DNA of 64,000 nt from Patescibacteria group bacterium (lineage in GTDB: Bacteria; Patescibacteriota; Microgenomatia; UBA8517), in the NCBI GenBank assembly GCA_041480845.1, contig JBGPAU010000001.1:5382-69381 (forward strand), read 5' to 3'. Position numbers and translations under genes: made by a program. Below, in pieces: positions 1 to 64,000 of the stretch (within the stretch, counting starts at the first letter, position 1; the number at the start of each line of letters is the position of its first letter). Below the pieces are notes generated by a model. It was not told the origin of the DNA, did not search any database, and saw nothing but the letters and a program-made list of their open reading frames with translations.

Positions 1-20
1 CCAGGTTTTCTAAACGTTCC

Positions 21-1421
21 TTGATACTACTTGGTATTTTGGCTCTGGGTACTTTTTTGAGATTTTATATGTTGCAGAGAAACATGTATTTTAACGGGGA
101 GATGGGTTACGATTACATGACCATCCGTACTTTTGTGGAAAACCATCAAATTCCACTTATCGGACCCCGTACTTCTCACGAATGGTTTTTCATAGGCTCC
201 TTATTCTATTGGATATTTGGAATACTCTTGCCATTATTTAATTATAATGTCGCTGTAGGCACCTATTTTTTCGCCATAGTTGGCGTAGTCTCAATTCTTG
301 TTTGCTATTGGGTAGTTAAATCACTGTTTGGACAAAAACCGGCAATCATTTCTTCATTCCTGCTTTCTATCTCTCCGCTTTGGATACTCTTGACGCATCA
401 GGCCAGATTTAATGCGATGACGGCTTTACTTTTTTTCCCTTTCTATTATCTTCTTGTAAAAAGTACAAGAGATAAAGGAAAAAGTCTATTTTTGTTGGGT
501 ATTACCCTGGGGATTATGTTTAGCTTTTTCCCAAGCCCAATCCTGCTTTTACCGGGCTCGGTAGTTGTGATCTTTATTTATAGGAAAAAGGTTGACAAAA
601 AGTATTTTCTTCCCGGAATTTTGGGTTTTCTCATTCCCAATATTCCTTATCTTTATTATAACGCTACGCATAAATTTGAGATTCTGGGGAATCTTTTTGC
701 CTGGATTCCGTATAGAATTTTAGGTTTTTTCGGCTTGTATCCGAAAAATACTGTCAATGCTCAAATTTTACAAAGTAATATTACCGGTCTTTATACATTC
801 TTCCAGCAAAGCTACTCGCATGACAGCAATTTTTTGATTGCGGGGCTTTTTTTGGTGGTTGTGATTTATGCTATTGCCAAAGCTAGAAAGAACTTACCTC
901 TAACGATTCTTCTGATTCTCTCCGGTGTCAGCTACCTGGGCCTTTTTTTGCATGGAGACCCCCCTGAGCATTATTATCTGGTGATATTCCCGGTTCCGTT
1001 AATTCTATTGGGCCTATTTCTTGAGAAAACCAGCAAGAAATTTCTTTGGCTGACAATTTTGATTCTTGGCTATCTTTTGATTTTTAATCTTAGATTTTTA
1101 TTTTCAAAAAGTTGGTTTTTTGAGAATTCCGTGAGAATGTCGGATGACCGCACGTATGTTCCTTACAGTCTTCAGTTAAGGGTAGCTGATTTTATTGCAA
1201 AAGATGCAGGATCAAATAAATTCAGTCTTGCACGCGTAGGGCCGTGGGATTTTTTTGGCGAAAACTTTTCCTTAAATTATCAGTATTTACTTTGGAATTT
1301 GGATAAGAAACCAGACCAGTCAGTGGCGCTTCGGTATACGATTTATGAAGATACCTCTAATCTGCCCAAAAATGTAAAAGTATATTGGATTGAGAACATC
1401 GCAGTTTCCAAAAATGAGTAA
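21..1421 (+). CDS. Polytopic membrane glycosyltransferase, GT-C fold (ArnT/PMT-like dolichyl-phosphate-mannose/undecaprenyl-sugar transferase family). Starts on TTG and the frame is open to the window edge, so it may be 5'-partial.
   Basis: 466-aa ORF with more than 10 predicted hydrophobic helices and the aromatic-rich loops typical of GT-C/PMT-like proteins. It sits in a cluster with GT2 and O-antigen-ligase-like genes. Confidence 0.5.
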   Translation: MILLGILALGTFLRFYMLQRNMYFNGEMGYDYMTIRTFVENHQIPLIGPRTSHEWFFIGSLFYWIFGILLPLFNYNVAVGTYFFAIVGVVSILVCYWVVKSLFGQKPAIISSFLLSISPLWILLTHQARFNAMTALLFFPFYYLLVKSTRDKGKSLFLLGITLGIMFSFFPSPILLLPGSVVVIFIYRKKVDKKYFLPGILGFLIPNIPYLYYNATHKFEILGNLFAWIPYRILGFFGLYPKNTVNAQILQSNITGLYTFFQQSYSHDSNFLIAGLFLVVVIYAIAKARKNLPLTILLILSGVSYLGLFLHGDPPEHYYLVIFPVPLILLGLFLEKTSKKFLWLTILILGYLLIFNLRFLFSKSWFFENSVRMSDDRTYVPYSLQLRVADFIAKDAGSNKFSLARVGPWDFFGENFSLNYQYLLWNLDKKPDQSVALRYTIYEDTSNLPKNVKVYWIENIAVSKNE

Positions 1422-1986
1422 TCTGGAAATAATTACACTTCATACCCCTGGCGTCACTGATTTTGCTTCGGCGCGGAATTTACTTTTAAAAAAGTCAAAA
1501 GCCGAGTGGGTTTTATTTATCGATACCGATGAAAAATTGTCGGACGAATTAATAAAGGAAATATCAGCCTTAAATCCGAAAGACTGTAATGGATTTGTTA
1601 TTAAGAGAAAAATCGTGTTTTTGGGTAGAGAAATTGGGGAAGATCGTGTTCTAAGGCTGGCCAGGAAAAATTCCGGCAAGTGGGTTAGAAAAGTTCATGA
1701 AACATGGCAGATAAAAGGGCGAGTTGGGACGCTCAAAGGTCATATTATTCATAATACCGCAGATAACCTCCATGAATATATTGAGAAGATGAACAGATAC
1801 TCTTCTATTCATGCTGCAGAAAATTTGAAAGAAGGTAAACGTTCAAATCTTTTTAAGATGGTTTATTATCCAAAATTGAAATTTATCCAAAATATTTTAG
1901 CTCGTCGGGGATTTGTCTTCAGTGTGTTACAATCGTTTCATTCGTTTTTAGGCTGGGCCAAACAATGGGAATTGCAAAAAGACTAA
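1414..1986 (+). CDS. Glycosyltransferase family 2 (small LPS-core/KdtX-like GT2).
   Basis: Contains a DxD-type motif (FIDTDE) after a beta-strand, and has a GT2-like length. The start was chosen at MSNLEI, which overlaps the upstream stop by 8 bp; the ORF track starts 24 nt earlier. Confidence 0.5.
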   Translation: MSNLEIITLHTPGVTDFASARNLLLKKSKAEWVLFIDTDEKLSDELIKEISALNPKDCNGFVIKRKIVFLGREIGEDRVLRLARKNSGKWVRKVHETWQIKGRVGTLKGHIIHNTADNLHEYIEKMNRYSSIHAAENLKEGKRSNLFKMVYYPKLKFIQNILARRGFVFSVLQSFHSFLGWAKQWELQKD

Positions 1987-3134
1987 ATTGGCAGAATATT
2001 TTCATTTTTCTTTTCTTGGTTATTTTTCCTTTCGGGCAAATAATCAGAATAGGAATTTTACAGCCGATAGATTTTATTGTTGGTTTAGCAGCAATCTACA
2101 CCATTTTCAAAAAATTGGAGACGCCACAAGCGATGGTCACGCCTTCGGCGATAAAGTATTTTGGCTCATTCGTCCTTTTTGCTTTTGTGACATGGCTTTT
2201 CTCAATTGCCAATTTTCGAGAGATTAATGTTTTTTATGGACTCCTGTATTTGTTTCGTTTAGCGGCATATTATTTTTTTGGGGTTTACGTCTGGAATTTT
2301 GTCAAAAATAGGGTTGTTAATCAAAAGCTGCTTTTAGATTCTCTTCTGACAGTATCTGTCTTTTCAGGTCTTTTCGGTTGGATACAGTTTTTTATGGTTC
2401 CCGATATCAAACCCTTTTTTAAATTCGGTTGGGATATACATTTATTCCGTCTGGTCGGAACTTTTCTTGACCCGGCCTTTTTGGGTTTAATTATAGTTTT
2501 TGGATTACTCATTTCCATTGCCAGGATGATAGAAGCTAAAAATAAAAAATATATCGGTATTATTTTATTTTTGCTCTTGTCTTTGGCATTTACATACTCG
2601 AGGGGGAGCTATTTGGCACTATTTGCGGGACTAATCGTACTTGCCTTACATTACAAAATATTGAAGAAGGTTATATTTTTCATTTTGATATTTGTGATAT
2701 TCCTGTTTATATTGCCAACCTCAAGAAACCACAGCATTGAACTTTTTAGAAGCTTTTCAGCCATAGCCCGAATTGAAGATTATAAAACTACTTTACGGAT
2801 ATTTTCTAAGTCTCCTGTTTTTGGGGTTGGTTATAACAATATGTGTGTAGCTTATCAAAAGTATATTGGTGTACAGCCTTTTTCCTCCCATCACTGTTCA
2901 GGCTCTGATTCAAGCTTGCTTTTGGTTTTGGCAACAACCGGAGTTACCGGTTTTATGATTTTAGCGTATGGCGTACTGCGTATAGCAGCCAGCTTGAAGT
3001 ATTCTACTTACTACATTCTACTTTCCACATCTTTCGTGGCCCTTTTGGTACATAGTCTATTTTCAAATTCATTGTTTTACCCTTGGATAATAGGGTATTT
3101 AATAATCCTTCTTGCGGTTACAATCAAGAAGTAA
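1965..3134 (+). CDS. O-antigen ligase / Wzy-like polytopic membrane protein.
   Basis: About 12 TM helices, a large periplasmic loop, and WaaL/O-antigen-polymerase-like composition. Adjacent to GT2 and GT-C genes. Confidence 0.4.
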   Translation: MGIAKRLNWQNIFIFLFLVIFPFGQIIRIGILQPIDFIVGLAAIYTIFKKLETPQAMVTPSAIKYFGSFVLFAFVTWLFSIANFREINVFYGLLYLFRLAAYYFFGVYVWNFVKNRVVNQKLLLDSLLTVSVFSGLFGWIQFFMVPDIKPFFKFGWDIHLFRLVGTFLDPAFLGLIIVFGLLISIARMIEAKNKKYIGIILFLLLSLAFTYSRGSYLALFAGLIVLALHYKILKKVIFFILIFVIFLFILPTSRNHSIELFRSFSAIARIEDYKTTLRIFSKSPVFGVGYNNMCVAYQKYIGVQPFSSHHCSGSDSSLLLVLATTGVTGFMILAYGVLRIAASLKYSTYYILLSTSFVALLVHSLFSNSLFYPWIIGYLIILLAVTIKK

Positions 3135-3840
3135 AGTTTAGAGTAATATCTTTTTGGTTGGTGTTTCCTGCCTGGTCGGTTGACTTTATCATGAAAGGAT
3201 TTGCCCCGTCATTTAGGGTGGTCGTGTATTGGAAGCTACCATTATCGTCTACCGAGACGATTCTGTCGTTGATCAAAACCTGACAGCCAACTTCGGTAGT
3301 TCCCTGAATTGTGGCCTGGCGTTGGTTAGAACCAAAAAAATTGGATCCGTCGGTTGGTGAACTGACGGTGAGAGTCGGGGGTTTGTTGTCGAATGTTATT
3401 TTATATTCCTTGGATTTTTGGCTTTGATTTCCGGAAGGGTCCACGGCAATTGCCGAAAGATTATTCTCCCCATCTTTCAACTGCAAATTAAAAGTGAAAT
3501 TTCCGTCTTTATCCACAAGGACTTCTTGCGGATTTCCGTTAAAGGTAAGTTTTACGGTTGCCCCGGCCTCAGAGCCTCCAGTTATGTTTATGGTTTGTTG
3601 ATTGGTAAACGCCGGAAAATAGTTGAATCTGGGCTGTCCGGGTGGTATGGTGTCGTTTTTGCTAATAGCTTTACCTCCCCCGCGTAAATCTGAAAGAAAA
3701 ACTGTCAACCTTCCGAAAAGAGGGATGCCTATAAAAGCCAGCACTAAAACAGCCGCCGCAGTAAGCACTATCAAAAATAATGCCTTTCTTACATTCCTCT
3801 TTTCCTCAACCGATTGTAACCGTGAATATGTCTGCCTCAT
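3124..3840 (-). CDS. Membrane-anchored secreted protein with Ig-like/bacterial-Ig-like beta-rich repeats (hypothetical).
   Basis: N-terminal TM anchor (ALFLIVLTAAAVLVLAFIGIPLF) followed by a Thr/Asn/Gly-rich beta region. Start set at MRQTYS (3840); the longer track ORF (3873) runs into the tRNA-Thr 3'-end repeat copy. Confidence 0.45.
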   Translation of the reverse strand: MRQTYSRLQSVEEKRNVRKALFLIVLTAAAVLVLAFIGIPLFGRLTVFLSDLRGGGKAISKNDTIPPGQPRFNYFPAFTNQQTINITGGSEAGATVKLTFNGNPQEVLVDKDGNFTFNLQLKDGENNLSAIAVDPSGNQSQKSKEYKITFDNKPPTLTVSSPTDGSNFFGSNQRQATIQGTTEVGCQVLINDRIVSVDDNGSFQYTTTLNDGANPFMIKSTDQAGNTNQKDITLNFTS

Positions 3841-3846
3841 TTTACT

Positions 3847-3866
3847 TGAGCCGAGAGTGGGGATCG
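3847..3866 (-). repeat. Orphan direct copy (19/19) of the tRNA-Thr 3' end, 53 bp beyond the gene.
   Basis: GAGCCGAGAGTGGGGATCG is identical to 3918-3936. Confidence 0.7.
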
Positions 3867-3918
3867 TGTGCATATTCTATACCTGGCACTATCGATACCC
3901 AAGAACGGCGACTTATGG

Positions 3919-3991
3919 AGCCGAGAGTGGGGATCGAACCCACGACCTGCGGTTTACGATACCGCCGCTCTACCAGCTGAGCTACCTCGGC
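3919..3991 (-). tRNA. tRNA-Thr (anticodon CGU).
   Basis: Cloverleaf folded by hand. Acceptor GCCGAGG/TCTCGGC, D-arm GCTCAGCTGGTAGAGC, anticodon arm GCGGU-AUCGUAA-ACCGC, T-arm GUGGG-UUCGAUC-CCCAC. Confidence 0.8.
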
Positions 3992-4006
3992 ATGGGTTAA
4001 TTATAT

Positions 4007-4035
4007 CACTTGAGGCTGGTTTGGGGGATGTGTAT
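4007..4035 (+). promoter_or_regulatory. Sigma70-like promoter: TTGAGG, 17-nt spacer, TATAAT.
   Basis: -35 and -10 hexamers with 17-nt spacing, about 20 bp upstream of the methyltransferase start. Confidence 0.35.
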
Positions 4036-4053
4036 AATTACGAGATCAAGAAA

Positions 4054-4749
4054 ATGACACATTCGTCTATTAAATTAAAGGAAGTTAAATCTTGGGATCA
4101 TTATTGGGAAGGGAACGGTATAAAAAACAAGAGATTTGTTTATAATGTTGTTGCTTCATCTTATAGGAGATTTTTAATAAGGCCATACCTGAACTATTTT
4201 ATGAAAAAGTATTTTAGGCAGCATGCGAAAGTTTTGCATGCAGGTTGTGGAGGTGGAGAGGCGGATATGAATTTGCAAAATTATTTAGATATAACTGCCT
4301 TAGATTTTTCTCAAAATGCGCTTAAGAAATACCGAATCAGACACATGGGGAAATGCTCAATTCTAACGGGGGACGTGCGATCTCTCAAATTTAAATCCTC
4401 ATCTTTTGATGGGGTCTACAATTTAGGTGTATTAGAACACTTTCAGAAAGATGATATAGAAAAAATTCTGAAAGGTTTTCATAGAGTTTTAAAGAAAGAC
4501 GGGACTTTAGTTATATTTTGGCCTCCGGAATTTGGGATAAGTGTGTCATTTTTTAAGATCCTTGTTTTTATTTGTAGGGGCATCCTGAATATTAATAATG
4601 TAGAATTCCATCCGGTCGAGGTTTCCCGGTTGCGGTCAAAAGCTGAAGCCAGGAAGATTTTTAAAGATTCCGGATTTCGTGTAATCGAATGCTCCTACGG
4701 GTTGCGGGATCTTTTTACATACGTAGTCATAGTAGCCAAGAAGAAGTAG
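4054..4749 (+). CDS. Class I SAM-dependent methyltransferase.
   Basis: Motif I (VLHAGCGGGE), motif post-I (LDFSQNAL) and motif II (DGVYNLGVLEHF) are present. Start set at MTHSS; the upstream part of the track ORF overlaps tRNA-Thr. Confidence 0.6.
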   Translation: MTHSSIKLKEVKSWDHYWEGNGIKNKRFVYNVVASSYRRFLIRPYLNYFMKKYFRQHAKVLHAGCGGGEADMNLQNYLDITALDFSQNALKKYRIRHMGKCSILTGDVRSLKFKSSSFDGVYNLGVLEHFQKDDIEKILKGFHRVLKKDGTLVIFWPPEFGISVSFFKILVFICRGILNINNVEFHPVEVSRLRSKAEARKIFKDSGFRVIECSYGLRDLFTYVVIVAKKK

Positions 4750-4752
4750 GCG

Positions 4753-6012
4753 TCAATAAAGGACCTTTTTGTAGAAAAAGTAATTCAACCCCTTATCCTT
4801 AATAACCTCAAAGGCTTTTATCGGGCTTTCAAATTGTCCCCTGAAAAACATAGGAAAAGTCAAATTATTGTTATGAATCATATTCGGTTTGTCGGTATAA
4901 TAATGGAAAATTGTCAGTAAATTCCAAGAAAAAAGCAAAATAAATAAGATCGCGATCTTTTTGACGCTTATTTTCTTGATAAAACTCGCCAGGCCGAAAG
5001 CAAAATAGGGTATCCCTCCAATTATCCACCTTTGTCCAAATTCAACCGAAATACTTGCCCAGAAGGAACAAAGAAGTATTAGCAGTGTAAGAGAAAGTAA
5101 AAATAGGAATTTGCGAGATTTGACCAAACCGATAAAACTAAATATATAAATAGGGGTCCAGGTAAAAAGTCCCCGTCTGGCTGTGAATAAAAATTCCATG
5201 ACTTTTGTAATTGAAATAGTGAATTGACTGATCCCGGCGCCTTCAGTTAAATAAGGCATGTGGAAAGCATTTCCGGACATAACATAATAACTCCAAAAAA
5301 GGGGGGAGGAAAAAACAACTGCGGAAATAAATATAGTCGCCCAGTTTTTAATTGCTGGAGAACCTTTTAGTATTTGCCAGTAAATTGGAATTAACAGAAT
5401 TATGTCGGCAACCCGGGTGATAAATAGAAGTCCCGATAATGCGCCAAAAAGAAAATAGTTTATAAATTTTTTGTCAAATTTGTAAGTCATGTAGAGCAGG
5501 AATGAGATTATAAAAAATGATGGTTGATGGGAAAGAGCCGGTTCAAAGGAAGAGTAATAAAATAAGTTTGAGGCAAAGAAGAAGAAAAGGACTGAAAAGG
5601 ACGCAATTTTTTTGGAAAAAAAGTTTTGCAAATACCTTTCAAGAAAATATAAACCTCCCATGACGAGAAGTATTCCGGTTAAACCCGGGCCAGCCTCAAA
5701 AACCATACTGAACCTATCGGAGGAAAAAAGAGAAATCAGAGCAACCGAAGGGATCCAAATGATTCCCGTGCCTATCGGATAGGGATTTATAGTCCGGTCC
5801 CAGAAAAAACGGCTGAATTCGCCCTTCACACCTTGAAATGTTCCCAGAGAGTGGTAAATTGGGCCGAAATTCAGGCCTTTGTCAAAAAAGAGTGCTTGGG
5901 TATAAGCGTAGAAGCCATTACCGTCTCCATAAATTCCATGTCTGATCGAAATTAAGTGGATTATAAAGATCGTGAAGCAGATGATAAAAAGCAAGAAATA
6001 TTTTTTCATCAC
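4753..6012 (-). CDS. Polytopic membrane protein, GT-C-like glycosyltransferase family (hypothetical).
   Basis: 419 aa, about 12 hydrophobic helices and aromatic-rich loops. A paralogue-like gene lies at 53519-54778. Confidence 0.4.
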   Translation of the reverse strand: MMKKYFLLFIICFTIFIIHLISIRHGIYGDGNGFYAYTQALFFDKGLNFGPIYHSLGTFQGVKGEFSRFFWDRTINPYPIGTGIIWIPSVALISLFSSDRFSMVFEAGPGLTGILLVMGGLYFLERYLQNFFSKKIASFSVLFFFFASNLFYYSSFEPALSHQPSFFIISFLLYMTYKFDKKFINYFLFGALSGLLFITRVADIILLIPIYWQILKGSPAIKNWATIFISAVVFSSPLFWSYYVMSGNAFHMPYLTEGAGISQFTISITKVMEFLFTARRGLFTWTPIYIFSFIGLVKSRKFLFLLSLTLLILLCSFWASISVEFGQRWIIGGIPYFAFGLASFIKKISVKKIAILFILLFSWNLLTIFHYYTDKPNMIHNNNLTFPMFFRGQFESPIKAFEVIKDKGLNYFFYKKVLY

Positions 6013-6029
6013 CGATTATATAACTATTG

Positions 6030-6100
6030 AGCGGGTAAGGGGAGTCGAACCCCTATCTGTTCCTTGGGAAGGAACCATTAGGCCGTTTAACTATACCCGC
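6030..6100 (-). tRNA. tRNA-Gly (anticodon CCC).
   Basis: Hand fold: acceptor GCGGGUA, anticodon arm GUUCC-UUCCCAA-GGAAC, T-arm AGGGG-UUCGACU-CCCCU. Confidence 0.75.
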
Positions 6101-6142
6101 ATTTAAGCTTGCGAGCATAATTATAGCACTGGCTACGCTTTC

Positions 6143-6679
6143 TTATCTAGGAAGCACGAAAACATTCCCCGCATGAATTATCCCGGGATTTACCAACTTA
6201 TTTGCTTTGGCAATTTCTACCCACTTAAATCCGTCCCCGTATGCCTTAACTGCAATATTCCATAGGCAATCTCCCTTAACAACTGTATATGTATTACCCG
6301 TAACTGGTAACACTTTAGCAACAGTTGCCACTTTCTTGGTTGATGTTGGTTGTTTTGGCGAAACGTCAGGAATAACCAATTTTTGTCCGACTTCGATAGT
6401 ATCGATTTTAAGTCCGTTTACCTTTTTTATATCTACCCAGTTATAACCGCTCCCAAAAGAATCTTCCGCGATTGACCAAAGAGTCTCTCCTTTTACTACA
6501 ACATGCTCCTTCGTACTAGTTTGAGTGGAAGTTCCCGGAATTGTTCCCGCGCTTTTGTCTTTAAAATAGTTAACAATCAGAACACCAACGATAACAATAA
6601 CGACAGCACCTAAGACCATGCTGATAGTTTCTTCATTTAACTTAATTTTTTTGAGGAAATTTTTTAGATCAAAATTCAA
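6143..6679 (-). CDS. LysM peptidoglycan-binding protein: N-terminal TM anchor plus two LysM domains.
   Basis: Two LysM-like repeats, VVKGETLWSIAE...GQKLVIP and YTVVKGDCLWNIA...GNVFVLP, after a TM segment. Confidence 0.7.
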   Translation of the reverse strand: MNFDLKNFLKKIKLNEETISMVLGAVVIVIVGVLIVNYFKDKSAGTIPGTSTQTSTKEHVVVKGETLWSIAEDSFGSGYNWVDIKKVNGLKIDTIEVGQKLVIPDVSPKQPTSTKKVATVAKVLPVTGNTYTVVKGDCLWNIAVKAYGDGFKWVEIAKANKLVNPGIIHAGNVFVLPR

Positions 6680-6812
6680 ATTTACTCACCCCGCTTCTTC
6701 AGGGCAGAAGTAGCCTGAATGTAAAGGAAGAACCAATTGAAGTCAAGTGGCTATTTGTTTAGAGAGTGTACATAGCTTGCACCATGTCTAAAATTATGCA
6801 ATGATCATTTAA

Positions 6813-7223
6813 ATGAATATAACCTCAAACATTAAAGGACAATTGGCTGTAAGTAAAACCGAACTTAGAGCATTGGAATTAGGATTTTTACCCTCCAGGC
6901 CGCTCTTTGATACAAGATACGACTTGATTATTGATGATCACGAATCTTTGGTTCGTGTACAAATTAAGTATGCTGACGGGAAATCTGCAAATAGTACTGG
7001 AGTTGTTGTAACAAAATTGGAATATATTGACAGGCAAAAGAAAACTTTTACATATAGGGATGAGGAGGTAGATGCCTTAATTGTGTATATCCCGAAAGTT
7101 GACAAACTGTGTTATATACCCAAAAAGCTGTTTATTGGGAAAAGAAAATTAAATATTCGAATTTCAAAATCCAAAAATAACCAGAAAAAAGGCATAATTG
7201 CGGCAGAAGACTATTACTGGTAG
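6813..7223 (+). CDS. Hypothetical 136-aa protein, possibly with a PD-(D/E)xK-like nuclease fold. Lies immediately upstream of the intron-containing tRNA-Asp.
   Basis: Intact ORF, basic C-terminus. D...EVD...K spacing (RDEEVDALIVYIPK) is weakly reminiscent of a restriction-endonuclease-like fold. Confidence 0.3.
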   Translation: MNITSNIKGQLAVSKTELRALELGFLPSRPLFDTRYDLIIDDHESLVRVQIKYADGKSANSTGVVVTKLEYIDRQKKTFTYRDEEVDALIVYIPKVDKLCYIPKKLFIGKRKLNIRISKSKNNQKKGIIAAEDYYW

Positions 7224-7226
7224 AAT
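7198..7226 (+). promoter_or_regulatory. Sigma70-like promoter for tRNA-Asp: TTGCGG, 17-nt spacer, TAGAAT.
   Basis: The hexamers put +1 about 8 nt before the tRNA 5' end. Confidence 0.35.
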
Positions 7227-7234
7227 ACGCATGT

Positions 7235-7524
7235 GGGGTCGTAGCTCAATGGCTAGAGCGCTTCCCTGTCAAATGTGGCAGCGCCCCGGTGTGAATTGGG
7301 GTGTAAAACCAGGCTAATTCGGGGAACATCCGGAGTTTATCGAAGGACAATCCCGAGCTAAATTTCTAGATAACGTTTTGGGCTGTAAGTCCTGAGCGAA
7401 GTCGAAGGATAAATGTGTAGAGACTATATACCTGGCTCCTTTTAAAGGATGATGAGATAGTCCAAACTTTTTGAAATAAGAAGGAGCACGGAAGAGGTTG
7501 CGAGTCCGAATCTCGTCGACCCCG
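7235..7524 (+). tRNA. tRNA-Asp (anticodon GUC) interrupted by a group I intron. Exon 1 is 7235-7269, exon 2 is 7487-7524.
   Basis: The 5' half (GGGGUCG-UA-GCUCAAUGGCUAGAGC-G-CUUCC-CUGU) and 3' half (CAC-GGAAG-AGGUU-GCGAG-UCCGAAU-CUCGU-CGACCCC-G) assemble into a canonical cloverleaf with anticodon loop CUGUCAC. Confidence 0.75.
7270..7486 (+). ncRNA. Group I self-splicing intron (about 217 nt) in the tRNA-Asp anticodon loop, inserted between nt 35 and 36.
   Basis: 5' exon ends in U; intron ends in G. Guide sequence GUGGCAG near the intron 5' end pairs with 5' exon CUGU (P1) and with 3' exon CAC (P10). P-like AAUUGGGG, Q-like AAUCCCGAG, R-like GUAGAGACUAUA and S-like GAGAUAGUCC elements are present. 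Confidence 0.7.
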
Positions 7525-7539
7525 CCCACATTTAAAGGA

Positions 7540-7860
7540 ATGGAATCTTTTAAACCAAGATGTCATCGCACAGTTGGGGAGGTTATGGAGATAGCCAATA
7601 CAGGATACGCCTCAAAAGTATCTGAGTGTATTCTAAATGGGGATTTAGCTCAGCTCCCCGATGAAGAAGCTCAAGGTATTCTTCGATTAGCGATTACCAA
7701 AGCCAGGTCATATTCGGAGGATATGGTGGTTCCGATTACACAGCCAGGTTTTGAAATCGAATATAATTTTAGACAAAGACAAACCGAGCGTTTAGACACG
7801 TTGGATTTCCACCATGGACCACTTAAAGATATAGTGAAAACCCTTTATAATGATGGTTGA
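7540..7860 (+). CDS. Hypothetical protein (106 aa).
   Basis: ORF with AAAGGA upstream of ATG. It overlaps the next gene by 4 bp (ATGA). Start chosen after the tRNA 3' exon. Confidence 0.35.
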   Translation: MESFKPRCHRTVGEVMEIANTGYASKVSECILNGDLAQLPDEEAQGILRLAITKARSYSEDMVVPITQPGFEIEYNFRQRQTERLDTLDFHHGPLKDIVKTLYNDG

Positions 7861-9602
7861 TGTTACCAACTACTTCTCCTTTAACAAATCTTGAAATTGC
7901 GGAACTGCTGCGCGATGTTGCAGCCGCTTACCGGTTTAAAGATCAAATGAGATATAAGTTCCAAATAATTGCCTATGAGCGGGCGGCGGATGCAGTAGAG
8001 CATGCTACGAGTGAGCTTAAGGACCTTTGGGATGATAAAAAGCTTGAGGAAGTGCCGGGAATCGGGCCCGGCATTGCCGAGCATCTTGATGAAATTTTCC
8101 GTACAGGAAAATCAAAACATTTTGAAAGTTTGATGAAAGGAATCCCTAAAGATGCATTTAAATTAATGGAACTTCCCGGAATAGGCATTAAAACTGCCAT
8201 GAAATTGATTAATGAGGGGTCTCGGAAAGAAGTAGAAGAAAAACTAAAAGAAGTTAAGGCAAAAGAAAAGAAGGCAAAAAGACACCTTTTGCCGTACGCT
8301 TCGCTTATCGCCTCAGAATTAATGGAGTATTTGCTGAAAAATAAGGCAGTAATGCGTGTGGACCCGCTAGGAAGCCTTAGACGCCAGGCATCAACCATAG
8401 GAGACATAGACCTTGCAGTGGCTACACGTAACCCTCTGGAAGTTTTGGAGTACTTTACAAAATATCCGAAATCCCAACAAACAATAGAGAAAGGAGAACA
8501 TACGGCGTCAATCCTTCTGCCGGGAGGTGTTCAGGTCGATCTGATGGCCCAACTGTCGGAATCTTATGGATCACTTCTTCAACATTTTACGGGGTCAAAG
8601 CATCACAATATTGCCCTGCGTGAATATGCCCTCAAAAAAGGATTGAGTTTATCGGAGTACGGAATAAAAGAACTAAAAAGGAGTGCATCACTTCGTGGGA
8701 AAAGTGAAAGACTAAAAGCGTTTTCTGATGAGAAAAAATTTTATAATTTTCTCGGTTTGGATTATATCGAGCCGGAACTTAGGGAAGATACGGGAGAAAT
8801 TGAAGCGGCTAAAGAGCACAGACTGCCAAGTTTAGTTGAGTTGAAAGATATAAAAAGTGATTTGCAGATCCATTCGAACTTTGATATAGAAACAAGCCAT
8901 GATTTAGGTGAGAGTAGTATGGAGGAAATAGTAAAAAAGGCAAATGAACTTAAATACGAATACATTGCGTTTACGGAACACAACCCTAGCCAACAGGGAC
9001 ATTCGGATACCCAAATTGTGGAGATTTTAAAAAAGAAGCGTGAAAAAGTAGATCAATTAAATTACTCACTAAAAAAGGATAGTAATAATGGAATACAAAA
9101 AGTGTTCAACAGCCTTGAAATTGACATAAAACCCGACGGGAGCCTTCCTATACCCGATTTAGGTCTGGATACACTCGACTTTGCATTGGTGTCAATTCAT
9201 TCGAGTTTTGAGCTTGAACGCGATATTCAAACCAAAAGAGTTCTTTCAGCCTTATCTCATCCGAAAGTGAAAATATTTGCTCATCCTACCGGGCGAAAAT
9301 TGAACGAAAGGGAAGGTGCGGAACTGAATTGGCCGGAAATTTTTGAATTTTGCCTGAAAAATAATAAGTTGATCGAAATTAATTGCGATCCTATGCGTCT
9401 TGATCTTCCGGACACGCTTGTCCGCGAAGCCGTGAAACTTGGTGTAAAATTATCCTTTGGGACGGACGCACACCATGTTGACGGAATGAATAATATGATT
9501 TTTGGAGTTTCCGTTGCCCGTCGCGGGTGGGCAACAAAGAATGATATAATCAATACTCGAACTCTTAATGAGTTCGAGATGTTTTTGAAAGAAGGTGAAT
9601 AA
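7857..9602 (+). CDS. polX: Family X DNA polymerase (Pol beta-like) with C-terminal PHP phosphoesterase domain (PolX).
   Basis: HhH motifs (VPGIGPGIAEHL, LPGIGIKTAMKL), nucleotidyltransferase GDIDLAV, and PHP motifs (HSNFD..., FTEHNP, GTDAHH). Confidence 0.8.
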   Translation: MMLPTTSPLTNLEIAELLRDVAAAYRFKDQMRYKFQIIAYERAADAVEHATSELKDLWDDKKLEEVPGIGPGIAEHLDEIFRTGKSKHFESLMKGIPKDAFKLMELPGIGIKTAMKLINEGSRKEVEEKLKEVKAKEKKAKRHLLPYASLIASELMEYLLKNKAVMRVDPLGSLRRQASTIGDIDLAVATRNPLEVLEYFTKYPKSQQTIEKGEHTASILLPGGVQVDLMAQLSESYGSLLQHFTGSKHHNIALREYALKKGLSLSEYGIKELKRSASLRGKSERLKAFSDEKKFYNFLGLDYIEPELREDTGEIEAAKEHRLPSLVELKDIKSDLQIHSNFDIETSHDLGESSMEEIVKKANELKYEYIAFTEHNPSQQGHSDTQIVEILKKKREKVDQLNYSLKKDSNNGIQKVFNSLEIDIKPDGSLPIPDLGLDTLDFALVSIHSSFELERDIQTKRVLSALSHPKVKIFAHPTGRKLNEREGAELNWPEIFEFCLKNNKLIEINCDPMRLDLPDTLVREAVKLGVKLSFGTDAHHVDGMNNMIFGVSVARRGWATKNDIINTRTLNEFEMFLKEGE

Positions 9603-9605
9603 ATA

Positions 9606-10187
9606 ATGCCATATATTTTGTTAGTTATTGTTGCAATCTTAGTTCTTTGGATTATTTCTATTTATAATTTTTTTGTTTCCAGTAAAACAAGGGTTGGTGC
9701 GTCAATTCAGGAGATAGGTAACCAACTAAAGCGCCAGGCAGAGCTTATTCCGAATTTGGAGGCTTCGGCAAAAGGGTATCTTGCTCACGAAAAAGGTATA
9801 TTTAACGAACTTACGGCTGCAAGAAAAGCAATATCTTCGGCGGTAGATTCGGGAAATTTGAAGAAAATGGCCGATGCGGGCAAAATGTTGTCCGATGTTC
9901 TACCTAAAATTCAGGTAGTCGTTGAAAGCAATCCCGAAATAAAAGGAAGTGAGGTTGTTAAGAACTTAATGGATGAACTAAGAGACACCTCAGACAAAGT
10001 GATGTACGCCAGACGGCTTTTGATCGACTTAACAGCCGACTACAATGTCAGATTGGTTTCTTTTCCGAGTAGTGTGATCGCAGGGATATTTCATTTTGAA
10101 AAACTCAAAGGTTTTGAAACTCCTATGGAGGCAGATGAGTTGAAGGTTACCGGTGAGGAGATGAAAACACCTAAAATTAATCTGTGA
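9606..10187 (+). CDS. lemA: LemA family membrane protein.
   Basis: N-terminal TM plus the conserved LemA helix region (QLKRQAELIPNL...). Confidence 0.7.
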   Translation: MPYILLVIVAILVLWIISIYNFFVSSKTRVGASIQEIGNQLKRQAELIPNLEASAKGYLAHEKGIFNELTAARKAISSAVDSGNLKKMADAGKMLSDVLPKIQVVVESNPEIKGSEVVKNLMDELRDTSDKVMYARRLLIDLTADYNVRLVSFPSSVIAGIFHFEKLKGFETPMEADELKVTGEEMKTPKINL

Positions 10188-11113
10188 AGAATATTTACGA
10201 GGTGCAGTCGGCCAATAAGTTGAAAAGCGCAATTATAGTTGGGCTTTTTGTGGTCTTTGTATTTTTGGCCACTTATATTCTTACAAATGCTTACGGTTAC
10301 TATATGGGCTACCAACCGGGCGGACTTGGCTTTTTTGGAATTGCACTAATTGTTTCGGGAGTATCGAGTTTTATTAGTTATTATTATTCGGATAAAATTG
10401 TACTCGGAATATCAGGCGCAAGGCGGGCCAACCCCACGGAAGATAAACTTTTTACGCAAGTTATCGAAAATTTATGCATAGGGGCGGGTCTTTCCAAACC
10501 AGCCCTTTATGTGATTGATGATCCTTCTCCCAATGCCTTTGCCACGGGCCGCGATCCAAGTCATGCGGTAATCTGTGCAACGACCGGTCTTTTATCAAAA
10601 CTTGACAGAAGTGAGATGGAGGGAGTCTTTGCTCACGAATTAACTCATATTAAAAGTTACGATACGCGTCTTATGGCGGTAGTTGCCGTAATGGTGGGGC
10701 TTATAGCGCTTCTCGGGGATTGGTTTATGAGAAGTATGTGGTGGGGAGGTCGAAGGCGGAGCGACAATGAAGGAGAAGCGGCGACAATTTTTATTGTCCT
10801 AGGAATCATATTTGCAATACTTTCCCCTATTGTTGGCACCTTGATTCAGTTGGCGATTAGCAGACGCCGTGAATTTGTGGCTGATGCAGGGTCGGTGGCG
10901 ATTACGCGTCAACCCCAAGACTTAATTTCTGCCTTACAAAAAATTTCTGAAGATCCTGAAACACTCCGGAGCGCAAATAAAGCCACGGCTCACCTTTATA
11001 TAGAAAATCCTTTTAAAAAGAAAGGGCACGGAAAAGTCGGTTGGTTTTCTGGCATTTTTGATACCCATCCTCCTATCACTGAGAGAATTAAAGCTCTCAA
11101 AAGCATGGCTTAG
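10184..11113 (+). CDS. htpX: M48 zinc metalloprotease, HtpX-like.
   Basis: HExxH (FAHELTHI), TM helices flanking the catalytic domain, and a downstream E for the third ligand. Confidence 0.75.
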   Translation: MKNIYEVQSANKLKSAIIVGLFVVFVFLATYILTNAYGYYMGYQPGGLGFFGIALIVSGVSSFISYYYSDKIVLGISGARRANPTEDKLFTQVIENLCIGAGLSKPALYVIDDPSPNAFATGRDPSHAVICATTGLLSKLDRSEMEGVFAHELTHIKSYDTRLMAVVAVMVGLIALLGDWFMRSMWWGGRRRSDNEGEAATIFIVLGIIFAILSPIVGTLIQLAISRRREFVADAGSVAITRQPQDLISALQKISEDPETLRSANKATAHLYIENPFKKKGHGKVGWFSGIFDTHPPITERIKALKSMA

Positions 11114-11155
11114 CTTCTTGTGAAAATTCCTTTTTGGAATTATCATTACTAAAGT

Positions 11156-11467
11156 ATGGCAAAGCTAACAAAAGCAGACATTCTTCATGTCGCCAGTCTC
11201 GCGAAGATCGAAATAAGTGATGCAGAAGTAGAAAAATATTCTGAACAACTTTCCAAAGTGGTAGATTATTTTAGTGCCCTCTCGGAAGTAGATACGAAGA
11301 ATATTGAACCCACCAACCAAACCACAGGCCTGGAAAATGTTTTTAGACCGGATGAGGTAGCCGCGGAAAATTGTTTAACTCAGGATGCGGCAATTTCCGG
11401 AACCGACAATATCCATAACGGATATTTTAAGGTCAAGGCTATTTTGACCGAAAGGACGGACAAATAA
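11156..11467 (+). CDS. gatC: Asp/Glu-tRNA amidotransferase subunit C.
   Basis: Typical GatC N-terminus (VxHVAxLAKIxL...E) and genomic context with gatA. Confidence 0.8.
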   Translation: MAKLTKADILHVASLAKIEISDAEVEKYSEQLSKVVDYFSALSEVDTKNIEPTNQTTGLENVFRPDEVAAENCLTQDAAISGTDNIHNGYFKVKAILTERTDK

Positions 11468-12862
11468 ATGGACACTCCTCTTACCATCAAGAAAACAAGA
11501 GAAGGACTTTTGAAAAAGAAATATTCGGCGGTTGAGCTGGTGGATGAATATTTAAGCAGAATCAATAAACATAAAAATCTAAATGCCTTTTTAACGTTAT
11601 CAGATGAAGTTGCATATTCAGAGGCCAAGGAAATTGATAAGCTAGTCGGAGTTGGAATAGCCACGAATCAGTATCCTTTGCTCGGTTCGACGGTTGCACA
11701 TAAAGATCTTTTTCTAACGAAGGGGATAAGAACAACAGCCGGTTCAAAAGTTTTGGAATCTTATGTTCCAGAATACTCCGCAACTGTTGTCGAAAGAGAA
11801 AAAAGGGGTGGGGCTATTGCGATTGGTAAAACCAATTGTGATGCCTGGGCGCATGGGGCTAGCGGTGAAAACTCTGATTTCGGGCCAACTCTAAACCCGT
11901 GGAATAAAGGATTTGTTCCCGGAGGTTCTTCAAGCGGTTCTGCAGCGGCCGTTGCTGCGGGCTTGAGTTTGGTAGCAACAGGGACCGACACGGGCGGGTC
12001 GATACGACAGCCGGCGAATTTTTGCGGGGTTGTCGGACTTAAGCCTACTTATGGCGCAGTTTCGAGATATGGGGTAATAGCAATGGCCTCGTCGCTTGAC
12101 AGTATCGGCTGTTTTGGAATGACAGTCGAAGATGTCGAAATAATTTTCAATATTACAAAAGGTGAAGACGGTTTTGATTCAACAGTAAAGAATGTTGAAA
12201 GTGTGAAACCAAAGTCAAAACTGAAAATTGGAATTCCCAAAGAATACTTCAGCAAGGGACTCGATAAAGAAGTTGAAAAATCCATATTTGAGGCAATCAA
12301 TGTTCTGGAGAAAGCGGGCGTTGAGTTTATTGATATTTCTCTTCCAAATACAAAACACGCAATATCTGTTTACTATATTATTCAGCCTGCCGAAGTTTCT
12401 TCCAATTTGGGAAGGTATGACGGAATAAGGTTTGGAGGCGGCAGAAGCACATTCGGAGCCGAAGCAAAACGAAGGATTATGCTTGGGACTTACGTTCTTT
12501 CGGCCGGATATTACGACGCATATTATCTTAAAGCACAAAAAGTCAGATCAAAAATGATAAATGATTTTGACAATGTTTTTGGCAAAGTTGACGCGCTTAT
12601 TACACCGGTATCCCCAACTGCCGCGTTTAGGATTGGGGAGAAAAAGGAAGATCCGTTACAAATGTATTTAGCCGATATTTATACAGCCAGTGCAAATTTG
12701 GCAGGGATTCCCGGGTTGGCAATTCCCTCCGGGTTTAACAAAATTGGTTTACCTCTGGGGTTCCAATTAATGGGACCAAGATTTTCTGAAAATACACTTT
12801 TTGAACTTGGAAAACTTTACCACCATGTGGTTGGTTACCAGCCTAAAGTAGCATTGGAATAA
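11468..12862 (+). CDS. gatA: Asp/Glu-tRNA amidotransferase subunit A (amidase signature enzyme).
   Basis: Amidase signature GGSSSGSAAAVAAG...TDTGGSIRQPA. Confidence 0.9.
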   Translation: MDTPLTIKKTREGLLKKKYSAVELVDEYLSRINKHKNLNAFLTLSDEVAYSEAKEIDKLVGVGIATNQYPLLGSTVAHKDLFLTKGIRTTAGSKVLESYVPEYSATVVEREKRGGAIAIGKTNCDAWAHGASGENSDFGPTLNPWNKGFVPGGSSSGSAAAVAAGLSLVATGTDTGGSIRQPANFCGVVGLKPTYGAVSRYGVIAMASSLDSIGCFGMTVEDVEIIFNITKGEDGFDSTVKNVESVKPKSKLKIGIPKEYFSKGLDKEVEKSIFEAINVLEKAGVEFIDISLPNTKHAISVYYIIQPAEVSSNLGRYDGIRFGGGRSTFGAEAKRRIMLGTYVLSAGYYDAYYLKAQKVRSKMINDFDNVFGKVDALITPVSPTAAFRIGEKKEDPLQMYLADIYTASANLAGIPGLAIPSGFNKIGLPLGFQLMGPRFSENTLFELGKLYHHVVGYQPKVALE

Positions 12863-12863
12863 C

Positions 12864-14117
12864 ATGTTGCAGGAATTTAAACCGGTTTTAAAAAATAGAA
12901 ACTTTGTTTATTTGTGGACTTCGCAAATTACGTCCCAGTTGACGATAAACATCATGAATTTTGTTTTTCTTATTTGGCTCTTTGGTAAAACAGGTTCCGC
13001 CATTTCTACTTCATTTCTTTGGGTTGCTTACTCGCTCCCGGCTATTCTAGTCGGACCGTTTGCTTCCGCCACTGTGGATCTCGTCGACAGGCGGAAAATG
13101 CTTATTGCTACCAACCTGCTTCAGAGCTTGACCATTCTTTTTTATGCATTGGCTCACCCGGGAAATATTTTTGTGCTTTTTGAGGTAGTTTTTATTTACT
13201 CGCTTTTAAACCAATTTTATGTGCCGGCAGAAAGCGCCAGTTTACCTTCCCTTTTACCCAAGGATAGATTGCCCCAAGGCAATAGTCTCTTTTTACTCAC
13301 ACAGCAGGGATCTCTCGTTTTGGGTTTTGGTGTTGCAGGATTTATGCTTGCATTACTTGGTTTTGAAGACACCCTTTTACTTTGTTCGTTTTTACTTTTT
13401 GTGGCTTTTTTGAGTACCTTATTTCTTCCTAAACTTACAACAGGCAATGATGTTCCGCGGACATTCGAACTGGCCGTTACCGGATTTTTTGACAAAATTA
13501 TAGAGGGATATAAATTTATTAAAGGCGAACGCAAGGTTTTGGCACCATTTTTATTGTTAATAATTTTTCAGGTTTTGGTTCAGGTAGCGACAGTTGCAGT
13601 TCCTTCCATCGCCAGGGATCTTCTCAGATTATCCCTGAATACCGCGGGTATATTTATACTTGTGCCTGCCGGGATCGGTGCAATTTTAGGAATTCTCGTT
13701 CTACCCAGACTGATAGAAAGAGGCTGGCGCAAGAAAAAAGTCATAGAAAGATGCTTGATGCTTGTCGGTGTTTTTCTTTTCCTCTTCACTTTTATAATTC
13801 CGCTTCTGCCTTTCGTTTTGAGGGTTGTATCAACTTTTGTATCATTTGTAATACTGGGCATATCATTTGTGGGAGTAACCATTCCCTCGCAAACTTTCTT
13901 GCAGGAATCTACGCCTAAAGAACTAAGGGGAAGAGTTTTTGGCAATTACTGGTTTTTGGTTACGGTTGCCTCGGTTCTTCCTGTTATTTTCTCCGGTTCA
14001 ATTATTGAAGTTCTTGGAATAAGGATTTTACTTTTGATATTTTCACTTTTGGGAATTTTCGGGTTTCTATTGTCAAGAAGGTTTGGAGATAATTTTTTAA
14101 ATAATGGAACAACGTAA
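12864..14117 (+). CDS. MFS-type transporter, inserted between gatA and gatB.
   Basis: 12 predicted TM helices and MFS-like loop motifs. Confidence 0.55.
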
Positions 14118-15411
14118 ATATATACCGGTTATAGGACTGGAGGTGCACATTGAGCTTTCCACAAAATCTAAACTTTTTTGTGGGTGCTCTGCGGATCATT
14201 TTGGGAAAAAGCCGAATACACAGGTTTGTCCCGTGTGTTTGGGACTTCCGGGGGCGCTTCCCTCTACAAACCGAGAGGCAGTGGAATCTGTAATAAAATT
14301 CGGATTGGCACTCGGATGCAAAATAAACAGTTTTTCAAAATTTGACCGGAAACATTACTTTTATCCCGATTTGCCGAAGGGTTATCAAATTTCCCAGTAC
14401 GACCTTCCAATTTGTGGAAGCGGAAAATTCCAAATTAATATCAGGAGAATTCATTTGGAAGAAGACACAGGAAAACTTGTTCACGAGAAGGTTGACGGGG
14501 TTAAATCGTCTTTAATTGATTTCAACAGGAGTTCTGTTCCTTTAATGGAAATGGTAACTGAGCCGGAATTTCATGATACTGAAAGTATTATTTCGTTTCT
14601 CAAGGAAATTCAGCTAATCGCAAGATATTTGGAAATCAGCAATGCCGATATGGAGAAAGGCAGCATGAGACTGGAGGCAAACATCTCGCTTTCGGCTGAC
14701 GGGACGCTTCCTAATTACAAAGTGGAGCTTAAGAATATTAACTCTTTCAGATTTTTGGGAAAAGCAATAAAGGCGGAAATAGTCAGGCAGGAAGAAATTC
14801 TTATTAAAGGCGGGAAAATTGATCTGGAAACACGGGGTTATGACGAAGTGAAGCAAGTAACGTTCCTGCAAAGAAGTAAAGAGGAAGCCCATGATTACCG
14901 CTATTTTCCGGAACCGGATTTGCCTCCAATAAAATTGGAACAATTAACAATTAACAATTTACAATTAACAATTCCGGAATTGCCTAAGAAAAAAAGAGAC
15001 AGATTTGAAAAAGATTTTGTGTTGCCCAAAGATTTTGCGGAAATTTTAGTTTCGGATAAAAACCGTGCAGATTATTTCGAAGAAGTTATCAAACTTGGAA
15101 GCGGGAAGGCATTTTCGGCAAAAACTGTTGCTGACCTCATGATTAATAAAAGACTTGATTCAGGGTTTCCCGAGCCGGCAGGTTTTGTCAGAAAGATATT
15201 AGAAATGACCTCTGTTGAGTATGCATCCCAACAGGGAACAGAAATTGCTATTATTGAGGTTATGGCGGAGAATCAGAAGGCCGTAAGTGATTATAAAAAC
15301 GGCAAGGGAGAAGTTGTTGGTTTTCTTATCGGAATGGTACAGAAAAAGTTGAAAGGCAAAGGGAACCCCGGAATTATTCGTGAATCAGTTTTAAAATATT
15401 TACAAAAATGA
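14104..15411 (+). CDS. gatB: Asp/Glu-tRNA amidotransferase subunit B (short form).
   Basis: GatB N-terminus with Zn-binding Cys (LEVHIELST...FCGC...[12 protein letters not shown]). Carries an in-frame heptamer repeat insert in the C-terminal linker. Confidence 0.85.
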
Positions 15412-16052
15412 CAGATAAGGTTAAAGAAGATTTTCAATTCGAAGGCGCCAAAACCGCTCATGAAGACCTGGGGAATACCGATGAGGGGAGAAGAATTTTA
15501 TCTAGTGAAAAAGGAGCAACTATTCTTGATACCTATGAGCGCGAGGCAAAATTAAAATCCGAGAACATACGTGATGCGATGACCGGACTATTCAATTACG
15601 GGTATTTGATGAATGAGTTGGATGCCAAAACTAAAGAACATGATAATAAACTGGCACTAATTTGGGTTGATATGGATAATCTTAAAGTTACAAACGACTC
15701 GATTGGTCATGAAGCGGGTACCGATGTTGTCAAGGGGGTGGCAAGAGTGGTTGCAAACAAAATAAGGTCAAATGAAAACGGACTCGCAGCAAGATACGGC
15801 GGGGATGAGTTTGTAATTTTACTTCCGGGAAATATGAACGTTGAAAGCCTAAGACAAAGGGGAGAGGAAATTAGGAAAGCGGTGTTTGATGCAAAATTTA
15901 GAGCGGGTGGGACCAATGTTCATCAAACAGTTAGCATTGGCGTAGGTTTGTGGAATGGAGTCGAGACAGCCAAGCAATTTTTGGAAAGGGTTGACAAGGC
16001 CATGTATGAGGCTAAGAAAAAAGGCCGAAATCTTGTTGTAGAAGCAGAATAA
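15408..16052 (+). CDS. GGDEF-domain protein (putative diguanylate cyclase), with no sensor or TM domain.
   Basis: [12 protein letters not shown] active-site motif and GGDEF fold motifs ([22 protein letters not shown]). Confidence 0.75.
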
Positions 16053-19000
16053 TGTCAAAATTTGTTCATCTTCACGTTCACACGGAATACTCGCTTCTTG
16101 ATGGACTTTCAAATATAAAAAAACTCTTAAGTCACGTCAAAGAAAACGGGATGGATTCCGTCGCCATAACCGATCATGGGGTGATGTATGGCGAGATAGA
16201 ATTTTACAAGGAGGCTAAAAAGCAGGAAGTCAAACCTATTTTGGGGATGGAAGGCTATATTACGCAGGGATTATTGACGGATAGGCCGGGAAGGGGCGAA
16301 CTTCATAATTACCATTTAATACTTTTGGCAAAAGATAATGAAGGCTACCAGAATTTAATGAAGCTCACCTCAATTGCGCATCTCATGGGGTATTATTACA
16401 AGCCAAGGTTTGATAGAGAAACTCTGCAAAAATATTCAAAAGGTCTAATCTGCACATCGGCCTGCCCACTGGGAGAGGTCGGTCAGGCAATATTAGATAA
16501 TGAACCTGCGAAAGCAAAGAAAATTGTCGAGTGGTACCTTGATGTTTTCGGTAAAGACTACTTCCTGGAAATTCAAAGACATGAATTTGGCAGCTGGGTT
16601 GAAAAGGCCCAAAATCAGGAAATTAAGACTTCTCTAATCGAAATGGCCGAGAATGAAAAAAAGTGGAATCAGGGGATTTTAAAACTGAGCAGGGAAATGG
16701 GGGTGCCGGTAGTGGCAACAAACGATGCACATTATATAAAGTCTGTTGACGCTTTGGCACAGGATATTTTGGTTTGTGTTTCTACGGGTAAAGTTGTTAC
16801 TGATATCAAAAGGATGCGCTATATCGACGCGCAGACCTTCTATGTAAGAAGTCCAGAAGAAATGACAGGTCTTTTTTCTGACGTTCCCGATGCTTTGGAA
16901 AATACAGTTAAGATTGCAGATAAATGCAATGTTGAAATTACCCTGGGAAAGTGGTCTTTTCCCAAGTTTCCACTACCTGAAGGAGTAACGTCAAACGATC
17001 AACTTAAAACCCTTGCCAGAGAAAGTCTTAAAAAAGTGATTCCAAAACCCGATAAAGAAACTAGGCAACGCCTGGAGCATGAACTTGAAATTATTTGCAG
17101 CAAAGGCTACGCACCTTATTTTTTGATCGTCCGCGATTTAGCCAATTGGACGAATTCACGAGGAATTATCACTAATACAAGAGGTTCGGCTGCGGGGAGC
17201 TTGGTTTCTTATGTATTGGGGATTACAACCGTTAATCCCCTTAAATATTATTTACCTTTTGAACGTTTCTTAAATCCTTTTAGGCCAAGTCCCCCGGATA
17301 TTGACTTTGATGTGGCTGATGACCGGAGAGAGGAGATAATCGGTTATATTACGGAAAAATATGGTAGAGAAAAAGTGGCTCAGGTTTGCACTTTCGGTAG
17401 AATGTTGAGTAGGGCAGCAGTACGGGATGTTGCCAGGGTTTTGGGATATCCTTATTCTACCGGAGACAGGATTGCCAAAATAATCCCGCCTCCAAAACAG
17501 GGTTTCCCGATTACAATTCCAAACGCACTCGAAGAGGTGCTTGATCTTAGAAATCTTTATGACACGGACCCCGATACTAAAAAGGTTTTGGATTTGGCTA
17601 TTCAAATCGAAGGGAATGCCAGACATGTTTCGGTGCACGCCGCAGGTGTAGTTGTTGCTCCCAGCGCAATTACTGATTATTCTCCGGTGCAGAAGGAACC
17701 TTCAGGAGAAAAAATAATAACACAGTACGAAATGCATGCTTGCGAAGATGTCGGTCTCATTAAATTTGATATTCTCGGAATCAGAAATTTGTCCATTCTC
17801 GGTGCGGCTGTTGACATAGTCAAGACGCGTTTGGGAATTAATGTTGACCTTCATACAATTCCCCTTGATGACAAAAAAACTTTTGAGATGCTGGCCAAAG
17901 GAGAAACAATGGGAGTATTTCAATTTGCCAGCGGTGGAATGACAAAATATCTGACCGAACTAAAACCCACTCAAATTGAAGATTTGATGGTAATGGTTGC
18001 ACTTTATAGGCCGGGACCGATATCACAGATACCGGAATATATCAGAAGGAAACACAATCCCAAATTAATTAAATATTTGGATCCGAGAATGGAAAAGTTT
18101 TTAGGAAAATCGTTCGGGTTAATCGTTTATCAGGATGATTTGCTTTTTTGCGCCCTCGACCTTGCCGGCTATACTTGGGAGGAAGCAGATAAATTTAGAA
18201 AAGCTGTGGGTAAAAAAATTCCCGAAGAAATGGCAGCCCAGAAAGAGAAGTTTAAGAAAGGGATAGTGGCTAATGGGCAAACGGAGGAATTTGCCGAACA
18301 TCTTTGGGAACTTTTTGAGCCCTTCCAGTCATACGGGTTTAACAAAGCCCATGCCGCCTCATATGGGATGGTTGCTTATCAGACAGCTTATATGAAGGCA
18401 AATTATTCGGTTGAGTATATGACCGCACTTCTTACCGCCGAATCTGACGATAAAGATAAAGTGACAGCTGCAATAAATGAATGTGTCAGGATGAAGATAA
18501 AAGTTCTCCCGCCCGATATTAACGAGTCGGAAGTCGGTTTTACCATTGTTCCCGAACAGAATTCTTTGAACGGAAAAGGTATCAGGTTTGGTCTTTCTGC
18601 AATTAAGAATGTGGGCGAAGCGGCAATCGGGGCAATTCTTTCAGCCAGGGAGGGTAAAAAGTTTTTGTCCTTTGCTGATTTTTTGTCAAAAGTTGACGGC
18701 AGAAAAGTAAATAAGAAGGTTCTTGAAAGCTTAATTAAAGTTGGTGCAATGTCAGCATTTGGTTCACGGGCTGCACTTTTGGCTTCGGTAGACTCCATTC
18801 GCGAAAAAGTTACAAAACCAAAAGGGGATGATAACCAACAAGGACTTTTTGCTACGGGAGAAATTAAAAAGACCGAAGCTGCATCGGTAATTACAATTTC
18901 CAATGTTCAGGAGTTTTCGGACGATGAGCTCGAATCTTTAGAGCGTCAACTTTTGGGATTTTCCCTTTCCGCAAAGCCCATCTCGGAACTTATCGGCCCC

Positions 19001-19528
19001 TTGATGTTTCAGTCAACCCACAAAATTTTTGAAATAACCTCGACCGAAACTTATTCGGAAATGGTTAGGGTTGCCGGGGTGGTAACCGAAGTAAGAGTAA
19101 TAACAACCCGGAAAACCGGGGCCGAAATGGCTTTTGCCAAGTTCGACGACGGTACGGGAACTTTGGAACTTGTGATATTCCCGAAAGTATTTAAAGCGTC
19201 ACGGGATTTTTGGACAGAAGGACAACCTCTTTTGATAGTAGGCAAGGTAGACAGCCGGGATGAAACCCCTGCAATTCTGGTTGAATCGATAGAAACACTA
19301 TCAAGCTTAGCTCAGGAGAAAGAAAGGGAAGTTTTTGTGAAAATACCTAAAGACACCGACTCAAATTCCCTCAAAAGATTAAAAACTCTTCTTACCCAGA
19401 ATTTGGGTGCCCAGGCGGGGTATTTGGTATTTGAAGGAGGCAAAAAAATAAAATTACCGTTTAAAATTATCTGGAATGAAACTCTGGCCAAGCAAATTAC
19501 TGAAATTCTTGAGAATAAAGAGCATTAA
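16052..19528 (+). CDS. dnaE: DNA polymerase III alpha subunit.
   Basis: N-terminal PHP domain (HLHVHTEYSLLDG), polymerase core, and OB domain. Confidence 0.9.
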   Translation: MSKFVHLHVHTEYSLLDGLSNIKKLLSHVKENGMDSVAITDHGVMYGEIEFYKEAKKQEVKPILGMEGYITQGLLTDRPGRGELHNYHLILLAKDNEGYQNLMKLTSIAHLMGYYYKPRFDRETLQKYSKGLICTSACPLGEVGQAILDNEPAKAKKIVEWYLDVFGKDYFLEIQRHEFGSWVEKAQNQEIKTSLIEMAENEKKWNQGILKLSREMGVPVVATNDAHYIKSVDALAQDILVCVSTGKVVTDIKRMRYIDAQTFYVRSPEEMTGLFSDVPDALENTVKIADKCNVEITLGKWSFPKFPLPEGVTSNDQLKTLARESLKKVIPKPDKETRQRLEHELEIICSKGYAPYFLIVRDLANWTNSRGIITNTRGSAAGSLVSYVLGITTVNPLKYYLPFERFLNPFRPSPPDIDFDVADDRREEIIGYITEKYGREKVAQVCTFGRMLSRAAVRDVARVLGYPYSTGDRIAKIIPPPKQGFPITIPNALEEVLDLRNLYDTDPDTKKVLDLAIQIEGNARHVSVHAAGVVVAPSAITDYSPVQKEPSGEKIITQYEMHACEDVGLIKFDILGIRNLSILGAAVDIVKTRLGINVDLHTIPLDDKKTFEMLAKGETMGVFQFASGGMTKYLTELKPTQIEDLMVMVALYRPGPISQIPEYIRRKHNPKLIKYLDPRMEKFLGKSFGLIVYQDDLLFCALDLAGYTWEEADKFRKAVGKKIPEEMAAQKEKFKKGIVANGQTEEFAEHLWELFEPFQSYGFNKAHAASYGMVAYQTAYMKANYSVEYMTALLTAESDDKDKVTAAINECVRMKIKVLPPDINESEVGFTIVPEQNSLNGKGIRFGLSAIKNVGEAAIGAILSAREGKKFLSFADFLSKVDGRKVNKKVLESLIKVGAMSAFGSRAALLASVDSIREKVTKPKGDDNQQGLFATGEIKKTEAASVITISNVQEFSDDELESLERQLLGFSLSAKPISELIGPLMFQSTHKIFEITSTETYSEMVRVAGVVTEVRVITTRKTGAEMAFAKFDDGTGTLELVIFPKVFKASRDFWTEGQPLLIVGKVDSRDETPAILVESIETLSSLAQEKEREVFVKIPKDTDSNSLKRLKTLLTQNLGAQAGYLVFEGGKKIKLPFKIIWNETLAKQITEILENKEH

Positions 19529-19574
19529 TTGCATCTCTTGAAGCTGGCCGTATTTTTCTGTACAATATCGGGTT

Positions 19575-19982
19575 ATGGCTCTAAAAATTACACTTAAAGA
19601 CGTTGAGTTTGGAGTTGGGGACAGGGTTCGCGTTGTTCAAAAAATTAGCGAAGGTGATGCCTCGTCTGGTTCCGGAAAATCACGTGAGGCTATTTTTGAG
19701 GGAATGGTGATTGGAATTAAAGGCAGGAATCCCGGGAAAACCTTTGTTGTAAGGAGGATTGGGGAGGCAGGAATTGGTATTGAAAGAATCTTTCCGCTTA
19801 ATCTACCAACAATAGATAAAGTCACCGTTGTCAAAAGGGGTATTGAAGGAGTCAAAAGAGCCAAGCTTTACTACACTCGCGAGAAAGCCCCAACCGAGGT
19901 CGAGATGATTTTTAAAAAAGCCGCTGTTAGAATAAAGAGTGGAGAAAAAAGCCCAATCAAGCACGCAAGGAAAACTGGCTGA
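19575..19982 (+). CDS. rplS: 50S ribosomal protein L19, with a Gly/Ser insert and a C-terminal extension.
   Basis: Conserved L19 core (VRVVQKI...FEGMVIGIKGR...TFVVRRI..GIERIFPLN.P.IDKVTVV.RG...RAKLYY). Confidence 0.8.
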   Translation: MALKITLKDVEFGVGDRVRVVQKISEGDASSGSGKSREAIFEGMVIGIKGRNPGKTFVVRRIGEAGIGIERIFPLNLPTIDKVTVVKRGIEGVKRAKLYYTREKAPTEVEMIFKKAAVRIKSGEKSPIKHARKTG

Positions 19983-20301
19983 GGACTTTGCGGTTAAACT
20001 TCTTACCGATGAAGGCTACAGGGTGATTGAAAGAAACTTCAGAAGCAGGTTTGGCGAAATAGACATTATTGCAATCAAAGACGGAACCTTGATTTTTATT
20101 GAAGTTAAGGCCCGATGGAGTACAAAATTCGGTAAACCCGAAGAAGCGGTGACGCCTTCAAAACTCTGGAAAATAGGCCGGACCGGCGAATATTATTCAT
20201 TATTACATCCGGACTTGCCGAAAAAATTGAGAATCGATGTAGTGGCTTTGGAAATTGAAAACGGAAAACTTTCTACTGCCAGAATTATATCGGTTGACTG
20301 A
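19939..20301 (+). CDS. yraN: YraN/UPF0102 family endonuclease-like protein.
   Basis: GExLAxxxLxxxGYxIIERNFR...GEIDIIA...LIFIEVKAR motif. Overlaps the rplS 3' end by 44 bp. Confidence 0.65.
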   Translation: MEKKAQSSTQGKLAEDFAVKLLTDEGYRVIERNFRSRFGEIDIIAIKDGTLIFIEVKARWSTKFGKPEEAVTPSKLWKIGRTGEYYSLLHPDLPKKLRIDVVALEIENGKLSTARIISVD

Positions 20302-20359
20302 AATATTCTTGAAGAATCTTTTTACATGTATTAAAGTTAATTAAAGGGGGTGATTAACA

Positions 20360-20614
20360 ATGATGTATAACAATTGGGGGTTAAATCCTACCAACCTATT
20401 ATTTCCGGGAATTTTGGCCGGATGGCTGGGCGTTTTATTAATTCCCATCGCAATTTGGAGCGTTTTTTGGATGGGATGGGCTCTTTGGAGGGCAGCCAAG
20501 GATGACAACAAAGTCTGGTTTATAATTTTACTATTGGTTCACACAGTGGGAATCTTAGATATTATATATATTTTCCTTGTCTCCAAAAAAACGGGAAGAA
20601 AAGGTAGAAAATAA
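20360..20614 (+). CDS. Small membrane protein (2 TM), hypothetical.
   Basis: 84-aa ORF with two hydrophobic helices. Confidence 0.35.
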   Translation: MMYNNWGLNPTNLLFPGILAGWLGVLLIPIAIWSVFWMGWALWRAAKDDNKVWFIILLLVHTVGILDIIYIFLVSKKTGRKGRK

Positions 20615-20635
20615 GATTTCAATTTTAACCGGAGT

Positions 20636-20670
20636 CGTTGACAATATTGGGTTTGTTGGTAAAATATGCG
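20636..20670 (+). promoter_or_regulatory. Strong sigma70-like promoter upstream of the tRNA pair: TTGACA, 16-nt spacer, TAAAAT.
   Basis: Near-consensus -35 and -10 hexamers about 25 nt upstream of the first tRNA. Confidence 0.45.
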
Positions 20671-20695
20671 TCTGTTCTTTGAATTTTTTGTTTAT

Positions 20696-20769
20696 GGCGC
20701 TGTAGACAAGCCGGGCAAGTCACTCCTGAGCAACAGGAGAGATCCCAGGTTCAAATCCTGGCGGCGCCT
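20696..20769 (+). tRNA. tRNA-like gene with an atypical anticodon arm (CUCCU-GAGCAAC-AGGAG). Positional anticodon GCA suggests Cys, but positions 32-33 are G-A rather than Y-U.
   Basis: Good acceptor stem (GGCGCUG/CGGCGCC), D-arm with GG, and T-arm CCAGG-UUCAAAU-CCUGG. The anticodon loop is non-canonical. Confidence 0.45.
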
Positions 20770-20805
20770 TTGTTCTTTTACTTTTCGTATGCGGGTGTAG
20801 CTTAT

Positions 20806-20880
20806 AGGCTGGTGGCTCAGTCCGGTTAGAGCGCCGCAGTTTAAATGCGGAGGTCGGAGGTTCAAGTCCTTCCCAGCCTA
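20806..20880 (+). tRNA. Class I tRNA with anticodon UUA (ochre-suppressor-like; derived from tRNA-Lys or similar).
   Basis: Acceptor AGGCUGG/CCAGCCU, D-arm GCUCAGUCCGGUUAGAGC, anticodon arm CCGCA-GUUUAAA-UGCGG (positions 34-36 = UUA), 5-nt variable loop, T-arm GGAGG-UUCAAGU-CCUUC. Confidence 0.5.
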
Positions 20881-20881
20881 T

Positions 20882-21040
20882 TAGGGTGTCGTGAACTAAT
20901 CTAGGGTTATTAACCCATGTTTGCTTTCGAGCACTCAGTTCTACGACACCCGACTAAAATTCCGGGCAGGTTACTGTCTATTTCAATTAACATTTTGAAA
21001 AGATAAGTACCTGCCCGTTTCATTTAACTCAATTGTTATA
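20882..21040 (+). ncRNA. Structured region after the tRNA pair: two nested long-range hairpins (GGGUGUCGUGAACU...AGUUCUACGACACCC with inner GGGUUAUUAACCC, then CGGGCAGGU...ACCUGCCCG). Function unknown; terminator or small RNA.
   Basis: Inverted repeats read directly from the sequence. Confidence 0.3.
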
Positions 21041-21051
21041 TAATTGGCTAA

Positions 21052-21561
21052 ATGCTTATTCTAGGAATTGACCCCGGAACAGCTACAACCGGATACGGTC
21101 TTGTTAATTTAAATGGAAAAGGTAATGAGGTTGTTACCTGGGGGCTTATTGAAACGGATAAGAAACTTCTTAAGGAAACCCGACTTGACTTCATATTTGA
21201 GGAAACTCTCCGTCTTATTAATAAACATAAACCGGATGTTTTTGTTTTTGAAAAGATCTTTTTTGCTACAAACGCCAAAACCGTAATTGCGGTTGGACAA
21301 GCTCAGGGGGTAATGCTTCTTGCGGCTTCCAAGGCAAAAGTTAAAGTTGAAGAATACGCGCCGGGAACGATTAAAAAGATGATAACCGGTAGCGGCCGTG
21401 CAAACAAAAAAGATGTACAAGTGGCAATCAGGAAAATTTTGGGCAGCCGTGTTAAAAGCGAAGTTCATAAAAAGACCCATTTTGATAATGCGGCTGACGC
21501 GCTTGCGGTTGCGTTGACACACGCGTTTAAAATAGGGGAGGGGGTGAAAGAAATTGTTTAA
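21052..21561 (+). CDS. ruvC: Crossover junction endodeoxyribonuclease RuvC.
   Basis: ILGIDPGTATTGYGL start and RNase-H-like catalytic residues (D7, E66, H/D at C-terminus). Confidence 0.85.
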   Translation: MLILGIDPGTATTGYGLVNLNGKGNEVVTWGLIETDKKLLKETRLDFIFEETLRLINKHKPDVFVFEKIFFATNAKTVIAVGQAQGVMLLAASKAKVKVEEYAPGTIKKMITGSGRANKKDVQVAIRKILGSRVKSEVHKKTHFDNAADALAVALTHAFKIGEGVKEIV

Positions 21562-21799
21562 GGTCGGAAAAGTTTCTCATTATTATGATAAGTTGAGCGT
21601 TGCCATAATTGATTTGGATGGAACCCTGAGTGTTGGCGACAAGGTTAAGTTTACCCGTGGTGGTGAGGACCTGTTTGAACAAAAAGTTGAATCTATTCAA
21701 ATCGAACACGAAAAGAAGGATTCCGCTGGTAAAGGAGATGTGGTAGGATTGAAGACTAATGAGGCGGTTAAGGAAGGGACGGAAGTATTCAAAATTTGA
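21554..21799 (+). CDS. Small beta-barrel protein, EF-Tu domain-2-like/TRAM-like (hypothetical).
   Basis: 81-aa ORF with alternating beta pattern and a GDVVGL motif. Confidence 0.3.
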   Translation: MFKVGKVSHYYDKLSVAIIDLDGTLSVGDKVKFTRGGEDLFEQKVESIQIEHEKKDSAGKGDVVGLKTNEAVKEGTEVFKI

Positions 21800-22193
21800 T
21801 TGGCAGGAAGCGCCTGATATAAAAGCCCGCGTTCTTCGTTTGATGGAGAGTCTTCGTCTTGATTATGTTTTGGGAGAAAGATTGTTTTTCTATAGGTCTG
21901 TTGGATCAAAATCCCACGCGTATGCCAGAACCTGGGGACTTCCCGCTCTTTGGCAAAACGCATTAAAAGTTGAACCTGCATATATTATTGAGGTGATCTC
22001 GCATTATTTTGATAAATTGTCCACTAAAGATCAGGATAAGGTGCTTCTCCACGAGATAGGGCACATTCCCAAAAATTTCTCCGGAGCTCTCCTGCCGCAT
22101 ACTAGACACGGCAAAGGAAGTTTCCGTGGTAAAGTTGACGAGTTAATACAAAGATACTTTGAAAATGCTAAGAAGGTAAAGACACGGTCTTGA
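21759..22193 (+). CDS. Putative zinc metallopeptidase (SprT/DUF45-like, HExxH).
   Basis: LLHEIGHI motif. True start may be the internal M at 21843 (MESLRL), which would remove the overlap with the upstream ORF. Confidence 0.4.
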   Translation: MRRLRKGRKYSKFDWQEAPDIKARVLRLMESLRLDYVLGERLFFYRSVGSKSHAYARTWGLPALWQNALKVEPAYIIEVISHYFDKLSTKDQDKVLLHEIGHIPKNFSGALLPHTRHGKGSFRGKVDELIQRYFENAKKVKTRS

Positions 22194-22209
22194 CGTTGGC
22201 CGCATAATT

Positions 22210-22884
22210 ATGAAAATTATTGCTTTACATGGAGATGACGAGAGGAAATTATACGAGAGGCTTTCTAAATTTATTGAAACTGCCAAGGGTCGAAGTTGGG
22301 AAGTAGCTTATCTAGACGATGCGGCCGTCTCTATTCAGGAGCAATTAAGTTCTTCATCGCTTTTTGGAAGCGAAAGATTTTTTGTTGTTAGAGATATCAC
22401 CAGACTTGGGAAGAAAGAACTTGGCTGGATTAATAGAAAATCCGGTGACCTGTCGGGAAATTTAATTATCTATCATGAAGGTTATATTTCTCAGACAATT
22501 TTAAAATCTCTACCGAAAGAAACCAAAATCGAGGAGTTTAAATTGCCCGTGGTTCTTTGGAGTTTTTTGGATAATTTATATCCGGGAAATTCTGGAAAGA
22601 GTATTGTACAGTTTCATCAGCTAATCGAGAAAGAAGCACCTGAGTTTATTTTTACACTTATTGCGAAACTATTCAGGGATTTGTATTGGGCTAAAGTTGA
22701 CTCCTTGACTCTCCCCTACCCAAATTGGAGAGTAGGGAAGTTGAAGGCGCAAGCATCAAAATTTACTATCGATCAATTGAAATATTTAATTGGAAAACTG
22801 GCAGAAATTGACATAAAAGTCAAAACTTCTAAGTCAGACTTGGTTTCCGAACTTGACCTCCTCATAATTAAACAATTAGAATGA
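22210..22884 (+). CDS. holA: DNA polymerase III delta subunit-like (HolA, short).
   Basis: N-terminal clamp-loader delta-like pattern (ALHGDDE...LFGSERFFVV) and a C-terminal helical domain. Confidence 0.45.
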   Translation: MKIIALHGDDERKLYERLSKFIETAKGRSWEVAYLDDAAVSIQEQLSSSSLFGSERFFVVRDITRLGKKELGWINRKSGDLSGNLIIYHEGYISQTILKSLPKETKIEEFKLPVVLWSFLDNLYPGNSGKSIVQFHQLIEKEAPEFIFTLIAKLFRDLYWAKVDSLTLPYPNWRVGKLKAQASKFTIDQLKYLIGKLAEIDIKVKTSKSDLVSELDLLIIKQLE

Positions 22885-22894
22885 TTCAATAGGA

Positions 22895-24250
22895 ATGACA
22901 ATCGATCCTTCAGTTTTCAAAGCATATGACATAAGAGGAATTTACCCTGATAATATAACTCCGGGCCTTGCCTATAAAATTGGTCAGGCATACGCAGAAT
23001 TTATAAAGCCCAAAGGAGAAGTGGTTGTGGGTAATGACGTCCGGCTTCATTCGGAAGAGTTAAAGAAAAAGGTGGCGGAGGGACTTATGGATTCAGGGAT
23101 TGACGTTGTTGACATCGGCTTAATCTCAACAGATATGTATTATTTTGCTGTCGGCAAATATGGTTTTGCCGGAGGCATCCAATCCTCAGCTTCTCATAAC
23201 CCTCCCGAATTTCACGGATTCAAAATGATAAGGGAAAAGGTAATTCCTTTAACGTTTGAAGACGGAATTTCACAGATACGTGATCTTATAAAAAAGGATT
23301 CTTTTGTAAAATCTAAAACCAGAGGAAAAATTCGAACTCTTAATATCGACAACGATTACGTAGATTATATATTAAGTTGGCTTAAGGTCGAGAAAATCAA
23401 ACCCTTTAAAGTTGTTATAAACCCCAATTTCGGCTACGCGGGTGTGATGTTTAGGAAAATTGTAGAACGGGGGAAACTTCCGATCGAAATAATCGGACTT
23501 AATGATAAACCGGACGGAACTTTTCCGAAAGGCAGACCCGATCCTTTTATACCCGAAAACAGAGTTGAAATATCTGAACTTGTAAAATCGACCGGAAGCG
23601 ATCTTGGAATCGCCTGGGATGCGGATGCCGACCGCGTTTTTTTCTGTGCGGACGGAGGGCTGTTTGCGGAACCATATTATTTAAACACGGTTTTAATCAA
23701 ACAAATGCTGAAAAAATACCCCAAAGAAAAGATTATTTACGATCCGCGCTACACCTGGGCTTTAATTGACGCCATAAAAGAAAACGGAGGCACTCCGGTT
23801 ATTTGTAAAGTCGGTCATTCGTATATAAAAGAGAAAATGCGCGAAGTGAACGCGCTTTATGCAACAGAAAGCAGCGGTCATGCATATTTTAGGGATTTTT
23901 GGTACGCGGATAATGGAATGATTCCCGTGATGCAAATACTTGAGTTTTTGACTGAAAATGACGTCAAACTTTCTGATGTAATAACGCCCGTAATGAATAA
24001 ATATTTTATCTCGGGAGAGATTAATACCGACGTTGCCGATAAGGTTGGTAAAATGGAAGAGATTGCCAAGAAATATTCGGGTGGAGCCATTTCCCGGTTA
24101 GATGGCGTGGCTGTAGAATATGAAAATTACCGGTTTGTAGTAAGGCCTTCCAATACCGAATCTCTTTTGCGTCTGACGCTTGAAGCGAAATCGAAGAAAT
24201 TAATGGAGGAGAAAAGAGATGAAGTTTTAAGTATAATTAGAACTAAATGA
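22895..24250 (+). CDS. Phosphoglucomutase/phosphomannomutase.
   Basis: Active-site Ser loop (SASHNPPEFHGFK) and metal-binding loop (DADADR). Confidence 0.85.
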   Translation: MTIDPSVFKAYDIRGIYPDNITPGLAYKIGQAYAEFIKPKGEVVVGNDVRLHSEELKKKVAEGLMDSGIDVVDIGLISTDMYYFAVGKYGFAGGIQSSASHNPPEFHGFKMIREKVIPLTFEDGISQIRDLIKKDSFVKSKTRGKIRTLNIDNDYVDYILSWLKVEKIKPFKVVINPNFGYAGVMFRKIVERGKLPIEIIGLNDKPDGTFPKGRPDPFIPENRVEISELVKSTGSDLGIAWDADADRVFFCADGGLFAEPYYLNTVLIKQMLKKYPKEKIIYDPRYTWALIDAIKENGGTPVICKVGHSYIKEKMREVNALYATESSGHAYFRDFWYADNGMIPVMQILEFLTENDVKLSDVITPVMNKYFISGEINTDVADKVGKMEEIAKKYSGGAISRLDGVAVEYENYRFVVRPSNTESLLRLTLEAKSKKLMEEKRDEVLSIIRTK

Positions 24251-25260
24251 AAGATACTCTTGGAATTGAAAAAGCATTGACACTTTTTCCTGATCAGCTT
24301 AGGGAGGCGTGGGGTCAGGCATATGCCGTGAATCTGCCTCAGTTTGCTTCGAAAAAAGTTGTAATTAGTGGGATGGGAGGGTCTTCTCTTGCCGGAAGAA
24401 TTCTTGCAGGAATTTTTGAAGGAGAATCAGATACGGAAATTGTAGTTTATAACGATTACGGTTTGCCAGCGTTTATTGATAAAGGTTGGGTCTTAATTGC
24501 CAACAGCTATTCAGGCAACACGGAAGAAACATTGTCGGGAATTAAGGCCGGTAAAGAATTGGGAATGCAGATTGTCGGAATTGCCACAGGAGGCAAAATC
24601 GGTGAAATGATAGGTAGCGGAGAAATTCCGGGTGTAATTTTAACTCCATTAACCAATCCTTCAAATTATCCTAAATCGGCCTTGGGCGTTTCTCTTGGGG
24701 GCTTGGCTGGCCTTATGGCAAAAATGGGACTGATTAATCTTACAGCGGAACAGTTTAATCAATCAGTCGATGAACTGATAGAAATTCGTAAAAGTTGGGA
24801 CGCAAAGTCAGTTGCCTCAAACTTTACCTCAACAATCCCTGTTTTGATCGGAGCCAGGCCGCTTTTGGGGTCGGTTCATGCAGGGCGAAATGTCATCAAC
24901 GAAATTGGCCGAACTTTCGCGGTTTATTTTGATCTGCCCGAACTTGATCATCATTTAGTGGAAGCAACGGGGTATCCTAAAAATCTTTTTCAAAATCTTT
25001 ATTATCTATTTTTGGAAAGCGATTTATATAATGAAAGAGTCAAAACCAGAATTAATGTAACCAAAGAGCTTTTTGATACGCAAAAACTGAAATACGAAGA
25101 ATTTAAACTTCAGGGAAAAACAAAGCTAACTCAAGCTTTGGAAATTCCTCATTTTTGCGCTTGGGTCGCTTTAAATCTTTCGTTTTTAAACGGTGAAGAC
25201 CCCGGCCCTGAGCCCTGGATCATAAAACTTAAAGAAAAATTATCGCAACCCCTGCACTAA
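24247..25260 (+). CDS. Bifunctional phosphoglucose/phosphomannose isomerase (SIS domain, archaeal-type PGI/PMI).
   Basis: SIS-domain motifs (VISGMGGSSLAGRIL, ANSYSGNTEE). Adjacent to the PGM gene. Confidence 0.65.
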   Translation: MKDTLGIEKALTLFPDQLREAWGQAYAVNLPQFASKKVVISGMGGSSLAGRILAGIFEGESDTEIVVYNDYGLPAFIDKGWVLIANSYSGNTEETLSGIKAGKELGMQIVGIATGGKIGEMIGSGEIPGVILTPLTNPSNYPKSALGVSLGGLAGLMAKMGLINLTAEQFNQSVDELIEIRKSWDAKSVASNFTSTIPVLIGARPLLGSVHAGRNVINEIGRTFAVYFDLPELDHHLVEATGYPKNLFQNLYYLFLESDLYNERVKTRINVTKELFDTQKLKYEEFKLQGKTKLTQALEIPHFCAWVALNLSFLNGEDPGPEPWIIKLKEKLSQPLH

Positions 25261-25302
25261 CCCCCTTTACCTTTTAGCTTTTACCTTTTAACATGTATTA
25301 GT

Positions 25303-27576
25303 ATGTCTGCCCAACCGATTATTGCTTTCTTCAAGGATATTGACAAAAACGATACTCCTCTTGTAGGCGGTAAATGTGCAAATTTGGGTGAAATGACGCA
25401 TGCAGGTTTTCCCGTTCCTCCCGGTTTTGCAATTACCATAAAGGCATATGACCTTTTTTTAAAAGAGAACGGTATCGTTAAGAAAATTTACGATATTTTA
25501 TCTTCAGTTGATGCCAACGATCCTGCCCAGTTAAACAGTGCTTCTGTAAGAATTGAAAAAATGATTATGAGCGGCAAAATACCCGATGAAGTCGTTCAGG
25601 ATGTGATTTTATCTTACAAAAAACTTTCGGGCCGTCTAAAAAAGGCGGTTGTCGCGGTCCGTACTTCCGCCACAGCCGAGGATCTTGCACAAAGCTCATT
25701 TGCCGGAATGGGGACTACAGTTTTAAATGTTAAGGGAGAAGCAAATCTTCTCAATGCGGTCCGCGCCTGCTGGGCGTCACTTTTTACCGGCAGGTCTATT
25801 TATTACCGTGTCGAAAACAAAATTCCTCACGAAAAAGTGAAGATTTCTGTGGCAGTACAAAAAATGGTAGATTCGGAGGTTTCCGGTGTGATGTTCTCTA
25901 TTGATCCGGTCAGAGGCGATAAGGATAGAATTGTCATTCAATCGGTTTGGGGTTTGGGTGAAATGATTGTCCAGGGTTCGGTGCTTCCTGATACATACGT
26001 AGTGCAAAAGGACACATTTGCCATTCTTTCGAAGGAGATTTCCGATCAGTCGGTACAATTACTTAAATTTAAAGGAGAGACTAAAGAATTTGAAGTTCCT
26101 AAAAAGATTCGGCAAAACCAAAAGATAACCGATGAAGAAATAATAACTTTAGCTAAATATTCGGATAAACTCCAAAGACACTATTATTTCCCCCAAGATA
26201 CTGAGTGGGCAAAGGAAAAAGGAAAACTGTATATAGTCCAGACGAGGCCTGTCACGGGAACGGCGTTGACCGAAAAAGAAAGAGTCAAGATTGGTAAAGA
26301 CGATATCAAAATTGCGACGGTACCGGTTCTTACGGGAAGCCCTGCTTCTCCGGGAATCGGGACAGGCCCGGTCAAGATTTTAAAAAGTCCTAAGGAAATC
26401 GAAAAAGTCAGAAAGGGTGACGTTCTGGTTGCGCCAATGACCTCACCGGACTATGTTCCTGCGATGAAAAAGTCCGCAGCTATTATTACCGATGAAGGAG
26501 GGCAAACTTCTCACGCGGCTATTGTTTCTAGGGAGCTCGGAATTCCTTGCGTTGTCGGAACCAAGGATGCAACCCAAAAATTAAAAGATGGCCAGATCGT
26601 GACTGTTAACGGTGAAGAGGGACAAATTTTTATGGGGGCAAATGTTAAAGAAGTAAAAAATCAAAAGTTAGAAAGCAAAAGTGAACAAAAATTTAAAAAT
26701 ATTAAAACAGCAACAAAGCTTTATGTGAATTTAGCAGAACCGGAAAGGGCTAAAGAGATTGCAAAAAGAAATGTTGACGGAGTGGGACTACTTAGAGCCG
26801 AATTTATAATTGCCGATATTGGAATTCATCCAAAAGAGGCGATAAAAAGAAAAGTGCAGGGGAAATTTGTGGAAAAACTTGCTCACGACCTGGAAACTTT
26901 CTGTAAAGCATTTTATCCTAGACCGGTTACCTACCGGGCTACGGATTTTAAAACTAATGAGTATAGAAGTTTACTTGGCGGAAAATACTGGGAGCCGGTT
27001 GAACCCAATCCCATGCTTGGGTTTAGAGGAGCTTTTAGATATGTCTCAAATCCGGAAGTTTTTAACTTGGAACTTCAGGCGATTAAAACGGTTCGCGAAA
27101 AGTATGATAACTTGTACCTGATGATTCCTTTTGTCAGATCTCCCGATGAATTGGCAAGAGTTAGAAGACTTGTCGCAACCGAGGGACTTTTTGAAAAAGC
27201 GTCCTTTAAATTTTTAATGATGGTTGAAATTCCCGTTAATGTAATTCAAATTGAAGATTTTATCAAAGTAGGGATTGATGGGGTTTCTATCGGCAGTAAC
27301 GATTTAACCATGCTTATCGAAGGGACCGACAGAGACAATTCGGAAGTTGCACGGGAATTTAGTGAAAGAACTCCTGCTGTTTTATGGGCGCTACGGCGTG
27401 TTATAAGAAAGTGCTCGGCGGCAGGGGTCACTAGTTCGATTTGCGGGCAAGCCCCAAGTGAATATGAAGATTTGGTCAAAAAACTGGTAAGATGGGGTAT
27501 AACGAGTATTTCAATTAATCCCGATTCAATTGACAGGGTGCGCGGTGTAATAGCGGAAGCTGAGAGAGATATATGA
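25303..27576 (+). CDS. ppsA: Phosphoenolpyruvate synthase (PEP-utilising enzyme; pyruvate, water dikinase).
   Basis: ATP-grasp N-terminal domain, phospho-His domain (GGQTSHAAIVSRELGIPCVVG), and C-terminal PEP-binding TIM-barrel motifs. Confidence 0.85.
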   Translation: MSAQPIIAFFKDIDKNDTPLVGGKCANLGEMTHAGFPVPPGFAITIKAYDLFLKENGIVKKIYDILSSVDANDPAQLNSASVRIEKMIMSGKIPDEVVQDVILSYKKLSGRLKKAVVAVRTSATAEDLAQSSFAGMGTTVLNVKGEANLLNAVRACWASLFTGRSIYYRVENKIPHEKVKISVAVQKMVDSEVSGVMFSIDPVRGDKDRIVIQSVWGLGEMIVQGSVLPDTYVVQKDTFAILSKEISDQSVQLLKFKGETKEFEVPKKIRQNQKITDEEIITLAKYSDKLQRHYYFPQDTEWAKEKGKLYIVQTRPVTGTALTEKERVKIGKDDIKIATVPVLTGSPASPGIGTGPVKILKSPKEIEKVRKGDVLVAPMTSPDYVPAMKKSAAIITDEGGQTSHAAIVSRELGIPCVVGTKDATQKLKDGQIVTVNGEEGQIFMGANVKEVKNQKLESKSEQKFKNIKTATKLYVNLAEPERAKEIAKRNVDGVGLLRAEFIIADIGIHPKEAIKRKVQGKFVEKLAHDLETFCKAFYPRPVTYRATDFKTNEYRSLLGGKYWEPVEPNPMLGFRGAFRYVSNPEVFNLELQAIKTVREKYDNLYLMIPFVRSPDELARVRRLVATEGLFEKASFKFLMMVEIPVNVIQIEDFIKVGIDGVSIGSNDLTMLIEGTDRDNSEVAREFSERTPAVLWALRRVIRKCSAAGVTSSICGQAPSEYEDLVKKLVRWGITSISINPDSIDRVRGVIAEAERDI

Positions 27577-28841
27577 GCAAGATAAAACACATTTGGGCAA
27601 GGGAAATTCTTGATTCAAGAGGGATTCCCACCGTGGAGACGGCTTGTATGCTGGAAGATGGTCAAGTTTGCGTATCATCTGTTCCGGCAGGAACTTCGAC
27701 AGGTACTCATGAGGCACTTGAACTTAGAGATACAAATAACCCGAGATATTTGGGTCAGGGTGTTGCCCAGGCGGTTGATAACGTTAATTCGGTATTAGGA
27801 CCGGCCATAATCGGCCTGGACCCCGTTGATCAATTCGGAATTGACAAAAAACTTATAGATTTGGACGGAACTGAAAATAAATCAAAATATGGCGCGAATG
27901 CGATTCTTTCTGTTTCGGAAGTTATTACAAAATGCGGAGCAGTTTCTTCCGGTCAGGCGCTCTATGCGTGGATATACGCGCTCGCTTCAAAAGCCGGTGT
28001 TACTCAAAAAGTAAAAATTCCGATTCCTCTTTTCAATATGATTAACGGAGGCAAGCATGGCGCGGGCAACCTTGATTTTCAGGAATTTTGGGTTGTGCCG
28101 GCAAGTAATAAAAGTTTTATTGACGGCCTCCAGATGGGTGCGGAAATTTATCAAACAATCGGTCAAAACCTTTCCCATAGAGGCGCAATTCACTCAGTCG
28201 GCCAGGAAGGGGGTTATGCTCCAAATCTTTTTACAAACACTGATGCTTTTGAAGTTTTTGTGGAATCGATTAAAGAAACACAATATTCTCTCGGACGCGA
28301 TGTTTTTCTTGGGTTAGACGTTGCCGCGAACTCATTTTACAAAGATGGTCAATATTTAATCAAAGATAAAAGTAGCGGCATGGATGATTACCAATTTCTT
28401 GAATTTTACAAATCATTGTTTGATCAGTACAAATTGGCAATTGTAGAAGACGCATTTTATGAGGACGCTTGGGATAGTTGGAAAAAACTTACCGCGGAAC
28501 TTTCAACTGAATTGATAATTGTAGGGGACGATTTGCTGGCTACGAATCTTAAGCGTGTTCAGAAGGCGATTCAGGAAAAAGCCTGTAACGCTGTTGTAAT
28601 AAAGCCCAATCAGATCGGTACGGTTTCGGAAACTTTAAATGTTGTCAAAGCCGCAAAAGACGTTATGTGGAAGATTGTTGTTTCTCACCGGTCAGGGGAA
28701 ACAAACGATAGTTTCATAGCTGATTTTGCCGTGGGTGTTGCTGCAGATTATATAAAGTCGGGTGCACCTGCAAGGGGTGAACGCGTGGCTAAATACAACC
28801 GCCTTTCCGCAATTGAAATGGAATTGGCACAAATGAAATAA
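27573..28841 (+). CDS. eno: Enolase.
   Basis: N-terminus IxAREILDSRG.PTVE and enolase signature regions. Confidence 0.95.
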   Translation: MSKIKHIWAREILDSRGIPTVETACMLEDGQVCVSSVPAGTSTGTHEALELRDTNNPRYLGQGVAQAVDNVNSVLGPAIIGLDPVDQFGIDKKLIDLDGTENKSKYGANAILSVSEVITKCGAVSSGQALYAWIYALASKAGVTQKVKIPIPLFNMINGGKHGAGNLDFQEFWVVPASNKSFIDGLQMGAEIYQTIGQNLSHRGAIHSVGQEGGYAPNLFTNTDAFEVFVESIKETQYSLGRDVFLGLDVAANSFYKDGQYLIKDKSSGMDDYQFLEFYKSLFDQYKLAIVEDAFYEDAWDSWKKLTAELSTELIIVGDDLLATNLKRVQKAIQEKACNAVVIKPNQIGTVSETLNVVKAAKDVMWKIVVSHRSGETNDSFIADFAVGVAADYIKSGAPARGERVAKYNRLSAIEMELAQMK

Positions 28842-28842
28842 A

Positions 28843-30510
28843 ATGGAGCAAGGTTCTTCAAATTTTGTTCTTCTTGTAGTTTTAGACGGATGGGGAATGG
28901 CTGCCCCGGGACCGGGTAATGCAATTACCCAATCCGAAACTCCCAATATGAATAAATTCTTTGCATCATATCCTCACACTTCCTTGCAGGCATCCGGAGA
29001 GGCCGCGGGTCTTCCACGGGGAGAAAACGGCAACACCGAGACGGGACATCTTAACCTTGGAGCCGGCAGGATTGTTTATCAAGATTTACAAAGAATTAAT
29101 ATGAGTATAGCGGACGGTGGTTTTTATCAAAACCAGGTTTTAATAGGGGCGATAGAACACGCAAAAGCAAACGGCAGCAATTTACATTTAATGGGCCTCG
29201 TTGGTGCAGGCGGTGTTCATAGTAATTTAGAACATCTGTTTGCTTTAATAGAACTGTGCAAACGTAATAATTTTGACAGAGTTTATTTGCATCTTTTTAC
29301 CGACGGAAGAGATTCTCCGCCAACCGCGGCCAAAATTTATATCAGCCAGCTTAGGGAAGTTTTGACAAGACAGAATATAGGCAAAATTGCAAGTGTAATG
29401 GGCAGATATTGGGCGATGGATAGGGACATGAGATGGGAAAGAACGGCTAAGGCGTATTTCGCTATAACGAAGGGTGTTGGGCAGCTTGTCAAAACACCTG
29501 AGGAGGGGATTGATGCCTCATACACTGAAGGTAAAACAGACGAATTTATCGAGCCGTGTATAGTATCGGGAGCCGACGGACAACCGTTGTGTTTGATAAA
29601 AGATAATGATTCAGTCATTTTCTTCAATTTCAGAATAGACAGGCCCAGACAGCTGTCGCGCGCTTTTGTTTTTGAAGACTTTTCAAAAGCCAATCTTCCC
29701 GTGGGTTTTGATCCCTACCTTATCAAGTATCAAAAATCTCATCTCGCACAGCCCGTAGTAGGGATTAAAGAACCTTTTATCCGGGGTCCAAGACTTAATA
29801 ACCTCTATTTTGCCACCATGACTGAATATGAAAAGGCAATTGTTGAAGCCGAGGCTAAAATCGCCTTCCCGCCGGAGGTTGTGAAACTGCCTTTGGGCAG
29901 GGTTATTTCGGAAGCGGGATATAAACAATTAAGAGTTGCAGAAAGTGAGAAAGAAAGATTTGTTACATTTTATTTTAACGGACAGCAGGAAGCCGCTTTT
30001 GATGGTGAAGAACGTTTAATTATTCCCTCTCCCAAAATTGCGACTTACGACCTTAAACCTGAAATGAGTGCCAGGGAAGTAACCGAAAAAGTTTTATTAA
30101 AGTTGAAAGAGTCTCCCGATTATAAATTTGTTCTTATAAATTTTGCCAATCCCGATATGGTCGGGCATACGGGAAATATTGGTGCGGCGGTCAAGGCATG
30201 CCAGGTAGTTGATGAATGTTTGGGTAAGCTCAGTGACTGGGTATTCGCGTACGGCGGCAATATGATTGTTACTGCCGATCATGGGAATTGTGAGGAAATG
30301 ATTAATAATGAGACGGGTGCAATCGATACGGAACATAGCCGGAATCCTGTTCCCTTTATCGCGATTTCGCAAAAACTTGTTGGAAAATCCGTTACTCTTA
30401 CGGCTGGAATTTTAGCTGACATTGCCCCGACAGTATTAAAACTCTTAAACATTGATATCCCCTCAAGTATGACCGGGCACAACTTACTGGATTCTCAGTT
30501 TGATTTGTAA
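28843..30510 (+). CDS. gpmI: 2,3-bisphosphoglycerate-independent phosphoglycerate mutase.
   Basis: LVVLDGWG N-terminus, Ser phosphotransfer region, and metal-binding motifs (DGRD, ADHGN). Confidence 0.9.
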   Translation: MEQGSSNFVLLVVLDGWGMAAPGPGNAITQSETPNMNKFFASYPHTSLQASGEAAGLPRGENGNTETGHLNLGAGRIVYQDLQRINMSIADGGFYQNQVLIGAIEHAKANGSNLHLMGLVGAGGVHSNLEHLFALIELCKRNNFDRVYLHLFTDGRDSPPTAAKIYISQLREVLTRQNIGKIASVMGRYWAMDRDMRWERTAKAYFAITKGVGQLVKTPEEGIDASYTEGKTDEFIEPCIVSGADGQPLCLIKDNDSVIFFNFRIDRPRQLSRAFVFEDFSKANLPVGFDPYLIKYQKSHLAQPVVGIKEPFIRGPRLNNLYFATMTEYEKAIVEAEAKIAFPPEVVKLPLGRVISEAGYKQLRVAESEKERFVTFYFNGQQEAAFDGEERLIIPSPKIATYDLKPEMSAREVTEKVLLKLKESPDYKFVLINFANPDMVGHTGNIGAAVKACQVVDECLGKLSDWVFAYGGNMIVTADHGNCEEMINNETGAIDTEHSRNPVPFIAISQKLVGKSVTLTAGILADIAPTVLKLLNIDIPSSMTGHNLLDSQFDL

Positions 30511-30525
30511 AGAAAAAGAAGAAAA

Positions 30526-31149
30526 TTAGTTTTGGTATCTTCGCACTAAGCCCACAACCTTTCCCTGAATTCTTACATTTTTTACAAAAATCGGCTGCAT
30601 CTTGGCATTCGCCGGCTCAAGTCTGATTCTTGTAGTTTCTCTGAAAAATCTTTTAAGAGTAGCCATACCATTATCAAGAAGTGCAACAACTATTTCACCG
30701 TTTGTTGCGGCTTCTGCTTGCTCAATAATTACATGATCTCCATCCATTATTCCGTCTTCTATCATGCTTTCCCCGCGTACTTGCAAAACGTAAGTTCTTT
30801 TCTTTCCGCTGACGAAAGCTGCCGGAATATTCATGGTAGCATTGGGGTCGGTATACGGTTCAATTGGAGCCCCTGCTGCAATAAACCCCAAAATGGGAGC
30901 GTCAAACCCTTCGGGTGCTCCCAGGTTAACATCGCTTTGTGCCAAATCGATAGACCTCATTTTACCGGATTTACGGATAATAAGACCCTTAGCTTCCAAA
31001 GCCTGGAGATGCTCATGGACGGTAGCAAGAGATGAAACACCAATCGACTCTGCTATTTGTTTTAATGTCGGAGCTGTTCCGTTTGACTGAATATATTGCT
31101 TAATAAAACCAAGTATCTGTTTTTGTCTTTTATATATGATGATCGGCAT
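30526..31149 (-). CDS. lexA: LexA repressor (S24 peptidase).
   Basis: wHTH N-terminus, Ala-Gly cleavage site (AAGAP), and catalytic S (GESM) and K (TLKRF). Confidence 0.85.
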   Translation of the reverse strand: MPIIIYKRQKQILGFIKQYIQSNGTAPTLKQIAESIGVSSLATVHEHLQALEAKGLIIRKSGKMRSIDLAQSDVNLGAPEGFDAPILGFIAAGAPIEPYTDPNATMNIPAAFVSGKKRTYVLQVRGESMIEDGIMDGDHVIIEQAEAATNGEIVVALLDNGMATLKRFFRETTRIRLEPANAKMQPIFVKNVRIQGKVVGLVRRYQN

Positions 31150-31212
31150 GGTTCGATGTTGCTCACCATCAATATACGAAGATTACCCGAAGTGGTCAAG
31201 TACATCTTTCTA

Positions 31213-31268
31213 TATATAAATAGCACGCGATCCTGAGCCAAGTCGAAGGATCAACTGGATCTTTCTGT
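31213..31268 (+). promoter_or_regulatory. Conserved about 55-bp element in the lexA/uvrB divergent intergenic region. It has the form TATAYAAATAGCRCGC + hairpin GATCCUGAGCCAAGUCGAAGGAUC + ATCTTTCT. Candidate SOS operator or 5'-UTR structure; a near-identical copy lies at 59876-59930.
   Basis: Direct sequence comparison of the two copies. Stem bases covary (GATCCT/AGGATC versus GTCCT/AGGAC). Confidence 0.4.
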
Positions 31269-31280
31269 TACAATGTATCC

Positions 31281-33302
31281 ATGATGTTTAGACTTTCATC
31301 AAAATTTCAACCAATTCCCGACCAGGATAAAGCTATTTCGACTTTGTCTAATCGGATTTTGCTTGGAGAAAAATATCAAACACTGTTGGGTGTAACGGGA
31401 TCCGGTAAAACTTTTGCCATGGCAGGGGTAATTGAAAATGTTCAGCGTCCCACGCTTATTATTTCCCACAACAAAACATTGGCAGCCCAACTTTATCAGG
31501 AACTGAGAGATTTTTTTCCGAATAATGCCGTCAGCTATTTTGTATCTTATTATGATTATTACCAGCCGGAAGCTTATATCCCTTCAACTGATACATATAT
31601 TGAAAAGGACGCAGATATTAATGAAACCATTGATAAACTCCGTCTTGCGGCAACCACAAATCTTTTAACCCGTTCCGACACTATAGTCGTTGCTTCGGTT
31701 TCTTGTATTTATAACATAGGTTCGCCCCGTGAATACGGCCATTTTGTCTTGGAGTTTACGGAAGGAATGAAAATCGGTAGGGAGCAGATTATCGATCGGC
31801 TGGTGGACCTGCAGTACGAGCGGAGTGATTTTGGCTTTAACCGGGGAACTTTCAGGGTCCGCGGAAACGCAATCGACATTTATCCTGCTTATCTTGATCA
31901 GGGAGTTCATATTGAATTTGGCCAGGAAAAAATTGAGAAAGTCGAACTGATTAATCCGGTTACCGGAAATAAATCAGAGAAAAAAGAGGGTTTTGACCCC
32001 TCAAATTTTGTTTTATACCCGGCCAAACATTTTATGACAGATCCTTCTGCACACACCGATGCCTTTGATGCAATTAAAAAGGATTTGATGACCCGTGTGG
32101 CCCAACTTAAGAAAGAGGGAAAGATTTTGGAAGCTCATAGGATTGCTCAAAAGGTCACATATGACCTTGAAATGATAAAAGAGGTCGGCTACGTTAAAGG
32201 AATTGAAAATTATTCCAGATATTTTGACGGAAGAAAGGCCGGAGACGTACCGTTTTCTCTTTTGGATTATTTCAACGAGCCATATAAAGATAAGTGGTTG
32301 CTTTTGGTTGACGAATCCCATATGACTTTTCCCCAAATCCGTGGGATGTTTAACGGGGATCTTGCCCGGAAACAAACGTTAATCGATTACGGTTTTCGCT
32401 TACCTTCCGCACTTGATAATAGACCTTTGAGATTTGAGGAATTTATGCGCAGGGTTCCGAATTTCATTGCCAGCTCGGCAACACCTAACGAATGGGAAAT
32501 AAGCATGAGCGGCGGGAAAACCGTAGAACTATTGGTTCGCCCTACGGGAATTCCGGATCCCTTGGTAGAAATCCGACCGGTTAAAAATCAAGTAGCTGAC
32601 ATTATTGAGGAAATCAAAAAAACAGTAGGCAAAAAACAAAGAACTTTAGTTACAACTTTGACCAAAAGAACTGCCGAAGATTTAACAACTTACTTAAACG
32701 AGCAGGGATTAAATGTTCAGTACCTGCATTCGGATGTGGCAACTCTTGACCGGACGGATATTCTTGACGACCTAAGAAACGGCAAATATGACGTGCTTGT
32801 CGGTATCAATTTGCTTAGGGAGGGACTGGATCTGCCGGAAGTGAGCCTGGTAGCGATTTTGGATGCCGATAAAGAGGGTTTTTTACGAAGTGACGTAACA
32901 CTTATTCAAACGATGGGTAGGGCTGCCAGACACGTTGAGGGGCGTGTAATCATGTATGCCGACCATGTAACAGGGTCAATGGAAAGAGCCTTACACGAGG
33001 TTAAAAGGCGTCGTAAGTATCAGCTCGCGTACAACAAAAAGCACAATATAACTCCTGTTAGTGTCGAAAAGCCCATCCGTGGAAAATTGGTAGATAGGGA
33101 AGAAGGAGAGAAAGCCCCCTGGGTATTTGGTTCCAAAGAACCGATCTATGACAGTCTGCCTCATTTGGAAGTTGATTCCATGACGCCGATGGAGAAAAAG
33201 AGATTGATTAAGAATTTGACTACCGAAATGCGCATGTCTGCACAAGATTTAAATTTCGAACTGGCAGCAAAAATACGTGATACAATACTATCTCTTCAAT
33301 GA
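31281..33302 (+). CDS. uvrB: Excinuclease ABC subunit B.
   Basis: Helicase motifs (GVTGSGKT, DESH), beta-hairpin region, and C-terminal UvrB/UvrC interaction motif. Confidence 0.95.
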   Translation: MMFRLSSKFQPIPDQDKAISTLSNRILLGEKYQTLLGVTGSGKTFAMAGVIENVQRPTLIISHNKTLAAQLYQELRDFFPNNAVSYFVSYYDYYQPEAYIPSTDTYIEKDADINETIDKLRLAATTNLLTRSDTIVVASVSCIYNIGSPREYGHFVLEFTEGMKIGREQIIDRLVDLQYERSDFGFNRGTFRVRGNAIDIYPAYLDQGVHIEFGQEKIEKVELINPVTGNKSEKKEGFDPSNFVLYPAKHFMTDPSAHTDAFDAIKKDLMTRVAQLKKEGKILEAHRIAQKVTYDLEMIKEVGYVKGIENYSRYFDGRKAGDVPFSLLDYFNEPYKDKWLLLVDESHMTFPQIRGMFNGDLARKQTLIDYGFRLPSALDNRPLRFEEFMRRVPNFIASSATPNEWEISMSGGKTVELLVRPTGIPDPLVEIRPVKNQVADIIEEIKKTVGKKQRTLVTTLTKRTAEDLTTYLNEQGLNVQYLHSDVATLDRTDILDDLRNGKYDVLVGINLLREGLDLPEVSLVAILDADKEGFLRSDVTLIQTMGRAARHVEGRVIMYADHVTGSMERALHEVKRRRKYQLAYNKKHNITPVSVEKPIRGKLVDREEGEKAPWVFGSKEPIYDSLPHLEVDSMTPMEKKRLIKNLTTEMRMSAQDLNFELAAKIRDTILSLQ

Positions 33303-33529
33303 ACGAAAACGAAAGAAAATGTGATTTTAAAATCGTTGCGTTTGTTAATGGGAAAAGACAGGATATTATTTGTAATCAGGAAACCGGATGCCTAAGTAAA
33401 CTGGCTTGGTGTGGAATCGGGGTTAATCGGGCAGCTGCTCTCGTACTTGGGCGAAGTGTTAAGGGTGTTGAAGCATATGTTGATGGTGATTGCGAGGGCC
33501 GGACTTCTTCAGATTCTCCAAAGAGGTGA
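33299..33529 (+). CDS. Questionable small Cys-containing ORF between uvrB and uvrA.
   Basis: 76-aa ORF overlapping the uvrB stop (ATGA). No recognisable motif. The uvrA -10 (TATAAT at about 33527) lies at its end. Confidence 0.15.
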   Translation: MNENERKCDFKIVAFVNGKRQDIICNQETGCLSKLAWCGIGVNRAAALVLGRSVKGVEAYVDGDCEGRTSSDSPKR

Positions 33530-33571
33530 TATAATATTTCGTCCACCGGATAGAACCGGCGGGTACATTGC

Positions 33572-36484
33572 ATGGATAACTATATTAAAATTCGTGGTGC
33601 CCGACAGCACAATTTAAAAAATATTGATTTGGATATTCCCAAGAACAAACTTGTAGTTTTAACGGGGGTTTCCGGCAGTGGAAAAAGTTCGTTGGCTTTT
33701 GACACTCTTTACGCGGAAGGGCAAAGAAGGTATGTGGAATCACTTTCTTCCTATGCCAGACAATTCCTGGGTATTATGCAAAAACCTGACGTGGATTCAA
33801 TTGAAGGCCTTTCGCCTGCAATTTCCATTGATCAGAAGACCACTTCCCACAATCCCAGGAGTACGGTTGGCACAGTTACCGAAATTTACGATTACTTAAG
33901 GCTTCTATTTGCCAGAATTGGGCATCCTCATTGTCCGATTTGCGGACGGGAAATATCTCATCAAACACTTGATCAAATTGTTGATCAGGCGCTCGATTTG
34001 ATAGAGGCGACTGCAAAAAGCGATAGAAAAGCTTGGTTTCTGTTACTTTCCCCCATGGTTCAGGAACGAAAAGGCGAATTTTCCCAACTTTTTGAAAATT
34101 TAAAATCAAAAGGTTATCGTCAAGTTCGTATTGACGGATATATTCACGATTTGTCGGAAGATTTGGTTTTAATCAAGACAAACAAACACACAATTGAAGC
34201 CGTAATCGATCGGATAGCTCTTACTATAGATAGCTTAAGAGGACTGTCCTCTAAAGCTGAGGTAAAAAACAGATTGGCCGATTCGATACAACAAGCTCTT
34301 AATTTATCGGAAGGAATGGTGGTTTTAGCCCAAGTTCTTGATAAAGAGTTTAGTATGCCGTCTTCACCCAAAAAATTTGAGGACCATCTTTTTTCGGAAA
34401 GGTTTGCTTGTCCCGTTGATAACATTAACCTCCCAGAAATTGAACCGCGTTCGTTTTCTTTCAATTCACCTCAAGGGGCTTGCCCAACTTGCACAGGTTT
34501 GGGGAAAATTCTTAAAGTAGATTCCAATTTGGTATTTTCTCCGGAATTAACAATTATGGAAGGCGGGATTTTACCTTTTTCCAACATGTTTGAACACGAA
34601 ACCTGGTACGGCAGGCTGATCAAAAAAATGTGTGAAGAAAATAATATCAATATGCATATTGCGATTGGCGAATTGTCCGCCGATCAGATCAACATTCTCC
34701 TAAAAGGAACAGGAGATAGACAATATCATGTTTACGGAACAAACAGATTTGGGAGAGAAACTTATATTTGGGAGAAGTTTATTGGATTTACCGCGGAATT
34801 GGAAAGAAGATACTCCGAAAGTGAAAGTGATTGGGTTAAGGAGGAAATCAGAAAATATATGAGGGAAAAGATTTGTCCGCAGTGTGGGGGAACAAGACTC
34901 AAAAAAGAGGCGCTTTCTATCACGGTTGCAGATTTGTCTATCTCCGATGTAACCGAGTTTTCGATATTGACATGTATTGGTTGGATCGAGAAACTAGATA
35001 AAATTTTAAACGCGAGAGAAAAAGAAATAAGCCGACTTGTCATTAAGGAAACTTTGGGAAGACTAAAGTTTTTAATTTCGGTTGGTTTGGAATATTTAAC
35101 TCTAAACCGTGTTGCGGGATCACTGTCAGGAGGGGAGGCACAAAGAATAAGGTTGGCTTCCCAAATCGGATCCGGCTTAACAGGAGTTTTATATGTTCTG
35201 GATGAACCTACAATCGGACTTCACCCGCGGGATGATCAAAAACTGATTGATACTCTCAAAAATTTAAGGGATTTGGGAAATACAGTAGTAGTTGTAGAAC
35301 ATGATGCAACCATGATGCGACAAAGCGACTTTATTGCTGATTTTGGGCCGGGAGCGGGTAAACATGGCGGTGAAGTTGTTGCCACGGGATCACCTAAAGA
35401 AATCGAAAAAAATCCAAAATCACTTACCGGTAAATATTTATCTGGTAAGAAAGTAATTCAGTTAATCAGTAATTCAGTAAGTCAGTTGCCTATTAAAAAC
35501 GAAACGTTGAAAATATTTGGCGCAGACATGTATAATCTAAAAAATATTGATGTTGCCTTTCCCCTGGGAAAATTAATTGCAATTACAGGGGTCTCCGGTT
35601 CCGGCAAATCAACTTTATTGGTTGAGACTTTGTATCCGGCTCTCCAAAAAGAATTGTATACAAATTACCGCGGAGAGGCGGGAGGATATAAAAAAATTGA
35701 AGGATTGGAAAATGTAGATAAAGCGATTCTAATCGACCAAAGCCCCATCGGAAGGACACCAAGAAGTAATCCCGCTACATATACGGGGCTTTTTGACCCA
35801 ATTCGCGATGTTTACACCTTAACTCATGATGCCAAAACCGCAGGTTATAAAAAGGGCAGATTTTCTTTTAACGTCAGAGGAGGGAGGTGTGAAGCTTGCG
35901 AAGGACAGGGACAAATAAAGATTGAAATGCAGTTTATGAGCGATATTTGGGTAACTTGCGATGTTTGTCACGGAAGAAGGTATAACGCTCAGACTTTGGA
36001 AATTACCTACCGCGGTAAAAATATTGCGGAGGTGTTGGGTATGACCGTTGATGATGCGCTTGAGTTTTTTCATGCTCACCCGCAAATTGAAAGTAAACTT
36101 GAAACTTTGGATCTAGTTGGACTTGGATATATGGAACTCGGGCAACCCGCAACCACTCTTTCCGGAGGAGAAGCGCAGAGGGTTAAATTGGCAACCGAAC
36201 TTTCAAGGCGTTCTACAGGTAGAACAATTTATATTCTGGACGAACCCACAACAGGACTACATTTTGCCGACGTTGAGCGTCTAATGCGGGTACTAAAACT
36301 ACTCGTTCAAAAAGGTAACTCAGTTTTTGTAATTGAACACAATTTGGACGTGATTAAAAATTGCGATTATATTATCGATTTGGGACCCGAAGGGGGAGAC
36401 GCCGGGGGAGAGGTTGTGGCAATCGGAAAGCCACAGGATATTATTAAAAATAAGGCTTCATATACAGGAGAATATTTAAGGTAA
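33572..36484 (+). CDS. uvrA: Excinuclease ABC subunit A.
   Basis: Two ABC ATPase modules (GVSGSGKSS twice, LSGGE signature twice) and Zn-finger Cys clusters. Confidence 0.95.
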   Translation: MDNYIKIRGARQHNLKNIDLDIPKNKLVVLTGVSGSGKSSLAFDTLYAEGQRRYVESLSSYARQFLGIMQKPDVDSIEGLSPAISIDQKTTSHNPRSTVGTVTEIYDYLRLLFARIGHPHCPICGREISHQTLDQIVDQALDLIEATAKSDRKAWFLLLSPMVQERKGEFSQLFENLKSKGYRQVRIDGYIHDLSEDLVLIKTNKHTIEAVIDRIALTIDSLRGLSSKAEVKNRLADSIQQALNLSEGMVVLAQVLDKEFSMPSSPKKFEDHLFSERFACPVDNINLPEIEPRSFSFNSPQGACPTCTGLGKILKVDSNLVFSPELTIMEGGILPFSNMFEHETWYGRLIKKMCEENNINMHIAIGELSADQINILLKGTGDRQYHVYGTNRFGRETYIWEKFIGFTAELERRYSESESDWVKEEIRKYMREKICPQCGGTRLKKEALSITVADLSISDVTEFSILTCIGWIEKLDKILNAREKEISRLVIKETLGRLKFLISVGLEYLTLNRVAGSLSGGEAQRIRLASQIGSGLTGVLYVLDEPTIGLHPRDDQKLIDTLKNLRDLGNTVVVVEHDATMMRQSDFIADFGPGAGKHGGEVVATGSPKEIEKNPKSLTGKYLSGKKVIQLISNSVSQLPIKNETLKIFGADMYNLKNIDVAFPLGKLIAITGVSGSGKSTLLVETLYPALQKELYTNYRGEAGGYKKIEGLENVDKAILIDQSPIGRTPRSNPATYTGLFDPIRDVYTLTHDAKTAGYKKGRFSFNVRGGRCEACEGQGQIKIEMQFMSDIWVTCDVCHGRRYNAQTLEITYRGKNIAEVLGMTVDDALEFFHAHPQIESKLETLDLVGLGYMELGQPATTLSGGEAQRVKLATELSRRSTGRTIYILDEPTTGLHFADVERLMRVLKLLVQKGNSVFVIEHNLDVIKNCDYIIDLGPEGGDAGGEVVAIGKPQDIIKNKASYTGEYLR

Positions 36485-36503
36485 TTTCAGCTATACTAAA
36501 TAT

Positions 36504-38429
36504 ATGAAGATTTTGAGGATTTTTTTTGCCATTTTTCTAACTACTCTGTACTTTGTGCTAAGTACATGCGTAGTACACGCTCAAAGCGAATTCTCGGTTG
36601 ACGCCACGGTTTCATACGATGTTCAAGATTCCGGCAAGACCATTGTGACGCACAATATCACCCTTGAAAACAACTTCTCCACACTTTACGCCACGACTTA
36701 CTCATTGGGTCTGGAAAACATTGACACACAAAACATAATTGCCCTCGATGAAAAAGGTAAACTAATTCCTGTTGATGTCCAAAAAGATGGCGCAGCAACA
36801 AAAATTATTATTAAATTTTCTGATGCCGTGGTCGGCAAAGGGGCACAAAGGCATTTTTCCGTTTCTTATGAGAACGGTAGTTTTGCCGTGAGAACCGGCG
36901 AGATTTGGGAAGTTTCTGTACCAAGGCTCAGCGAAGGAAACTCATTCAGGAGCTATAAAATAATTTTGAAGATCCCTTCGAGTTTTGGACTTGAGGCATA
37001 TATTTCTCCAAAACCCAAAAGCAGTCAGTCTGACTACAATGGACTTCTTTATACATTTGACAGAAGCAGTGTTGCCGAAACAGGTATTTCGGGAGGATTC
37101 GGACAGTTCCAGGTATTTGCATATTCACTTTCTTATCATCTGGAAAATCCATTAGGGAAAAGTGCCCAAACTCAAATTGCTCTTCCCCCCGATACCGCTT
37201 TTCAGAAAGTATATTTGCAGAAAATAGACCCTAAACCGAGCAGTGTTAATGTCGACACAGATGGGAATTGGCTGGCTACATATATTTTGTCTCCAAGGCA
37301 AAGGGTTGATGTTACTGTAGCCGGTGCGGTTCAAATTTTTGCGGGATTTCGGACTTTTCCTAAACCGACGGACGCAGAATTAAGTGATAATTTACGCGAA
37401 ACCGAGTATTGGCAGGTAGGCAATCCCCAAATAAAGTCTTTGGCTGCCGAACTTAAAACTCCTAAAGCTATTTATGATTATGTCGTTAAGACACTGAAGT
37501 ACGACTTTAACCGCGTGCAGCCCAATGTCCAAAGAATGGGTGCGGTAAATGCATTGCAAAATCCCTCTCAGGCGATTTGCATGGAGTTTACCGACCTCTT
37601 TATTGCAATCGCGCGTGCAGCCGGAATTCCCGCCCGCGAGATTAACGGCTACGCTTATACAGAAAATCCGGAACTTCAACCTCTTAGCTTGGTTGCCGAT
37701 CTTTTGCATGCCTGGCCGGAATACTACGATAAAGCTAAGGGTATATGGATTCCGGTAGACCCAACTTGGGCCTCAACTAGCGGAGGCATTAATTATTTTG
37801 ACAAATTGGATCTTAGGCATTTTGCCTTTGTGATTCATGGAGAAAGCCCTGTAATGCCTTATCCTCCGGGTTCATATAAACTTGGCCCGAATCCGCAAAA
37901 AGACGTATATGTTTCTTTCGGAAAGTTGCCCGAAAATAGAATCAGCAGTTTGAATATTTCTATAATTCCGGTGAGAATATTGCCTTTTCTTAACTCTATA
38001 TATACCGTTAAAATTTATAATGCCGGGCCTCAAGCTATGTACTCCGTTTATTCGATAGCCTATTTTGATAACAAAGAGTCCAGCCGCGATTTTATAGAAG
38101 TCCTTCCTCCTTATTCTACATATAAAGTTAACATAACAGTGCCCTTTAGTATTTTGGGAAAGGGTTCACCAAATATAGTTGAGGTAAAAGCCGGCGGCAG
38201 TTTGGCCCGCATCACAACCAATAAAACTCAGGTTATTATCCATAGTCTTCTGGCGATTTCAGCATTCCTAATAATTTTGGTAATTTTCATATTGATTAAG
38301 CTTAAGAAGATAACTTTCGGAAGATTTTTTGCTACAATAGCCTCTGGTAAGCAAAAAATTCATGAAAGATTTACTAGAAAAACTGCCAAAAGTCAAAATA
38401 ACCCCCCAAATCCTCCGGAAGCTTCCTGA
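36504..38429 (+). CDS. Secreted transglutaminase-like (papain-fold Cys/His/Asp) domain protein with C-terminal TM anchor.
   Basis: Signal peptide, catalytic C (AICMEFTDLF), H (LHAWPEYY), D (VDPTW), and a C-terminal hydrophobic helix. Confidence 0.6.
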   Translation: MKILRIFFAIFLTTLYFVLSTCVVHAQSEFSVDATVSYDVQDSGKTIVTHNITLENNFSTLYATTYSLGLENIDTQNIIALDEKGKLIPVDVQKDGAATKIIIKFSDAVVGKGAQRHFSVSYENGSFAVRTGEIWEVSVPRLSEGNSFRSYKIILKIPSSFGLEAYISPKPKSSQSDYNGLLYTFDRSSVAETGISGGFGQFQVFAYSLSYHLENPLGKSAQTQIALPPDTAFQKVYLQKIDPKPSSVNVDTDGNWLATYILSPRQRVDVTVAGAVQIFAGFRTFPKPTDAELSDNLRETEYWQVGNPQIKSLAAELKTPKAIYDYVVKTLKYDFNRVQPNVQRMGAVNALQNPSQAICMEFTDLFIAIARAAGIPAREINGYAYTENPELQPLSLVADLLHAWPEYYDKAKGIWIPVDPTWASTSGGINYFDKLDLRHFAFVIHGESPVMPYPPGSYKLGPNPQKDVYVSFGKLPENRISSLNISIIPVRILPFLNSIYTVKIYNAGPQAMYSVYSIAYFDNKESSRDFIEVLPPYSTYKVNITVPFSILGKGSPNIVEVKAGGSLARITTNKTQVIIHSLLAISAFLIILVIFILIKLKKITFGRFFATIASGKQKIHERFTRKTAKSQNNPPNPPEAS

Positions 38430-39693
38430 AAGCGCAGGAATATACGTGTTCTTTAAAGAAGGTATACCGATATATATTGGCAAAGCTATTAATTTGAAAA
38501 GAAGGGTTTCTTCATATTTTGAAATGGACCTTGAAATGAAAACGGCCAGGATGATAAGTTCGGCGCAGGAATTGTCTTTTATTCAGGTTGCCTCTGAACT
38601 TGAAGCTCTTCTTTTGGAAGCTAAATTGATCCGCTTGTATTTGCCAAAATATAATGTTTCGGCAAAAGATGACAAGCACCCACTTTATATTCTGATAACG
38701 GATGAAAAATACCCGAGGGTTATTACTGTCCGAAAAATAGATTTAAATAAATGTCCGGCTATTGCGAATTATGGACCATTTCCGTCTTCGGGTAATGTCC
38801 AAACTGTACTTAAAATGATCAGACGCATTTTCCCCTATGCTGATCACAAATTGGGGAAACGGGGTTGTCTATATTCCCATATCGGGTTATGTAACCCATG
38901 CCCTTCGGAAATTGAAGCAATTAAGAATTGTGAATTAAGAATTAAAAAGAGAAACCAGTATTTAAAAAACATAAAGATGGTCAAAGATGTACTTTCGTCC
39001 AAATTTGATGGGGTAAGGAAGGAATTATTAAAAGAAATGGAAGACGCCTCTGAAAGCGAGAACTACGAAGTTGCGGGACAGATTCGCGACCAGATAGAAA
39101 AAATCGAGTATATCACCCGTCCGCAGATCCCCACAGATTTTTATATGCAAAACCCAGATCTTTACGAGGATCTTCGAAACAAAGAGCTGAGAGAATTTCA
39201 ACATATTCTTAATTCTTACTTCTTAAATCTTAAATCTCTAACAAGAATCGAGTGTTTTGATGTTGCCCATTTGGCAGGAAGCAGCGCCGCAGCGTCAATG
39301 GTGACATTCATAAAAGGAGAACCTGACAAAATCTTCTACAGACATTTTAAAATTAGGCAGGACAAAAGGCAGAGTGACATCGATTCTTTGAAAGAAGTTA
39401 TTAAAAGGAGACTAAAGCATATAGAAGACTGGGGTAAGCCAAATCTAATTATCGTAGACGGAGGTACTGCACAGGTAAATTCTTTTCACACAATACTTTT
39501 AGCCATCAACGCTGATATTCCGGTTGTAGGGATTGCAAAAAACCCCGACAGACTTATTATCGGAACAAGAAAGATCAGATTGAAGGGACCCGCTTTAAAT
39601 TTGGTGGCCCGAGTACGTGACGAGGCCCACAGGTTTGCAAGAAGATATCACCACCTTTTAATTTCAAAGGATTTAATCAAAAAAGATTTGTAA
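38362..39693 (+). CDS. uvrC: Excinuclease ABC subunit C, short form: GIY-YIG plus RNase-H-like endonuclease domain, apparently lacking the C-terminal HhH.
   Basis: GIY-YIG motif (GIYVFF...IYIGKAINLKRRVSSYF). 443 aa, versus about 600 for canonical UvrC. Overlaps the upstream gene by 68 bp. Confidence 0.65.
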   Translation: MKDLLEKLPKVKITPQILRKLPESAGIYVFFKEGIPIYIGKAINLKRRVSSYFEMDLEMKTARMISSAQELSFIQVASELEALLLEAKLIRLYLPKYNVSAKDDKHPLYILITDEKYPRVITVRKIDLNKCPAIANYGPFPSSGNVQTVLKMIRRIFPYADHKLGKRGCLYSHIGLCNPCPSEIEAIKNCELRIKKRNQYLKNIKMVKDVLSSKFDGVRKELLKEMEDASESENYEVAGQIRDQIEKIEYITRPQIPTDFYMQNPDLYEDLRNKELREFQHILNSYFLNLKSLTRIECFDVAHLAGSSAAASMVTFIKGEPDKIFYRHFKIRQDKRQSDIDSLKEVIKRRLKHIEDWGKPNLIIVDGGTAQVNSFHTILLAINADIPVVGIAKNPDRLIIGTRKIRLKGPALNLVARVRDEAHRFARRYHHLLISKDLIKKDL

Positions 39694-39723
39694 ATATAGG
39701 TAAAATCTGCATATACTTGTTAA

Positions 39724-40125
39724 ATGAAAACTATTATAAAACACTTCATAATAAATACGGTTTCTCTCTATGCAGTTTCTCTTGTCGTCTCAGGAATTGT
39801 ATTTGCCCAAGGAACATATTCCCTTCTCTTAGCAGGCATAGTATTAACTCTTACTACACTTATAATAAAACCCATTATAAATATTCTTCTTTTACCTCTG
39901 AATCTCATCACATTCGGCCTTTTCCGCTGGGCGGGATTTGCCATAACACTCTACCTGGTAACCTTAATTGTTCCTGGATTCAAACTTATGGATTTTGTTT
40001 TTAAAGGTTTTTATTCATATTGGTTTTCAATTCCGGTTATTTCCCTTTCGGGACTTTCAGCTTTTGTCGCATTCTCATTTTTGATCTCAATTATTGCCTC
40101 CATAGGTTATTGGATCTTCAAGTGA
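39724..40125 (+). CDS. Small 4-TM membrane protein (YvlD/DUF360-like).
   Basis: Four hydrophobic helices and no other motif. Confidence 0.35.
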   Translation: MKTIIKHFIINTVSLYAVSLVVSGIVFAQGTYSLLLAGIVLTLTTLIIKPIINILLLPLNLITFGLFRWAGFAITLYLVTLIVPGFKLMDFVFKGFYSYWFSIPVISLSGLSAFVAFSFLISIIASIGYWIFK

Positions 40126-40147
40126 ATTTTAAGGTATAATTACGCGT

Positions 40148-40363
40148 ATGAAACAACTTTTAACGATCACCCAGATCGTCTCTTCGGTTATTCTTGTTTT
40201 TCTAATACTAATTCAGGCGCGTGGAACTGGTTTCGGCAGGTCAGGCAGTTTTGGCGGGGGCACATCCTTCAGCAGGCGTGGCCTGGAAAAACTTATTTTC
40301 AGACTTACCTTTATTATCGCTTTAGTATTTGTAGTTATATCAATCCTTACCCTGGTTTTTTAA
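40148..40363 (+). CDS. secG: Preprotein translocase subunit SecG.
   Basis: 71 aa, two TM helices flanking a Gly-rich loop (RGTGFGRSGSFGGG). Confidence 0.7.
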   Translation: MKQLLTITQIVSSVILVFLILIQARGTGFGRSGSFGGGTSFSRRGLEKLIFRLTFIIALVFVVISILTLVF

Positions 40364-40370
40364 TTTTTCA

Positions 40371-41696
40371 ATGATAAATCTCCGCTATATATTCAGACTT
40401 ATTGGAGCGTTTATTGGCCGGTTTAGAGTGTTAATTTTAATAAGCATTGGTGTAGGGATAGCGTTTTTTTTCATTCTCAGATTTTTTTTGCCTCTTTTGA
40501 TTGAATCACAATCTTTAAGAATCGGAATAACCGGTAGGTACACGCTCTCTACTCTGCCTAACGCAATTCTGGACATGGTAGGCGACGGACTTACCAAACT
40601 TGACGCTAACGGAAACGTAGAACCTAATTTGGCCTCTTCCTGGGAAACTTCCGACAAAGGTAAAACCTGGACTTTTACTTTGAAAGACAATTTATACTGG
40701 CAAGACGGTAAAAAGGTTGTGAGTTCGGGAATTTCCTATCAATTTTCTGATGTCACGATTGAAAGACCCGATACCAAAACCATAACATTTAAACTACAAA
40801 ATCCCTATTCCGCATTTCCGACAGTTGTTTCGAGACCGGCGTTTAAATCCGGCCTTTTAGGTACGGGAGAATACCGTGTGACCGGCATTTCCCTCAACGG
40901 GTCCGTTGTTGAAGAGCTAAGTATGAAGAATAAGAATGCGGGAATAGTTATTTATAAATTTTATCCTACGGAAGAAAAGACCAAACTGGCTCTTGAGCTT
41001 GGTCAAGTTGACAGGATTCAGGATATTTTGGAACCTTCCCCCCTGGACAGCTGGAATAAAATGAAAATCACCGAAAAATCCAATACAGGCCAATATGTTG
41101 GCGTTTTTTATAATATTCAAGATAAACTTCTTGCAGAAAAAAATATTCGTCAGGCTCTCTCGTATGCAATTGATAAAGACACCTTAAGTGGAAAGCGTGC
41201 AATAAGCCCGATCTCTATCGACTCATGGGCATATAACCCGCAGGTTAAACCTTATGATTATGATCCTGTCAAGGCAAAAACAATGATAGATGATTATAAA
41301 AAAAGTGCCAAACTTACCGATATTTCAGTTAATCTTTCAACTACCCCTATTCTTTTAAATAGTGCCGAAAAAATTGCTAAAAACTGGCAGGCCGCAGGGG
41401 TTAACGTAAATTTGCAGGTAATTTCGCAAGTACCTTCCGATTATCAGGCATTTCTGGCTATTTTTGATATACCGGACGATCCGGACCAATATTCCATGTG
41501 GCATTCCACACAAACCGCAACAAATATCACTCATTATCAAAACCCCAGAATTGACAAACTTTTGGAAGACGGCAGAAGTGAGATCAATATAGACGCACGG
41601 AAAAAAATATATTTTGACTTTCAAAGATTTCTGGTTGAAGACTCTCCTGCAGCTTTTCTCTTTTACCCGACAACTTATACAATCGGCAGAAAATAA
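40371..41696 (+). CDS. ABC transporter substrate-binding protein, family 5 (peptide/nickel type).
   Basis: N-terminal TM/signal and an SBP_bac_5-like core (LTKLDANGNVEPNLASSWE.S.DGKTWTFTLK). Confidence 0.6.
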   Translation: MINLRYIFRLIGAFIGRFRVLILISIGVGIAFFFILRFFLPLLIESQSLRIGITGRYTLSTLPNAILDMVGDGLTKLDANGNVEPNLASSWETSDKGKTWTFTLKDNLYWQDGKKVVSSGISYQFSDVTIERPDTKTITFKLQNPYSAFPTVVSRPAFKSGLLGTGEYRVTGISLNGSVVEELSMKNKNAGIVIYKFYPTEEKTKLALELGQVDRIQDILEPSPLDSWNKMKITEKSNTGQYVGVFYNIQDKLLAEKNIRQALSYAIDKDTLSGKRAISPISIDSWAYNPQVKPYDYDPVKAKTMIDDYKKSAKLTDISVNLSTTPILLNSAEKIAKNWQAAGVNVNLQVISQVPSDYQAFLAIFDIPDDPDQYSMWHSTQTATNITHYQNPRIDKLLEDGRSEINIDARKKIYFDFQRFLVEDSPAAFLFYPTTYTIGRK

Positions 41697-41712
41697 GGGA
41701 CTGGTGTATTTG

Positions 41713-42399
41713 CTACTTGTTCAGAACGGATTGAACAAGACTCTTCAATTGGTCATATGAACCGGCCGGTGTAATTTTTTGCCCGTTTAGATAAAACGTG
41801 GGTGTTTCGTTTATCCCGATTGTTGTCCCGTCATTAACGTCATTTTGAATTTTATCCTTAACAACAGACGAGTTCATATCCGCACTAAATTTATTTAAAT
41901 CCATGTTCAAATCTTTTGCGTAACCGACAAATACGCTTGTGGGATCGTCTAAATTTGACCAGTCGCCTTGAGTGGCATAAACCTTTTCATGCATTTGCCA
42001 GAACTTTCCTTGCAAGCCGGCAGCCTCAACGGCGGAAGAAGATACGGGTGCATTTTTGTGCTGGGCGAGTGGAAAATTCCTGAAAACATAATTTATTTTG
42101 CCGGCAAAATCGGTTAAAAGCTGCTTTACAAACGGACTATATACGCTACAGGCCGGGCATTCATAGTCCCCGAACTCGACAAGGGTAGCCGTAGCAGAAG
42201 TAGAAGCCGGCAGGTAGTTTCCGTTTACAAAGCCTGAAGTCACAATTGCATTTTGAGGGATTAAGAGCGAAGAATTTACAACTTTTGTCGAAACATTGGT
42301 ATTGCCTCTGGAAAAAAGGAATATTCCGCCAACGAATATAACCAAAGTCATTAAGCCAATTATTAAAAATGTTTTGTTTTTTTGAAGAAAATCCTTCAT
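41713..42399 (-). CDS. DsbA-like thiol:disulfide oxidoreductase (thioredoxin fold, CPAC).
   Basis: Signal anchor plus FGDYECPACSVY active site. Confidence 0.7.
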   Translation of the reverse strand: MKDFLQKNKTFLIIGLMTLVIFVGGIFLFSRGNTNVSTKVVNSSLLIPQNAIVTSGFVNGNYLPASTSATATLVEFGDYECPACSVYSPFVKQLLTDFAGKINYVFRNFPLAQHKNAPVSSSAVEAAGLQGKFWQMHEKVYATQGDWSNLDDPTSVFVGYAKDLNMDLNKFSADMNSSVVKDKIQNDVNDGTTIGINETPTFYLNGQKITPAGSYDQLKSLVQSVLNK

Positions 42400-42487
42400 T
42401 TCTTTTTACGATTATAGCAGATTTGAATTCGGCTAATGCGGGATTTTAGTTGGTCTTCATGGTAAAATATGCATGTCCAATTTACTT

Positions 42488-42564
42488 GGTGGGTGTAGCT
42501 CAACGGTTAGAGCGCTTCCCTGTGGAGGAAGAGGCTGGCGGTTCGAATCCGCTCTCCCACCCCA
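42488..42564 (+). tRNA. tRNA-His (anticodon GUG), with G-1 and encoded CCA.
   Basis: Extra 5' G, anticodon arm CUUCC-CUGUGGA-GGAAG, T-arm GGCGG-UUCGAAU-CCGCU, 3' CCA. Confidence 0.8.
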
Positions 42565-42573
42565 ACACAATAT

Positions 42574-43206
42574 TTGTCTCCTTATAGTTTGACAAAAGCC
42601 CCCTTCAGAACTACTATTGGCGCATATATGGGATCAGAGTCCGAAAAAAAACAAGATCACGTTGAGCCAGCTGAAAGAGAAAAAAAATGGGAGATTTGGA
42701 AAACCATTGAAGTTGGCGGCAAAAGTGTTCAGGTTTTAGAAGCAGAACTTAAGCAAAAAGGGATTTATTTCCATAAATATGCTCAAAAAATGATGCGAAG
42801 TGAGAATTTTGTTACCCTAAAGCATTCGGAGCGGATCAGCCTAGTTCGCTTGAAAGTATCTGATTTGGGTTATACTTTTTTAAATCCAACCAGAGATCAA
42901 ACCTATCAAAAAGCCCAAGATTTAGGTTTAGACCTTTGTCCCCATGAGGTTGGCCCGGAACTTAGGCTAAAGTATGATGGTCCCCCTTCAGGAGAATGGC
43001 TTTATGTGGGAATGAAACAGATTGATCTTCCCGAAGAAGAATATGGGAATATACCTGAGCCATATGTGTTTGTGCTCGAACGCGACAAGTATAATAGTAA
43101 AAAGGATGGTATTAAGTTGATTGGTCTTTTTGCTCTTTCGTCCCATCTCATGCAGCTAGACGATGAGTTAGTTTTCCGTCTTCGCAATGAAAATAAAGTT
43201 GTTTAA
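42574..43206 (+). CDS. Hypothetical protein.
   Basis: 210-aa ORF with no recognisable motif. Confidence 0.35.
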   Translation: MSPYSLTKAPFRTTIGAYMGSESEKKQDHVEPAEREKKWEIWKTIEVGGKSVQVLEAELKQKGIYFHKYAQKMMRSENFVTLKHSERISLVRLKVSDLGYTFLNPTRDQTYQKAQDLGLDLCPHEVGPELRLKYDGPPSGEWLYVGMKQIDLPEEEYGNIPEPYVFVLERDKYNSKKDGIKLIGLFALSSHLMQLDDELVFRLRNENKVV

Positions 43207-43223
43207 AATCAGGGCATAAAATA

Positions 43224-43270
43224 TGTTCGAAGACAAGTCGTTAAGTTACCCCACCTTCGAATTTTTAGGC
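43224..43270 (+). terminator. Rho-independent terminator: stem UUCGAAG/CUUCGAA followed by U-run.
   Basis: 7-bp inverted repeat followed by TTTTTA. Confidence 0.4.
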
Positions 43271-43271
43271 A

Positions 43272-43330
43272 AAAAAAAAGGGAAACCATTTAAACTGCTA
43301 AAGTAGCCAGTAAAAATAGTTTCCCTTATG
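43272..43330 (-). terminator. Rho-independent terminator for the minus-strand lipoprotein gene: stem AAGGGAAAC/GUUUCCCUU followed by U9 on the minus strand.
   Basis: 9-bp inverted repeat flanked by A9 on the plus strand. Confidence 0.45.
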
Positions 43331-43342
43331 GAAATACTTAGT

Positions 43343-44503
43343 TCATCTTTCCGAACAGGTGGTGAATAACGCGTATTCATCGGGTGTGTGTGCAGAGTCG
43401 GTTACAACAAAATATCCCCCATAGGGAATAAAAAAGTGTTGTTCACCGAAACTGACCACAAAATCGATACCATGTTCGAAGACGAAACCGCCGTCGATAT
43501 CTACCCAACGCGGGCTTTCGTAAGCGGTTCCAGTCATGCCGTTTGGCAAACTGACTTGTCCTCCGGGACAAATCTCTTCGTGAGCACGTATAAGATTAAA
43601 CACACCTGGTAGCATACCGCTGGCATAACTGTAGTAGCGGGCAAAATCCCCCAAGACTTTGTTACCATTACCTGTGAAATCAATCGCTAGTCCTCTATAG
43701 GGATCACTCCATCCATATAAGGAAAGCATGTCGTCTTCAAAACCACACATTTGTCTGAGAGCGGTGTATTGTTCCCAATCGATTCCCCATTCTTTATAGG
43801 ATCTGGTTATCATCCAACATTGAACTCCGGGGATAACAAACTCCCATTCGCTCAGGCTGTTTTCAAGCAGTGAGTAATAGTGGAAATCGTTATCAGGGTT
43901 ATTTGGCTCAATCAATTGTGCATTATGTAAGGCTCTTGCGCCTAGCACTTCTGCTTTGGCCGATCGACTTTTTTCATAGTTGTTAACCAGGCCCTGAATA
44001 TAAATATCGTTTTCCGTTGCGGTAAAAAGTCCGGTTACAGCAATAAGGTTAAAGCCGTCGCCAATTCGACAATATACGGATCCTGTAGAGTTTGACGGAA
44101 AATCAAACCTTTCATAAGAAAGATCCGGAGGATATTCTATCCCTCCCGTCATATTGAATTGCGTCAATGTGTCCGTTGGACGATATCCGCTTGTTACTCC
44201 GTTTTCAACCCTTAGGGGCATATAGTAAAAAATTGTTACTTTGGCGGCAACCAGACTTCCTGAATCACGTTCCCGCATAACAAGAGACAATTTATTATCG
44301 GTTGTTCTTTGATATGACAACAGATCAACCTCCTTATCTCTTAGTTCACAGGGGTCGCGTAATTCAAGCGGGGAGACGGTTTCGGCAGGCGGCACTGGGG
44401 AAAATTCCTCAAGTGCAAGAGTTGGCGTTTGCGTCAATGCTTTTGGCGCACAGCCGGATACAAGAACAAGCACAAAGAGCACGTACAAAACTTTTTTGAA
44501 CAT
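43343..44503 (-). CDS. Lipoprotein (LVSGC lipobox), possibly with a C-terminal papain-like domain.
   Basis: Signal peptide with lipobox, and a Cys-containing core (PGVQCWMITRS). Adjacent to the C39-like peptidase gene. Confidence 0.4.
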   Translation of the reverse strand: MFKKVLYVLFVLVLVSGCAPKALTQTPTLALEEFSPVPPAETVSPLELRDPCELRDKEVDLLSYQRTTDNKLSLVMRERDSGSLVAAKVTIFYYMPLRVENGVTSGYRPTDTLTQFNMTGGIEYPPDLSYERFDFPSNSTGSVYCRIGDGFNLIAVTGLFTATENDIYIQGLVNNYEKSRSAKAEVLGARALHNAQLIEPNNPDNDFHYYSLLENSLSEWEFVIPGVQCWMITRSYKEWGIDWEQYTALRQMCGFEDDMLSLYGWSDPYRGLAIDFTGNGNKVLGDFARYYSYASGMLPGVFNLIRAHEEICPGGQVSLPNGMTGTAYESPRWVDIDGGFVFEHGIDFVVSFGEQHFFIPYGGYFVVTDSAHTPDEYALFTTCSER

Positions 44504-44601
44504 GTTTTCTCCTTTTGAATGAAAAAGAATATTAAGATTTTAGAGTGCGAACTAAGCAAACGGTATTATAACGTAAACTATAGGTTTGTCAAGCCTGAGG
44601 G

Positions 44602-45120
44602 TTAAATTTTTGAGGCGGGGTCAATCCAGAGCATCCAACCGTCAATCCAAGTTCTGTCATGAACATCCAATGTATCGTACCAGTTTTTGTTAAATTCATT
44701 GTCCGAGATTGTCCAAATCCCAGGCCTGCTGTTTGAAGGGTCCACAAGGGTTAATCCCTTCAATTTGTAGTCGTAATCTCCGGCTATGGCATAATGTCCA
44801 CCTGGTTCATCTTCTTTGTCAATGTTATCCCACCAGTCCAAAATCACTATGTGACCCATTTTTAGGTGGGTTGAGATGTCTTTCATTGTCGCATTATGTT
44901 TGTAGTTAACTATTTTAAAAAAGCGACTAAAGTACGCCATCATTATTTGTTGTGTAGTGCCCCACCACTCCTTATAAACCTCTTTGGCAATTTCGCTTTG
45001 GGACTTTCTTATTCCACAGGCTCTTAGCGCCATTTGTATAACGGCCGGCCCGCACCAACCGGGTTTTTCCTGAAATTTGTGAAATTTTTTCCATTCAGCC
45101 AGAGTAATTTGCATGTACAA
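44602..45120 (-). CDS. Peptidase C39-like (papain-fold) domain protein.
   Basis: GWCGPAVIQMAL catalytic-Cys motif and a downstream His (GGHYAI). Confidence 0.5.
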   Translation of the reverse strand: MYMQITLAEWKKFHKFQEKPGWCGPAVIQMALRACGIRKSQSEIAKEVYKEWWGTTQQIMMAYFSRFFKIVNYKHNATMKDISTHLKMGHIVILDWWDNIDKEDEPGGHYAIAGDYDYKLKGLTLVDPSNSRPGIWTISDNEFNKNWYDTLDVHDRTWIDGWMLWIDPASKI

Positions 45121-45174
45121 ATTATATCATCCATATTGCTATTGTTGGAATTTTGTATATATACTAATCTAGAA

Positions 45175-45831
45175 ATGCCAAACGAAGAAAAATCTAAAAG
45201 AAAAAGGATGGTTGTTGAGGAAGTTAAATCCGAAGAAACTCCAAAAGCGGAAGAAGCTTCAAAAAAGGAAGAAAATGCAGCCGAAGCTGTAATTGAACCA
45301 AAAATACTTGACGAGGCCGCCACAGATACGGTTTCCATCGAGCCACAACTTGAAACTAAAAAATCATCTTTGATTGCTCTTTGGATAATTATCCCCGGAA
45401 TTTTCCTTCTTGGTGCAATTTTGGGAGGAATTGTTTTCTACCAAAGAGGGGTTAGCAGCAGTCAGGAAGTAACTCCGACTCCGACAGCCGCTCCGACTTC
45501 GGCTCCGGTCGTGTCCGCAAGTCCTTCTGCTTCCGCCGTCTTGACCAAATATACAATCAACATTTTTAACGGATCAGGAATTGCCGGAGAGGCAGCCAAA
45601 GCAAAAACTTTATTGACTACCGCGGGATTCAAAGTGGGTTCTACCGCAAATGCGGCGAGTTATGACTACACAAAAACCATTATTAAAGCCAAAATTACGG
45701 TAGAAGCCTCATTTGTAGCTGCGCTTTCTACGGCGCTTGCAAAAAGTTACTCTGTCGATACCGCCCAAACTCTTGCAAGTACTTCAGCCGATACCGTTCA
45801 GGTTGTCATCGGAAGCTCCAAGGCCCAATAA
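45175..45831 (+). CDS. Membrane protein with LytR C-terminal (LytR_C) domain.
   Basis: TM helix, Pro/Thr/Ala-rich linker, and the LytR_C pattern (YTINIFNGSGIAGEAAKA...GFKVG). Confidence 0.5.
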   Translation: MPNEEKSKRKRMVVEEVKSEETPKAEEASKKEENAAEAVIEPKILDEAATDTVSIEPQLETKKSSLIALWIIIPGIFLLGAILGGIVFYQRGVSSSQEVTPTPTAAPTSAPVVSASPSASAVLTKYTINIFNGSGIAGEAAKAKTLLTTAGFKVGSTANAASYDYTKTIIKAKITVEASFVAALSTALAKSYSVDTAQTLASTSADTVQVVIGSSKAQ

Positions 45832-45833
45832 TT

Positions 45834-45870
45834 TAATTTTGAGCGGGATAGTCGTGGAGCGGGATAAGCA
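45834..45870 (-). repeat. Two orphan direct copies of the tRNA-Gly(UCC) 3' end plus flank: AATTTTGAGCGGGATAG at 45834-45851 and GAGCGGGATAAG at 45858-45869.
   Basis: Exact 17-nt match to 45894-45910 (the tRNA 3' end plus 7 nt of flank). Confidence 0.7.
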
Positions 45871-45900
45871 AAGCTTGTCCCTCTCAAAATCAGAATTTTG

Positions 45901-45971
45901 AGCGGGATAGGGGAGTCGAACCCCTCTTCACAGCTTGGAAAGCTGTTGTTAAGCCGATTAACTAATCCCGC
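45901..45971 (-). tRNA. tRNA-Gly (anticodon UCC).
   Basis: Acceptor GCGGGAU/AUCCCGC, anticodon arm ACAGC-UUUCCAA-GCUGU, T-arm AGGGG-UUCGACU-CCCCU. Confidence 0.75.
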
Positions 45972-45988
45972 ACTGACGTATTTTAACA

Positions 45989-46600
45989 TTATTTTCTGAA
46001 CTGATCGAGAACAGCAGGGTCATCATCGGGGTGAAGCATGACCAAGGCCCAATGATCATTTAAGGATCCGTCCTTTTTGTCATCGACCCAGAGTTTGTCA
46101 AGAACATCATACGGAATATAATAAACATTTTCCTCCCTAGTATTTATTACCCCGTAATTACCCTCTACCACTATTTCGTCTTTAGAAGGATCAATTATAA
46201 GTGCATATGGGACCTTTTGTATTTCTTTCAGTTGGGCCAAAATTATATAGTGGCCGTCAACCCCATCCACTTTTTTGCCCAAAACTTTATCCACACGTTC
46301 CAAACAATCTGTCACGTCGAGAACCATAACAACTCGTGCACTGGAAAGCAATTTTTCTACTTCTTCCTGCTTCCAATGCTCTCTAACAAGAATATGGGAG
46401 TCTGGAAGAAAACTTCTAGGCATTTCCGCAAGCTCATCAGGTTCGGTTCCCCATTCTGGATCCAAAACATGTATGTGAAGATCTTTTTGTTTAATGTGTT
46501 TTATTTCAAAAGCTTGTGCACCTGATTCGATTGTCCCATGAGCACATTTCCCGGCTTCGTTAAGTGGAATTCTTGGAATGTAAAAATATGTCTCTCTCAT
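45989..46600 (-). CDS. Hypothetical protein.
   Basis: ORF; start moved to MRETYF (46600) because the 16 codons upstream are encoded by the tRNA-Pro 3'-end repeat copy. Confidence 0.35.
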   Translation of the reverse strand: MRETYFYIPRIPLNEAGKCAHGTIESGAQAFEIKHIKQKDLHIHVLDPEWGTEPDELAEMPRSFLPDSHILVREHWKQEEVEKLLSSARVVMVLDVTDCLERVDKVLGKKVDGVDGHYIILAQLKEIQKVPYALIIDPSKDEIVVEGNYGVINTREENVYYIPYDVLDKLWVDDKKDGSLNDHWALVMLHPDDDPAVLDQFRK

Positions 46601-46605
46601 ATAAT

Positions 46606-46625
46606 AGTCGGAGTGCCCGGGCTCG
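46606..46625 (-). repeat. Orphan direct copy (20/20) of the tRNA-Pro 3' end plus 1 nt of flank.
   Basis: AGTCGGAGTGCCCGGGCTCG is identical to 46679-46698. Confidence 0.7.
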
Positions 46626-46679
46626 CCGTGCACATGCCAAGTTAGCACTATCGCGACCGAAACTCTGACGAATCATCGA

Positions 46680-46755
46680 GTCGGAGTGCCCGGGCTCGAA
46701 CCGGGGACCTCCACGTCCCAAACGTGGCGCTCTAACCAACTGAGCTACACTCCGA
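46680..46755 (-). tRNA. tRNA-Pro (anticodon UGG).
   Basis: Acceptor CGGAGUG, anticodon arm CCACG-UUUGGGA-CGUGG, T-arm CCCGG-UUCGAGC-CCGGG. Confidence 0.8.
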
Positions 46756-46847
46756 TATATGTATTTTACCATTTCGTCGAGAAATGGCCAAGCTTAGCTT
46801 CTCATTATTAATAGACCTTTTTCCCTTAATTATCGTAAAATGGCTAT

Positions 46848-47636
46848 ATGGAGGGAATATCAAAAGCATTTTTGTTAATAGCACTTTTTATCTTAGCCTT
46901 AGGTTTATACATTTTTTATAATTGGTATTACCGATCGGTTCCTCAATCGGTAATTTACACACTTCCGCAAGTTCCGGAACCTAAATCAACCGACACAATT
47001 CTCATTTTTTCCCCCCACCCTGACGATGAAACTATTGCGGCCGGAGGTTATATAAAAGCTACTACATACGTTGGTGCTAAAGTCTGGATAGTTTTGGTAA
47101 CGGATGGGAATAAGCACCGTCTGGAAAAAATCAGATATAACGAATTTGAGACTGCAACAAATGAACTAGGTGTTAGTTTTGACCATCTTATTTATTTAAA
47201 TTATCCGGACGGTTCATTGAAAAATGAAAACCAGGCAAGTGTTCAGGAGGCACTTAATAAGATTATTTTGCAGGTCAATCCTAATATAATTTTTATCCCT
47301 CATCCGAAAGATACCCATCCTGATCATGCAACAACAGGAATTGATGCTGAGAAGGTTATTGCTGATTTAAAGAATGGGTCTCAAGTTTATTATTTTCTTG
47401 TTCATTTTCCGCATTTTCCAAGCCAGAAGGGTTTGAAAGAAAGGTTGTACGTAACACCTCCGCTAAAATTGCTGGAATTTTCAAAAGAGTGGGTAAGCTT
47501 TCCACTAACTCAACAAATGGAGGATTCTAAACAGGCTGCACTTTTGTCGTATAAATCCCAGCTTAAATACCCACCATTACGGTCACTTATTGAAGCATTC
47601 CCCAGACGTAATGAACTGTTTGAAGTAAACAGATAG
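46848..47636 (+). CDS. LmbE/PIG-L family N-acetylglucosaminyl deacetylase.
   Basis: HPDDE motif (ILIFSPHPDDETIAAGG), downstream HPDH, and an N-terminal TM. Confidence 0.7.
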   Translation: MEGISKAFLLIALFILALGLYIFYNWYYRSVPQSVIYTLPQVPEPKSTDTILIFSPHPDDETIAAGGYIKATTYVGAKVWIVLVTDGNKHRLEKIRYNEFETATNELGVSFDHLIYLNYPDGSLKNENQASVQEALNKIILQVNPNIIFIPHPKDTHPDHATTGIDAEKVIADLKNGSQVYYFLVHFPHFPSQKGLKERLYVTPPLKLLEFSKEWVSFPLTQQMEDSKQAALLSYKSQLKYPPLRSLIEAFPRRNELFEVNR

Positions 47637-47643
47637 CGAAGTA

Positions 47644-47680
47644 GTGCCGAGGGCGGTACTATACTCGGACTTACTCGGAT
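47644..47680 (-). repeat. Orphan copy of the tRNA-Leu(UAA) 3' end (GTGCCGAGGGCGG, 13/13) followed by scrambled T-loop-like ACTCGGA x2. Lies about 590 bp beyond the tRNA 3' end.
   Basis: Matches 48248-48260. Segment 47681-48247 contains a single ORF. Confidence 0.55.
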
Positions 47681-47792
47681 ATTTCAATGATACCTCAAAT
47701 GAGGCTGTAATTCTGGCCGGCCAACTGGAGTTACTAAAAGACCACTTGAAAGAAACAAAACTCCACGTTAACCTTTGGGCGTGAAGTAAAAT

Positions 47793-48206
47793 TTAACCCT
47801 TTTTCTCTCCTCCAAATAAAGTAGTGAGTGATAAAGCAGCCCACAAAGAAATTAATGTTTCAGTTTCAACTTCATTAAAACCTGCTTTCCTGGCAGCATT
47901 ATCTAAATTCTTTTTCTTTTCTGCTTCACTTACCCCTTTTGGTAAATTGTCTTGGATCGAACCGATAGCTTCACCGACAGCAAGCATCACAATTTTATCT
48001 GTTCGGCTAATGGATTCTCTAAGAAATTCTCTTGATAAAGAACTTTTAACTATATGGTCTGGAGTTGCATATAAATTTCTTAGCTTTTCCCAAAGCATTG
48101 CATAGCTGTTACCATCAGCGTCAACTTTTACAAATGTTTCATTCTTTGCATTATCAATAAATTCAATTTGATTAACGACCATCCCATTTGGAAGCTTTAT
48201 ATTCAT
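47793..48206 (-). CDS. Hypothetical protein encoded inside the segment bounded by tRNA-Leu(UAA) and its orphan 3'-end copy.
   Basis: 137-aa ORF with no recognisable motif. Confidence 0.35.
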   Translation of the reverse strand: MNIKLPNGMVVNQIEFIDNAKNETFVKVDADGNSYAMLWEKLRNLYATPDHIVKSSLSREFLRESISRTDKIVMLAVGEAIGSIQDNLPKGVSEAEKKKNLDNAARKAGFNEVETETLISLWAALSLTTLFGGEKKG

Positions 48207-48247
48207 TATTTAAAGTAAAATTTGTTTAAATTTATATATGAAAAATG

Positions 48248-48331
48248 TGCCGAGGGCGGGACTCGGACCCGCATGAGTTATGCACTCGAGGGCTCTTAAG
48301 GCCCTTGCGTATACCATTTCGCCACCTCGGC
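48248..48331 (-). tRNA. tRNA-Leu (anticodon UAA), class II.
   Basis: Acceptor GCCGAGG, anticodon arm AGGGC-CUUAAGA-GCCCU, long variable arm, T-arm GCGGG-UCCGAGU-CCCGC. Confidence 0.8.
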
Positions 48332-48584
48332 TAATTAAATTCGTTAAAGATCTCTTTTTTCATCCACACCCTCCCTGATCTAGACTTAAGATATTTCTCT
48401 TTCTTTAGTGCATCAATTTTATTAGAATAACTCTCAAGATAAATTAAAATCCAAGGTTTATATCTCTTAGTAAAATAACTTCTTCCATCATTATGTTCAT
48501 TCAATCTCCGTTCAGGGTTGTCTGTAATACCTACTTAACTTTTAATCTTGATTGTGCTTAACAGCACATAAATGTAATACATTT

Positions 48585-48633
48585 ACCATTTCGTCCGCCT
48601 AGGCTCGCGCCTAGCGAGACTGGCCACCTCGGC
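48585..48633 (-). pseudogene. tRNA-Leu 5' fragment: 20-nt copy of GCCGAGGUGGC|GAAAUGGUA interrupted after nt 11 by a 30-nt palindromic insert (CAGTCTCGCTAGGCGCGAGCCTAGGCGGAC). Lies 5 bp downstream of tRNA-Arg.
   Basis: Aligns to 48312-48331 of the intact tRNA-Leu(UAA). No matching 3' half nearby. Confidence 0.5.
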
Positions 48634-48638
48634 TCGGG

Positions 48639-48710
48639 TGCGCCTGGGGGGAATCGAACCCACATCAATAGTTCCGAAGACTATTGCTTTGTCCGTTAAG
48701 CTACAGGCGC
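48639..48710 (-). tRNA. tRNA-Arg (anticodon UCG).
   Basis: Acceptor GCGCCUG/CAGGCGC, anticodon arm AUAGU-CUUCGGA-ACUAU, T-arm GUGGG-UUCGAUU-CCCCC. Confidence 0.75.
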
Positions 48711-48745
48711 AATTTTAACCACTCTCGGGTATAATTGTATCAAAT

Positions 48746-49825
48746 ATGCTCACAATTGACGAACAAATCGCCCGAATTGAAGAAGTTTTGCGTAAAACTC
48801 CCCATCACAAAGCCACAAACGGGTTTATCGGAGCCATGAGGGCAAAAATCGCCAGATTAAAAGACAGGGAGATAGAAATGTCCGGAAAATCGGGTGGCGG
48901 AGGCGGTACTTCCTTCTCAGTTAAAAAGCAGGGCGACGCTACGGTTGTTCTTGTTGGACCTCCTTCTGCGGGAAAATCTACTTTAATTAACCAAATGACT
49001 AACGCAGAAAGCAAAGTTGCCCCCTACGCTTTTACCACAGTCACAGTTGTTCCGGGAATGCTCAAATACAAGGAAGCCTATATACAAATACTGGATATTC
49101 CCGGTTTAATTGAAGGGGCTAATGAAGGTAAAGGTAAGGGTAAAGAAGTTCTTTCTGTGGCCAGAAACGCAGACTTGCTGATTGTTATGACAGATGTCAA
49201 AAGAGTCGGTTTCATGACTAAAATGGTTACGGAACTTGAAGGGGCCGGTATAAGAATCAATCAGGGAAAACCTAAGGTAATTGTTGAAAAAAAGACCGAG
49301 GGAGGCTTGGAAATATTTTCCAATATAAAACAGGTGATCGATAAGGAAACGATTAAAGAAATTGCCCGTGAATACGGCATAATAAATGGTAATATTACGA
49401 TTAAGGAAAAATTGTCATTTAACCGTCTTTTTGATGCATTTTCGTCAAACCGTGTTTATGTCCCCACAATTTTTGTAATTAACAAAGTGGATATGGAACC
49501 AAATTACCAGAATTTGATCGACGGAGAATATGTAGGCATTAGTGCAGACAGAGGGAAAGGAATAGGTGAATTAATAAACGAAATGTGGAAGGCTTTAAAG
49601 TTTGTTACGGTTTATTTGGTCAAACCCGATGAAAATTTGGAGGATGGAAATCCGATCATAATGAGACATGGGGAAACTCTTAGGGATGTTGCCCTTAAAA
49701 TCGGTCCTGATTTTGCCGAAAGAGTCAATCTTGTTAAAATTTGGGGGTCCGCAGCTAAATTTCCCGGTCAGGAAGTTTCATTCGATACAGAAGTTTTGGA
49801 AGGGATGCGGATAAGATTCGTGTAA
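48746..49825 (+). CDS. DRG/Rbg-family GTP-binding protein with C-terminal TGS domain (archaeal/eukaryal-type developmentally regulated GTPase).
   Basis: N-terminus KATNGFIGAMRAKIARLK, Gly-run, G1 GPPSAGKST, FTTVTVVPG, DIPGLIEGA, and a TGS-like C-terminus. Co-linear with DRG proteins. Confidence 0.7.
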   Translation: MLTIDEQIARIEEVLRKTPHHKATNGFIGAMRAKIARLKDREIEMSGKSGGGGGTSFSVKKQGDATVVLVGPPSAGKSTLINQMTNAESKVAPYAFTTVTVVPGMLKYKEAYIQILDIPGLIEGANEGKGKGKEVLSVARNADLLIVMTDVKRVGFMTKMVTELEGAGIRINQGKPKVIVEKKTEGGLEIFSNIKQVIDKETIKEIAREYGIINGNITIKEKLSFNRLFDAFSSNRVYVPTIFVINKVDMEPNYQNLIDGEYVGISADRGKGIGELINEMWKALKFVTVYLVKPDENLEDGNPIIMRHGETLRDVALKIGPDFAERVNLVKIWGSAAKFPGQEVSFDTEVLEGMRIRFV

Positions 49826-49827
49826 AA

Positions 49828-50646
49828 ATGCAAGATTATGAATTAATTGACAGCGGAGACGGAAGGCGTCTGGAACGTTTTGGTAAGTATGTTTTGGACC
49901 GGCCTGATCCTGAAGTTTTGTGGCAGAAGAAATTATCCGAGTCAGACTGGAAAAAGGCAGATGCTGTTTTTAGAGGCCGGTGGATCAATGTTAATAAAAT
50001 TCCGGAAAGATGGGAACTATCATATCATGACATTAAATTTTGGGCCAAGCTTGCACCATTCAAACATACGGGTGTATTTCCCGAACAGTGTGGACAGTGG
50101 GATTACATTTTAGAAACGTTAAAAGGCAAAAATACAAACGTGTTAAATCTTTTTGCCTATACCGGCATCGCCTCTCTTTTTGCAGCTAAAGCAGGAGCAA
50201 AAGTTACACATCTTGATGCCAGTAAACCGGCAATAACCTGGGCCAATGAAAACCGCAATTTAAACGGCATGCAGGACGCGCCGATTAGGTGGATTGTTGA
50301 CGATGCTATAAAATTTACTGAAAGGGAAGCCAAAAGGGGAGTCAAATATGATGCCATAATTATGGATCCTCCGGTATATGGCCACGGTCCCGCTGGTGAA
50401 ATTTGGGATTTTAACAAGGATTTTCCAAAATTACTTCAAAACTGCCGGCTAATAATTTCCGACAGCCCCATGTTCGTATTGGTCAACGCTTATGCGGTTT
50501 CCTCCTCTTCGACTACATTGGCAAATACGCTGCAGGGATATTTTGGGAGTTTCGGCGGCCAAATTGAAAATGGAGAGTTAAATTTGAAAGAAAAATCCGC
50601 CGGCCGTCTTCTTTCAACCGGAATCTGGGCAAGATGGAATAAATAA
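49828..50646 (+). CDS. Class I SAM-dependent RNA methyltransferase (RlmI/RlmK-like, no PUA).
   Basis: LDASKPAI, IMDPPVYGHG (DPP motif) and NAY motif. Confidence 0.55.
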   Translation: MQDYELIDSGDGRRLERFGKYVLDRPDPEVLWQKKLSESDWKKADAVFRGRWINVNKIPERWELSYHDIKFWAKLAPFKHTGVFPEQCGQWDYILETLKGKNTNVLNLFAYTGIASLFAAKAGAKVTHLDASKPAITWANENRNLNGMQDAPIRWIVDDAIKFTEREAKRGVKYDAIIMDPPVYGHGPAGEIWDFNKDFPKLLQNCRLIISDSPMFVLVNAYAVSSSSTTLANTLQGYFGSFGGQIENGELNLKEKSAGRLLSTGIWARWNK

Positions 50647-50667
50647 TGGTAAAATGGCTTCGTGAGC

Positions 50668-50739
50668 GGGCCTGTAGCTCAACGGTAGAGCAATTCCCTC
50701 TTAAGGAAGAGGTTGATGGTTCGAATCCATCCAGGCTCA
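50668..50739 (+). tRNA. tRNA-Lys (anticodon CUU).
   Basis: Acceptor GGGCCUG/CAGGCUC, anticodon arm AUUCC-CUCUUAA-GGAAG, T-arm GAUGG-UUCGAAU-CCAUC. Confidence 0.75.
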
Positions 50740-50749
50740 CTTAGAATTT

Positions 50750-52135
50750 TTATCTCAACGCGCTTTGTAAGTACGATCCTATTTTGGAAAAAAACGAGCC
50801 GACTTGCACTTTATCGATTTTAGTTATAAGACCTTCAATCGGAAAACTGTTAGTTACTCTCTTCCCGTTTTTGTCACCCAAAAATAATGATTTACTGTAA
50901 ATTCCGGACGTCCCGGGGGCTGCAATCTTAAATAGAATTAAACCAAGCTTTGTTGGCTCAATATTCGGGAACGTATAACTTTTAATCTCAACATCTTTTG
51001 TGTCACCTGAGACAAAAATATCGTTTGTGTTCCAAATGGATTGTCCCGTATTTTTGGCCAATATTGCACCACCAAAATCGCTTCCGGAAAGAATCAAGGG
51101 TTGCGCGATTGCTCCAAGGATTTGTCCGCTGACTATTTGAACGGGTTCGCCGGCCTCCTTGGAAATTGCTTGCATTCCCGAATAATAAGGATAGAAAGTT
51201 CCTTCGCTTTTCTTCCAGGAAAATTCGGAAAAAGGGGCTTGAGGATAGTTTAGAATAAACGGAGTCACGGCCGTGATACGAGAATCGTTCCAGACATTTT
51301 TAAATGCATATTCATACTTTGCTGAAATTTTGCCGGGGTCGATTTGTTGATTTGACCAGCCGGTTTCGGTAATAAATACAGGTAAATATTTATTTATCCC
51401 AAGAGTTTTTAGATAATTTAACTCCCACGAAAATGTATCGATTGTTCCCTTGCCTTTATCCGTTTCTTTCCCCGAAAATGCAGGATTTGGATAGGAGTGC
51501 GAAACCCAGCCGTCAAGATTGTCAAAAAGTTTCGGCTCGGCAAGAAGCATTTTTTTAAGAAAAATTGTTTCATCCATCGTTGATGGGGTATTTTTAGCAG
51601 AGGCGTCTAACCCGGCAGGAAGTACAAAATAATCGGGAGAGGTCTGATGAAGTTTCTGCGCAAATTTGTTCAAATAAGTCGCATAACCGGCAGGATCAAT
51701 TTTGTCACCCCATTCTGTTGCATGATTGGGTTCGTTGGCAATTATTATATACCGGTTTTTTATAACCCAGTTTAAGGAATTTAAAAAAGCTACCCAATTA
51801 TTTATTTCTGCATCATTCGGGGCTTCCCATGTGCTTCCGTTGGCTTTGGTGGCAATTCTTACAATGGGAATCAAATGCAGCCTTCTCATCTGATCAAATA
51901 CCTGCTGGAAACGTTCGTAATTTCTTTCTGCCTCGGTTATGACAAGTGTTACATAGCCCCAATCTCCTCCTGAGGAGTTAACCAAAGCGGTAGCATCAGG
52001 TAAATCTTTTTCATCGGTAATGTGGATTCCGAATTTATTATTTGGGGGCGATATGGACAAATTTTCAGCAAAAACACAGGAATGTATGCTAAAAAATACC
52101 ATAACCGAGAAGATAATTGAAAATAACTTTTTCAT
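50750..52135 (-). CDS. Secreted glycoside hydrolase, GH5-like (clan GH-A).
   Basis: Signal peptide, NEP acid/base motif (IIANEPNHATEWG), and nucleophile region (FITETGW). Confidence 0.55.
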   Translation of the reverse strand: MKKLFSIIFSVMVFFSIHSCVFAENLSISPPNNKFGIHITDEKDLPDATALVNSSGGDWGYVTLVITEAERNYERFQQVFDQMRRLHLIPIVRIATKANGSTWEAPNDAEINNWVAFLNSLNWVIKNRYIIIANEPNHATEWGDKIDPAGYATYLNKFAQKLHQTSPDYFVLPAGLDASAKNTPSTMDETIFLKKMLLAEPKLFDNLDGWVSHSYPNPAFSGKETDKGKGTIDTFSWELNYLKTLGINKYLPVFITETGWSNQQIDPGKISAKYEYAFKNVWNDSRITAVTPFILNYPQAPFSEFSWKKSEGTFYPYYSGMQAISKEAGEPVQIVSGQILGAIAQPLILSGSDFGGAILAKNTGQSIWNTNDIFVSGDTKDVEIKSYTFPNIEPTKLGLILFKIAAPGTSGIYSKSLFLGDKNGKRVTNSFPIEGLITKIDKVQVGSFFSKIGSYLQSALR

Positions 52136-52204
52136 TCCAAGTATTCATTGTACCAATTAATTTGACGTACTTGAAATCTTATATATAATGAAGAACTTAC
52201 ATAA

Positions 52205-52552
52205 ATGCCGAGCAATAAAACAAAAACAATAAAATCGCCCTTCAGTAAGGAAGTATATAGAAAAAATGCCGAACTATATAAAGTTATGGCCAATGCAAAA
52301 CGCCTTGAAATATTGAATTGTATTGTGGATAAAGAAGCCACCGTCAACGAACTTTCCAAAATGCTGGGTACGAGAAAGTCCAATACTTCCCAGCATTTGG
52401 CATACCTAAGATATGTCGGTCTTGTTACAACCAGAAGACAAGGAAAAAATGTTTTTTACAAAATTACGGACCCCAGAATTGTTGAGCCCTGCAAAATATT
52501 TAATGACCTTCGTGCAAGTAGAACCTTCATCAAAGCCTCCCAGATTATTTAA
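52205..52552 (+). CDS. ArsR/SmtB family transcriptional regulator.
   Basis: wHTH (AKRLEILNCIV...ATVNELSKMLGTRKSNTSQHLAYLRYVGLV). Confidence 0.7.
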   Translation: MPSNKTKTIKSPFSKEVYRKNAELYKVMANAKRLEILNCIVDKEATVNELSKMLGTRKSNTSQHLAYLRYVGLVTTRRQGKNVFYKITDPRIVEPCKIFNDLRASRTFIKASQII

Positions 52553-52568
52553 ATTCTGAGCACATCCT

Positions 52569-52623
52569 TGTGTCCCTGGACAGAATCGAACTGTCATCTC
52601 CTCCTTAGAAGGGAGATGCTCTA
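52569..52623 (-). repeat. Orphan 55-nt direct copy of the 3' two-thirds of tRNA-Arg(UCU) (3' end through anticodon arm), 97 bp beyond the intact gene.
   Basis: Identical to 52666-52720. Confidence 0.7.
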
Positions 52624-52667
52624 CCTCGTTGGACGCGGCAAGCTACGCTTATCCGTTGACCTCGCTG

Positions 52668-52739
52668 TGTCCCTGGACAGAATCGAACTGTCATCTCCTC
52701 CTTAGAAGGGAGATGCTCTATCCGTTGAGCTACAGGGAC
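52668..52739 (-). tRNA. tRNA-Arg (anticodon UCU).
   Basis: Acceptor GUCCCUG, anticodon arm UCUCC-CUUCUAA-GGAGG, T-arm GACAG-UUCGAUU-CUGUC. Confidence 0.8.
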
Positions 52740-52756
52740 ATTTTCAGAAGGTCTTG

Positions 52757-52828
52757 AGCGGCGGACGGGAATTGAACCCGCTACATTCTCCTTGGCAAGG
52801 AGACATTCTACCGATGAATTACCGCCGC
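52757..52828 (-). tRNA. tRNA-Gly (anticodon GCC).
   Basis: Acceptor GCGGCGG, anticodon arm UCUCC-UUGCCAA-GGAGA, T-arm GCGGG-UUCAAUU-CCCGU. Confidence 0.8.
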
Positions 52829-52903
52829 GACAGCCTTAATGATACAGCAAATGAGGGTAAAACTCTAGGTTTTACTTCATATATGAGCTAGAATACCTTA
52901 AAT

Positions 52904-53578
52904 ATGCGTATTCATAAGATAACGGTTATTATTCCGACAAAGAATGAAGGAGAAGGTCTTGAAGGGGTCATAAATTCCGTAAAAAAGTATTGCAGTGAAG
53001 TAATAGTTATTGACGGACACTCAAATGATAACACAAAAGAAATTTCCTTAAGAACCGGTGCGCGGTTTTTCCTGGATCACGGGGAAGGCAAGGGTGATGC
53101 CGTAAGACTGGGGTTGAGCAAGGCCACGGGTGATATTGTTGTAATATTTGACTCGGATGGCTCCCCCAATTCTTCCGATATACCAAAATTAATTAGTGAA
53201 ATAGAAAAAGGTGCCGACATGGTGATCACTTCAAGAAGAACCGGCGGAAGTTTTGATTTTGAGCTTACCCCCAATGGAATCTTACGTACTTTCGGATCGG
53301 ATCTCATGGTTTATCTTGTAAATAAAAAATTTCACACACGTCTAAGCGATATTTTATATAATTTTCGGGCAATTAGAAAAAATGTCGGACAGAAATTGGA
53401 TCTTAAGGCTGATGGGTTTGATATTGAGCAGGAGATGCTCATCCGCGCTCTCCAAGGAGGTTACAAAGTCATCGAAATTCCTTCACGCGAGAACGCCAGA
53501 AAATGGGGTAAATCAAAATTAAATACGTTTACGGGAGTATCTCTCCTTTATAAACTCATAAAGCTTCTTTATTTTTGA
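52904..53578 (+). CDS. Glycosyltransferase family 2 (dolichyl/polyprenyl-phosphate sugar synthase-like).
   Basis: VIIPTKNE start and DxD (VIFDSDG). DPM-synthase-like length. Confidence 0.7.
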   Translation: MRIHKITVIIPTKNEGEGLEGVINSVKKYCSEVIVIDGHSNDNTKEISLRTGARFFLDHGEGKGDAVRLGLSKATGDIVVIFDSDGSPNSSDIPKLISEIEKGADMVITSRRTGGSFDFELTPNGILRTFGSDLMVYLVNKKFHTRLSDILYNFRAIRKNVGQKLDLKADGFDIEQEMLIRALQGGYKVIEIPSRENARKWGKSKLNTFTGVSLLYKLIKLLYF

Positions 53579-54778
53579 CGGATAAAAAATAGCCAAAGCG
53601 ACAGGCACAAGCGCGATAAGGATTTTCGGATGATAGCTTAGCTCAGGCACTATGAGCATGTTGGTTACGGCAATTACCGCTAAAAATTCTTCTTTTGCAA
53701 ACTTTTTGGCATAAATAAATAGAGCAAGTATGCAAGGTATAAATGCGGGGTAGGTATATCTAAATACGGAGGTAATCAGACTTGGTGTTGGCCCTGAGGG
53801 TAGAAAAAGGTAAACAGTAAAGCTTAAAAGCGCCAGAAATATGAGCTTTTGTATCCCAAGACGGAAGATCCTGTTCACATTCTTGAAGGTTAAAAAGTAT
53901 AATATCGGGACGACCAGAACTACCAGGCACCAGACGGTATATTCCGAAATAAAGGCGTGTAGCCAGATAATTGGCCCGTTTCTAAAGTATATAAACATTT
54001 TCCAAACTGCCTCATCTAATATGTGATAATCAATTCCTTTGAAAAAAGGTATTGTTTGTGGAAAATATGGATCGCCGGTTAGTACGTAATTACGGATATA
54101 CCAAGAAAGCCCCAAAACAGAAAACGGAGTCAAAAACGCGAGCAAACGGCGTAAATTTAAAAGTTTAAAGGTTTCTTTTCCGTAAAGAATTAATAAAAAC
54201 ATTGTATATGCAGGACCTGTATATTTACTGCCAAAAAGCATTCCCAACGTGATTCCTAAAATGAGAAAATGTTTATAACTTTTTACAGGTCTTCGAAGGA
54301 AAACTATTGATAATCCGAAAAAGGCTGCCAGCCAGACATCAATTGTTTGCGACATAATCCAGCGTATTACTGTATGAAGCGTGGCTAGACTTGTAGCAAA
54401 AATTATTGATAAATTATCAGATAAATCGTAGCTTTTTGCTAGTGCGCGCATGGCAAAAAAGAATAAAATGACTCCCGCGACACCAAATAAATTAAGGGGA
54501 ATTTTGAGAAAGTTGAAAATGCTTAAAATAATTTCAGAACTTCCGGGTTGATACAGCCTATATGGATCTGCAAAGAGATCGATATTGGGACGGAATGAAT
54601 ATGATCCTGGATTTAAAATTTTACCCGATAAAATTAGTCTGGATATTGGAATGTGATAACCGATGCTATCTACTTCCCAAACTTTAGTTGTTACTCCCTG
54701 TACAAAATAATATAAAAGAAGGAAAGCGAAAATAACAAGTGAAATTTTTGCGAGAAAAGAGAGAAGGTTATTCTTCAT
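53519..54778 (-). CDS. Polytopic membrane protein, GT-C-like (hypothetical). Likely partner of the GT2 gene at 52904.
   Basis: 419 aa, about 12 TM helices. Similar in size and composition to 4753-6012. Confidence 0.4.
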   Translation of the reverse strand: MKNNLLSFLAKISLVIFAFLLLYYFVQGVTTKVWEVDSIGYHIPISRLILSGKILNPGSYSFRPNIDLFADPYRLYQPGSSEIILSIFNFLKIPLNLFGVAGVILFFFAMRALAKSYDLSDNLSIIFATSLATLHTVIRWIMSQTIDVWLAAFFGLSIVFLRRPVKSYKHFLILGITLGMLFGSKYTGPAYTMFLLILYGKETFKLLNLRRLLAFLTPFSVLGLSWYIRNYVLTGDPYFPQTIPFFKGIDYHILDEAVWKMFIYFRNGPIIWLHAFISEYTVWCLVVLVVPILYFLTFKNVNRIFRLGIQKLIFLALLSFTVYLFLPSGPTPSLITSVFRYTYPAFIPCILALFIYAKKFAKEEFLAVIAVTNMLIVPELSYHPKILIALVPVALAIFYPSKIKKLYEFIKERYSRKRI

Positions 54779-54785
54779 ACTAATG

Positions 54786-54858
54786 TGCCGAGAGGCTGAG
54801 TCGAACAGCCATTTGACGCTCTTCAGGCGCCCGCCGTGACCACCTTGGCTATCTCGGC
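54786..54858 (-). tRNA. tRNA-Phe (anticodon GAA).
   Basis: Acceptor GCCGAGA/UCUCGGC, anticodon arm GGCGC-CUGAAGA-GCGUC, T-arm GGCUG-UUCGACU-CAGCC. Confidence 0.7.
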
Positions 54859-54866
54859 AAAATCAT

Positions 54867-55000
54867 ATTTTGACGAGACAAGATTCCTCTTATCTCGGCA
54901 TGAACGAAGTGAATGCGGAGACAAGCTCTGCTTATCTCGGCGCTTCACCATTATTTTGCCGAGACAAGGTTCTAGCGAAGCCAGGTTCATATCTCGGCAT
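54867..55000. repeat. Tandem array of three extra imperfect hairpin units (about 40-59 bp each). Each unit is GRCGAGACAAG...YTATCTCGGC, where the 3' arm is a copy of the tRNA-Phe 5' end (TATCTCGGC).
   Basis: TATCTCGGC occurs at 54850, 54892, 54933 and 54992. GNCGAGACAAG occurs at 54872, 54915 and 54958. The arms are mutually complementary. Confidence 0.6.
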
Positions 55001-55009
55001 GTATTTTAG

Positions 55010-55083
55010 TGGTCGCTGGAGGGCTCGAACCCCCGACCTCATCGATGTAAACGATGCGCTCTAACCAACTGAGCTAAGCGACC
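55010..55083 (-). tRNA. tRNA-Val (anticodon UAC).
   Basis: Acceptor GGUCGCU, anticodon arm CAUCG-UUUACAU-CGAUG, T-arm GGGGG-UUCGAGC-CCUCC. Confidence 0.8.
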
Positions 55084-55089
55084 TTACTG

Positions 55090-55171
55090 TGCGGACGAGA
55101 GGAGTTGAACCTCCACGCCTTTCGGCACAGCCTCCTCAAGACTGCGCGTATACCAATTCCGCCACGTCCGC
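55090..55171 (-). tRNA. tRNA-Leu (anticodon GAG), class II.
   Basis: Acceptor GCGGACG, anticodon arm CAGUC-UUGAGGA-GGCUG, long variable arm, T-arm GGAGG-UUCAACU-CCUCU. Confidence 0.75.
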
Positions 55172-55208
55172 TTAGACTCCTGCTATTATACCTAATGCTT
55201 TAAGAAAA

Positions 55209-55228
55209 TGTGCCAAGGGCGGGAGTTG
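55209..55228 (-). repeat. Orphan copy (18/20) of the tRNA-Leu(CAG) 3' end, 50 bp beyond the gene. Forms a 7-bp hairpin with a downstream complement (TGCCAAG...CTTGGCA).
   Basis: TGTGCCAAGGGCGGGAGTTG versus AGTGCCGAGAGCGGGAGTTG at 55278-55297. Confidence 0.55.
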
Positions 55229-55279
55229 TATGCAAGACATATACAATGCTTGGCATTATCAAGCCCCGATCGAGGCAAG

Positions 55280-55363
55280 TGCCGAGAGCGGGAGTTGAAC
55301 CCGCACGCTCTTTCGAGCACACGCTCCTGAAGCGTGCCTGTCTGCCAATTCCAGCACCTCGGC
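55280..55363 (-). tRNA. tRNA-Leu (anticodon CAG), class II.
   Basis: Acceptor GCCGAGG, anticodon arm CACGC-UUCAGGA-GCGUG, long variable arm, T-arm GCGGG-UUCAACU-CCCGC. Confidence 0.8.
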
Positions 55364-55433
55364 TCGCTTACGATTATATCAAAACCGCTCCAAACTTGAC
55401 AGATTATACTCATTTGTGGCATTCTGAAAAATA

Positions 55434-56072
55434 ATGGAAAGTACGGAATTTAGCAGGGAAGAGAATATTGGTTTTTGGAAAAATTTAATTCTGGTAACTG
55501 TTTTTTTTGTGGTAACTCCCTTGGCCCTTGGAATTAGCCTATTTTCGCTTTTCTCACTTAAATCAAGTGTCACGGCTAAGCAAAATTTAAATTCATCCCC
55601 CAATTTAATTGTTTCTCCTCAATCGGGCGTAAGAGTTTATGCCTCATTACCCTTGAAATTTCCCTTGATCACCGAGCAAATTACCTCTTCGGACGCCAGA
55701 CCTGAAATTTTACGGCAATACATGGAAAGTTTGGGTTCCCCCCTAGCACCTTATGCCGGTCTAATTGTGCAAGTAGCTGATAAATATTCTTTGGATTTCC
55801 GCCTAATTATTGCGATTGCAAGGCAAGAATCCAATATTTGTAAGGTAATACCCCCCGGATCATATAACTGTTGGGGGTGGGGAATTACCGGTCAGGATTC
55901 GCTCGGATTTACTTCATTCCAAGACGGAATTGAAGCGGTTTCGAAAGGACTTAGGCAAAATTATCTTAATAAAGGTTATATCACAGTTGAAGATATAATG
56001 AACAAGTACACGCCTCTTAGTAACGGCTCCTGGGCCCAGGGAGTTAGTAACTTCATGACAGAGATGCAGTAA
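55434..56072 (+). CDS. Membrane-anchored protein with lysozyme-like/SLT-like (lytic transglycosylase-type) domain. Paralogue of 56243-56767.
   Basis: N-terminal TM, then AIARQESNICK...NCWGWGI (ES catalytic-motif-like). The C-terminal domain aligns with the next gene. Confidence 0.4.
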   Translation: MESTEFSREENIGFWKNLILVTVFFVVTPLALGISLFSLFSLKSSVTAKQNLNSSPNLIVSPQSGVRVYASLPLKFPLITEQITSSDARPEILRQYMESLGSPLAPYAGLIVQVADKYSLDFRLIIAIARQESNICKVIPPGSYNCWGWGITGQDSLGFTSFQDGIEAVSKGLRQNYLNKGYITVEDIMNKYTPLSNGSWAQGVSNFMTEMQ

Positions 56073-56195
56073 CCCTTTTATTGACAATCTTACGTCGAAA
56101 AATGAGGTTTGTTTGACAAACCTATAATACTATGCTATAGTACGCACAGATTCCGAGGCTTAAGCATGGAAACATGACTTCGGCGTTGGAATACA

Positions 56196-56230
56196 TATTT
56201 GGGGCTTACCGTAAGGTAGGCCCCTTCTTT
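56196..56230 (+). terminator. Rho-independent terminator: GGGGCUUACC-GUAA-GGUAGGCCCC followed by UUCUUUU.
   Basis: About 10-bp stem with a GNRA-type tetraloop followed by a T-run. Confidence 0.5.
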
Positions 56231-56242
56231 TACTAAACGGGC

Positions 56243-56767
56243 ATGAAAAAAATAATAATTTATATCCTAATTTGTATCATATTGATTGTCTTTAACACGG
56301 CCAATGTCCGTGCAGAGACTCTATCCGCTTCTTCGGCCACTTTTAAAAAAGATGCGGAAGAACCAGGATTTGATTACCGTGCAGAAAATCTTAGGCGATT
56401 TTTGGAAAAATATGACTCTCCGCTGGCCGTTTATGCGGAAGATTTTGTTACATATGCAGATACTAACAGCCTGGATTACAGACTTGTCCCTGCAATTACG
56501 GGTGTAGAATCAACATTTGGCAAGAAAATTCCTGCAAATTCATATAACGCCTATGGCTGGGCAAATGGGGAATATGCTTTTGCCTCATGGGAAGATTCAA
56601 TTTCTCACGTCTCTGAGACGATAAAAAAGTCCTATATCGATAAAGGGGCCCCTACAATCGCCAAAATTGCAAAAAGGTATGCTCCCCCCTCCACGACTTG
56701 GGGAAGTGGTGTTAAATTTTTTGTTTCTAAAATCGACTCCCTGCCTCTAAACTTTGATATAATCTAA
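56243..56767 (+). CDS. Secreted lysozyme-like/SLT-like domain protein (paralogue of 55434-56072).
   Basis: Signal peptide, then AITGVESTFGKK...NAYGWANGE, homologous to the preceding gene. Confidence 0.4.
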   Translation: MKKIIIYILICIILIVFNTANVRAETLSASSATFKKDAEEPGFDYRAENLRRFLEKYDSPLAVYAEDFVTYADTNSLDYRLVPAITGVESTFGKKIPANSYNAYGWANGEYAFASWEDSISHVSETIKKSYIDKGAPTIAKIAKRYAPPSTTWGSGVKFFVSKIDSLPLNFDII

Positions 56768-56772
56768 CATAT

Positions 56773-56854
56773 GCCCTCGTGGCGCAATTGGTAGACGCGT
56801 ACGCTTTAGGAGCGTATTCCTTACGGATTAGAGGTTCGAGTCCTCTCGAGGGCA
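56773..56854 (+). tRNA. tRNA-Leu (anticodon UAG), class II.
   Basis: Acceptor GCCCUCG/CGAGGGC, anticodon arm UACGC-UUUAGGA-GCGUA, long variable arm, T-arm AGAGG-UUCGAGU-CCUCU. Confidence 0.8.
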
Positions 56855-57095
56855 CAAGTTGGGGCTACGGTCCTGAGCTTGTCGAAGGATTCGACTCCTC
56901 CCCTCGGCACACTTCTTGACTTTAATTTGTAGCCAACTATACTTCTTTCTGATTCTCAATTAAGCCAGTTTTGTTGGCTAAAAAAGGAATTATTTCGCTC
57001 ATTTACACATAAAAGGAGGTGGTGAGAAAGGTAAACCGTTTGTTTACGCCACGGGAACTTTCCCGACTCTGTTCATTCCCTAAAGGAGGGAATAA

Positions 57096-57662
57096 ATGAA
57101 AACAAAATGTTCGTTGATACTTGCAGTTGTTGTACTTGTAATGGCCACGTTGGCATGTGACGCATCATCGTTACCGTTTTTCCCAACACCGACGCCGCTG
57201 CCAACCTACACACCGTTACCGACGTACACTTTGCAACCGACATTCACACCTGTTCCGACCGCAACGCTCGTACCGACGTTTACGCCACTTCCACAGATAC
57301 TTGGTATTGACTCGCCCGTATCGGTTTTGGATGTCGATTTCACTTTTTTTGCGGTTGCAATTACTGATGTCCCAACCAATAACGGAGCAAATCTTATGAC
57401 GCCAAACGCCGGCTATTCTGTTTTAATAGCCAGTGCATATTATACCGGCGACATAAGTTCTCTTTTTAACGACTCCTATCAGGGAGTTGGTGTCTTATAC
57501 ATCGATGACGGAGTTTACGCTATGAACGATTGGTCGAGCGTATCCTGGAGTAACTTTATTGTGTACATCGGGTTTTATGTGAAGACGGAGGCAAACTCCT
57601 ATATTCTGCACAACACTGTTGGTCAAGCCTGGTCAATCGACCTTGGTAGTTTGATCCCGTAA
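57096..57662 (+). CDS. Secreted protein with Pro/Thr-rich repeats (PTxTPLPTYTP...), hypothetical.
   Basis: Signal peptide and Cys-anchored start (LAC), a Pro/Thr repeat region, and AAGGAGGG RBS. Confidence 0.5.
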   Translation: MKTKCSLILAVVVLVMATLACDASSLPFFPTPTPLPTYTPLPTYTLQPTFTPVPTATLVPTFTPLPQILGIDSPVSVLDVDFTFFAVAITDVPTNNGANLMTPNAGYSVLIASAYYTGDISSLFNDSYQGVGVLYIDDGVYAMNDWSSVSWSNFIVYIGFYVKTEANSYILHNTVGQAWSIDLGSLIP

Positions 57663-57688
57663 TCAGAAATAAGTAAATTTAAGTAAGG

Positions 57689-57730
57689 GGAGACTTTTAT
57701 CTATTAGAGATAGGTCTCCCCGTTTTTTTT
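57689..57730 (+). terminator. Strong Rho-independent terminator: GGGGAGAC...GGUCUCCCC followed by U8.
   Basis: 9-bp GC-rich inverted repeat followed by TTTTTTTT. Confidence 0.65.
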
Positions 57731-57866
57731 GGCTTTGTGTTAATATAAATTATGGAGTCTAAACTTCTTCACATCCATAAAATGAATCGATCCACCCTCG
57801 ATCACGTTCTGTTTATGGTGATCCCGATTTTGGTCTTTTTTGCGGCCTTGGCACTACTTCTAAGAT

Positions 57867-58373
57867 ATGTTTAAACAAATTATTCTTCCCATTCTGGCTG
57901 TTGTGATATTTATCATCATCGTCGGACTTTTTGTCCAAAAATCCTCTTCCTTGGGTCTTTCAGGTTTAAAAACTCCGACTCCGATAGCAAAGTCCGAAAA
58001 AACTATTACGGTTGGAGCCAAAAAAATTCAAGTTCAAATCGCCGATAACGCAGAGAAAAGGGCCAAAGGCCTTTCGGGCGTAGCTTCCCTCAAAGCGGAT
58101 AGCGGTATGCTTTTTGTGTTTGACACTAAAGACCTTGCTCCAATTTTTTGGATGAAAGACATGCTGATTCCACTTGACATGATTTGGATACGAGACGGGA
58201 AAATCGTAAAGATCGATAAAAATGTTCTGATTCCGTCTCCCGGCACTCCCGACAGTAATTTAAAGACATACTCTGCCGGACAAACCGTTGACTACGTGCT
58301 TGAGGTGAACGCAGGCTTCTCAAATCAAAACAATATTAAAGTGGGTGACAGCGTTGATCTATCCGGAATTTAA
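57867..58373 (+). CDS. DUF192 (COG1430) domain protein, membrane-anchored.
   Basis: N-terminal TM and the conserved DUF192 core (GLSG...MLFVF......FWMKDMLIPLDMIWI). Confidence 0.6.
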   Translation: MFKQIILPILAVVIFIIIVGLFVQKSSSLGLSGLKTPTPIAKSEKTITVGAKKIQVQIADNAEKRAKGLSGVASLKADSGMLFVFDTKDLAPIFWMKDMLIPLDMIWIRDGKIVKIDKNVLIPSPGTPDSNLKTYSAGQTVDYVLEVNAGFSNQNNIKVGDSVDLSGI

Positions 58374-59606
58374 TGTAAATTCTTCCAACTCCTTAACTCC
58401 TCCGAAAGCAATTCTGTCCATTACTATTTTAGCTCCGCCGAAGCTTCTGGCGCTTCCTACGGTAAACCCTCCCCATCTTTCGTTTACGGAGTCGAGAGCG
58501 GTAACCAAATCACGCTTTTTGTCTACATCCTCAAAAAGTCCAAGTTGCAGGCACCGATTCCTTGTTAAGCCGAAGCAGGAAACCGCAATATTTAGGACCG
58601 GAGTTTTAGGGTCTGCCTCGATCAGGAGCTTGAAGGCGGCTTTATAGAAATCCCTTGAATCAAAATAGGGCTGAATCAAAAGCCTACCCTTGTGCCACCA
58701 TGAGCCGTTTTTAAAGGTCAGCATAAGGTGAATGCCGCCTGCGCAGTACCGCGCCCCTCTTAGCCTGCCACACATCTTCTCCGTGAGTCTGGCGAGGATG
58801 GGGGAGAGTTCCTCAATTTTACTCAAATTTTTGCCCAAGGCTACCGAATTGCCGTAGCTTCGTCTTCCGAACTCAATATCGTCAACCTCGTAGCCGGAAA
58901 GGCGTGCGTGCCAGTAAAAGCCTGTAATAGAATGGAAAGCCGCCTTAAGCCTCCAAATTGGTGCTTGGTAGAAATCCAAGACAGAGTAAATCCCCATTCC
59001 ATTGAGTCTGGCGGCATTTCGCGCCTTTATCCCGGTCAAGTCAGTCAGCTTCAATTTGGAATATACGCTCAAAAAATTGTCTTTATTTATTTCATCAAGC
59101 CCGTCGGGTTTTCTTAAACCCGCAGCGATTTTTGCCAAGTACCGGTTTGGCGCAATCCCGATAGAAACCGTAAGCCATTCCCCAATTTCGCTTCTTATTC
59201 TGTCTTTTATTTCTTGTGCGACTACCTTTATAGGACTGTCCTCTAAAGCTGGATAGTCTTTTAAATTTAAAACAAACTCATCGATGGATTTTGGAGAAAA
59301 ATCATTGGTATAATCGGCAATCAGTTTCCGAAGCTTCAGGTGAACGTTACGATATTTCCAGGGGTCGGAAGGAAGCACTATGAGTCCGGAGTAAATTGCA
59401 CGGCCGTCACGGACTCTCATTCCTGTTTTTATCCCTAATCTTTTGGCTTCAACGGATGCAGCCAGAATACAACCTCCGGGGGAAGTAAAAGCCGCAACGG
59501 CAACGGGTTTTCCCCTCAAAAACGGATTTGCCTGCTGTTCAATAGTCGCAAAGCAGGAATTAAGGTCAATATGCATTATGTATGAGGGGGAGGAATTAAA
59601 TTCCAT
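58359..59606 (-). CDS. dinB: DNA polymerase IV (Y-family).
   Basis: IMHIDLNSCFATIE start, Y-family palm/finger motifs, and a little-finger domain. Confidence 0.85.
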   Translation of the reverse strand: MEFNSSPSYIMHIDLNSCFATIEQQANPFLRGKPVAVAAFTSPGGCILAASVEAKRLGIKTGMRVRDGRAIYSGLIVLPSDPWKYRNVHLKLRKLIADYTNDFSPKSIDEFVLNLKDYPALEDSPIKVVAQEIKDRIRSEIGEWLTVSIGIAPNRYLAKIAAGLRKPDGLDEINKDNFLSVYSKLKLTDLTGIKARNAARLNGMGIYSVLDFYQAPIWRLKAAFHSITGFYWHARLSGYEVDDIEFGRRSYGNSVALGKNLSKIEELSPILARLTEKMCGRLRGARYCAGGIHLMLTFKNGSWWHKGRLLIQPYFDSRDFYKAAFKLLIEADPKTPVLNIAVSCFGLTRNRCLQLGLFEDVDKKRDLVTALDSVNERWGGFTVGSARSFGGAKIVMDRIAFGGVKELEEFTLNSG

Positions 59607-59829
59607 CGCTTACTTCCTCCAACCTCCACCCCAAAGTTTCGGTATCAAATCGAAGTTTCATGGCTAAAGTTTTTGTGGAGACAGAAAAGATATGATAGAG
59701 GACTCGGCCCTCGCGAAAGGTATAGTGCAGACCGACTTTTTCAATTTTATGAACACGGGCCCGCCATTTAACCCACTTTGGAAAATCACTCATTCCGACT
59801 GTTACTTTTTCGTCAATCGCCTCTGCCAT
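59596..59829 (-). CDS. Small hypothetical protein upstream of, and overlapping, dinB. Probably co-transcribed.
   Basis: 77-aa ORF with an 11-bp overlap with the dinB start. Confidence 0.35.
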   Translation of the reverse strand: MAEAIDEKVTVGMSDFPKWVKWRARVHKIEKVGLHYTFREGRVLYHIFSVSTKTLAMKLRFDTETLGWRLEEVSDGI

Positions 59830-59875
59830 ACTTACTTGTAACCCGAATAAAATACGAAGTCAAGCACTATTATTT

Positions 59876-59930
59876 TATACAAATAGCGCGCAGTCCTGAG
59901 TGAAATCGAAGGACAAGTATATCTTTCTAT
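59876..59930 (+). promoter_or_regulatory. Second copy of the conserved element (TATACAAATAGCGCGC + hairpin AGUCCUGAGUGAAAUCGAAGGAC + ATCTTTCT), in the divergent region upstream of the dinB operon.
   Basis: About 40/55 identity to 31213-31268, with compensatory stem changes. Confidence 0.4.
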
Positions 59931-59963
59931 TGATATTTTCAAAATTTAAAATAATATAAGATT

Positions 59964-60185
59964 GTGACATTACAAGGAGGTTTTGCTAAAGGACAATTAA
60001 GAGATGTCGTAGGAGTCGGCAGTGTTATAAATGCGGAGGGGCATCAGGGTGTCTCTAAGGCGCATAAAATAGAAGATATTATTATTAACGTAGAAGAAAA
60101 AGGGTTGGTAAAGAAAAAGTCCATTGGTGAGGCACCTATGAATAATCCCAGCTTTGGAACGAGTCCTTCCGAAAAAAAAGCCTGA
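59964..60185 (+). CDS. Small hypothetical ORF (73 aa).
   Basis: ORF only. Confidence 0.2.
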   Translation: MTLQGGFAKGQLRDVVGVGSVINAEGHQGVSKAHKIEDIIINVEEKGLVKKKSIGEAPMNNPSFGTSPSEKKA

Positions 60186-60213
60186 AGTCTTCTTTTTGTG
60201 CTACAGTTAATAT

Positions 60214-60558
60214 ATGCCCTTTCTATATATTGCAATCGTAACGCCGATTAGCTACAAGATTTGGAATTATCTTAGCCATCCTGATTCCAAGATTTGGAAA
60301 AAACTGCCTCAAATAGGAGTGAGGTGGTTCCAGTTATTTCCGAGTATCAGAATTTTCATTAAAGGAAGAGTAATACATTTTCATCACTGGTTCAGTCTTT
60401 CAATTCTGCTTTGTATTTCAATATTCGTGACGGGAGGAATACTCGATTCCTGGATTACAAGGGGAGCCCTTATGGGTGGAATCATACAAGGTCTTACGAT
60501 AAAAAGCCCAACTGCCAGAAAAATATTTTATCGTAAAATAATAGATGTCAAGCTTTAA
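60214..60558 (+). CDS. Small membrane protein, hypothetical.
   Basis: 114 aa with 3 hydrophobic helices. Confidence 0.3.
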   Translation: MPFLYIAIVTPISYKIWNYLSHPDSKIWKKLPQIGVRWFQLFPSIRIFIKGRVIHFHHWFSLSILLCISIFVTGGILDSWITRGALMGGIIQGLTIKSPTARKIFYRKIIDVKL

Positions 60559-61573
60559 AAGTTTTATTTATTATTTTCTAATTGCCTTAGTTTTTGTTTT
60601 TATAGGTTGGTACGGAAATACAGCATACCATCTTCCTAAAAATTCCAATCCGATATCTCAGATTAAGCCGACACCTCTTCTTAAATATATGATTGAGAAT
60701 CTTTCGGCGGCAACATTTAAACCCTCAACAATTGAGATCGGCAAAGTTCTTAAAGATGATCCTAAATATACTTCGTATGAATTTACCATGAAGTTTTCTC
60801 CCGATTTTTCCGAAAATCTCAAAACCACATCGGGCATGATCAATATTCCCAAAGGAACCGGTCCCTTTCCTGTAATAATCATGTTCAGAGGTTATGTGGA
60901 TCAAAAACTTTATGTAATCGGGGAGGGGACCGCCCCTTCCGCCAAAGTTTTTGCTCAAAACGGATTTATTACAATTGCACCTGACTTTTTGGGATACGGA
61001 GAAAGTGACACTGAGGCAGGAAACATTTTTGAATCCCGTTTCCAAACATATGTAACAGCGGCTACTTTATTGAAATCTATTTCCGACCCAGCCTTCGCTA
61101 AAGCTACGGCGGGCAAATCGGACTTGAAAAATATTTTCATCTGGGGACATAGTAACGGCGGGCAAGTCGCTTTAACAACGCTTGAAATAACCGGGGTTAC
61201 CTATCCAACAGTTCTTTGGGCTCCCGTATCTAAACCTTTTCCTTTTTCAATTCTTGCATATCTTGACGAAGCTTCAGACAGTGGAAAACTCATAATCGGT
61301 AAGCTTGCCGAATTTAACGAAACATATGACGCTTCCAAATTTTCACTAACCGAATATTTTGACAAAATTAAGGCTCCGATTCTGTTAAATCAGGGTACGG
61401 CAGATACCTCGGTTCCTTACTGGTGGAGCGATTCTTTAGTCAAAACAATGAAAGCGACTGGCGTTGACATCACTTACATAAAATATCCGGGTGCCAATCA
61501 TAACCTCGTTCCTTTCTGGAACCAAACAGTGGAGAATTCGATAAACTACTTCAAGTCACACCTTACAAAGTAA
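60545..61573 (+). CDS. Alpha/beta hydrolase (dienelactone hydrolase/S9 peptidase-like).
   Basis: Signal anchor, GxSxG nucleophile elbow (WGHSNGG), and a downstream D/H. Confidence 0.6.
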   Translation: MSSFKSFIYYFLIALVFVFIGWYGNTAYHLPKNSNPISQIKPTPLLKYMIENLSAATFKPSTIEIGKVLKDDPKYTSYEFTMKFSPDFSENLKTTSGMINIPKGTGPFPVIIMFRGYVDQKLYVIGEGTAPSAKVFAQNGFITIAPDFLGYGESDTEAGNIFESRFQTYVTAATLLKSISDPAFAKATAGKSDLKNIFIWGHSNGGQVALTTLEITGVTYPTVLWAPVSKPFPFSILAYLDEASDSGKLIIGKLAEFNETYDASKFSLTEYFDKIKAPILLNQGTADTSVPYWWSDSLVKTMKATGVDITYIKYPGANHNLVPFWNQTVENSINYFKSHLTK

Positions 61574-61707
61574 AGATAGCAACTCTTTCAAAATCCGCTA
61601 CAACTAGCTTATTTATACACATGATATTTCTTTAGCAAACATCATATCTACTATCTTTTGAAACTTTTAGACAATTACCATTTCGTTTCGAAATGGCCAA
61701 GCTTTGC

Positions 61708-61968
61708 TTATTGTCTTGGTTCCATCGGGCGGGCTATGTTGACATTAATCTTGCGGCCTTTAAGGTCTGCTTGATTAAACATCTCAATAGATTTCTTGGC
61801 CTCTTCGTCGCTTGACATGGTTACAAAACCAAATCCGCGGCTTCTTCCGGTCATTTTGTCGCTTATTACGGCGGCATCAACAACTGCTCCGGCACCTGCA
61901 AAGAGGGCCTTAAGGTCATCTGCCGTGACTTCCCACGACAAATTTCCTACAAAAAGTTTAGATTGCAT
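61708..61968 (-). CDS. RNA-binding protein with single RRM.
   Basis: RNP-2 (LFVGNL) and RNP-1 (RGFGFVTM). Confidence 0.8.
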   Translation of the reverse strand: MQSKLFVGNLSWEVTADDLKALFAGAGAVVDAAVISDKMTGRSRGFGFVTMSSDEEAKKSIEMFNQADLKGRKINVNIARPMEPRQ

Positions 61969-62310
61969 TTAAATTAAAAATTCACCTCCTCTCATGTCGA
62001 AGTCGGTCAAAGGCGAAGCTCAAAAAATTGAAGCTCACTATCCCTTGAAAACTCTGGTGATAGTATATAATATTCTTAGTCAAATGGCAAATAGTACCAA
62101 GAAAGAGGCAGTTGTTCCCAAAATCCCGACTTTGAGCTTTGGCGGTGGAAGGCCGTCTATATTCTCGGCAAATAAGGGATTTATACCCAAAGGGGCCCAA
62201 AGGGGAAAATTTAATCAGGCCACGTTTCACACCCAACACAAAGGGGGACCCTCGGGCGGGAAGTAAATTCCCCAATTGCCAATTTACAATTAACAATTTA
62301 CAATTGCAGC

Positions 62311-63192
62311 ATGCCTGATAAAATTACCTCCGTAATTGCCCGCGAAAGCGACGGAAACATCCAAATTACTTTTACGATTCCTTTCTCCGTGGTAAAGGCC
62401 GCAAACGAAGAAACCATAAAGGAATTTGCAAAAGACACCGAAATTCCGGGATTCAGGAAAGGCATGGCTCCTCTTGATAAAGTTGCCGAAAAAATTCCCC
62501 AAAATAAGCTTATTGAACGCTCCCTCAGCCATATTTTACCAAAGGCTCTTGCCGAATCGGTCAACGAAAACAAGCTCAAGATTGCCGTTTATCCCAAATT
62601 TGAATTAATTAGTGCAGAGGAAGGAAAAGATTGGCAAATAAGAGGAATTACCTGCGAGCTTCCCGAAGTTGCCTTGGGTGATTACAAAAAGGCAATCGGG
62701 GGCGCCTCACATGCTTCTGCCATTTGGACTCCCGATAAAGGTAAACCGGAAGAAAAGAAGGAGCCGACCCGCGAAGAGAGGGAACAGGTAGTCGTAAAGG
62801 CACTTCTTGACAACGTAAAAGTAACTATTCCAAAAATACTCATTGAAGAAGAGGCAGATAGCCGTCTTTCAAATCTTCTGGCACGGCTTGAAAAGCTCGG
62901 CCTTGCTCTTGAAAACTATCTTGCTTCCATAGGCAAAAAAGCCGAAGATCTTCGCGCCGATTATGCCAATCAGGCAAAAGATGCTATTTCGCTCGATTTG
63001 ATCTTATCTAAAGTCGCCGAAAGCGAAGGAATTAAAATTGATCCAAAAGAAGTGGATACCGCCCTCAATATGTCCCAAGCCGCAAAACCGGATAATAATG
63101 CGCACACGGAAGACAACGAAAGCCGAAAGCGTCTTATTGAATCCATTCTTAAACGACGCGCCGCTCTGGACTTTCTAATTAAGTTGAGTTAA
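62311..63192 (+). CDS. tig: Trigger factor, short form: ribosome-binding N-domain plus C-domain, with no obvious FKBP PPIase domain.
   Basis: Signature GFRKGMAPL in the N-domain. 293 aa, versus about 430 for canonical trigger factor. Confidence 0.6.
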   Translation: MPDKITSVIARESDGNIQITFTIPFSVVKAANEETIKEFAKDTEIPGFRKGMAPLDKVAEKIPQNKLIERSLSHILPKALAESVNENKLKIAVYPKFELISAEEGKDWQIRGITCELPEVALGDYKKAIGGASHASAIWTPDKGKPEEKKEPTREEREQVVVKALLDNVKVTIPKILIEEEADSRLSNLLARLEKLGLALENYLASIGKKAEDLRADYANQAKDAISLDLILSKVAESEGIKIDPKEVDTALNMSQAAKPDNNAHTEDNESRKRLIESILKRRAALDFLIKLS

Positions 63193-63204
63193 ACTCGGCC
63201 CATA

Positions 63205-63834
63205 ATGACAGACCAAAAGAAAAAGACGCGGGAGCTCCGCACAAAGCAGAATGTACTCGAATCCCTTAAAGACTTAGGGATTGGCGCCGGTTCCCAAACC
63301 GGAGATTTTCTAAAAAATACTTCCGAAGACTTTTTCAAGGAATTAATGGGTTTTTCCGTGCCCAAAGTCAAAAGAAGCGGAGAACTTTCCGCAGGACAAT
63401 CTCTTCAGATGAGTGAAGTAATGAGCGGAAAAGAAGAGGAAAATAAGCACCTTCGTGCTCAAATCTCTCTGGAAAGACAGCTTTCGAGTGATGAAAAACG
63501 CGTCTCGCAGGAAAAAGGCAACGAACTCAGGGTCCAACTTCAGGCTTTGATGCAGGAAGTTCAAAAAGTTGCCGCCAGTACCCAAAACCTTGCAGAAGTT
63601 ACTCAGGTGTCCATGATGACTGCTCCTGTCGAGCCCGGAGTCTATCATATTACTTTTTTCCAAAATGTTTTGGAATTTTTACAGTCTTTCAGAAAGAGAA
63701 TAGATTACACCGTAGCCTGGCTTCAAAGTTCCAATAAGCGTGCCGAAAAGAAAAACTACTGGGCTATGTACAAAAAGAAGGGCAGTTCTTTCCTTCTTTC
63801 CCCCGACCATTATCTTCAAAGATCGGCCGGATAA
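63205..63834 (+). CDS. Hypothetical protein (coiled-coil-rich).
   Basis: 209-aa ORF with no recognisable motif. Confidence 0.35.
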   Translation: MTDQKKKTRELRTKQNVLESLKDLGIGAGSQTGDFLKNTSEDFFKELMGFSVPKVKRSGELSAGQSLQMSEVMSGKEEENKHLRAQISLERQLSSDEKRVSQEKGNELRVQLQALMQEVQKVAASTQNLAEVTQVSMMTAPVEPGVYHITFFQNVLEFLQSFRKRIDYTVAWLQSSNKRAEKKNYWAMYKKKGSSFLLSPDHYLQRSAG

Positions 63835-63844
63835 TCCGTTTCGA

Positions 63845-63866
63845 CGAGTGGACGCTGGAGGGCTCG
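63845..63866 (-). repeat. Orphan direct copy (22/22) of the tRNA-Val(GAC) 3' end plus 4 nt of flank, 53 bp beyond the gene.
   Basis: CGAGTGGACGCTGGAGGGCTCG is identical to 63919-63940. Confidence 0.7.
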
Positions 63867-63922
63867 TGCGCACAACCATAACACGAGCGCTATTGAGACC
63901 CCACGGACACGAGCGAAGCGAG

Positions 63923-63996
63923 TGGACGCTGGAGGGCTCGAACCCCCGACCTCATTCACGTCAAGAATGCGCTCTAACCAACTGAGCTAAGCGTCC
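63923..63996 (-). tRNA. tRNA-Val (anticodon GAC).
   Basis: Acceptor GGACGCU, anticodon arm CAUUC-UUGACGU-GAAUG, T-arm GGGGG-UUCGAGC-CCUCC. Confidence 0.8.
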
Positions 63997-64000
63997 AATA

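What the first reader, a model, noticed from the sequence alone, without database searches (positions are those of the whole stretch)
3847..63940. Recurrent orphan copies of tRNA 3' ends just downstream of at least seven tRNA genes
Each of the tRNAs below is followed, on its 3' side, by a direct repeat of its own 3' terminus:
- Thr(CGU) 3919-3991: 19/19 copy at 3847-3866.
- Gly(UCC) 45901-45971: 17/17 copy at 45834-45851 plus a partial copy at 45858-45869.
- Pro(UGG) 46680-46755: 20/20 copy at 46606-46625.
- Leu(UAA) 48248-48331: 13/13 copy at 47644-47656, about 590 bp away with one ORF between.
- Arg(UCU) 52668-52739: 55/55 copy at 52569-52623.
- Leu(CAG) 55280-55363: 18/20 copy at 55209-55228.
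- Val(GAC) 63923-63996: 22/22 copy at 63845-63866.
- Leu(UAG) 56773-56854: weaker copy (18/24) at 56885-56910.

The repeats usually include the discriminator base plus 1-7 nt of downstream flank. That is exactly the geometry of attL/attR cores produced by tyrosine or serine integrases that target tRNA 3' ends. But here almost no cargo remains between the repeats.

So many such scars in 64 kb suggests one of two things. Either repeated integration, then decay or deletion, of tRNA-targeting elements in a lineage with few recognisable mobile elements. Or an undescribed process that duplicates tRNA 3' termini. Two long track ORFs (3124-3873 and 45989-46648) gain spurious N-terminal extensions from these copies.
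Basis: seen in the sequence. Interest (0 to 1): 0.75.

Follow-up and report, generated by a model that had tools for sequence, protein, structure and literature searches.

The report
Hairpin modules that duplicate tRNA ends
The orphan tRNA 3' ends are real, but they are not decayed prophage scars: each is one arm of a small, conserved, gene-less hairpin module found next to tRNA and tmRNA genes across Woesebacteria, apparently an undescribed kind of miniature insertion element.

Summary
Six tRNAs in this Woesebacteria window are followed 43-55 nt downstream by a same-strand copy of their own 3' end (17-55 nt exact; Leu-CAG 18/20). Tetradecamers (14-mers) shared with tRNAs occur at 65 positions, against 0.4 in shuffles.

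The spacers are not random remnants. Four of them (Thr, Pro, Val-GAC, Leu-CAG) belong to one conserved ~55-nt module, which I call E1. It reads TCGN5CTCGT, an arm, TYG-ATA-GTGC, a loop, GCAC-A, and then the copy of tRNA nt 56-74. The copy pairs with the arm: Y covaries with R of CRA in 38 of 39 sequences.

I found about 50 distinct E1 units in relatives and metagenomes. They lie behind at least 15 tRNA types and behind tmRNA, and never elsewhere.

A mirror-image 5' module (E2) holds a copy of nt 1-20, then AAGCRAAGCTTGGCCA, an arm and a -10 box. It sits upstream of other tRNAs and supplies their promoter.

Units are present or absent between relatives with precise empty sites. They form tandem arrays, and their copies track changes in the live tRNA.

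No integrase, cargo, Rfam family, viral counterpart or paper matches them.

Best reading: miniature tRNA/tmRNA-gene-specific insertion modules that rebuild their target by duplicating its end. The enzyme is unknown. A cis-acting RNA function remains a serious rival.

The parts
3919..3991 (-). tRNA-Thr(CGU); its nt 56-74 (3918-3936) form the upstream repeat.
3867..3917 (-). E1 module behind tRNA-Thr. It has an atypical leading part plus arm (3896-3915) and the apical module TCGATAGTGC-loop-GCACA (3867-3895).
3848..3866 (-). Displaced copy of tRNA-Thr nt 56-74 (19/19). It forms the 3' arm of the hairpin.
45901..45971 (-). tRNA-Gly(UCC).
45835..45893 (-). Unit of the 5'-module (H2) type in reverse orientation behind tRNA-Gly(UCC). 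It consists of an arm (45878-45893), the reversed core CAAGCTTTGCT (45867-45877), a partial copy TATCCCGCTC (45857-45866) and a 17-nt copy that includes 7 nt of trailer (45835-45851). Read on the bottom strand the junction is GGGATA|AGCAAAGCTTG.
46680..46754 (-). tRNA-Pro(UGG).
46626..46679 (-). E1 module behind tRNA-Pro. It consists of the leading motif TCGATGATTCGT (46668-46679), an arm (46654-46667) and the apical module CGATAGTGC-loop-GCACGG (46626-46653).
46606..46625 (-). Displaced copy of the tRNA-Pro 3' end (20/20). It is absent from relative L001, where the ORF starts 4 nt after the tRNA.
46763..46800 (-). H2 motif AAGCTAAGCTTGGCCA, which supplies the -35 box (TTGGCC) and, 17 nt on, the -10 box (TAAAAT) of the tRNA-Pro promoter. 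No intact 5' copy is left here.
48334..48634 (-). ORF-bearing unit of the 5' type at tRNA-Leu(UAA). It holds a copy of tRNA nt 1-20 (48584-48634) interrupted by a 30-nt GC-rich insert (48593-48622). An 83-codon GIY-YIG ORF with an in-frame TAA (48334-48582) follows and ends at the tRNA start.
47644..47656 (-). 13-nt copy of the tRNA-Leu(UAA) 3' end, 590 nt downstream, followed by a sequence like the E1 leading motif. Marginal.
52569..52659 (-). Pseudo-copy of tRNA-Arg(UCU) nt 12-74 behind the intact gene (52668-52739). It consists of a D-loop piece (52650-52659), a 26-nt H2-like insert AGCGTAGCTTGCC... (52624-52649) and 55 nt identical to the tRNA (52569-52623). The whole 97-nt unit is absent from relative L179, which has the same tRNA.
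54871..54998 (-). Three tandem 5'-type units upstream of tRNA-Phe (54786-54858). Each has a copy of nt 1-9 (GCCGAGATA), an apical piece (the second is AGCAGAGCTTG), an arm TGTCTCGGCA or a variant, and a short spacer. All three fold as strong hairpins (z = -7.7).
55229..55278 (-). E1 module behind tRNA-Leu(CAG) (55280-55363). Its apical stem is ATGC/GCAT in place of GTGC/GCAC.
55210..55228 (-). Displaced copy of the tRNA-Leu(CAG) 3' end. It has 2 mismatches to the live tRNA but is identical to the tRNA 3' end of relative L006.
56887..56910 (+). 3' fragment (T-arm plus acceptor strand) of a different Leu tRNA allele, 32 nt behind tRNA-Leu(UAG) (56773-56854). It carries no module.
63867..63921 (-). 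E1 module behind tRNA-Val(GAC) (63923-63996). It consists of the leading motif TCGCTTCGCTCGT (63909-63921), an arm (63897-63908) and the apical module TCAATAGCGC-loop-GCGCA (63867-63896).
63845..63866 (-). Displaced copy of the tRNA-Val(GAC) 3' end (22/22). It is absent from L005 and L006, which carry the identical tRNA.

Best explanation
The copies are the displaced ends of tRNA (and tmRNA) genes that carry small, ORF-less, hairpin-forming insertion modules. In the data examined the E1 type is confined to Woesebacteria.

**The 3' module (E1, ~55 nt).** It lies between two copies of the segment that runs from T-loop nt 56 to the end of the gene.

**The 5' module (E2, ~43 nt).** It lies after GGTA of the D-loop, between two copies of nt 1-20, and it brings the promoter.

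**Why the gene survives.** The duplicated segment always reaches the gene end, so an intact gene is rebuilt on one side and the insertion is harmless.

**The hairpin.** The displaced end pairs with an imperfect, target-specific complementary arm through a conserved apical stem-loop. The result is a hairpin that imitates the double-stranded target.

**Inferred, not shown.** This hairpin would be the substrate of a trans-acting nuclease or recombinase. One candidate is the minimal GIY-YIG nuclease found at the same D-loop junction. Other candidates are a tyrosine or HUH enzyme encoded elsewhere in the genome.

**After insertion.** The units behave as short tandem repeats. They expand and contract, are lost by repeat-mediated deletion, and are homogenised with the live tRNA end.
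For: **Shown: polarity and breakpoints**
- In 301 tRNAs of 77 loci there are 28 direct 3' copies downstream and 10 direct 5' copies upstream. There are none inverted and none on the wrong side.
- The breakpoints are fixed at nt 55/56 and after GGTA.

**Shown: a shared module across many targets**
- The same leading and apical motifs occur behind at least 15 tRNA types and behind tmRNA. The module must therefore have spread between different genes.
- The apical motif is at chance frequency genome-wide but 14-fold enriched just behind tRNAs.

**Shown: the arm pairs with the copy**
- Y-R covariation is 24 CG / 14 UA / 1 other.
- The partner of unpaired T-loop base N59 shows 19 double changes.
- There are 64 double-change cells against 23 in shuffles.
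- The arm pairs more strongly with its own tRNA's copy than with copies from other tRNAs: -12.7 against -9.3 kcal/mol, p < 5e-5.

**Shown: DNA-level target rule**
- The H2 core occurs in both orientations relative to the tRNA with the same junction GRTA|AGC. This points to a DNA-level target rule.

**Shown: turnover**
- Precise empty sites exist with identical tRNAs: Pro in L001, Val-GAC in L005 and L006, Arg in L179.
- Tandem arrays occur in L008, L084/L154, L143 and L179.
- The displaced Leu-CAG copy equals the tRNA end of relative L006.

**Shown: ORF-bearing members**
- A GIY-YIG ORF sits at the same D-loop junction between a 5' copy and the intact tRNA-Leu in the window, in L089 and in L086.
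- 10 of 13 such ORFs lie within 170 nt of a tRNA.
Against: - No enzyme is identified. There is no recombinase in the 64-kb window.
- No free or donor copies occur away from tRNA/tmRNA genes.
- Nothing was found in viral contigs, although only one sequence variant of each motif was searched.
- Four near-identical assemblies show no insertion polymorphism. The nearest other relatives are only about 83% identical in protein, so no event is caught in the act.
- E1 leading motifs and arms cluster by tRNA type across genomes. This also fits old, vertically inherited and possibly functional units.
- No known mechanism re-templates an arm on each new target.
- Single-sequence folding is only modestly better than shuffles: z from +0.6 to -2.7.
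- G-T and A-C mismatches are equally frequent (18 against 16), so nothing distinguishes DNA from RNA.
Confidence: 0.5

Rival explanations
1. The units are cis-acting expression modules kept by selection. E2 would be a promoter cassette. E1 would be a 3' trailer hairpin: a mimic of the tRNA acceptor/T-arm 'minihelix' that acts as a processing, insulation or termination signal, or defines the 5' end of the downstream mRNA. The tRNA-end copy is needed for that structure. Such modules would spread only occasionally, by recombination.
For: - The H2 motif contains the -35 box of a well-spaced promoter (TTGGCC, 17 nt, TAAAAT) in front of tRNA-Pro, and similar spacing is seen in other loci.
- The hairpin shows covariation.
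- E1 types track tRNA identity across genomes.
- Copies and arms follow changes in the live tRNA. Phe units read GCCGAGATA/TCTCGGCA in the window and GCTGAGATA/TCTCAGCA in L179. The Lys-CUU copies in L005 and L179 each equal their own tRNA.
- About 80% of copies are perfect although the rest of the unit diverges.
- Downstream ORFs start 5-8 nt after the copy.
Against: - Only about 6% of tRNAs carry E1, and different tRNAs carry it in different genomes. Close relatives with the identical tRNA lack it.
- H2 occurs in both orientations relative to the tRNA.
- In Saccharibacteria-type loci the analogous unit lies behind the tRNA's own hairpin-plus-T-run terminator.
- E1 has no sigma-70-type promoter and no T-run.
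- There is no Rfam match.
- There is no excess of G-U over A-C pairs.
- Tandem-array slippage can explain the homogenisation without selection.
Confidence: 0.22
2. The copies are classical attL/attR scars. Tyrosine-integrase prophages or islands integrated in the T-loop sublocation, and almost all their cargo was later deleted. The conserved spacer would be what remains of the attP arms.
For: - An intact gene plus a displaced same-strand fragment that starts in the T-loop is the signature used to map islands in tRNA and tmRNA genes (PMC4383910).
- tmRNA genes are targets too.
- The displaced Leu-CAG copy looks ancestral and the live end looks imported.
- Without the apical insert, the arm plus copy would be a pseudo T-arm.
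Against: - Unit length is uniform (period 70-81 nt) in about 50 distinct units, and not one of them carries cargo or an integrase.
- There are no integrase genes in the window.
- Viral contigs hold no real match to the two single-variant motifs searched.
- 5' copies with a D-loop breakpoint, and units with 8-10-nt copies in reverse orientation, are not the integrase pattern.
- The arm complements T-loop bases instead of copying them: TTG with CAA in 15 of 15, TCG with CGA in 21 of 21.
Confidence: 0.1
3. The units are local debris with no mobility. tRNA genes duplicate in tandem, one copy is hit by a small palindromic insertion and is internally deleted, and slippage between the short repeats keeps the surviving end identical to the live gene.
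For: - The Arg-UCU unit is an almost full-length second copy with a D-loop insert.
- L034 has a tRNA-like copy with a perfect 26-nt palindrome in the D-loop.
- The Phe units look like internally deleted mini-tRNAs: a 5' 9 nt piece plus a 3' acceptor strand.
- Arrays and homogenisation are observed.
Against: - It does not explain why the same 30-nt apical module and leading motif recur at the same nucleotide in at least 15 tRNA types and in tmRNA.
- It does not explain why the arm complements loop bases that the tRNA never pairs.
- The part of the spacer upstream of the apical motif shows no significant similarity to its own tRNA's nt 24-53: score 5.2 against 4.8.
Confidence: 0.12
4. The copies are an assembly or binning artefact.
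For: None, beyond the general risk with metagenome assemblies.
Against: - The same structures appear at 99.96-100% identity in assemblies from at least four other samples.
- Homologous units occur in complete chromosomes (OY970314.1, CP066686.1) and in about 60 metagenome contigs.
Confidence: 0.01

Closest known systems
Genomic islands and prophages integrated by tyrosine integrases into tRNA/tmRNA genes (attL/attR; T-loop sublocation)
   Same: The target gene is split and rebuilt. A displaced fragment in direct orientation marks the far end. The repeat starts in the T-loop and runs to the gene end. tmRNA genes are also used (PMC4383910; Ms6 attB in the tRNA-Ala T-loop, PMC1762012).
   Different: There is no integrase and no cargo. 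The total insert is about 75 bp. Its conserved internal sequence has an apical stem-loop placed exactly at the T-loop break. The arm is a complement, not a copy. A mirror-image 5'/D-loop class exists, and there are units in reverse orientation.
Folded single-strand recombination sites (integron attC; CTX-phage attP(+) used by XerCD)
   Same: All are imperfect hairpins with internal bubbles, whose stem imitates a double-stranded recombination site. They are structure-conserved and sequence-variable, and they form arrays next to a fixed site. This comparison rests on my own knowledge of these systems.
   Different: There are no attC R/L boxes (GTTRRRY). There is no integron integrase and no dif-like site. 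The stem sequence is that of the neighbouring tRNA end. Nothing shows that recombination occurs here.
Bacterial MITEs and small palindromic repeats (Correia elements, REP/REPIN, Rickettsia palindromic elements)
   Same: All are ORF-less, tens of bases long and hairpin-forming, occur in many copies, and sometimes carry promoters (as E2 does). They depend on an enzyme acting in trans.
   Different: Those elements have fixed terminal repeats and short fixed target duplications, and they are scattered through intergenic DNA. Here the 'repeat' is the target's own end (8-21 nt, reaching to the gene terminus), and the units occur only at tRNA/tmRNA genes.
Free-standing GIY-YIG homing endonuclease genes in tRNA clusters (phage T4 SegB)
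   Same: Small GIY-YIG genes are embedded among tRNA genes. In three loci one sits exactly at the D-loop junction, flanked by a duplicated tRNA 5' end.
   Different: The proteins here are only the ~85-aa catalytic domain with no DNA-binding domain, and the window copy has an in-frame stop. Most units have no ORF. No cleavage site is known.
tRNA-like processing signals in transcripts (plant mitochondrial t-elements, mitochondrial tRNA punctuation)
   Same: An acceptor/T-arm mimic sits directly in front of an ORF and could be cut by tRNA-processing enzymes. This comparison rests on my own knowledge.
   Different: The T-loop is replaced by a conserved stem-loop. The units are patchy between close relatives. 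Part of the family is in antisense orientation or lies behind a terminator.

Membership tests
tRNA/tmRNA-integrated genomic island (Islander criteria, PMC4383910) | Intact tRNA/tmRNA gene plus its own displaced fragment, in direct orientation | tested here: met
tRNA/tmRNA-integrated genomic island (Islander criteria, PMC4383910) | Tyrosine integrase gene between the tRNA/tmRNA gene and the fragment | tested here: not met
   The spacers are 43-170 nt with no ORF. No integrase domain is found in the window ORFs.
tRNA/tmRNA-integrated genomic island (Islander criteria, PMC4383910) | Multigene cargo (kb scale) | tested here: not met
   No repeat pair more than 700 nt apart in 77 loci.
MITE / small palindromic repeat | Terminal inverted repeats that belong to the element and are the same at every copy | tested here: not met
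   The arm and the copy change with the tRNA.
MITE / small palindromic repeat | Short target-site duplication of fixed length | tested here: not met
   The duplications are 8-10, 19-22 or 20-21 nt and always run to the gene end.
MITE / small palindromic repeat | Related autonomous element with a transposase | tested here: inconclusive
   None in the window or the loci. GIY-YIG-bearing units share the junction but not the module sequence. Whole genomes could not be scanned.
Integron attC site | Imperfect hairpin with unpaired bubble and variable loop | tested here: met
Integron attC site | Conserved R''/R' boxes (RYYYAAC / GTTRRRY) and a nearby intI/attI | tested here: not met
   The unit sequences show no such boxes. 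No integrase is in the window.
Any described RNA family (Rfam 15) | Covariance-model match | tested here: not met
   Only tRNA, tmRNA and one group I intron were found. Nothing covers the modules, even at E <= 5.
GIY-YIG homing endonuclease cassette | GIY-YIG catalytic domain ORF inside the unit | tested here: inconclusive
   Met only for the Leu-UAA unit (PF01541, 55 bits, with an in-frame TAA) and for L086 and L089. It is absent from all E1 and E2 units.
GIY-YIG homing endonuclease cassette | Site-specific cleavage of the empty allele | not testable with these tools
   This needs the protein and a cleavage assay.

The most novel reading that the evidence does not exclude
This would be a previously undescribed class of minimal mobile element, or of nuclease-driven break-repair product, that colonises the two elbow loops of tRNA and tmRNA genes.
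- It carries nothing except a conserved apical stem-loop and the piece needed to keep the target alive: a promoter for 5' insertions, a trailer for 3' insertions.
- It duplicates the gene end.
- It builds, on each new target, a complementary arm so that the displaced end becomes a hairpin mimic of the target.
- It is possibly mobilised by ~85-aa GIY-YIG nucleases.
Probability: 0.3. Interest if true: 0.85.

Novelty: new variant of a known kind. Interest (0 to 1): 0.72.

Why it matters
Members of the Candidate Phyla Radiation (CPR) are thought to be poor in mobile DNA. Here, about 1 in 10 tRNA genes in the sampled Woesebacteria loci carries a tiny module that splits and rebuilds the gene, and the 5' version supplies the tRNA's promoter.

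- **If the units are mobile.** They would be among the smallest target-specific elements known. They would also show a new way to insert into an essential gene without harm: duplication of the gene end, plus a hairpin that imitates the target.
- **If they are functional RNA.** They would be a new tRNA-linked cis element.
- **In either case, for annotation.** The units create spurious ORF starts, pseudo-tRNA calls and false 'island' signatures. Their presence or absence is a fine-scale strain marker.

Tried and rejected
1. **Translation-start cassette.** The loop looks like a Shine-Dalgarno sequence and NTG sits in the stem. I rejected this because the NTG frame is no longer than the other two frames in 36 units.
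2. **Sigma-70 promoter or intrinsic terminator in E1.** None was found. The TYGATA to TAnAAT spacing is only about 13 nt.
3. **Spacer as a decayed copy of the tRNA body.** The part upstream of the apical motif is no more similar to its own tRNA than to other tRNAs.
4. **Known RNA families.** None matched.
5. **Phage or plasmid attP counterpart.** One chance hit for the E1 pattern and none for the H2 pattern in viral contigs, each pattern being a single sequence variant.
6. **Large islands.** No distant repeats were found.
7. **Integrase or transposase in the window.** None among about 50 ORFs scanned.
8. **RNA or DNA strand signature from wobble pairs.** There is none.
9. **Strain-level polymorphism.** Four near-identical assemblies are all the same, and no relatives lie between 83% and 100% identity.
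10. **Literature.** Five searches found no description.
11. **Considered from memory and left untested.**
    - The resemblance of TYG|ATA to the CTTG|ATA nick site of pC194/phiX174 Rep proteins, and to the IS91 target CTTG/GTTC.
    - A XerC-arm-like TTATGCGCAC.
    - Cas1- or casposase-like staggered integration. The variable duplication length (8-21 nt) argues against a fixed stagger.

Full report
**Setting**

The window is chromosomal DNA of a CPR (Candidate Phyla Radiation) bacterium of the Woesebacteria. It encodes DnaE, UvrABC, LexA, PPDK and trigger factor, and its closest named homologues and loci are Woesebacteria MAGs. It carries 18 tRNAs found by ARAGORN, plus a tRNA-Asp split by a group I intron.

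**Observation**

Every strong item in the finding is real. Thr, Gly-UCC, Pro, Arg-UCU and Val-GAC are each followed, on the same strand and 43-55 nt downstream, by an exact copy of their own 3' end (19, 17, 20, 55 and 22 nt). Leu-CAG has an 18/20 copy.

Nothing comparable exists elsewhere in the window. 14-mers shared with tRNAs occur at 65 positions, against 0.37 in shuffles. Assemblies from at least four other samples are 99.96-100% identical across these regions, which excludes an artefact.

The Leu-UAA 13-mer is marginal. The Leu-UAG item looks like a fragment of another Leu allele.

**Anatomy of the 3' units**

The spacers behind Thr, Pro, Val-GAC and Leu-CAG, and the one behind Leu-GAG in relative L003, share one plan, which I call E1:
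- Directly after the tRNA comes the leading motif TCGN5CTCGT (absent in the Thr unit).
- A 12-15-nt arm follows.
- Then comes T-Y-G, ATA, GTGC, a 13-19-nt loop (consensus CCAAGTAAGGnA...), (T)GCAC and A.
- The copy of tRNA nt 56 to 74 ends the unit.

The distance from repeat to repeat is 70-81 nt.

The copy is the 3' arm of an imperfect hairpin. In 36 distinct units with an exact repeat, all 15 with a CAA T-loop have TTG, and all 21 with CGA have TCG (one has ACG).

On an alignment of 39 units:
- The Y-R pair is 24 CG, 14 UA and 1 other.
- The base opposite the unpaired T-loop residue N59 shows 19 double changes.
- The apical stem covaries (U-A to C-G three times, G-C to A-U once).
- Double-change cells number 64, against 23 +/- 4 in shuffles, and the signal collapses when partners are slid.

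An arm pairs better with its own tRNA's copy than with other tRNAs' copies: -12.7 against -9.3 kcal/mol, permutation p < 5e-5. The arm is therefore a complement of the displaced end. It is not a copy of the tRNA's own partner strand, because it pairs loop bases that the tRNA never pairs. Upstream of the apical motif it is no more similar to its own tRNA body than to other tRNA bodies.

**How widespread**

In 72 GTDB loci around the dinB gene, plus 4 other loci and the window (301 tRNAs), there are 28 direct 3' copies downstream and 10 direct 5' copies upstream. None is inverted and none is on the wrong side. Seventeen of the 3' cases are E1, in 11 loci, all of them Woesebacteria-like. The apical core motif is at chance frequency overall (63 observed against about 73 expected) but occurs 14 times within 120 nt behind tRNAs, where about 1 is expected.

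One scan of JGI metagenomes with the apical pattern gave 94 stretches. Of these, 58 matches lie 23-39 nt behind a tRNA of at least 15 anticodon types. Several of the rest lie behind tmRNA genes, and the remainder are GC-rich chance hits. About 80% of the copies are perfect over 19 nt or more.

Saccharibacteria-type loci show an analogous but longer unit. It has 135-170 nt of spacer and a copy running from C56 through the encoded CCA. The copy is the 3' arm of a long hairpin (z -3 to -4.6), and the unit lies behind the tRNA's own terminator.

**The mirror image**

Upstream of other tRNAs lies a copy of nt 1 to 20/21 that ends in GGTA or GGATA. It is followed by AAGCRAAGCTTGGCCA (the H2 motif), an arm partly complementary to the copy, a -10 box, and then the intact tRNA. 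I call this unit E2. There are 22 distinct cases, typically with a 42-44-nt spacer. TTGGCC is the -35 box of a correctly spaced promoter in front of tRNA-Pro.

The window holds several members of this class:
- Three tandem E2-like units stand before tRNA-Phe.
- An H2 promoter stands before tRNA-Pro.
- A pseudo-copy of tRNA-Arg(UCU) has an H2-like insert in its D-loop.
- The Gly-UCC 3' copy is an H2 unit in reverse orientation. Read on the bottom strand, its junction is GGGATA|AGCAAAGCTTG.

Three further reverse cases (L002, L015, L080) obey the same rule, GRTA|AGC. The same junction rule on either strand argues for a DNA-level insertion preference.

**Dynamics**

- *Empty sites.* Relatives with the identical tRNA lack the unit, and the empty site is precise. 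This holds for Pro in L001, Val-GAC in L005 and L006, and Arg-UCU in L179. Conversely, Lys-CUU has E1 in L005 and L179 but not in the window.
- *Arrays.* Arrays of two units occur in L008, L084/L154, L143 and L179.
- *Tracking of the live gene.* The orthologous Phe units read GCCGAGATA...TCTCGGCA in the window and GCTGAGATA...TCTCAGCA in L179, exactly as the tRNA acceptor stem differs. The orthologous Lys-CUU E1 units of L005 and L179 share leading motif and arm, but each carries its own tRNA's 3' end. Repeated expansion and contraction of such short tandem repeats would give this homogenisation; selection would give it too.
- *Exceptions.* Where copy and tRNA differ, the copy can look like another genome's allele. 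The window's Leu-CAG copy equals the L006 tRNA end, and L123 shows a similar case.

**What it is not**

- It is not a set of decayed integrase scars. There is no integrase in the window, no distant repeats and no heterogeneous remnants. The two single-variant motifs searched have no real viral counterpart.
- It is not a translation start.
- E1 holds no sigma-70 promoter or T-run terminator.
- It is not a known RNA family.
- Five literature searches found no description.

**Mechanism**

*Shown.* There are two fixed breakpoints, at nt 55/56 and after GGTA. The duplicated segment always reaches the nearer gene end, which is why an intact gene survives. A conserved apical module sits at the break. 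The displaced end is folded on a target-specific complement. The module has spread to many tRNA and tmRNA genes, and units are gained or lost between relatives.

*Inferred.* The units are non-autonomous insertion modules, and their hairpin (a mimic of the double-stranded target) is the substrate of a trans-acting enzyme.

*A lead.* Minimal GIY-YIG genes are strongly tied to tRNAs: 10 of 13 lie within 170 nt of one, and 8 within 30 nt. In the window, L089 and L086, one sits exactly at the D-loop junction between a 5' tRNA-Leu copy and the intact gene.

*Unexplained.* How the arm is templated on a new target, and which enzyme acts.

*The main rival.* The units may be selected cis elements (promoter cassette, trailer hairpin). 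Hairpin covariation and copy tracking fit this equally well. Patchiness, reverse-orientation units and units behind terminators argue against it.

**Verdict**

The att-scar reading is only partly right. This is a new, lineage-wide family of modules that duplicate tRNA and tmRNA gene ends, with no described counterpart. Its mode of spread and its possible function remain open.

Noticed in passing
window 20805-20881 (+): A well-formed tRNA with anticodon UUA, which would read the stop codon UAA (Rfam tRNA 66.8 bits). Yet TAA ends 19 of the 31 longest reading frames. No equivalent was seen among 518 tRNAs of the related loci.
   Followed up: partly
window 48334-48582 (-): An 83-codon GIY-YIG ORF (Pfam PF01541, 55 bits) with a single in-frame TAA at codon 16. 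It is either a pseudogene or is read through by the UUA tRNA 28 kb away.
   Followed up: partly
window 7236-7530 (+) and 6813-7223 (+): tRNA-Asp(GUC) is interrupted in the anticodon loop by a group I intron (Rfam 54.7 bits). ARAGORN missed it. A PD-(D/E)XK endonuclease ORF (PF11645) ends 13 nt upstream.
   Followed up: partly
window 61667-61709 (-): An orphan H2 motif AAGCAAAGCTTGGCCA followed by the hairpin CCATTTCGAAACGAAATGG and TAATTG. It is very like the tRNA-Pro promoter, but no tRNA or Rfam RNA lies downstream of it.
   Followed up: no
window 48593-48622 (-); L086, L089: The displaced 5' copies of tRNA-Leu carry an additional GC-rich palindromic insert. An example is CCTGCCTGCGCAGGCAGG in L089. 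This is a third kind of small hairpin insert in tRNA fragments.
   Followed up: no
L103 2345-2741, L112, L139: E1 modules with a perfect copy of the tRNA-like 3' end also follow tmRNA (ssrA) genes.
   Followed up: yes
L043 5976-6165, L060 13495-13662, L070 3680-3867 and 18122-18272: Saccharibacteria-type loci have a longer analogue. A terminator is followed by a ~110-nt element with the shared motif CTTTACAAATTGT, then a copy of the tRNA from C56 through CCA. The copy is the 3' arm of a long hairpin.
   Followed up: partly
L034 around 10496 (+) / 2887 (-): A tRNA-Arg-like copy carries a perfect 26-nt palindrome AAGCAGAGCTTGGCCAAGCTGCGCTT inside its D-loop, just upstream of an intact tRNA-Arg(CCG). 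This may be the full form of the H2 module.
   Followed up: no
L179 5836-5870: tRNA-Leu(UAG) of the nearest relative is followed, after only 20 nt and with no module, by a 15-nt copy of its 3' end. Not all copies belong to the E1 or E2 types.
   Followed up: no

What the first reader, a model, noticed from the sequence alone, without database searches (positions are those of the whole stretch)
7235..7527. tRNA-Asp(GUC) split by a group I intron in the anticodon loop
The intron (7270-7486) separates a canonical tRNA-Asp 5' half ending ...CUUCC-CUGU from a 3' half starting CAC-GGAAG... The spliced anticodon loop is CUGUCAC, the classic tRNA-Asp loop.

Group I hallmarks are all readable. The 5' exon ends in U and the intron ends in G. 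An internal guide GUGGCAG sits 8 nt into the intron; its GCAG pairs with exon CUGU (P1, with U.G at the splice site) and its GUG pairs with 3' exon CAC (P10). P (AAUUGGGG), Q (AAUCCCGAG), R (UAGAGACUAUA) and S (GAGAUAGUCC) core elements are present in the right order.

The classic bacterial tRNA hosts of group I introns are Leu(UAA), fMet, Arg(CCU) and Ile(CAU). I do not recall an Asp host, and the insertion between anticodon nucleotides 35 and 36 is unusual.
Basis: partly seen in the sequence, partly recalled or inferred. Interest (0 to 1): 0.72.

Follow-up and report, generated by a model that had tools for sequence, protein, structure and literature searches.

The report
Group I intron splitting tRNA-Asp
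A self-splicing group I intron really does split the only tRNA-Asp gene in this Patescibacteria (Woesebacteria-like) window between anticodon bases 35 and 36; this intron type was published and shown to splice in 2025-26, but the intact homing-endonuclease-like gene directly in front of the tRNA has not been described.

Summary
Window 7270-7486 is a 217-nt group I intron (Rfam RF00028, 54.7 bits, threshold 50). It lies inside tRNA-Asp(GUC), between nucleotides 35 and 36. P1, the U before the 5' splice site and the terminal G are invariant in 92 homologous introns. P3 and the hairpins P2, P5, P6, P8 and P9 are supported by compensatory changes.

It is not new. Nakagawa et al. (mSystems 2026) described this 35/36 tRNA-Asn/Asp intron lineage in Patescibacteria. 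They showed in vitro self-splicing of a homologue that is 76% identical to this gene across exons plus intron.

The true P4 strand is at 7319-7324.

What that paper does not mention is the ORF at 6813-7223, which ends 11 nt before the tRNA. It is a free-standing relative of the tRNA-fMet intron endonuclease I-Ssp6803I.
- It precedes tRNA-Asp in all 15 Patescibacteria species found through the protein, with or without the intron.
- It never precedes tRNA-Asn genes carrying the same intron lineage (0/40, against 10/27 for Asp).
- It is intact in 27/27 loci and under strong purifying selection.
- It is patchily lost, and at least three independent deletions left remnants.

Its DNA target is unknown.

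The parts
6750..7212 (+). Endonuclease cassette of about 460 nt, absent from the closest relatives. It is inserted in the spacer of the tRNA-Asp promoter.
   Evidence: Alignment of the window with seven HE-less syntenic loci shows one clean indel. Both flanks are conserved...GTCAAGTGG on the left and ...TGGTAGAATACGCATGT on the right.
6813..7223 (+). Free-standing PD-(D/E)XK endonuclease gene (136 aa) of the I-Ssp6803I family.
   Evidence: Pfam PF11645 at 74.9 bits, cut-off 26.1. PDB 2OST by sequence, E 1.5e-6, and by fold, Foldseek E 1.2e-5, the top hit. The YDL and VQxK motifs are invariant in 22 homologues. The ORF is intact in 27/27 loci with dN/dS of 0.04-0.15.
6767..6794 (+). Candidate promoter for the endonuclease gene (TGTACA-16-TAAAAT).
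   Evidence: Consensus scan, 9 of 12 matches. The number of hits is not above the shuffle expectation, so this is weak.
7198..7226 (+). Inferred tRNA-Asp promoter: TTGCGG (7198-7203), a 17-nt spacer, then the extended -10 TGgTAGAAT (7218-7226). It overlaps the last codons and the stop codon of the endonuclease gene.
   Evidence: Read from the sequence. TGGTA(A/G)AAT lies 8-11 nt before the tRNA in HE-less relatives as well. Three independent HE deletions kept exactly this 3' stretch. It falls below the scan tool's threshold. This is an inference.
7235..7269 (+). tRNA-Asp 5' exon (nt 1-35), ending CUGU at U35.
   Evidence: ARAGORN on the spliced and the native sequence. Identical or near-identical 5' exons occur in 43 homologous loci.
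7270..7486 (+). Group I intron, 217 nt, with no ORF.
   Evidence: Rfam RF00028 at 54.7 bits. Homologues score 68-90 bits. It is 76% identical, over exons plus intron, to the experimentally self-splicing tRNA-Asp gene of GCA_001029755.1.
7266..7281 (+). P1 hairpin: exon C7266-U7269 plus intron C7270 pair with G7277-G7281. U7269.G7278 is the wobble pair at the splice site.
   Evidence: Read from the sequence. RNAalifold recovers 5 pairs. Exon CUGU and guide GCAG are invariant in 92 introns.
7275..7277 (+). P10 guide GUG, complementary to the 3' exon CAC (7487-7489).
   Evidence: The guide is GUG in 34 of 43 Asp-hosted introns. The nucleotide opposite exon position +3 is G in 79% of Asp hosts (+3 = C) and U in 53% of Asn hosts (+3 = A). 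Support is modest.
7283..7302 (+). P2 hairpin: an 8-bp stem capped by the GNRA tetraloop GUGA.
   Evidence: Independent per-sequence folds of 8 introns all form an equivalent hairpin from different sequences. Five form a perfect 8-bp stem and the other three a weaker or interrupted one. Several pairs are compensatory.
7309..7313 (+). P3 5' strand, CCAGG.
   Evidence: It pairs with 7431-7435. P3 is fully complementary in 68 of 69 unique introns. Two pairs covary: C-G/U-A at 27:38 and at 59:9.
7319..7356 (+). P4 (UCGGGG 7319-7324 with UCCCGA 7351-7356) enclosing P5 (UCC 7329-7331 with GGA 7344-7346).
   Evidence: Rfam alignment. RNAalifold recovers P4, which is invariant, and P5, which has compensatory changes. 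Per-sequence folds agree.
7357..7416 (+). P6 region with an extended hairpin, longer here than in most relatives.
   Evidence: Per-sequence folds give a hairpin at this position in all 8 introns, and in all 26 distinct segments tested.
7422..7427 (+).
   Evidence: It pairs with AUAGUC at 7457-7462. Found by the Rfam alignment and RNAalifold. The helix is invariant.
7431..7435 (+). P3 3' strand, CCUGG.
   Evidence: See the P3 5' strand entry.
7437..7449 (+). P8 hairpin.
   Evidence: Hairpins form in 28 of 28 distinct sequences, with mean z of -5.1 against shuffles. Several pairs are compensatory.
7457..7462 (+).
7467..7484 (+). P9 hairpin. Most relatives cap it with a GAAA tetraloop.
   Evidence: with U-A/A-U and U-A/C-G exchanges.
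7486..7486 (+). Terminal guanosine of the intron (omega G).
   Evidence: G at this position in 92 of 92 resolved homologous introns.
7487..7526 (+). tRNA-Asp 3' exon (nt 36-73, ending at the discriminator G7524) plus the encoded CC.
   Evidence: ARAGORN and coordinates. Intron-less homologues read CUGU-CAC continuously.

Best explanation
Window 7235-7526 is the functional tRNA-Asp(GUC) gene of a Woesebacteria-like member of the Patescibacteria. A 217-nt ORF-less group I intron (7270-7486) interrupts it between anticodon nucleotides U35 and C36. [quoted passage not shown]

Mechanism, inferred from the standard group I pathway and from the published assay on a homologue:
1. The precursor folds so that exon CUGU pairs with the guide GCAG (P1, with U7269.G7278).
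2. A free guanosine bound in P7 attacks after U7269.
3. G7486 then occupies the same site, GUG (7275-7277) aligns the 3' exon CAC (P10), and the exons are ligated into a 73-nt tRNA with loop CUGUCAC.

Immediately upstream lies a cassette of about 460 nt inserted into the tRNA promoter. It encodes an intact free-standing endonuclease of the I-Ssp6803I (PF11645) family, and its last codons appear to double as the tRNA promoter. I take this to be a homing-type DNA endonuclease tied to the tRNA-Asp gene. It has been a long-resident companion of this locus and is repeatedly lost. Whether it cuts the intron insertion site is not resolved.

Shown here: the intron's identity, boundaries and fold; the tRNA identity; the endonuclease's family, conservation and linkage. 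Inferred: splicing of this particular copy, the promoter overlap, and any nuclease target.
For: **Intron**
- Rfam hit above threshold.
- The spliced product is tRNA-Asp, with G73, C38, G10 and a G3-C70 pair rather than G3-U70.
- Eight intron-less homologues read CUGU-CAC at the predicted junction.
- U(-1), the terminal G and P1 are invariant in 92 introns.
- P3 is complementary in 68 of 69 unique introns, with two covarying pairs.
- P2, P5, P6, P8 and P9 hairpins form from different sequences. RNAalifold finds 15 pairs kept through changes on both sides.
- The core blocks are identical to those of the GCA_001029755.1 tRNA-Asp intron, with 76% overall identity. That intron self-spliced in vitro, and the sequenced product showed a 35/36 junction (PMC13011429).
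- The lineage occupies only Asn (about 72 loci) and Asp (35 loci) among 120 metagenome loci.

**Endonuclease**
- Pfam, PDB sequence and fold matches to I-Ssp6803I.
- It lies directly upstream of tRNA-Asp in 15 of 15 Patescibacteria species loci found through the protein alone.
- It precedes 10 of 27 intron-bearing tRNA-Asp genes and 0 of 40 tRNA-Asn genes (Fisher p = 3e-5).
- It stays attached to the tRNA when the module is inverted between its flanking genes.
- A clean 460-nt indel separates the window from its closest relatives.
- It is intact in 27 of 27 loci, with pN of 0.1-0.2 and pS of 0.65-0.75.
- Remnants of its 3' end remain in three independent HE-less lineages.
Against: - Splicing of this copy was not observed, because no RNA data are available here.
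- The Rfam score is only 4.7 bits above threshold, while relatives score 68-90. The window's enlarged P5 and P6 probably account for the difference.
- P10 support is modest.
- Subgroup IA is taken from the paper and was not tested here.
- No cleavage data exist for the endonuclease.
- Its divergence tracks host divergence (rho 0.77) and its synonymous sites are saturated. This looks more like a vertically kept gene than an actively spreading one.
- Eight of 15 species have the endonuclease next to an intron-less tRNA-Asp. Their anticodon arms include types that elsewhere carry the intron. The intron is therefore not needed for coexistence with the nuclease.
- The promoter reading scores 8 of 12 on consensus, below the scan tool's cut-off.
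Confidence: 0.87

Rival explanations
1. Two-part (collaborative or trans) homing. The free-standing endonuclease cuts intron-less tRNA-Asp genes at or near the 35/36 insertion site, as I-Ssp6803I does in tRNA-fMet. The ORF-less intron protects its own genome by splitting the target. Endonuclease, exon and intron spread together by double-strand-break repair.
For: - The family precedent is an endonuclease specific for a tRNA anticodon region with a 23-bp pseudo-palindromic target (reference list). The anticodon stem CTTCC/GGAAG offers such symmetry.
- The arrangement matches the published collaborative-homing scheme.
- The HE is specific to tRNA-Asp, not to the intron lineage.
- Intron-bearing tRNA-Asp exons are unusually uniform, with 36 of 42 sharing an identical 26-nt arm. 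At matched host divergence, I+/I+ pairs share about 92% exon identity and I+/I- pairs about 80%.
Against: - Eight of 15 HE-carrying species have an intron-less tRNA-Asp, including arm types (CTTCC, CCTCC, TCTCC) that elsewhere host the intron.
- Seventeen of 27 intron-bearing genes lack the HE.
- The HE and the intron's peripheral helices are deeply diverged, so there is no sign of recent joint transfer.
Confidence: 0.27
2. Intron-independent homing. The endonuclease is a free-standing selfish gene whose target is its own empty insertion site or the 5' part of tRNA-Asp. The intron is a separate element that happens to live in the same gene.
For: - All four combinations of HE presence or absence with intron presence or absence occur.
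- The insertion is precise, at one position in the promoter spacer.
- The HE is always immediately 5' of the tRNA in both orientations of the module.
- 9-nt tRNA 5' fragments ending at the same nucleotide occur in L073/L085 and in L099. They may be repair scars.
Against: - The promoter spacer is only moderately conserved, which makes it a poor homing target.
- No recent transfer is visible.
- Every HE-less locus that gives direct evidence shows loss by deletion rather than an unoccupied site.
Confidence: 0.28
3. Domesticated or entrenched nuclease. The gene no longer homes. It is kept because the host benefits, or because its 3' end now carries the promoter of the single-copy tRNA-Asp gene.
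For: - It has been under strong purifying selection over long divergence, it is intact in 27 of 27 loci, and it co-diverges with PolX.
- Independent deletions retain exactly the last 9-11 codons next to the tRNA.
Against: - Promoter entrenchment explains retention of only about 30 nt, not of the whole ORF.
- The gene is dispensable, since it is lost in every host sub-clade.
- No host function is known for this family.
Confidence: 0.2
4. The intron is a decayed, non-splicing relic and this tRNA-Asp copy is a pseudogene.
For: The Rfam score is close to threshold. P5 and P6 are expanded relative to homologues.
Against: - Every core helix is intact, and the catalytic-core blocks are identical to those of a proven self-splicing homologue.
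- The exons are a perfect tRNA-Asp.
- There is no other tRNA-Asp in the window.
- The published survey found these to be the sole Asp genes in the genomes it tested.
Confidence: 0.04
5. The splice sites lie 1-2 nt away, and the product is a different tRNA such as tRNA-Ala.
For: ARAGORN labels three homologous loci tRNA-Ala(UGC), with the intron two bases earlier. Shifting the window's junction by -1 gives anticodon GGC.
Against: - The shifted sites violate the U(-1)/terminal-G rule.
- The acceptor stem has G3-C70, not the G3-U70 pair that marks alanine tRNAs (established knowledge).
- Intron-less homologues are tRNA-Asp.
- The paper documents this exact mis-annotation and sequenced the Asp product of a homologue.
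Confidence: 0.01

Closest known systems
tRNA-Asp(GUC) 35/36 group I intron of Patescibacteria (Microgenomatia genome GCA_001029755.1; Nakagawa et al., mSystems 2026, PMC13011429)
   Same: Same host tRNA, same insertion site, same exon junction (CUGU|CAC) and same guide GCAG. The P3-P4 and P7 core blocks are identical. Identity over exons plus intron is 76%. That copy self-splices in vitro.
   Different: The window's intron has longer P5 and P6 and a different P2 sequence. The paper does not report any neighbouring endonuclease. It infers limited mobility because the introns carry no internal HEG.
tRNA-Asn(GUU) 35/36 group I introns of Patescibacteria (same paper)
   Same: Same intron lineage. 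An exact 26-base core pattern (two blocks of 17 and 9 specified bases) retrieves both hosts. P1 is the same.
   Different: The host tRNA and the 3' exon (UAA...) differ. Some copies carry an internal HNH endonuclease gene (L097). None has the upstream PF11645 gene (0/40). Their anticodon arms are much more varied.
Cyanobacterial tRNA-fMet intron encoding I-Ssp6803I
   Same: A group I intron in a tRNA anticodon loop is associated with a PD-(D/E)XK endonuclease of the same Pfam family and fold. That enzyme targets the anticodon region of its tRNA gene.
   Different: There the endonuclease gene lies inside the intron, and the intron sits at 33/34 of tRNA-fMet. Here the gene is free-standing and upstream, the host is tRNA-Asp and the site is 35/36. 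Sequence identity is only about 20-23%.
Collaborative (trans) homing in phages: F-CphI with the psbA intron of cyanophage S-PM2; mobE with the T4 nrdB intron
   Same: A free-standing endonuclease gene lies next to a gene that carries an ORF-less or defective group I intron.
   Different: Those systems are in phage protein-coding genes, use other nuclease families, and have a demonstrated cut at the intron insertion site. Here the setting is a bacterial chromosome and a tRNA gene. The target is unknown, and the nuclease often coexists with an intron-less gene.
Classic bacterial tRNA introns: Leu(UAA) at 34/35 and Arg(CCU) at 36/37 (positions as listed in PMC13011429), Ile(CAU) after the anticodon (from memory); subgroup IC3 from memory
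   Same: [quoted passage not shown]
   Different: The insertion site and host differ. The published subgroup assignment for the 35/36 introns is IA, and no Patescibacteria tRNA intron was assigned to IC. The subgroup was not tested here.

Membership tests
Group I intron (Rfam RF00028) | Covariance-model score at or above the curated gathering score | tested here: met
   54.7 bits against 50, E 3.9e-11 in the 64-kb window. Homologues score 68-90 bits.
Group I intron (Rfam RF00028) | [quoted passage not shown] | tested here: met
   U7269.G7278. Exon CUGU and guide GCAG are invariant in 92 introns. Because they never vary, they give no covariation evidence.
Group I intron (Rfam RF00028) | Guanosine as the last intron nucleotide | tested here: met
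   G7486, and G in 92 of 92 homologues.
Group I intron (Rfam RF00028) | Conserved core P3-P8 and P4-P6 with the P3/P7 pseudoknot, supported by covariation | tested here: met
   P3 is complementary in 68 of 69 unique introns, with two covarying pairs. P4 and P7 are found by the CM and by RNAalifold. P5 and P8 show compensatory changes.
Group I intron (Rfam RF00028) | P10 pairing between the guide and the 3' exon | tested here: inconclusive
   A 3-bp GUG/CAC pairing is possible in the window. Host-linked variation at one position is only modest.
Group I intron (Rfam RF00028) | Guanosine-dependent self-splicing | not testable with these tools
   Shown in vitro only for a homologue (PMC13011429).
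Patescibacteria 35/36 tRNA-Asn/Asp intron lineage (Nakagawa et al. 2026) | Insertion between anticodon-loop nucleotides 35 and 36 of tRNA-Asn(GUU) or tRNA-Asp(GUC) | tested here: met
   Intron-less alleles define the junction.
Patescibacteria 35/36 tRNA-Asn/Asp intron lineage (Nakagawa et al. 2026) | Sequence homology to the published members | tested here: met
   76% and 75% identity to the two Microgenomatia tRNA-Asp genes of Table S3, with identical core blocks. Identity to the Paceibacteria one is 58%.
Patescibacteria 35/36 tRNA-Asn/Asp intron lineage (Nakagawa et al. 2026) | Patescibacterial host genome | tested here: met
   The nearest endonuclease homologue (96% identity) and the syntenic loci come from Candidatus Woesebacteria / Patescibacteria MAGs. 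Three of the records are titled Gammaproteobacteria or Pseudomonadales MAGs. Their gene content matches the Woesebacteria loci, so these are probably mis-binned (inference).
Patescibacteria 35/36 tRNA-Asn/Asp intron lineage (Nakagawa et al. 2026) | Structural subgroup IA | not tested
   Subgroup covariance models are not available here. The assignment comes from the paper. No P7.1/P7.2 extension is evident in this 217-nt intron.
   The insertion is at 35/36. The paper assigns no Patescibacteria tRNA intron to IC. The subgroup itself was not tested here.
I-Ssp6803I-type PD-(D/E)XK homing endonuclease (Pfam PF11645) | Profile match above the curated cut-off | tested here: met
   74.9 bits against 26.1, E 8e-21, covering 128 of 136 residues.
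I-Ssp6803I-type PD-(D/E)XK homing endonuclease (Pfam PF11645) | Same fold as the solved I-Ssp6803I structure (2OST) | tested here: met
   phmmer E 1.5e-6. Foldseek top hit at E 1.2e-5, probability 1.0, TM about 0.5. The model is only moderate (pLDDT 67, N-terminal 34 residues poor).
I-Ssp6803I-type PD-(D/E)XK homing endonuclease (Pfam PF11645) | Conserved nuclease motif residues | tested here: met
   The D of YDL and the Q and K of VQxK align with 2OST and are invariant in 22 homologues. That these are the catalytic residues is from memory and was not verified in a held paper.
I-Ssp6803I-type PD-(D/E)XK homing endonuclease (Pfam PF11645) | Encoded inside a group I intron | tested here: not met
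   The ORF lies wholly upstream of the tRNA (6813-7223, with the tRNA starting at 7235). None of 43 tRNA-Asp introns (173-229 nt) contains an ORF.
I-Ssp6803I-type PD-(D/E)XK homing endonuclease (Pfam PF11645) | Site-specific cleavage of the intron-less tRNA gene, and homing | not testable with these tools
   No biochemical data. The comparative evidence is mixed.
Collaborative (trans) homing system | A free-standing endonuclease gene adjacent to a gene with an ORF-less intron | tested here: met
Collaborative (trans) homing system | [quoted passage not shown] | tested here: inconclusive
   Not directly testable. Eight of 15 HE-carrying species lack the intron, including arm types that host the intron elsewhere. 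This argues against an obligatory immunity role.

The most novel reading that the evidence does not exclude
The upstream free-standing I-Ssp6803I-family endonuclease and the ORF-less 35/36 intron form a two-part homing system on a bacterial chromosomal tRNA gene. The nuclease cuts uninterrupted tRNA-Asp genes in the anticodon arm, and the intron shields its own genome. The pair has persisted for a long time in Woesebacteria-like Patescibacteria, with repeated loss of either partner. This would be the first such system outside phages. It would be a living intermediate on the proposed route to endonuclease-carrying mobile introns. It would also overturn the published inference that these tRNA introns are essentially immobile.
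Probability: 0.25. Interest if true: 0.72.

Novelty: new member of a known kind. Interest (0 to 1): 0.42.

Why it matters
The intron itself mainly has practical value. It explains why standard tRNA finders report no tRNA-Asp for this genome, which distorts completeness estimates. It also adds one more member, plus about 120 environmental relatives, to a lineage published in 2025-26.

The neighbouring endonuclease gene matters more. The published survey looked for homing endonuclease genes only inside the introns and concluded that mobility is limited. Here, an intact and strongly conserved relative of the one known tRNA-intron PD-(D/E)XK homing endonuclease sits directly in front of tRNA-Asp in many Patescibacteria. 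It does so with or without the intron, and it never accompanies tRNA-Asn. A simple cleavage assay would show whether group I intron mobility, or protection against a resident nuclease, operates in these reduced genomes. [quoted passage not shown]

Tried and rejected
- **Phage origin.** I suspected it because the window holds 19 tRNA genes. blastn of 7150-7600 against the phage collection found nothing, and the neighbouring genes are cellular: GatA/GatB, PolX, an M48 peptidase and LemA.
- **PolX contig look-up.** The exact PolX product is not on record. The endonuclease look-up worked instead.
- **NCBIfam.** Scans of the endonuclease and of the downstream ORF gave nothing meaningful.
- **I-Ssp6803I structure paper.** PMC1864971 is not held, so the exact target and catalytic residues rest on a review and on memory.
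- **Escape mutations.** I tested whether intron-less tRNA-Asp genes next to the endonuclease escape cleavage through altered anticodon stems. I rejected this as a general rule. CTTCC, CCTCC and TCTCC stems each occur both with and without the intron, and L005 differs from the intron-bearing consensus arm at a single distal position.
- **Recent horizontal spread of the endonuclease.** Rejected. Its divergence tracks PolX (rho 0.77; one outlier, WIN-L081) and its synonymous sites are saturated.
- **HE-less state as simply ancestral.** Partly rejected. Three lineages keep 3' remnants of the ORF. For the window's own clade (the L072 type) I could not decide between a clean empty site and an old deletion.
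- **P10 covariation between Asp and Asn hosts.** Only modest support.
- **Published genomes.** The two published Microgenomatia tRNA-Asp introns are not among my loci, so their endonuclease state remains unknown.
Full report
**1. The observation**

- A 35-nt tRNA 5' half ends ...GCGCUUCC-CUGU at 7269.
- A 217-nt insert runs from 7270 to 7486 and ends in G.
- A tRNA 3' half starts CAC-GGAAG at 7487 and runs to the discriminator G7524.

Joining the halves gives a canonical tRNA-Asp(GUC) with anticodon loop CUGUCAC. It carries G73, C38 and G10, which fit aspartate identity. It has a G3-C70 pair rather than the G3-U70 pair that marks alanine tRNAs (read from the sequence, plus established tRNA identity rules).

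ARAGORN in default mode lists 18 tRNAs in the window and no Asp.

Rfam's group I model matches 7254-7483 at 54.7 bits, against a gathering score of 50. The E-value is 3.9e-11 for the whole window, and it is the only intron hit.

**2. Splice sites**

The dinucleotide CA occurs at both borders, so three junctions give the same product. ARAGORN's intron mode picks the one 2 nt downstream. Only 7269|7270 and 7486|7487 put a U before the 5' splice site and a G at the intron end.

I fetched 17 loci through the neighbouring protein. Eight of them hold an uninterrupted tRNA-Asp that reads CUGU-CAC continuously. Seven hold a homologous intron at the same place.

In 92 resolved homologous introns, the last four exon bases are CUGU, the guide is GCAG and the last intron base is G, without exception.

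**3. Fold**

The Rfam alignment places P1 to P9 in the usual order. I tested the fold without relying on one alignment.
- I folded each variable segment separately in eight introns. Every segment forms a hairpin at the same position from a different sequence. P2 is typically an 8-bp stem capped by a GNRA tetraloop. P9 is usually capped by GAAA.
- Across up to 28 distinct versions of each segment, the hairpins are much more stable than shuffled controls.
- P3, the long-range helix that defines the core, is fully complementary in 68 of 69 unique introns. Two pairs switch between C-G and U-A, at 27:38 and at 59:9.
- RNAalifold on the eight-sequence alignment independently recovers P1, P2, P4, P5, P7, P8 and P9. 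Fifteen pairs are kept through changes on both sides.
- P10 (GUG 7275-7277 with CAC 7487-7489) is possible, but its comparative support is only modest.

AAUUGGGG (7294-7301) is the 3' strand of P2. The P4 strand that pairs with Q is UCGGGG at 7319-7324.

**4. It is already known**

[quoted passage not shown] The paper reports the following.
- ARAGORN and tFind mis-call them as Thr or Ala through a 2-nt shift. I saw this too.
- The tRNA-Asp intron of GCA_001029755.1 self-splices in vitro, the sequenced product shows excision at 35/36, and a terminal G-to-C mutant is blocked.
- 25 of 28 introns at 35/36 were assigned to subgroup IA, and no Patescibacteria tRNA intron to IC.

The paper's Table S3 gives the sequences. 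The window's gene is 76% identical to the experimentally spliced one. The P3-P4 and P7 blocks are identical, and the differences lie in the peripheral hairpins.

The window therefore holds a new member of a published, experimentally validated lineage.

After resolving the hosts, 35 are tRNA-Asp, about 72 are tRNA-Asn and 13 are cut by contig ends. No other host appears.

**5. The surroundings: an endonuclease gene the paper does not mention**

The ORF at 6813-7223 ends 11 nt before the tRNA.
- It matches Pfam PF11645 (E 8e-21).
- It matches the I-Ssp6803I crystal structure 2OST by sequence (E 1.5e-6).
- A moderate-confidence model matches 2OST by fold, as the top Foldseek hit (E 1.2e-5).

I-Ssp6803I is the PD-(D/E)XK homing endonuclease encoded in the cyanobacterial tRNA-fMet intron. 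It is a tetramer that recognises a 23-bp pseudo-palindromic target (PMC3384342). [quoted passage not shown]

The published Patescibacteria survey searched for endonuclease genes only inside introns. It concluded that most tRNA introns lack them, so horizontal transfer is limited. It contains no mention of free-standing or neighbouring nucleases. Nothing else in the searchable library reports one.

**6. How the endonuclease is distributed**

The protein has at least 185 relatives. The best 120 are nearly all 136 aa long, 63-100% identical, and come from Woesebacteria or Patescibacteria sources.

In all 15 Patescibacteria species loci found through the protein alone, the gene lies 14-50 nt upstream of tRNA-Asp(GUC) and points the same way. 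Seven of these tRNAs carry the intron and eight do not.

Going the other way, the gene precedes 10 of the 27 intron-bearing tRNA-Asp genes that have enough upstream sequence. It precedes 0 of 40 tRNA-Asn genes with the same intron lineage (Fisher p = 3e-5). The gene is therefore tied to tRNA-Asp, not to the intron.

Two Acidobacteriota homologues (43-45% identity) lie next to tRNA-Ala(GGC) and a tRNA 3' fragment. This hints at a wider link between this family and tRNA genes.

**7. Locus dynamics**

The tRNA-Asp gene sits between a LysM gene and a PolX-LemA-M48 block in most relatives. The (endonuclease-)tRNA module occurs in both orientations between them.

The window's closest relatives by flanking proteins (L072, L057, L107, L080; 80-90% identity) carry the intron but not the endonuclease. 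Alignment shows one clean indel of about 460 nt, at 6750-7212.

The right edge falls in TGGTAGAAT. This is the last Trp codon and the stop codon of the ORF. It is also an extended -10-like element 8 nt before the tRNA start, and the HE-less relatives keep it. With TTGCGG at 7198-7203, the tRNA promoter appears to lie inside the 3' end of the ORF. That is an inference, and it scores below the scan tool's threshold.

Supporting it, three independent HE-less lineages (L073/L085, L048, L047) retain exactly the last 9-11 codons (...IIAAEEYYW*...GIIFAKDYIW*...FAKNYYW*) in front of the tRNA. The gene has therefore been lost by deletion at least three times.

Endonuclease presence and module orientation are both interspersed through every host sub-clade.

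**8. Is the endonuclease selfish, or kept?**

- All 27 ORFs are intact. Non-synonymous divergence is 0.1-0.2 while synonymous sites are near saturation (0.65-0.75), giving dN/dS of about 0.04-0.15.
- Pairwise identity of the endonuclease tracks that of PolX (Spearman 0.77). Only one clear outlier appears, WIN-L081 at 65% against 80%.

This is the signature of a long-resident, functionally constrained gene that is occasionally deleted. It is not the signature of a recent invader or a decaying relic.

**9. What the endonuclease might cut**

Collaborative homing is attractive. [quoted passage not shown] The family precedent and the symmetric anticodon stem both fit.

Two facts argue against it as a general rule.
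- Eight of 15 endonuclease-carrying species have no intron.
- Their anticodon arms include the same types (CTTCC, CCTCC, TCTCC) that host the intron elsewhere.

An intron-independent target is equally compatible with the data. It could be the empty promoter site or the tRNA 5' region, where two lineages show 9-nt tRNA fragments ending at the same nucleotide. So is domestication.

One observation remains unexplained. Intron-bearing tRNA-Asp exons are unusually uniform, with 36 of 42 sharing an identical 26-nt arm. At matched host divergence, exon identity is about 92% between intron-bearing pairs and about 80% in pairs that include an intron-less gene. The same intron lineage in tRNA-Asn sits in at least 12 different arms. 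The pairs are not independent, so I treat this only as a lead.

**10. Verdict**

One core element was mislocated, and the novelty has been overtaken by publication. The intron is a new member of a known, experimentally validated kind.

The free-standing I-Ssp6803I-family endonuclease cassette in the tRNA-Asp promoter is, as far as the held literature shows, unreported. It is the part that deserves an experiment.

Noticed in passing
window 20805-20881 (+): A well-formed tRNA (Rfam 66.8 bits) has the anticodon loop GUUUAAA, so its anticodon UUA would read the stop codon UAA. TAA nevertheless ends 35 of 54 long ORFs in the window. The gene sits 36 nt after tRNA-Cys, and its closest paralogue in the window is only weakly similar.
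   Followed up: partly
window 52579-52634 (-): An exact copy of the 3' ~53 nt (TAGAGC...GGGACAC) of tRNA-Arg(UCU) (52667-52739) lies about 30 nt downstream of the full gene. It looks like a partial tandem duplication or an att-like repeat.
   Followed up: partly
window 1-64000: tRNA density is very high. The window holds 19 tRNA genes in 64 kb, scattered singly and in small clusters among ordinary cellular genes. This would be a large share of the tRNA set of a small Patescibacteria genome.
   Followed up: no
window 7498-7860 (+), more likely starting at 7540 or 7585: A small ORF lies between tRNA-Asp and PolX. Gene callers extend it over the tRNA 3' exon. It has no Pfam or NCBIfam match, and homologues (39-44% identity) occur at the same position in only a few relatives (L057, L107, L113).
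   Followed up: partly
L015 3887-4430 and L016 (Pyrinomonadaceae MAGs): A 43-45% identical homologue of the endonuclease lies 18 nt after a complete tRNA-Ala(GGC). It is followed at once by an orphan tRNA 3' fragment (AAGCGGTCAGGGGTTCGATCCCGCTCGGCTCCA). The family therefore seems linked to tRNA genes outside Patescibacteria as well.
   Followed up: partly
L073/L085 and L099, 30-60 nt upstream of tRNA-Asp: A 9-nt copy of the tRNA-Asp 5' end (GGGGTCGTA) precedes the real gene. It ends at the same nucleotide in L073/L085 and in the more distant L099, followed by unrelated sequence that begins AG(C)AGATAG. It may be a repair scar.
   Followed up: no
L001, L005, L008, L011, L013, L014, L048, L081, L120, L121, L125 compared with the window: The (endonuclease-)tRNA-Asp module is inverted relative to the flanking LysM and PolX-LemA-M48 genes in many relatives. 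The two orientations are interspersed on the host tree, which implies repeated inversion of a segment of 0.4-0.9 kb.
   Followed up: partly
L097 (tRNA-Asn, 501-nt intron): One tRNA-Asn member of the same intron lineage carries an insertion with coding potential in its 5' part. This agrees with the intron-encoded HNH genes reported for tRNA-Asn introns.
   Followed up: no
L002, L003, L006, L012 (record titles): Four loci with typical Woesebacteria gene content and synteny come from MAGs titled 'uncultured Gammaproteobacteria' or 'Pseudomonadales'. These labels are probably binning or labelling errors in the source records.
   Followed up: no
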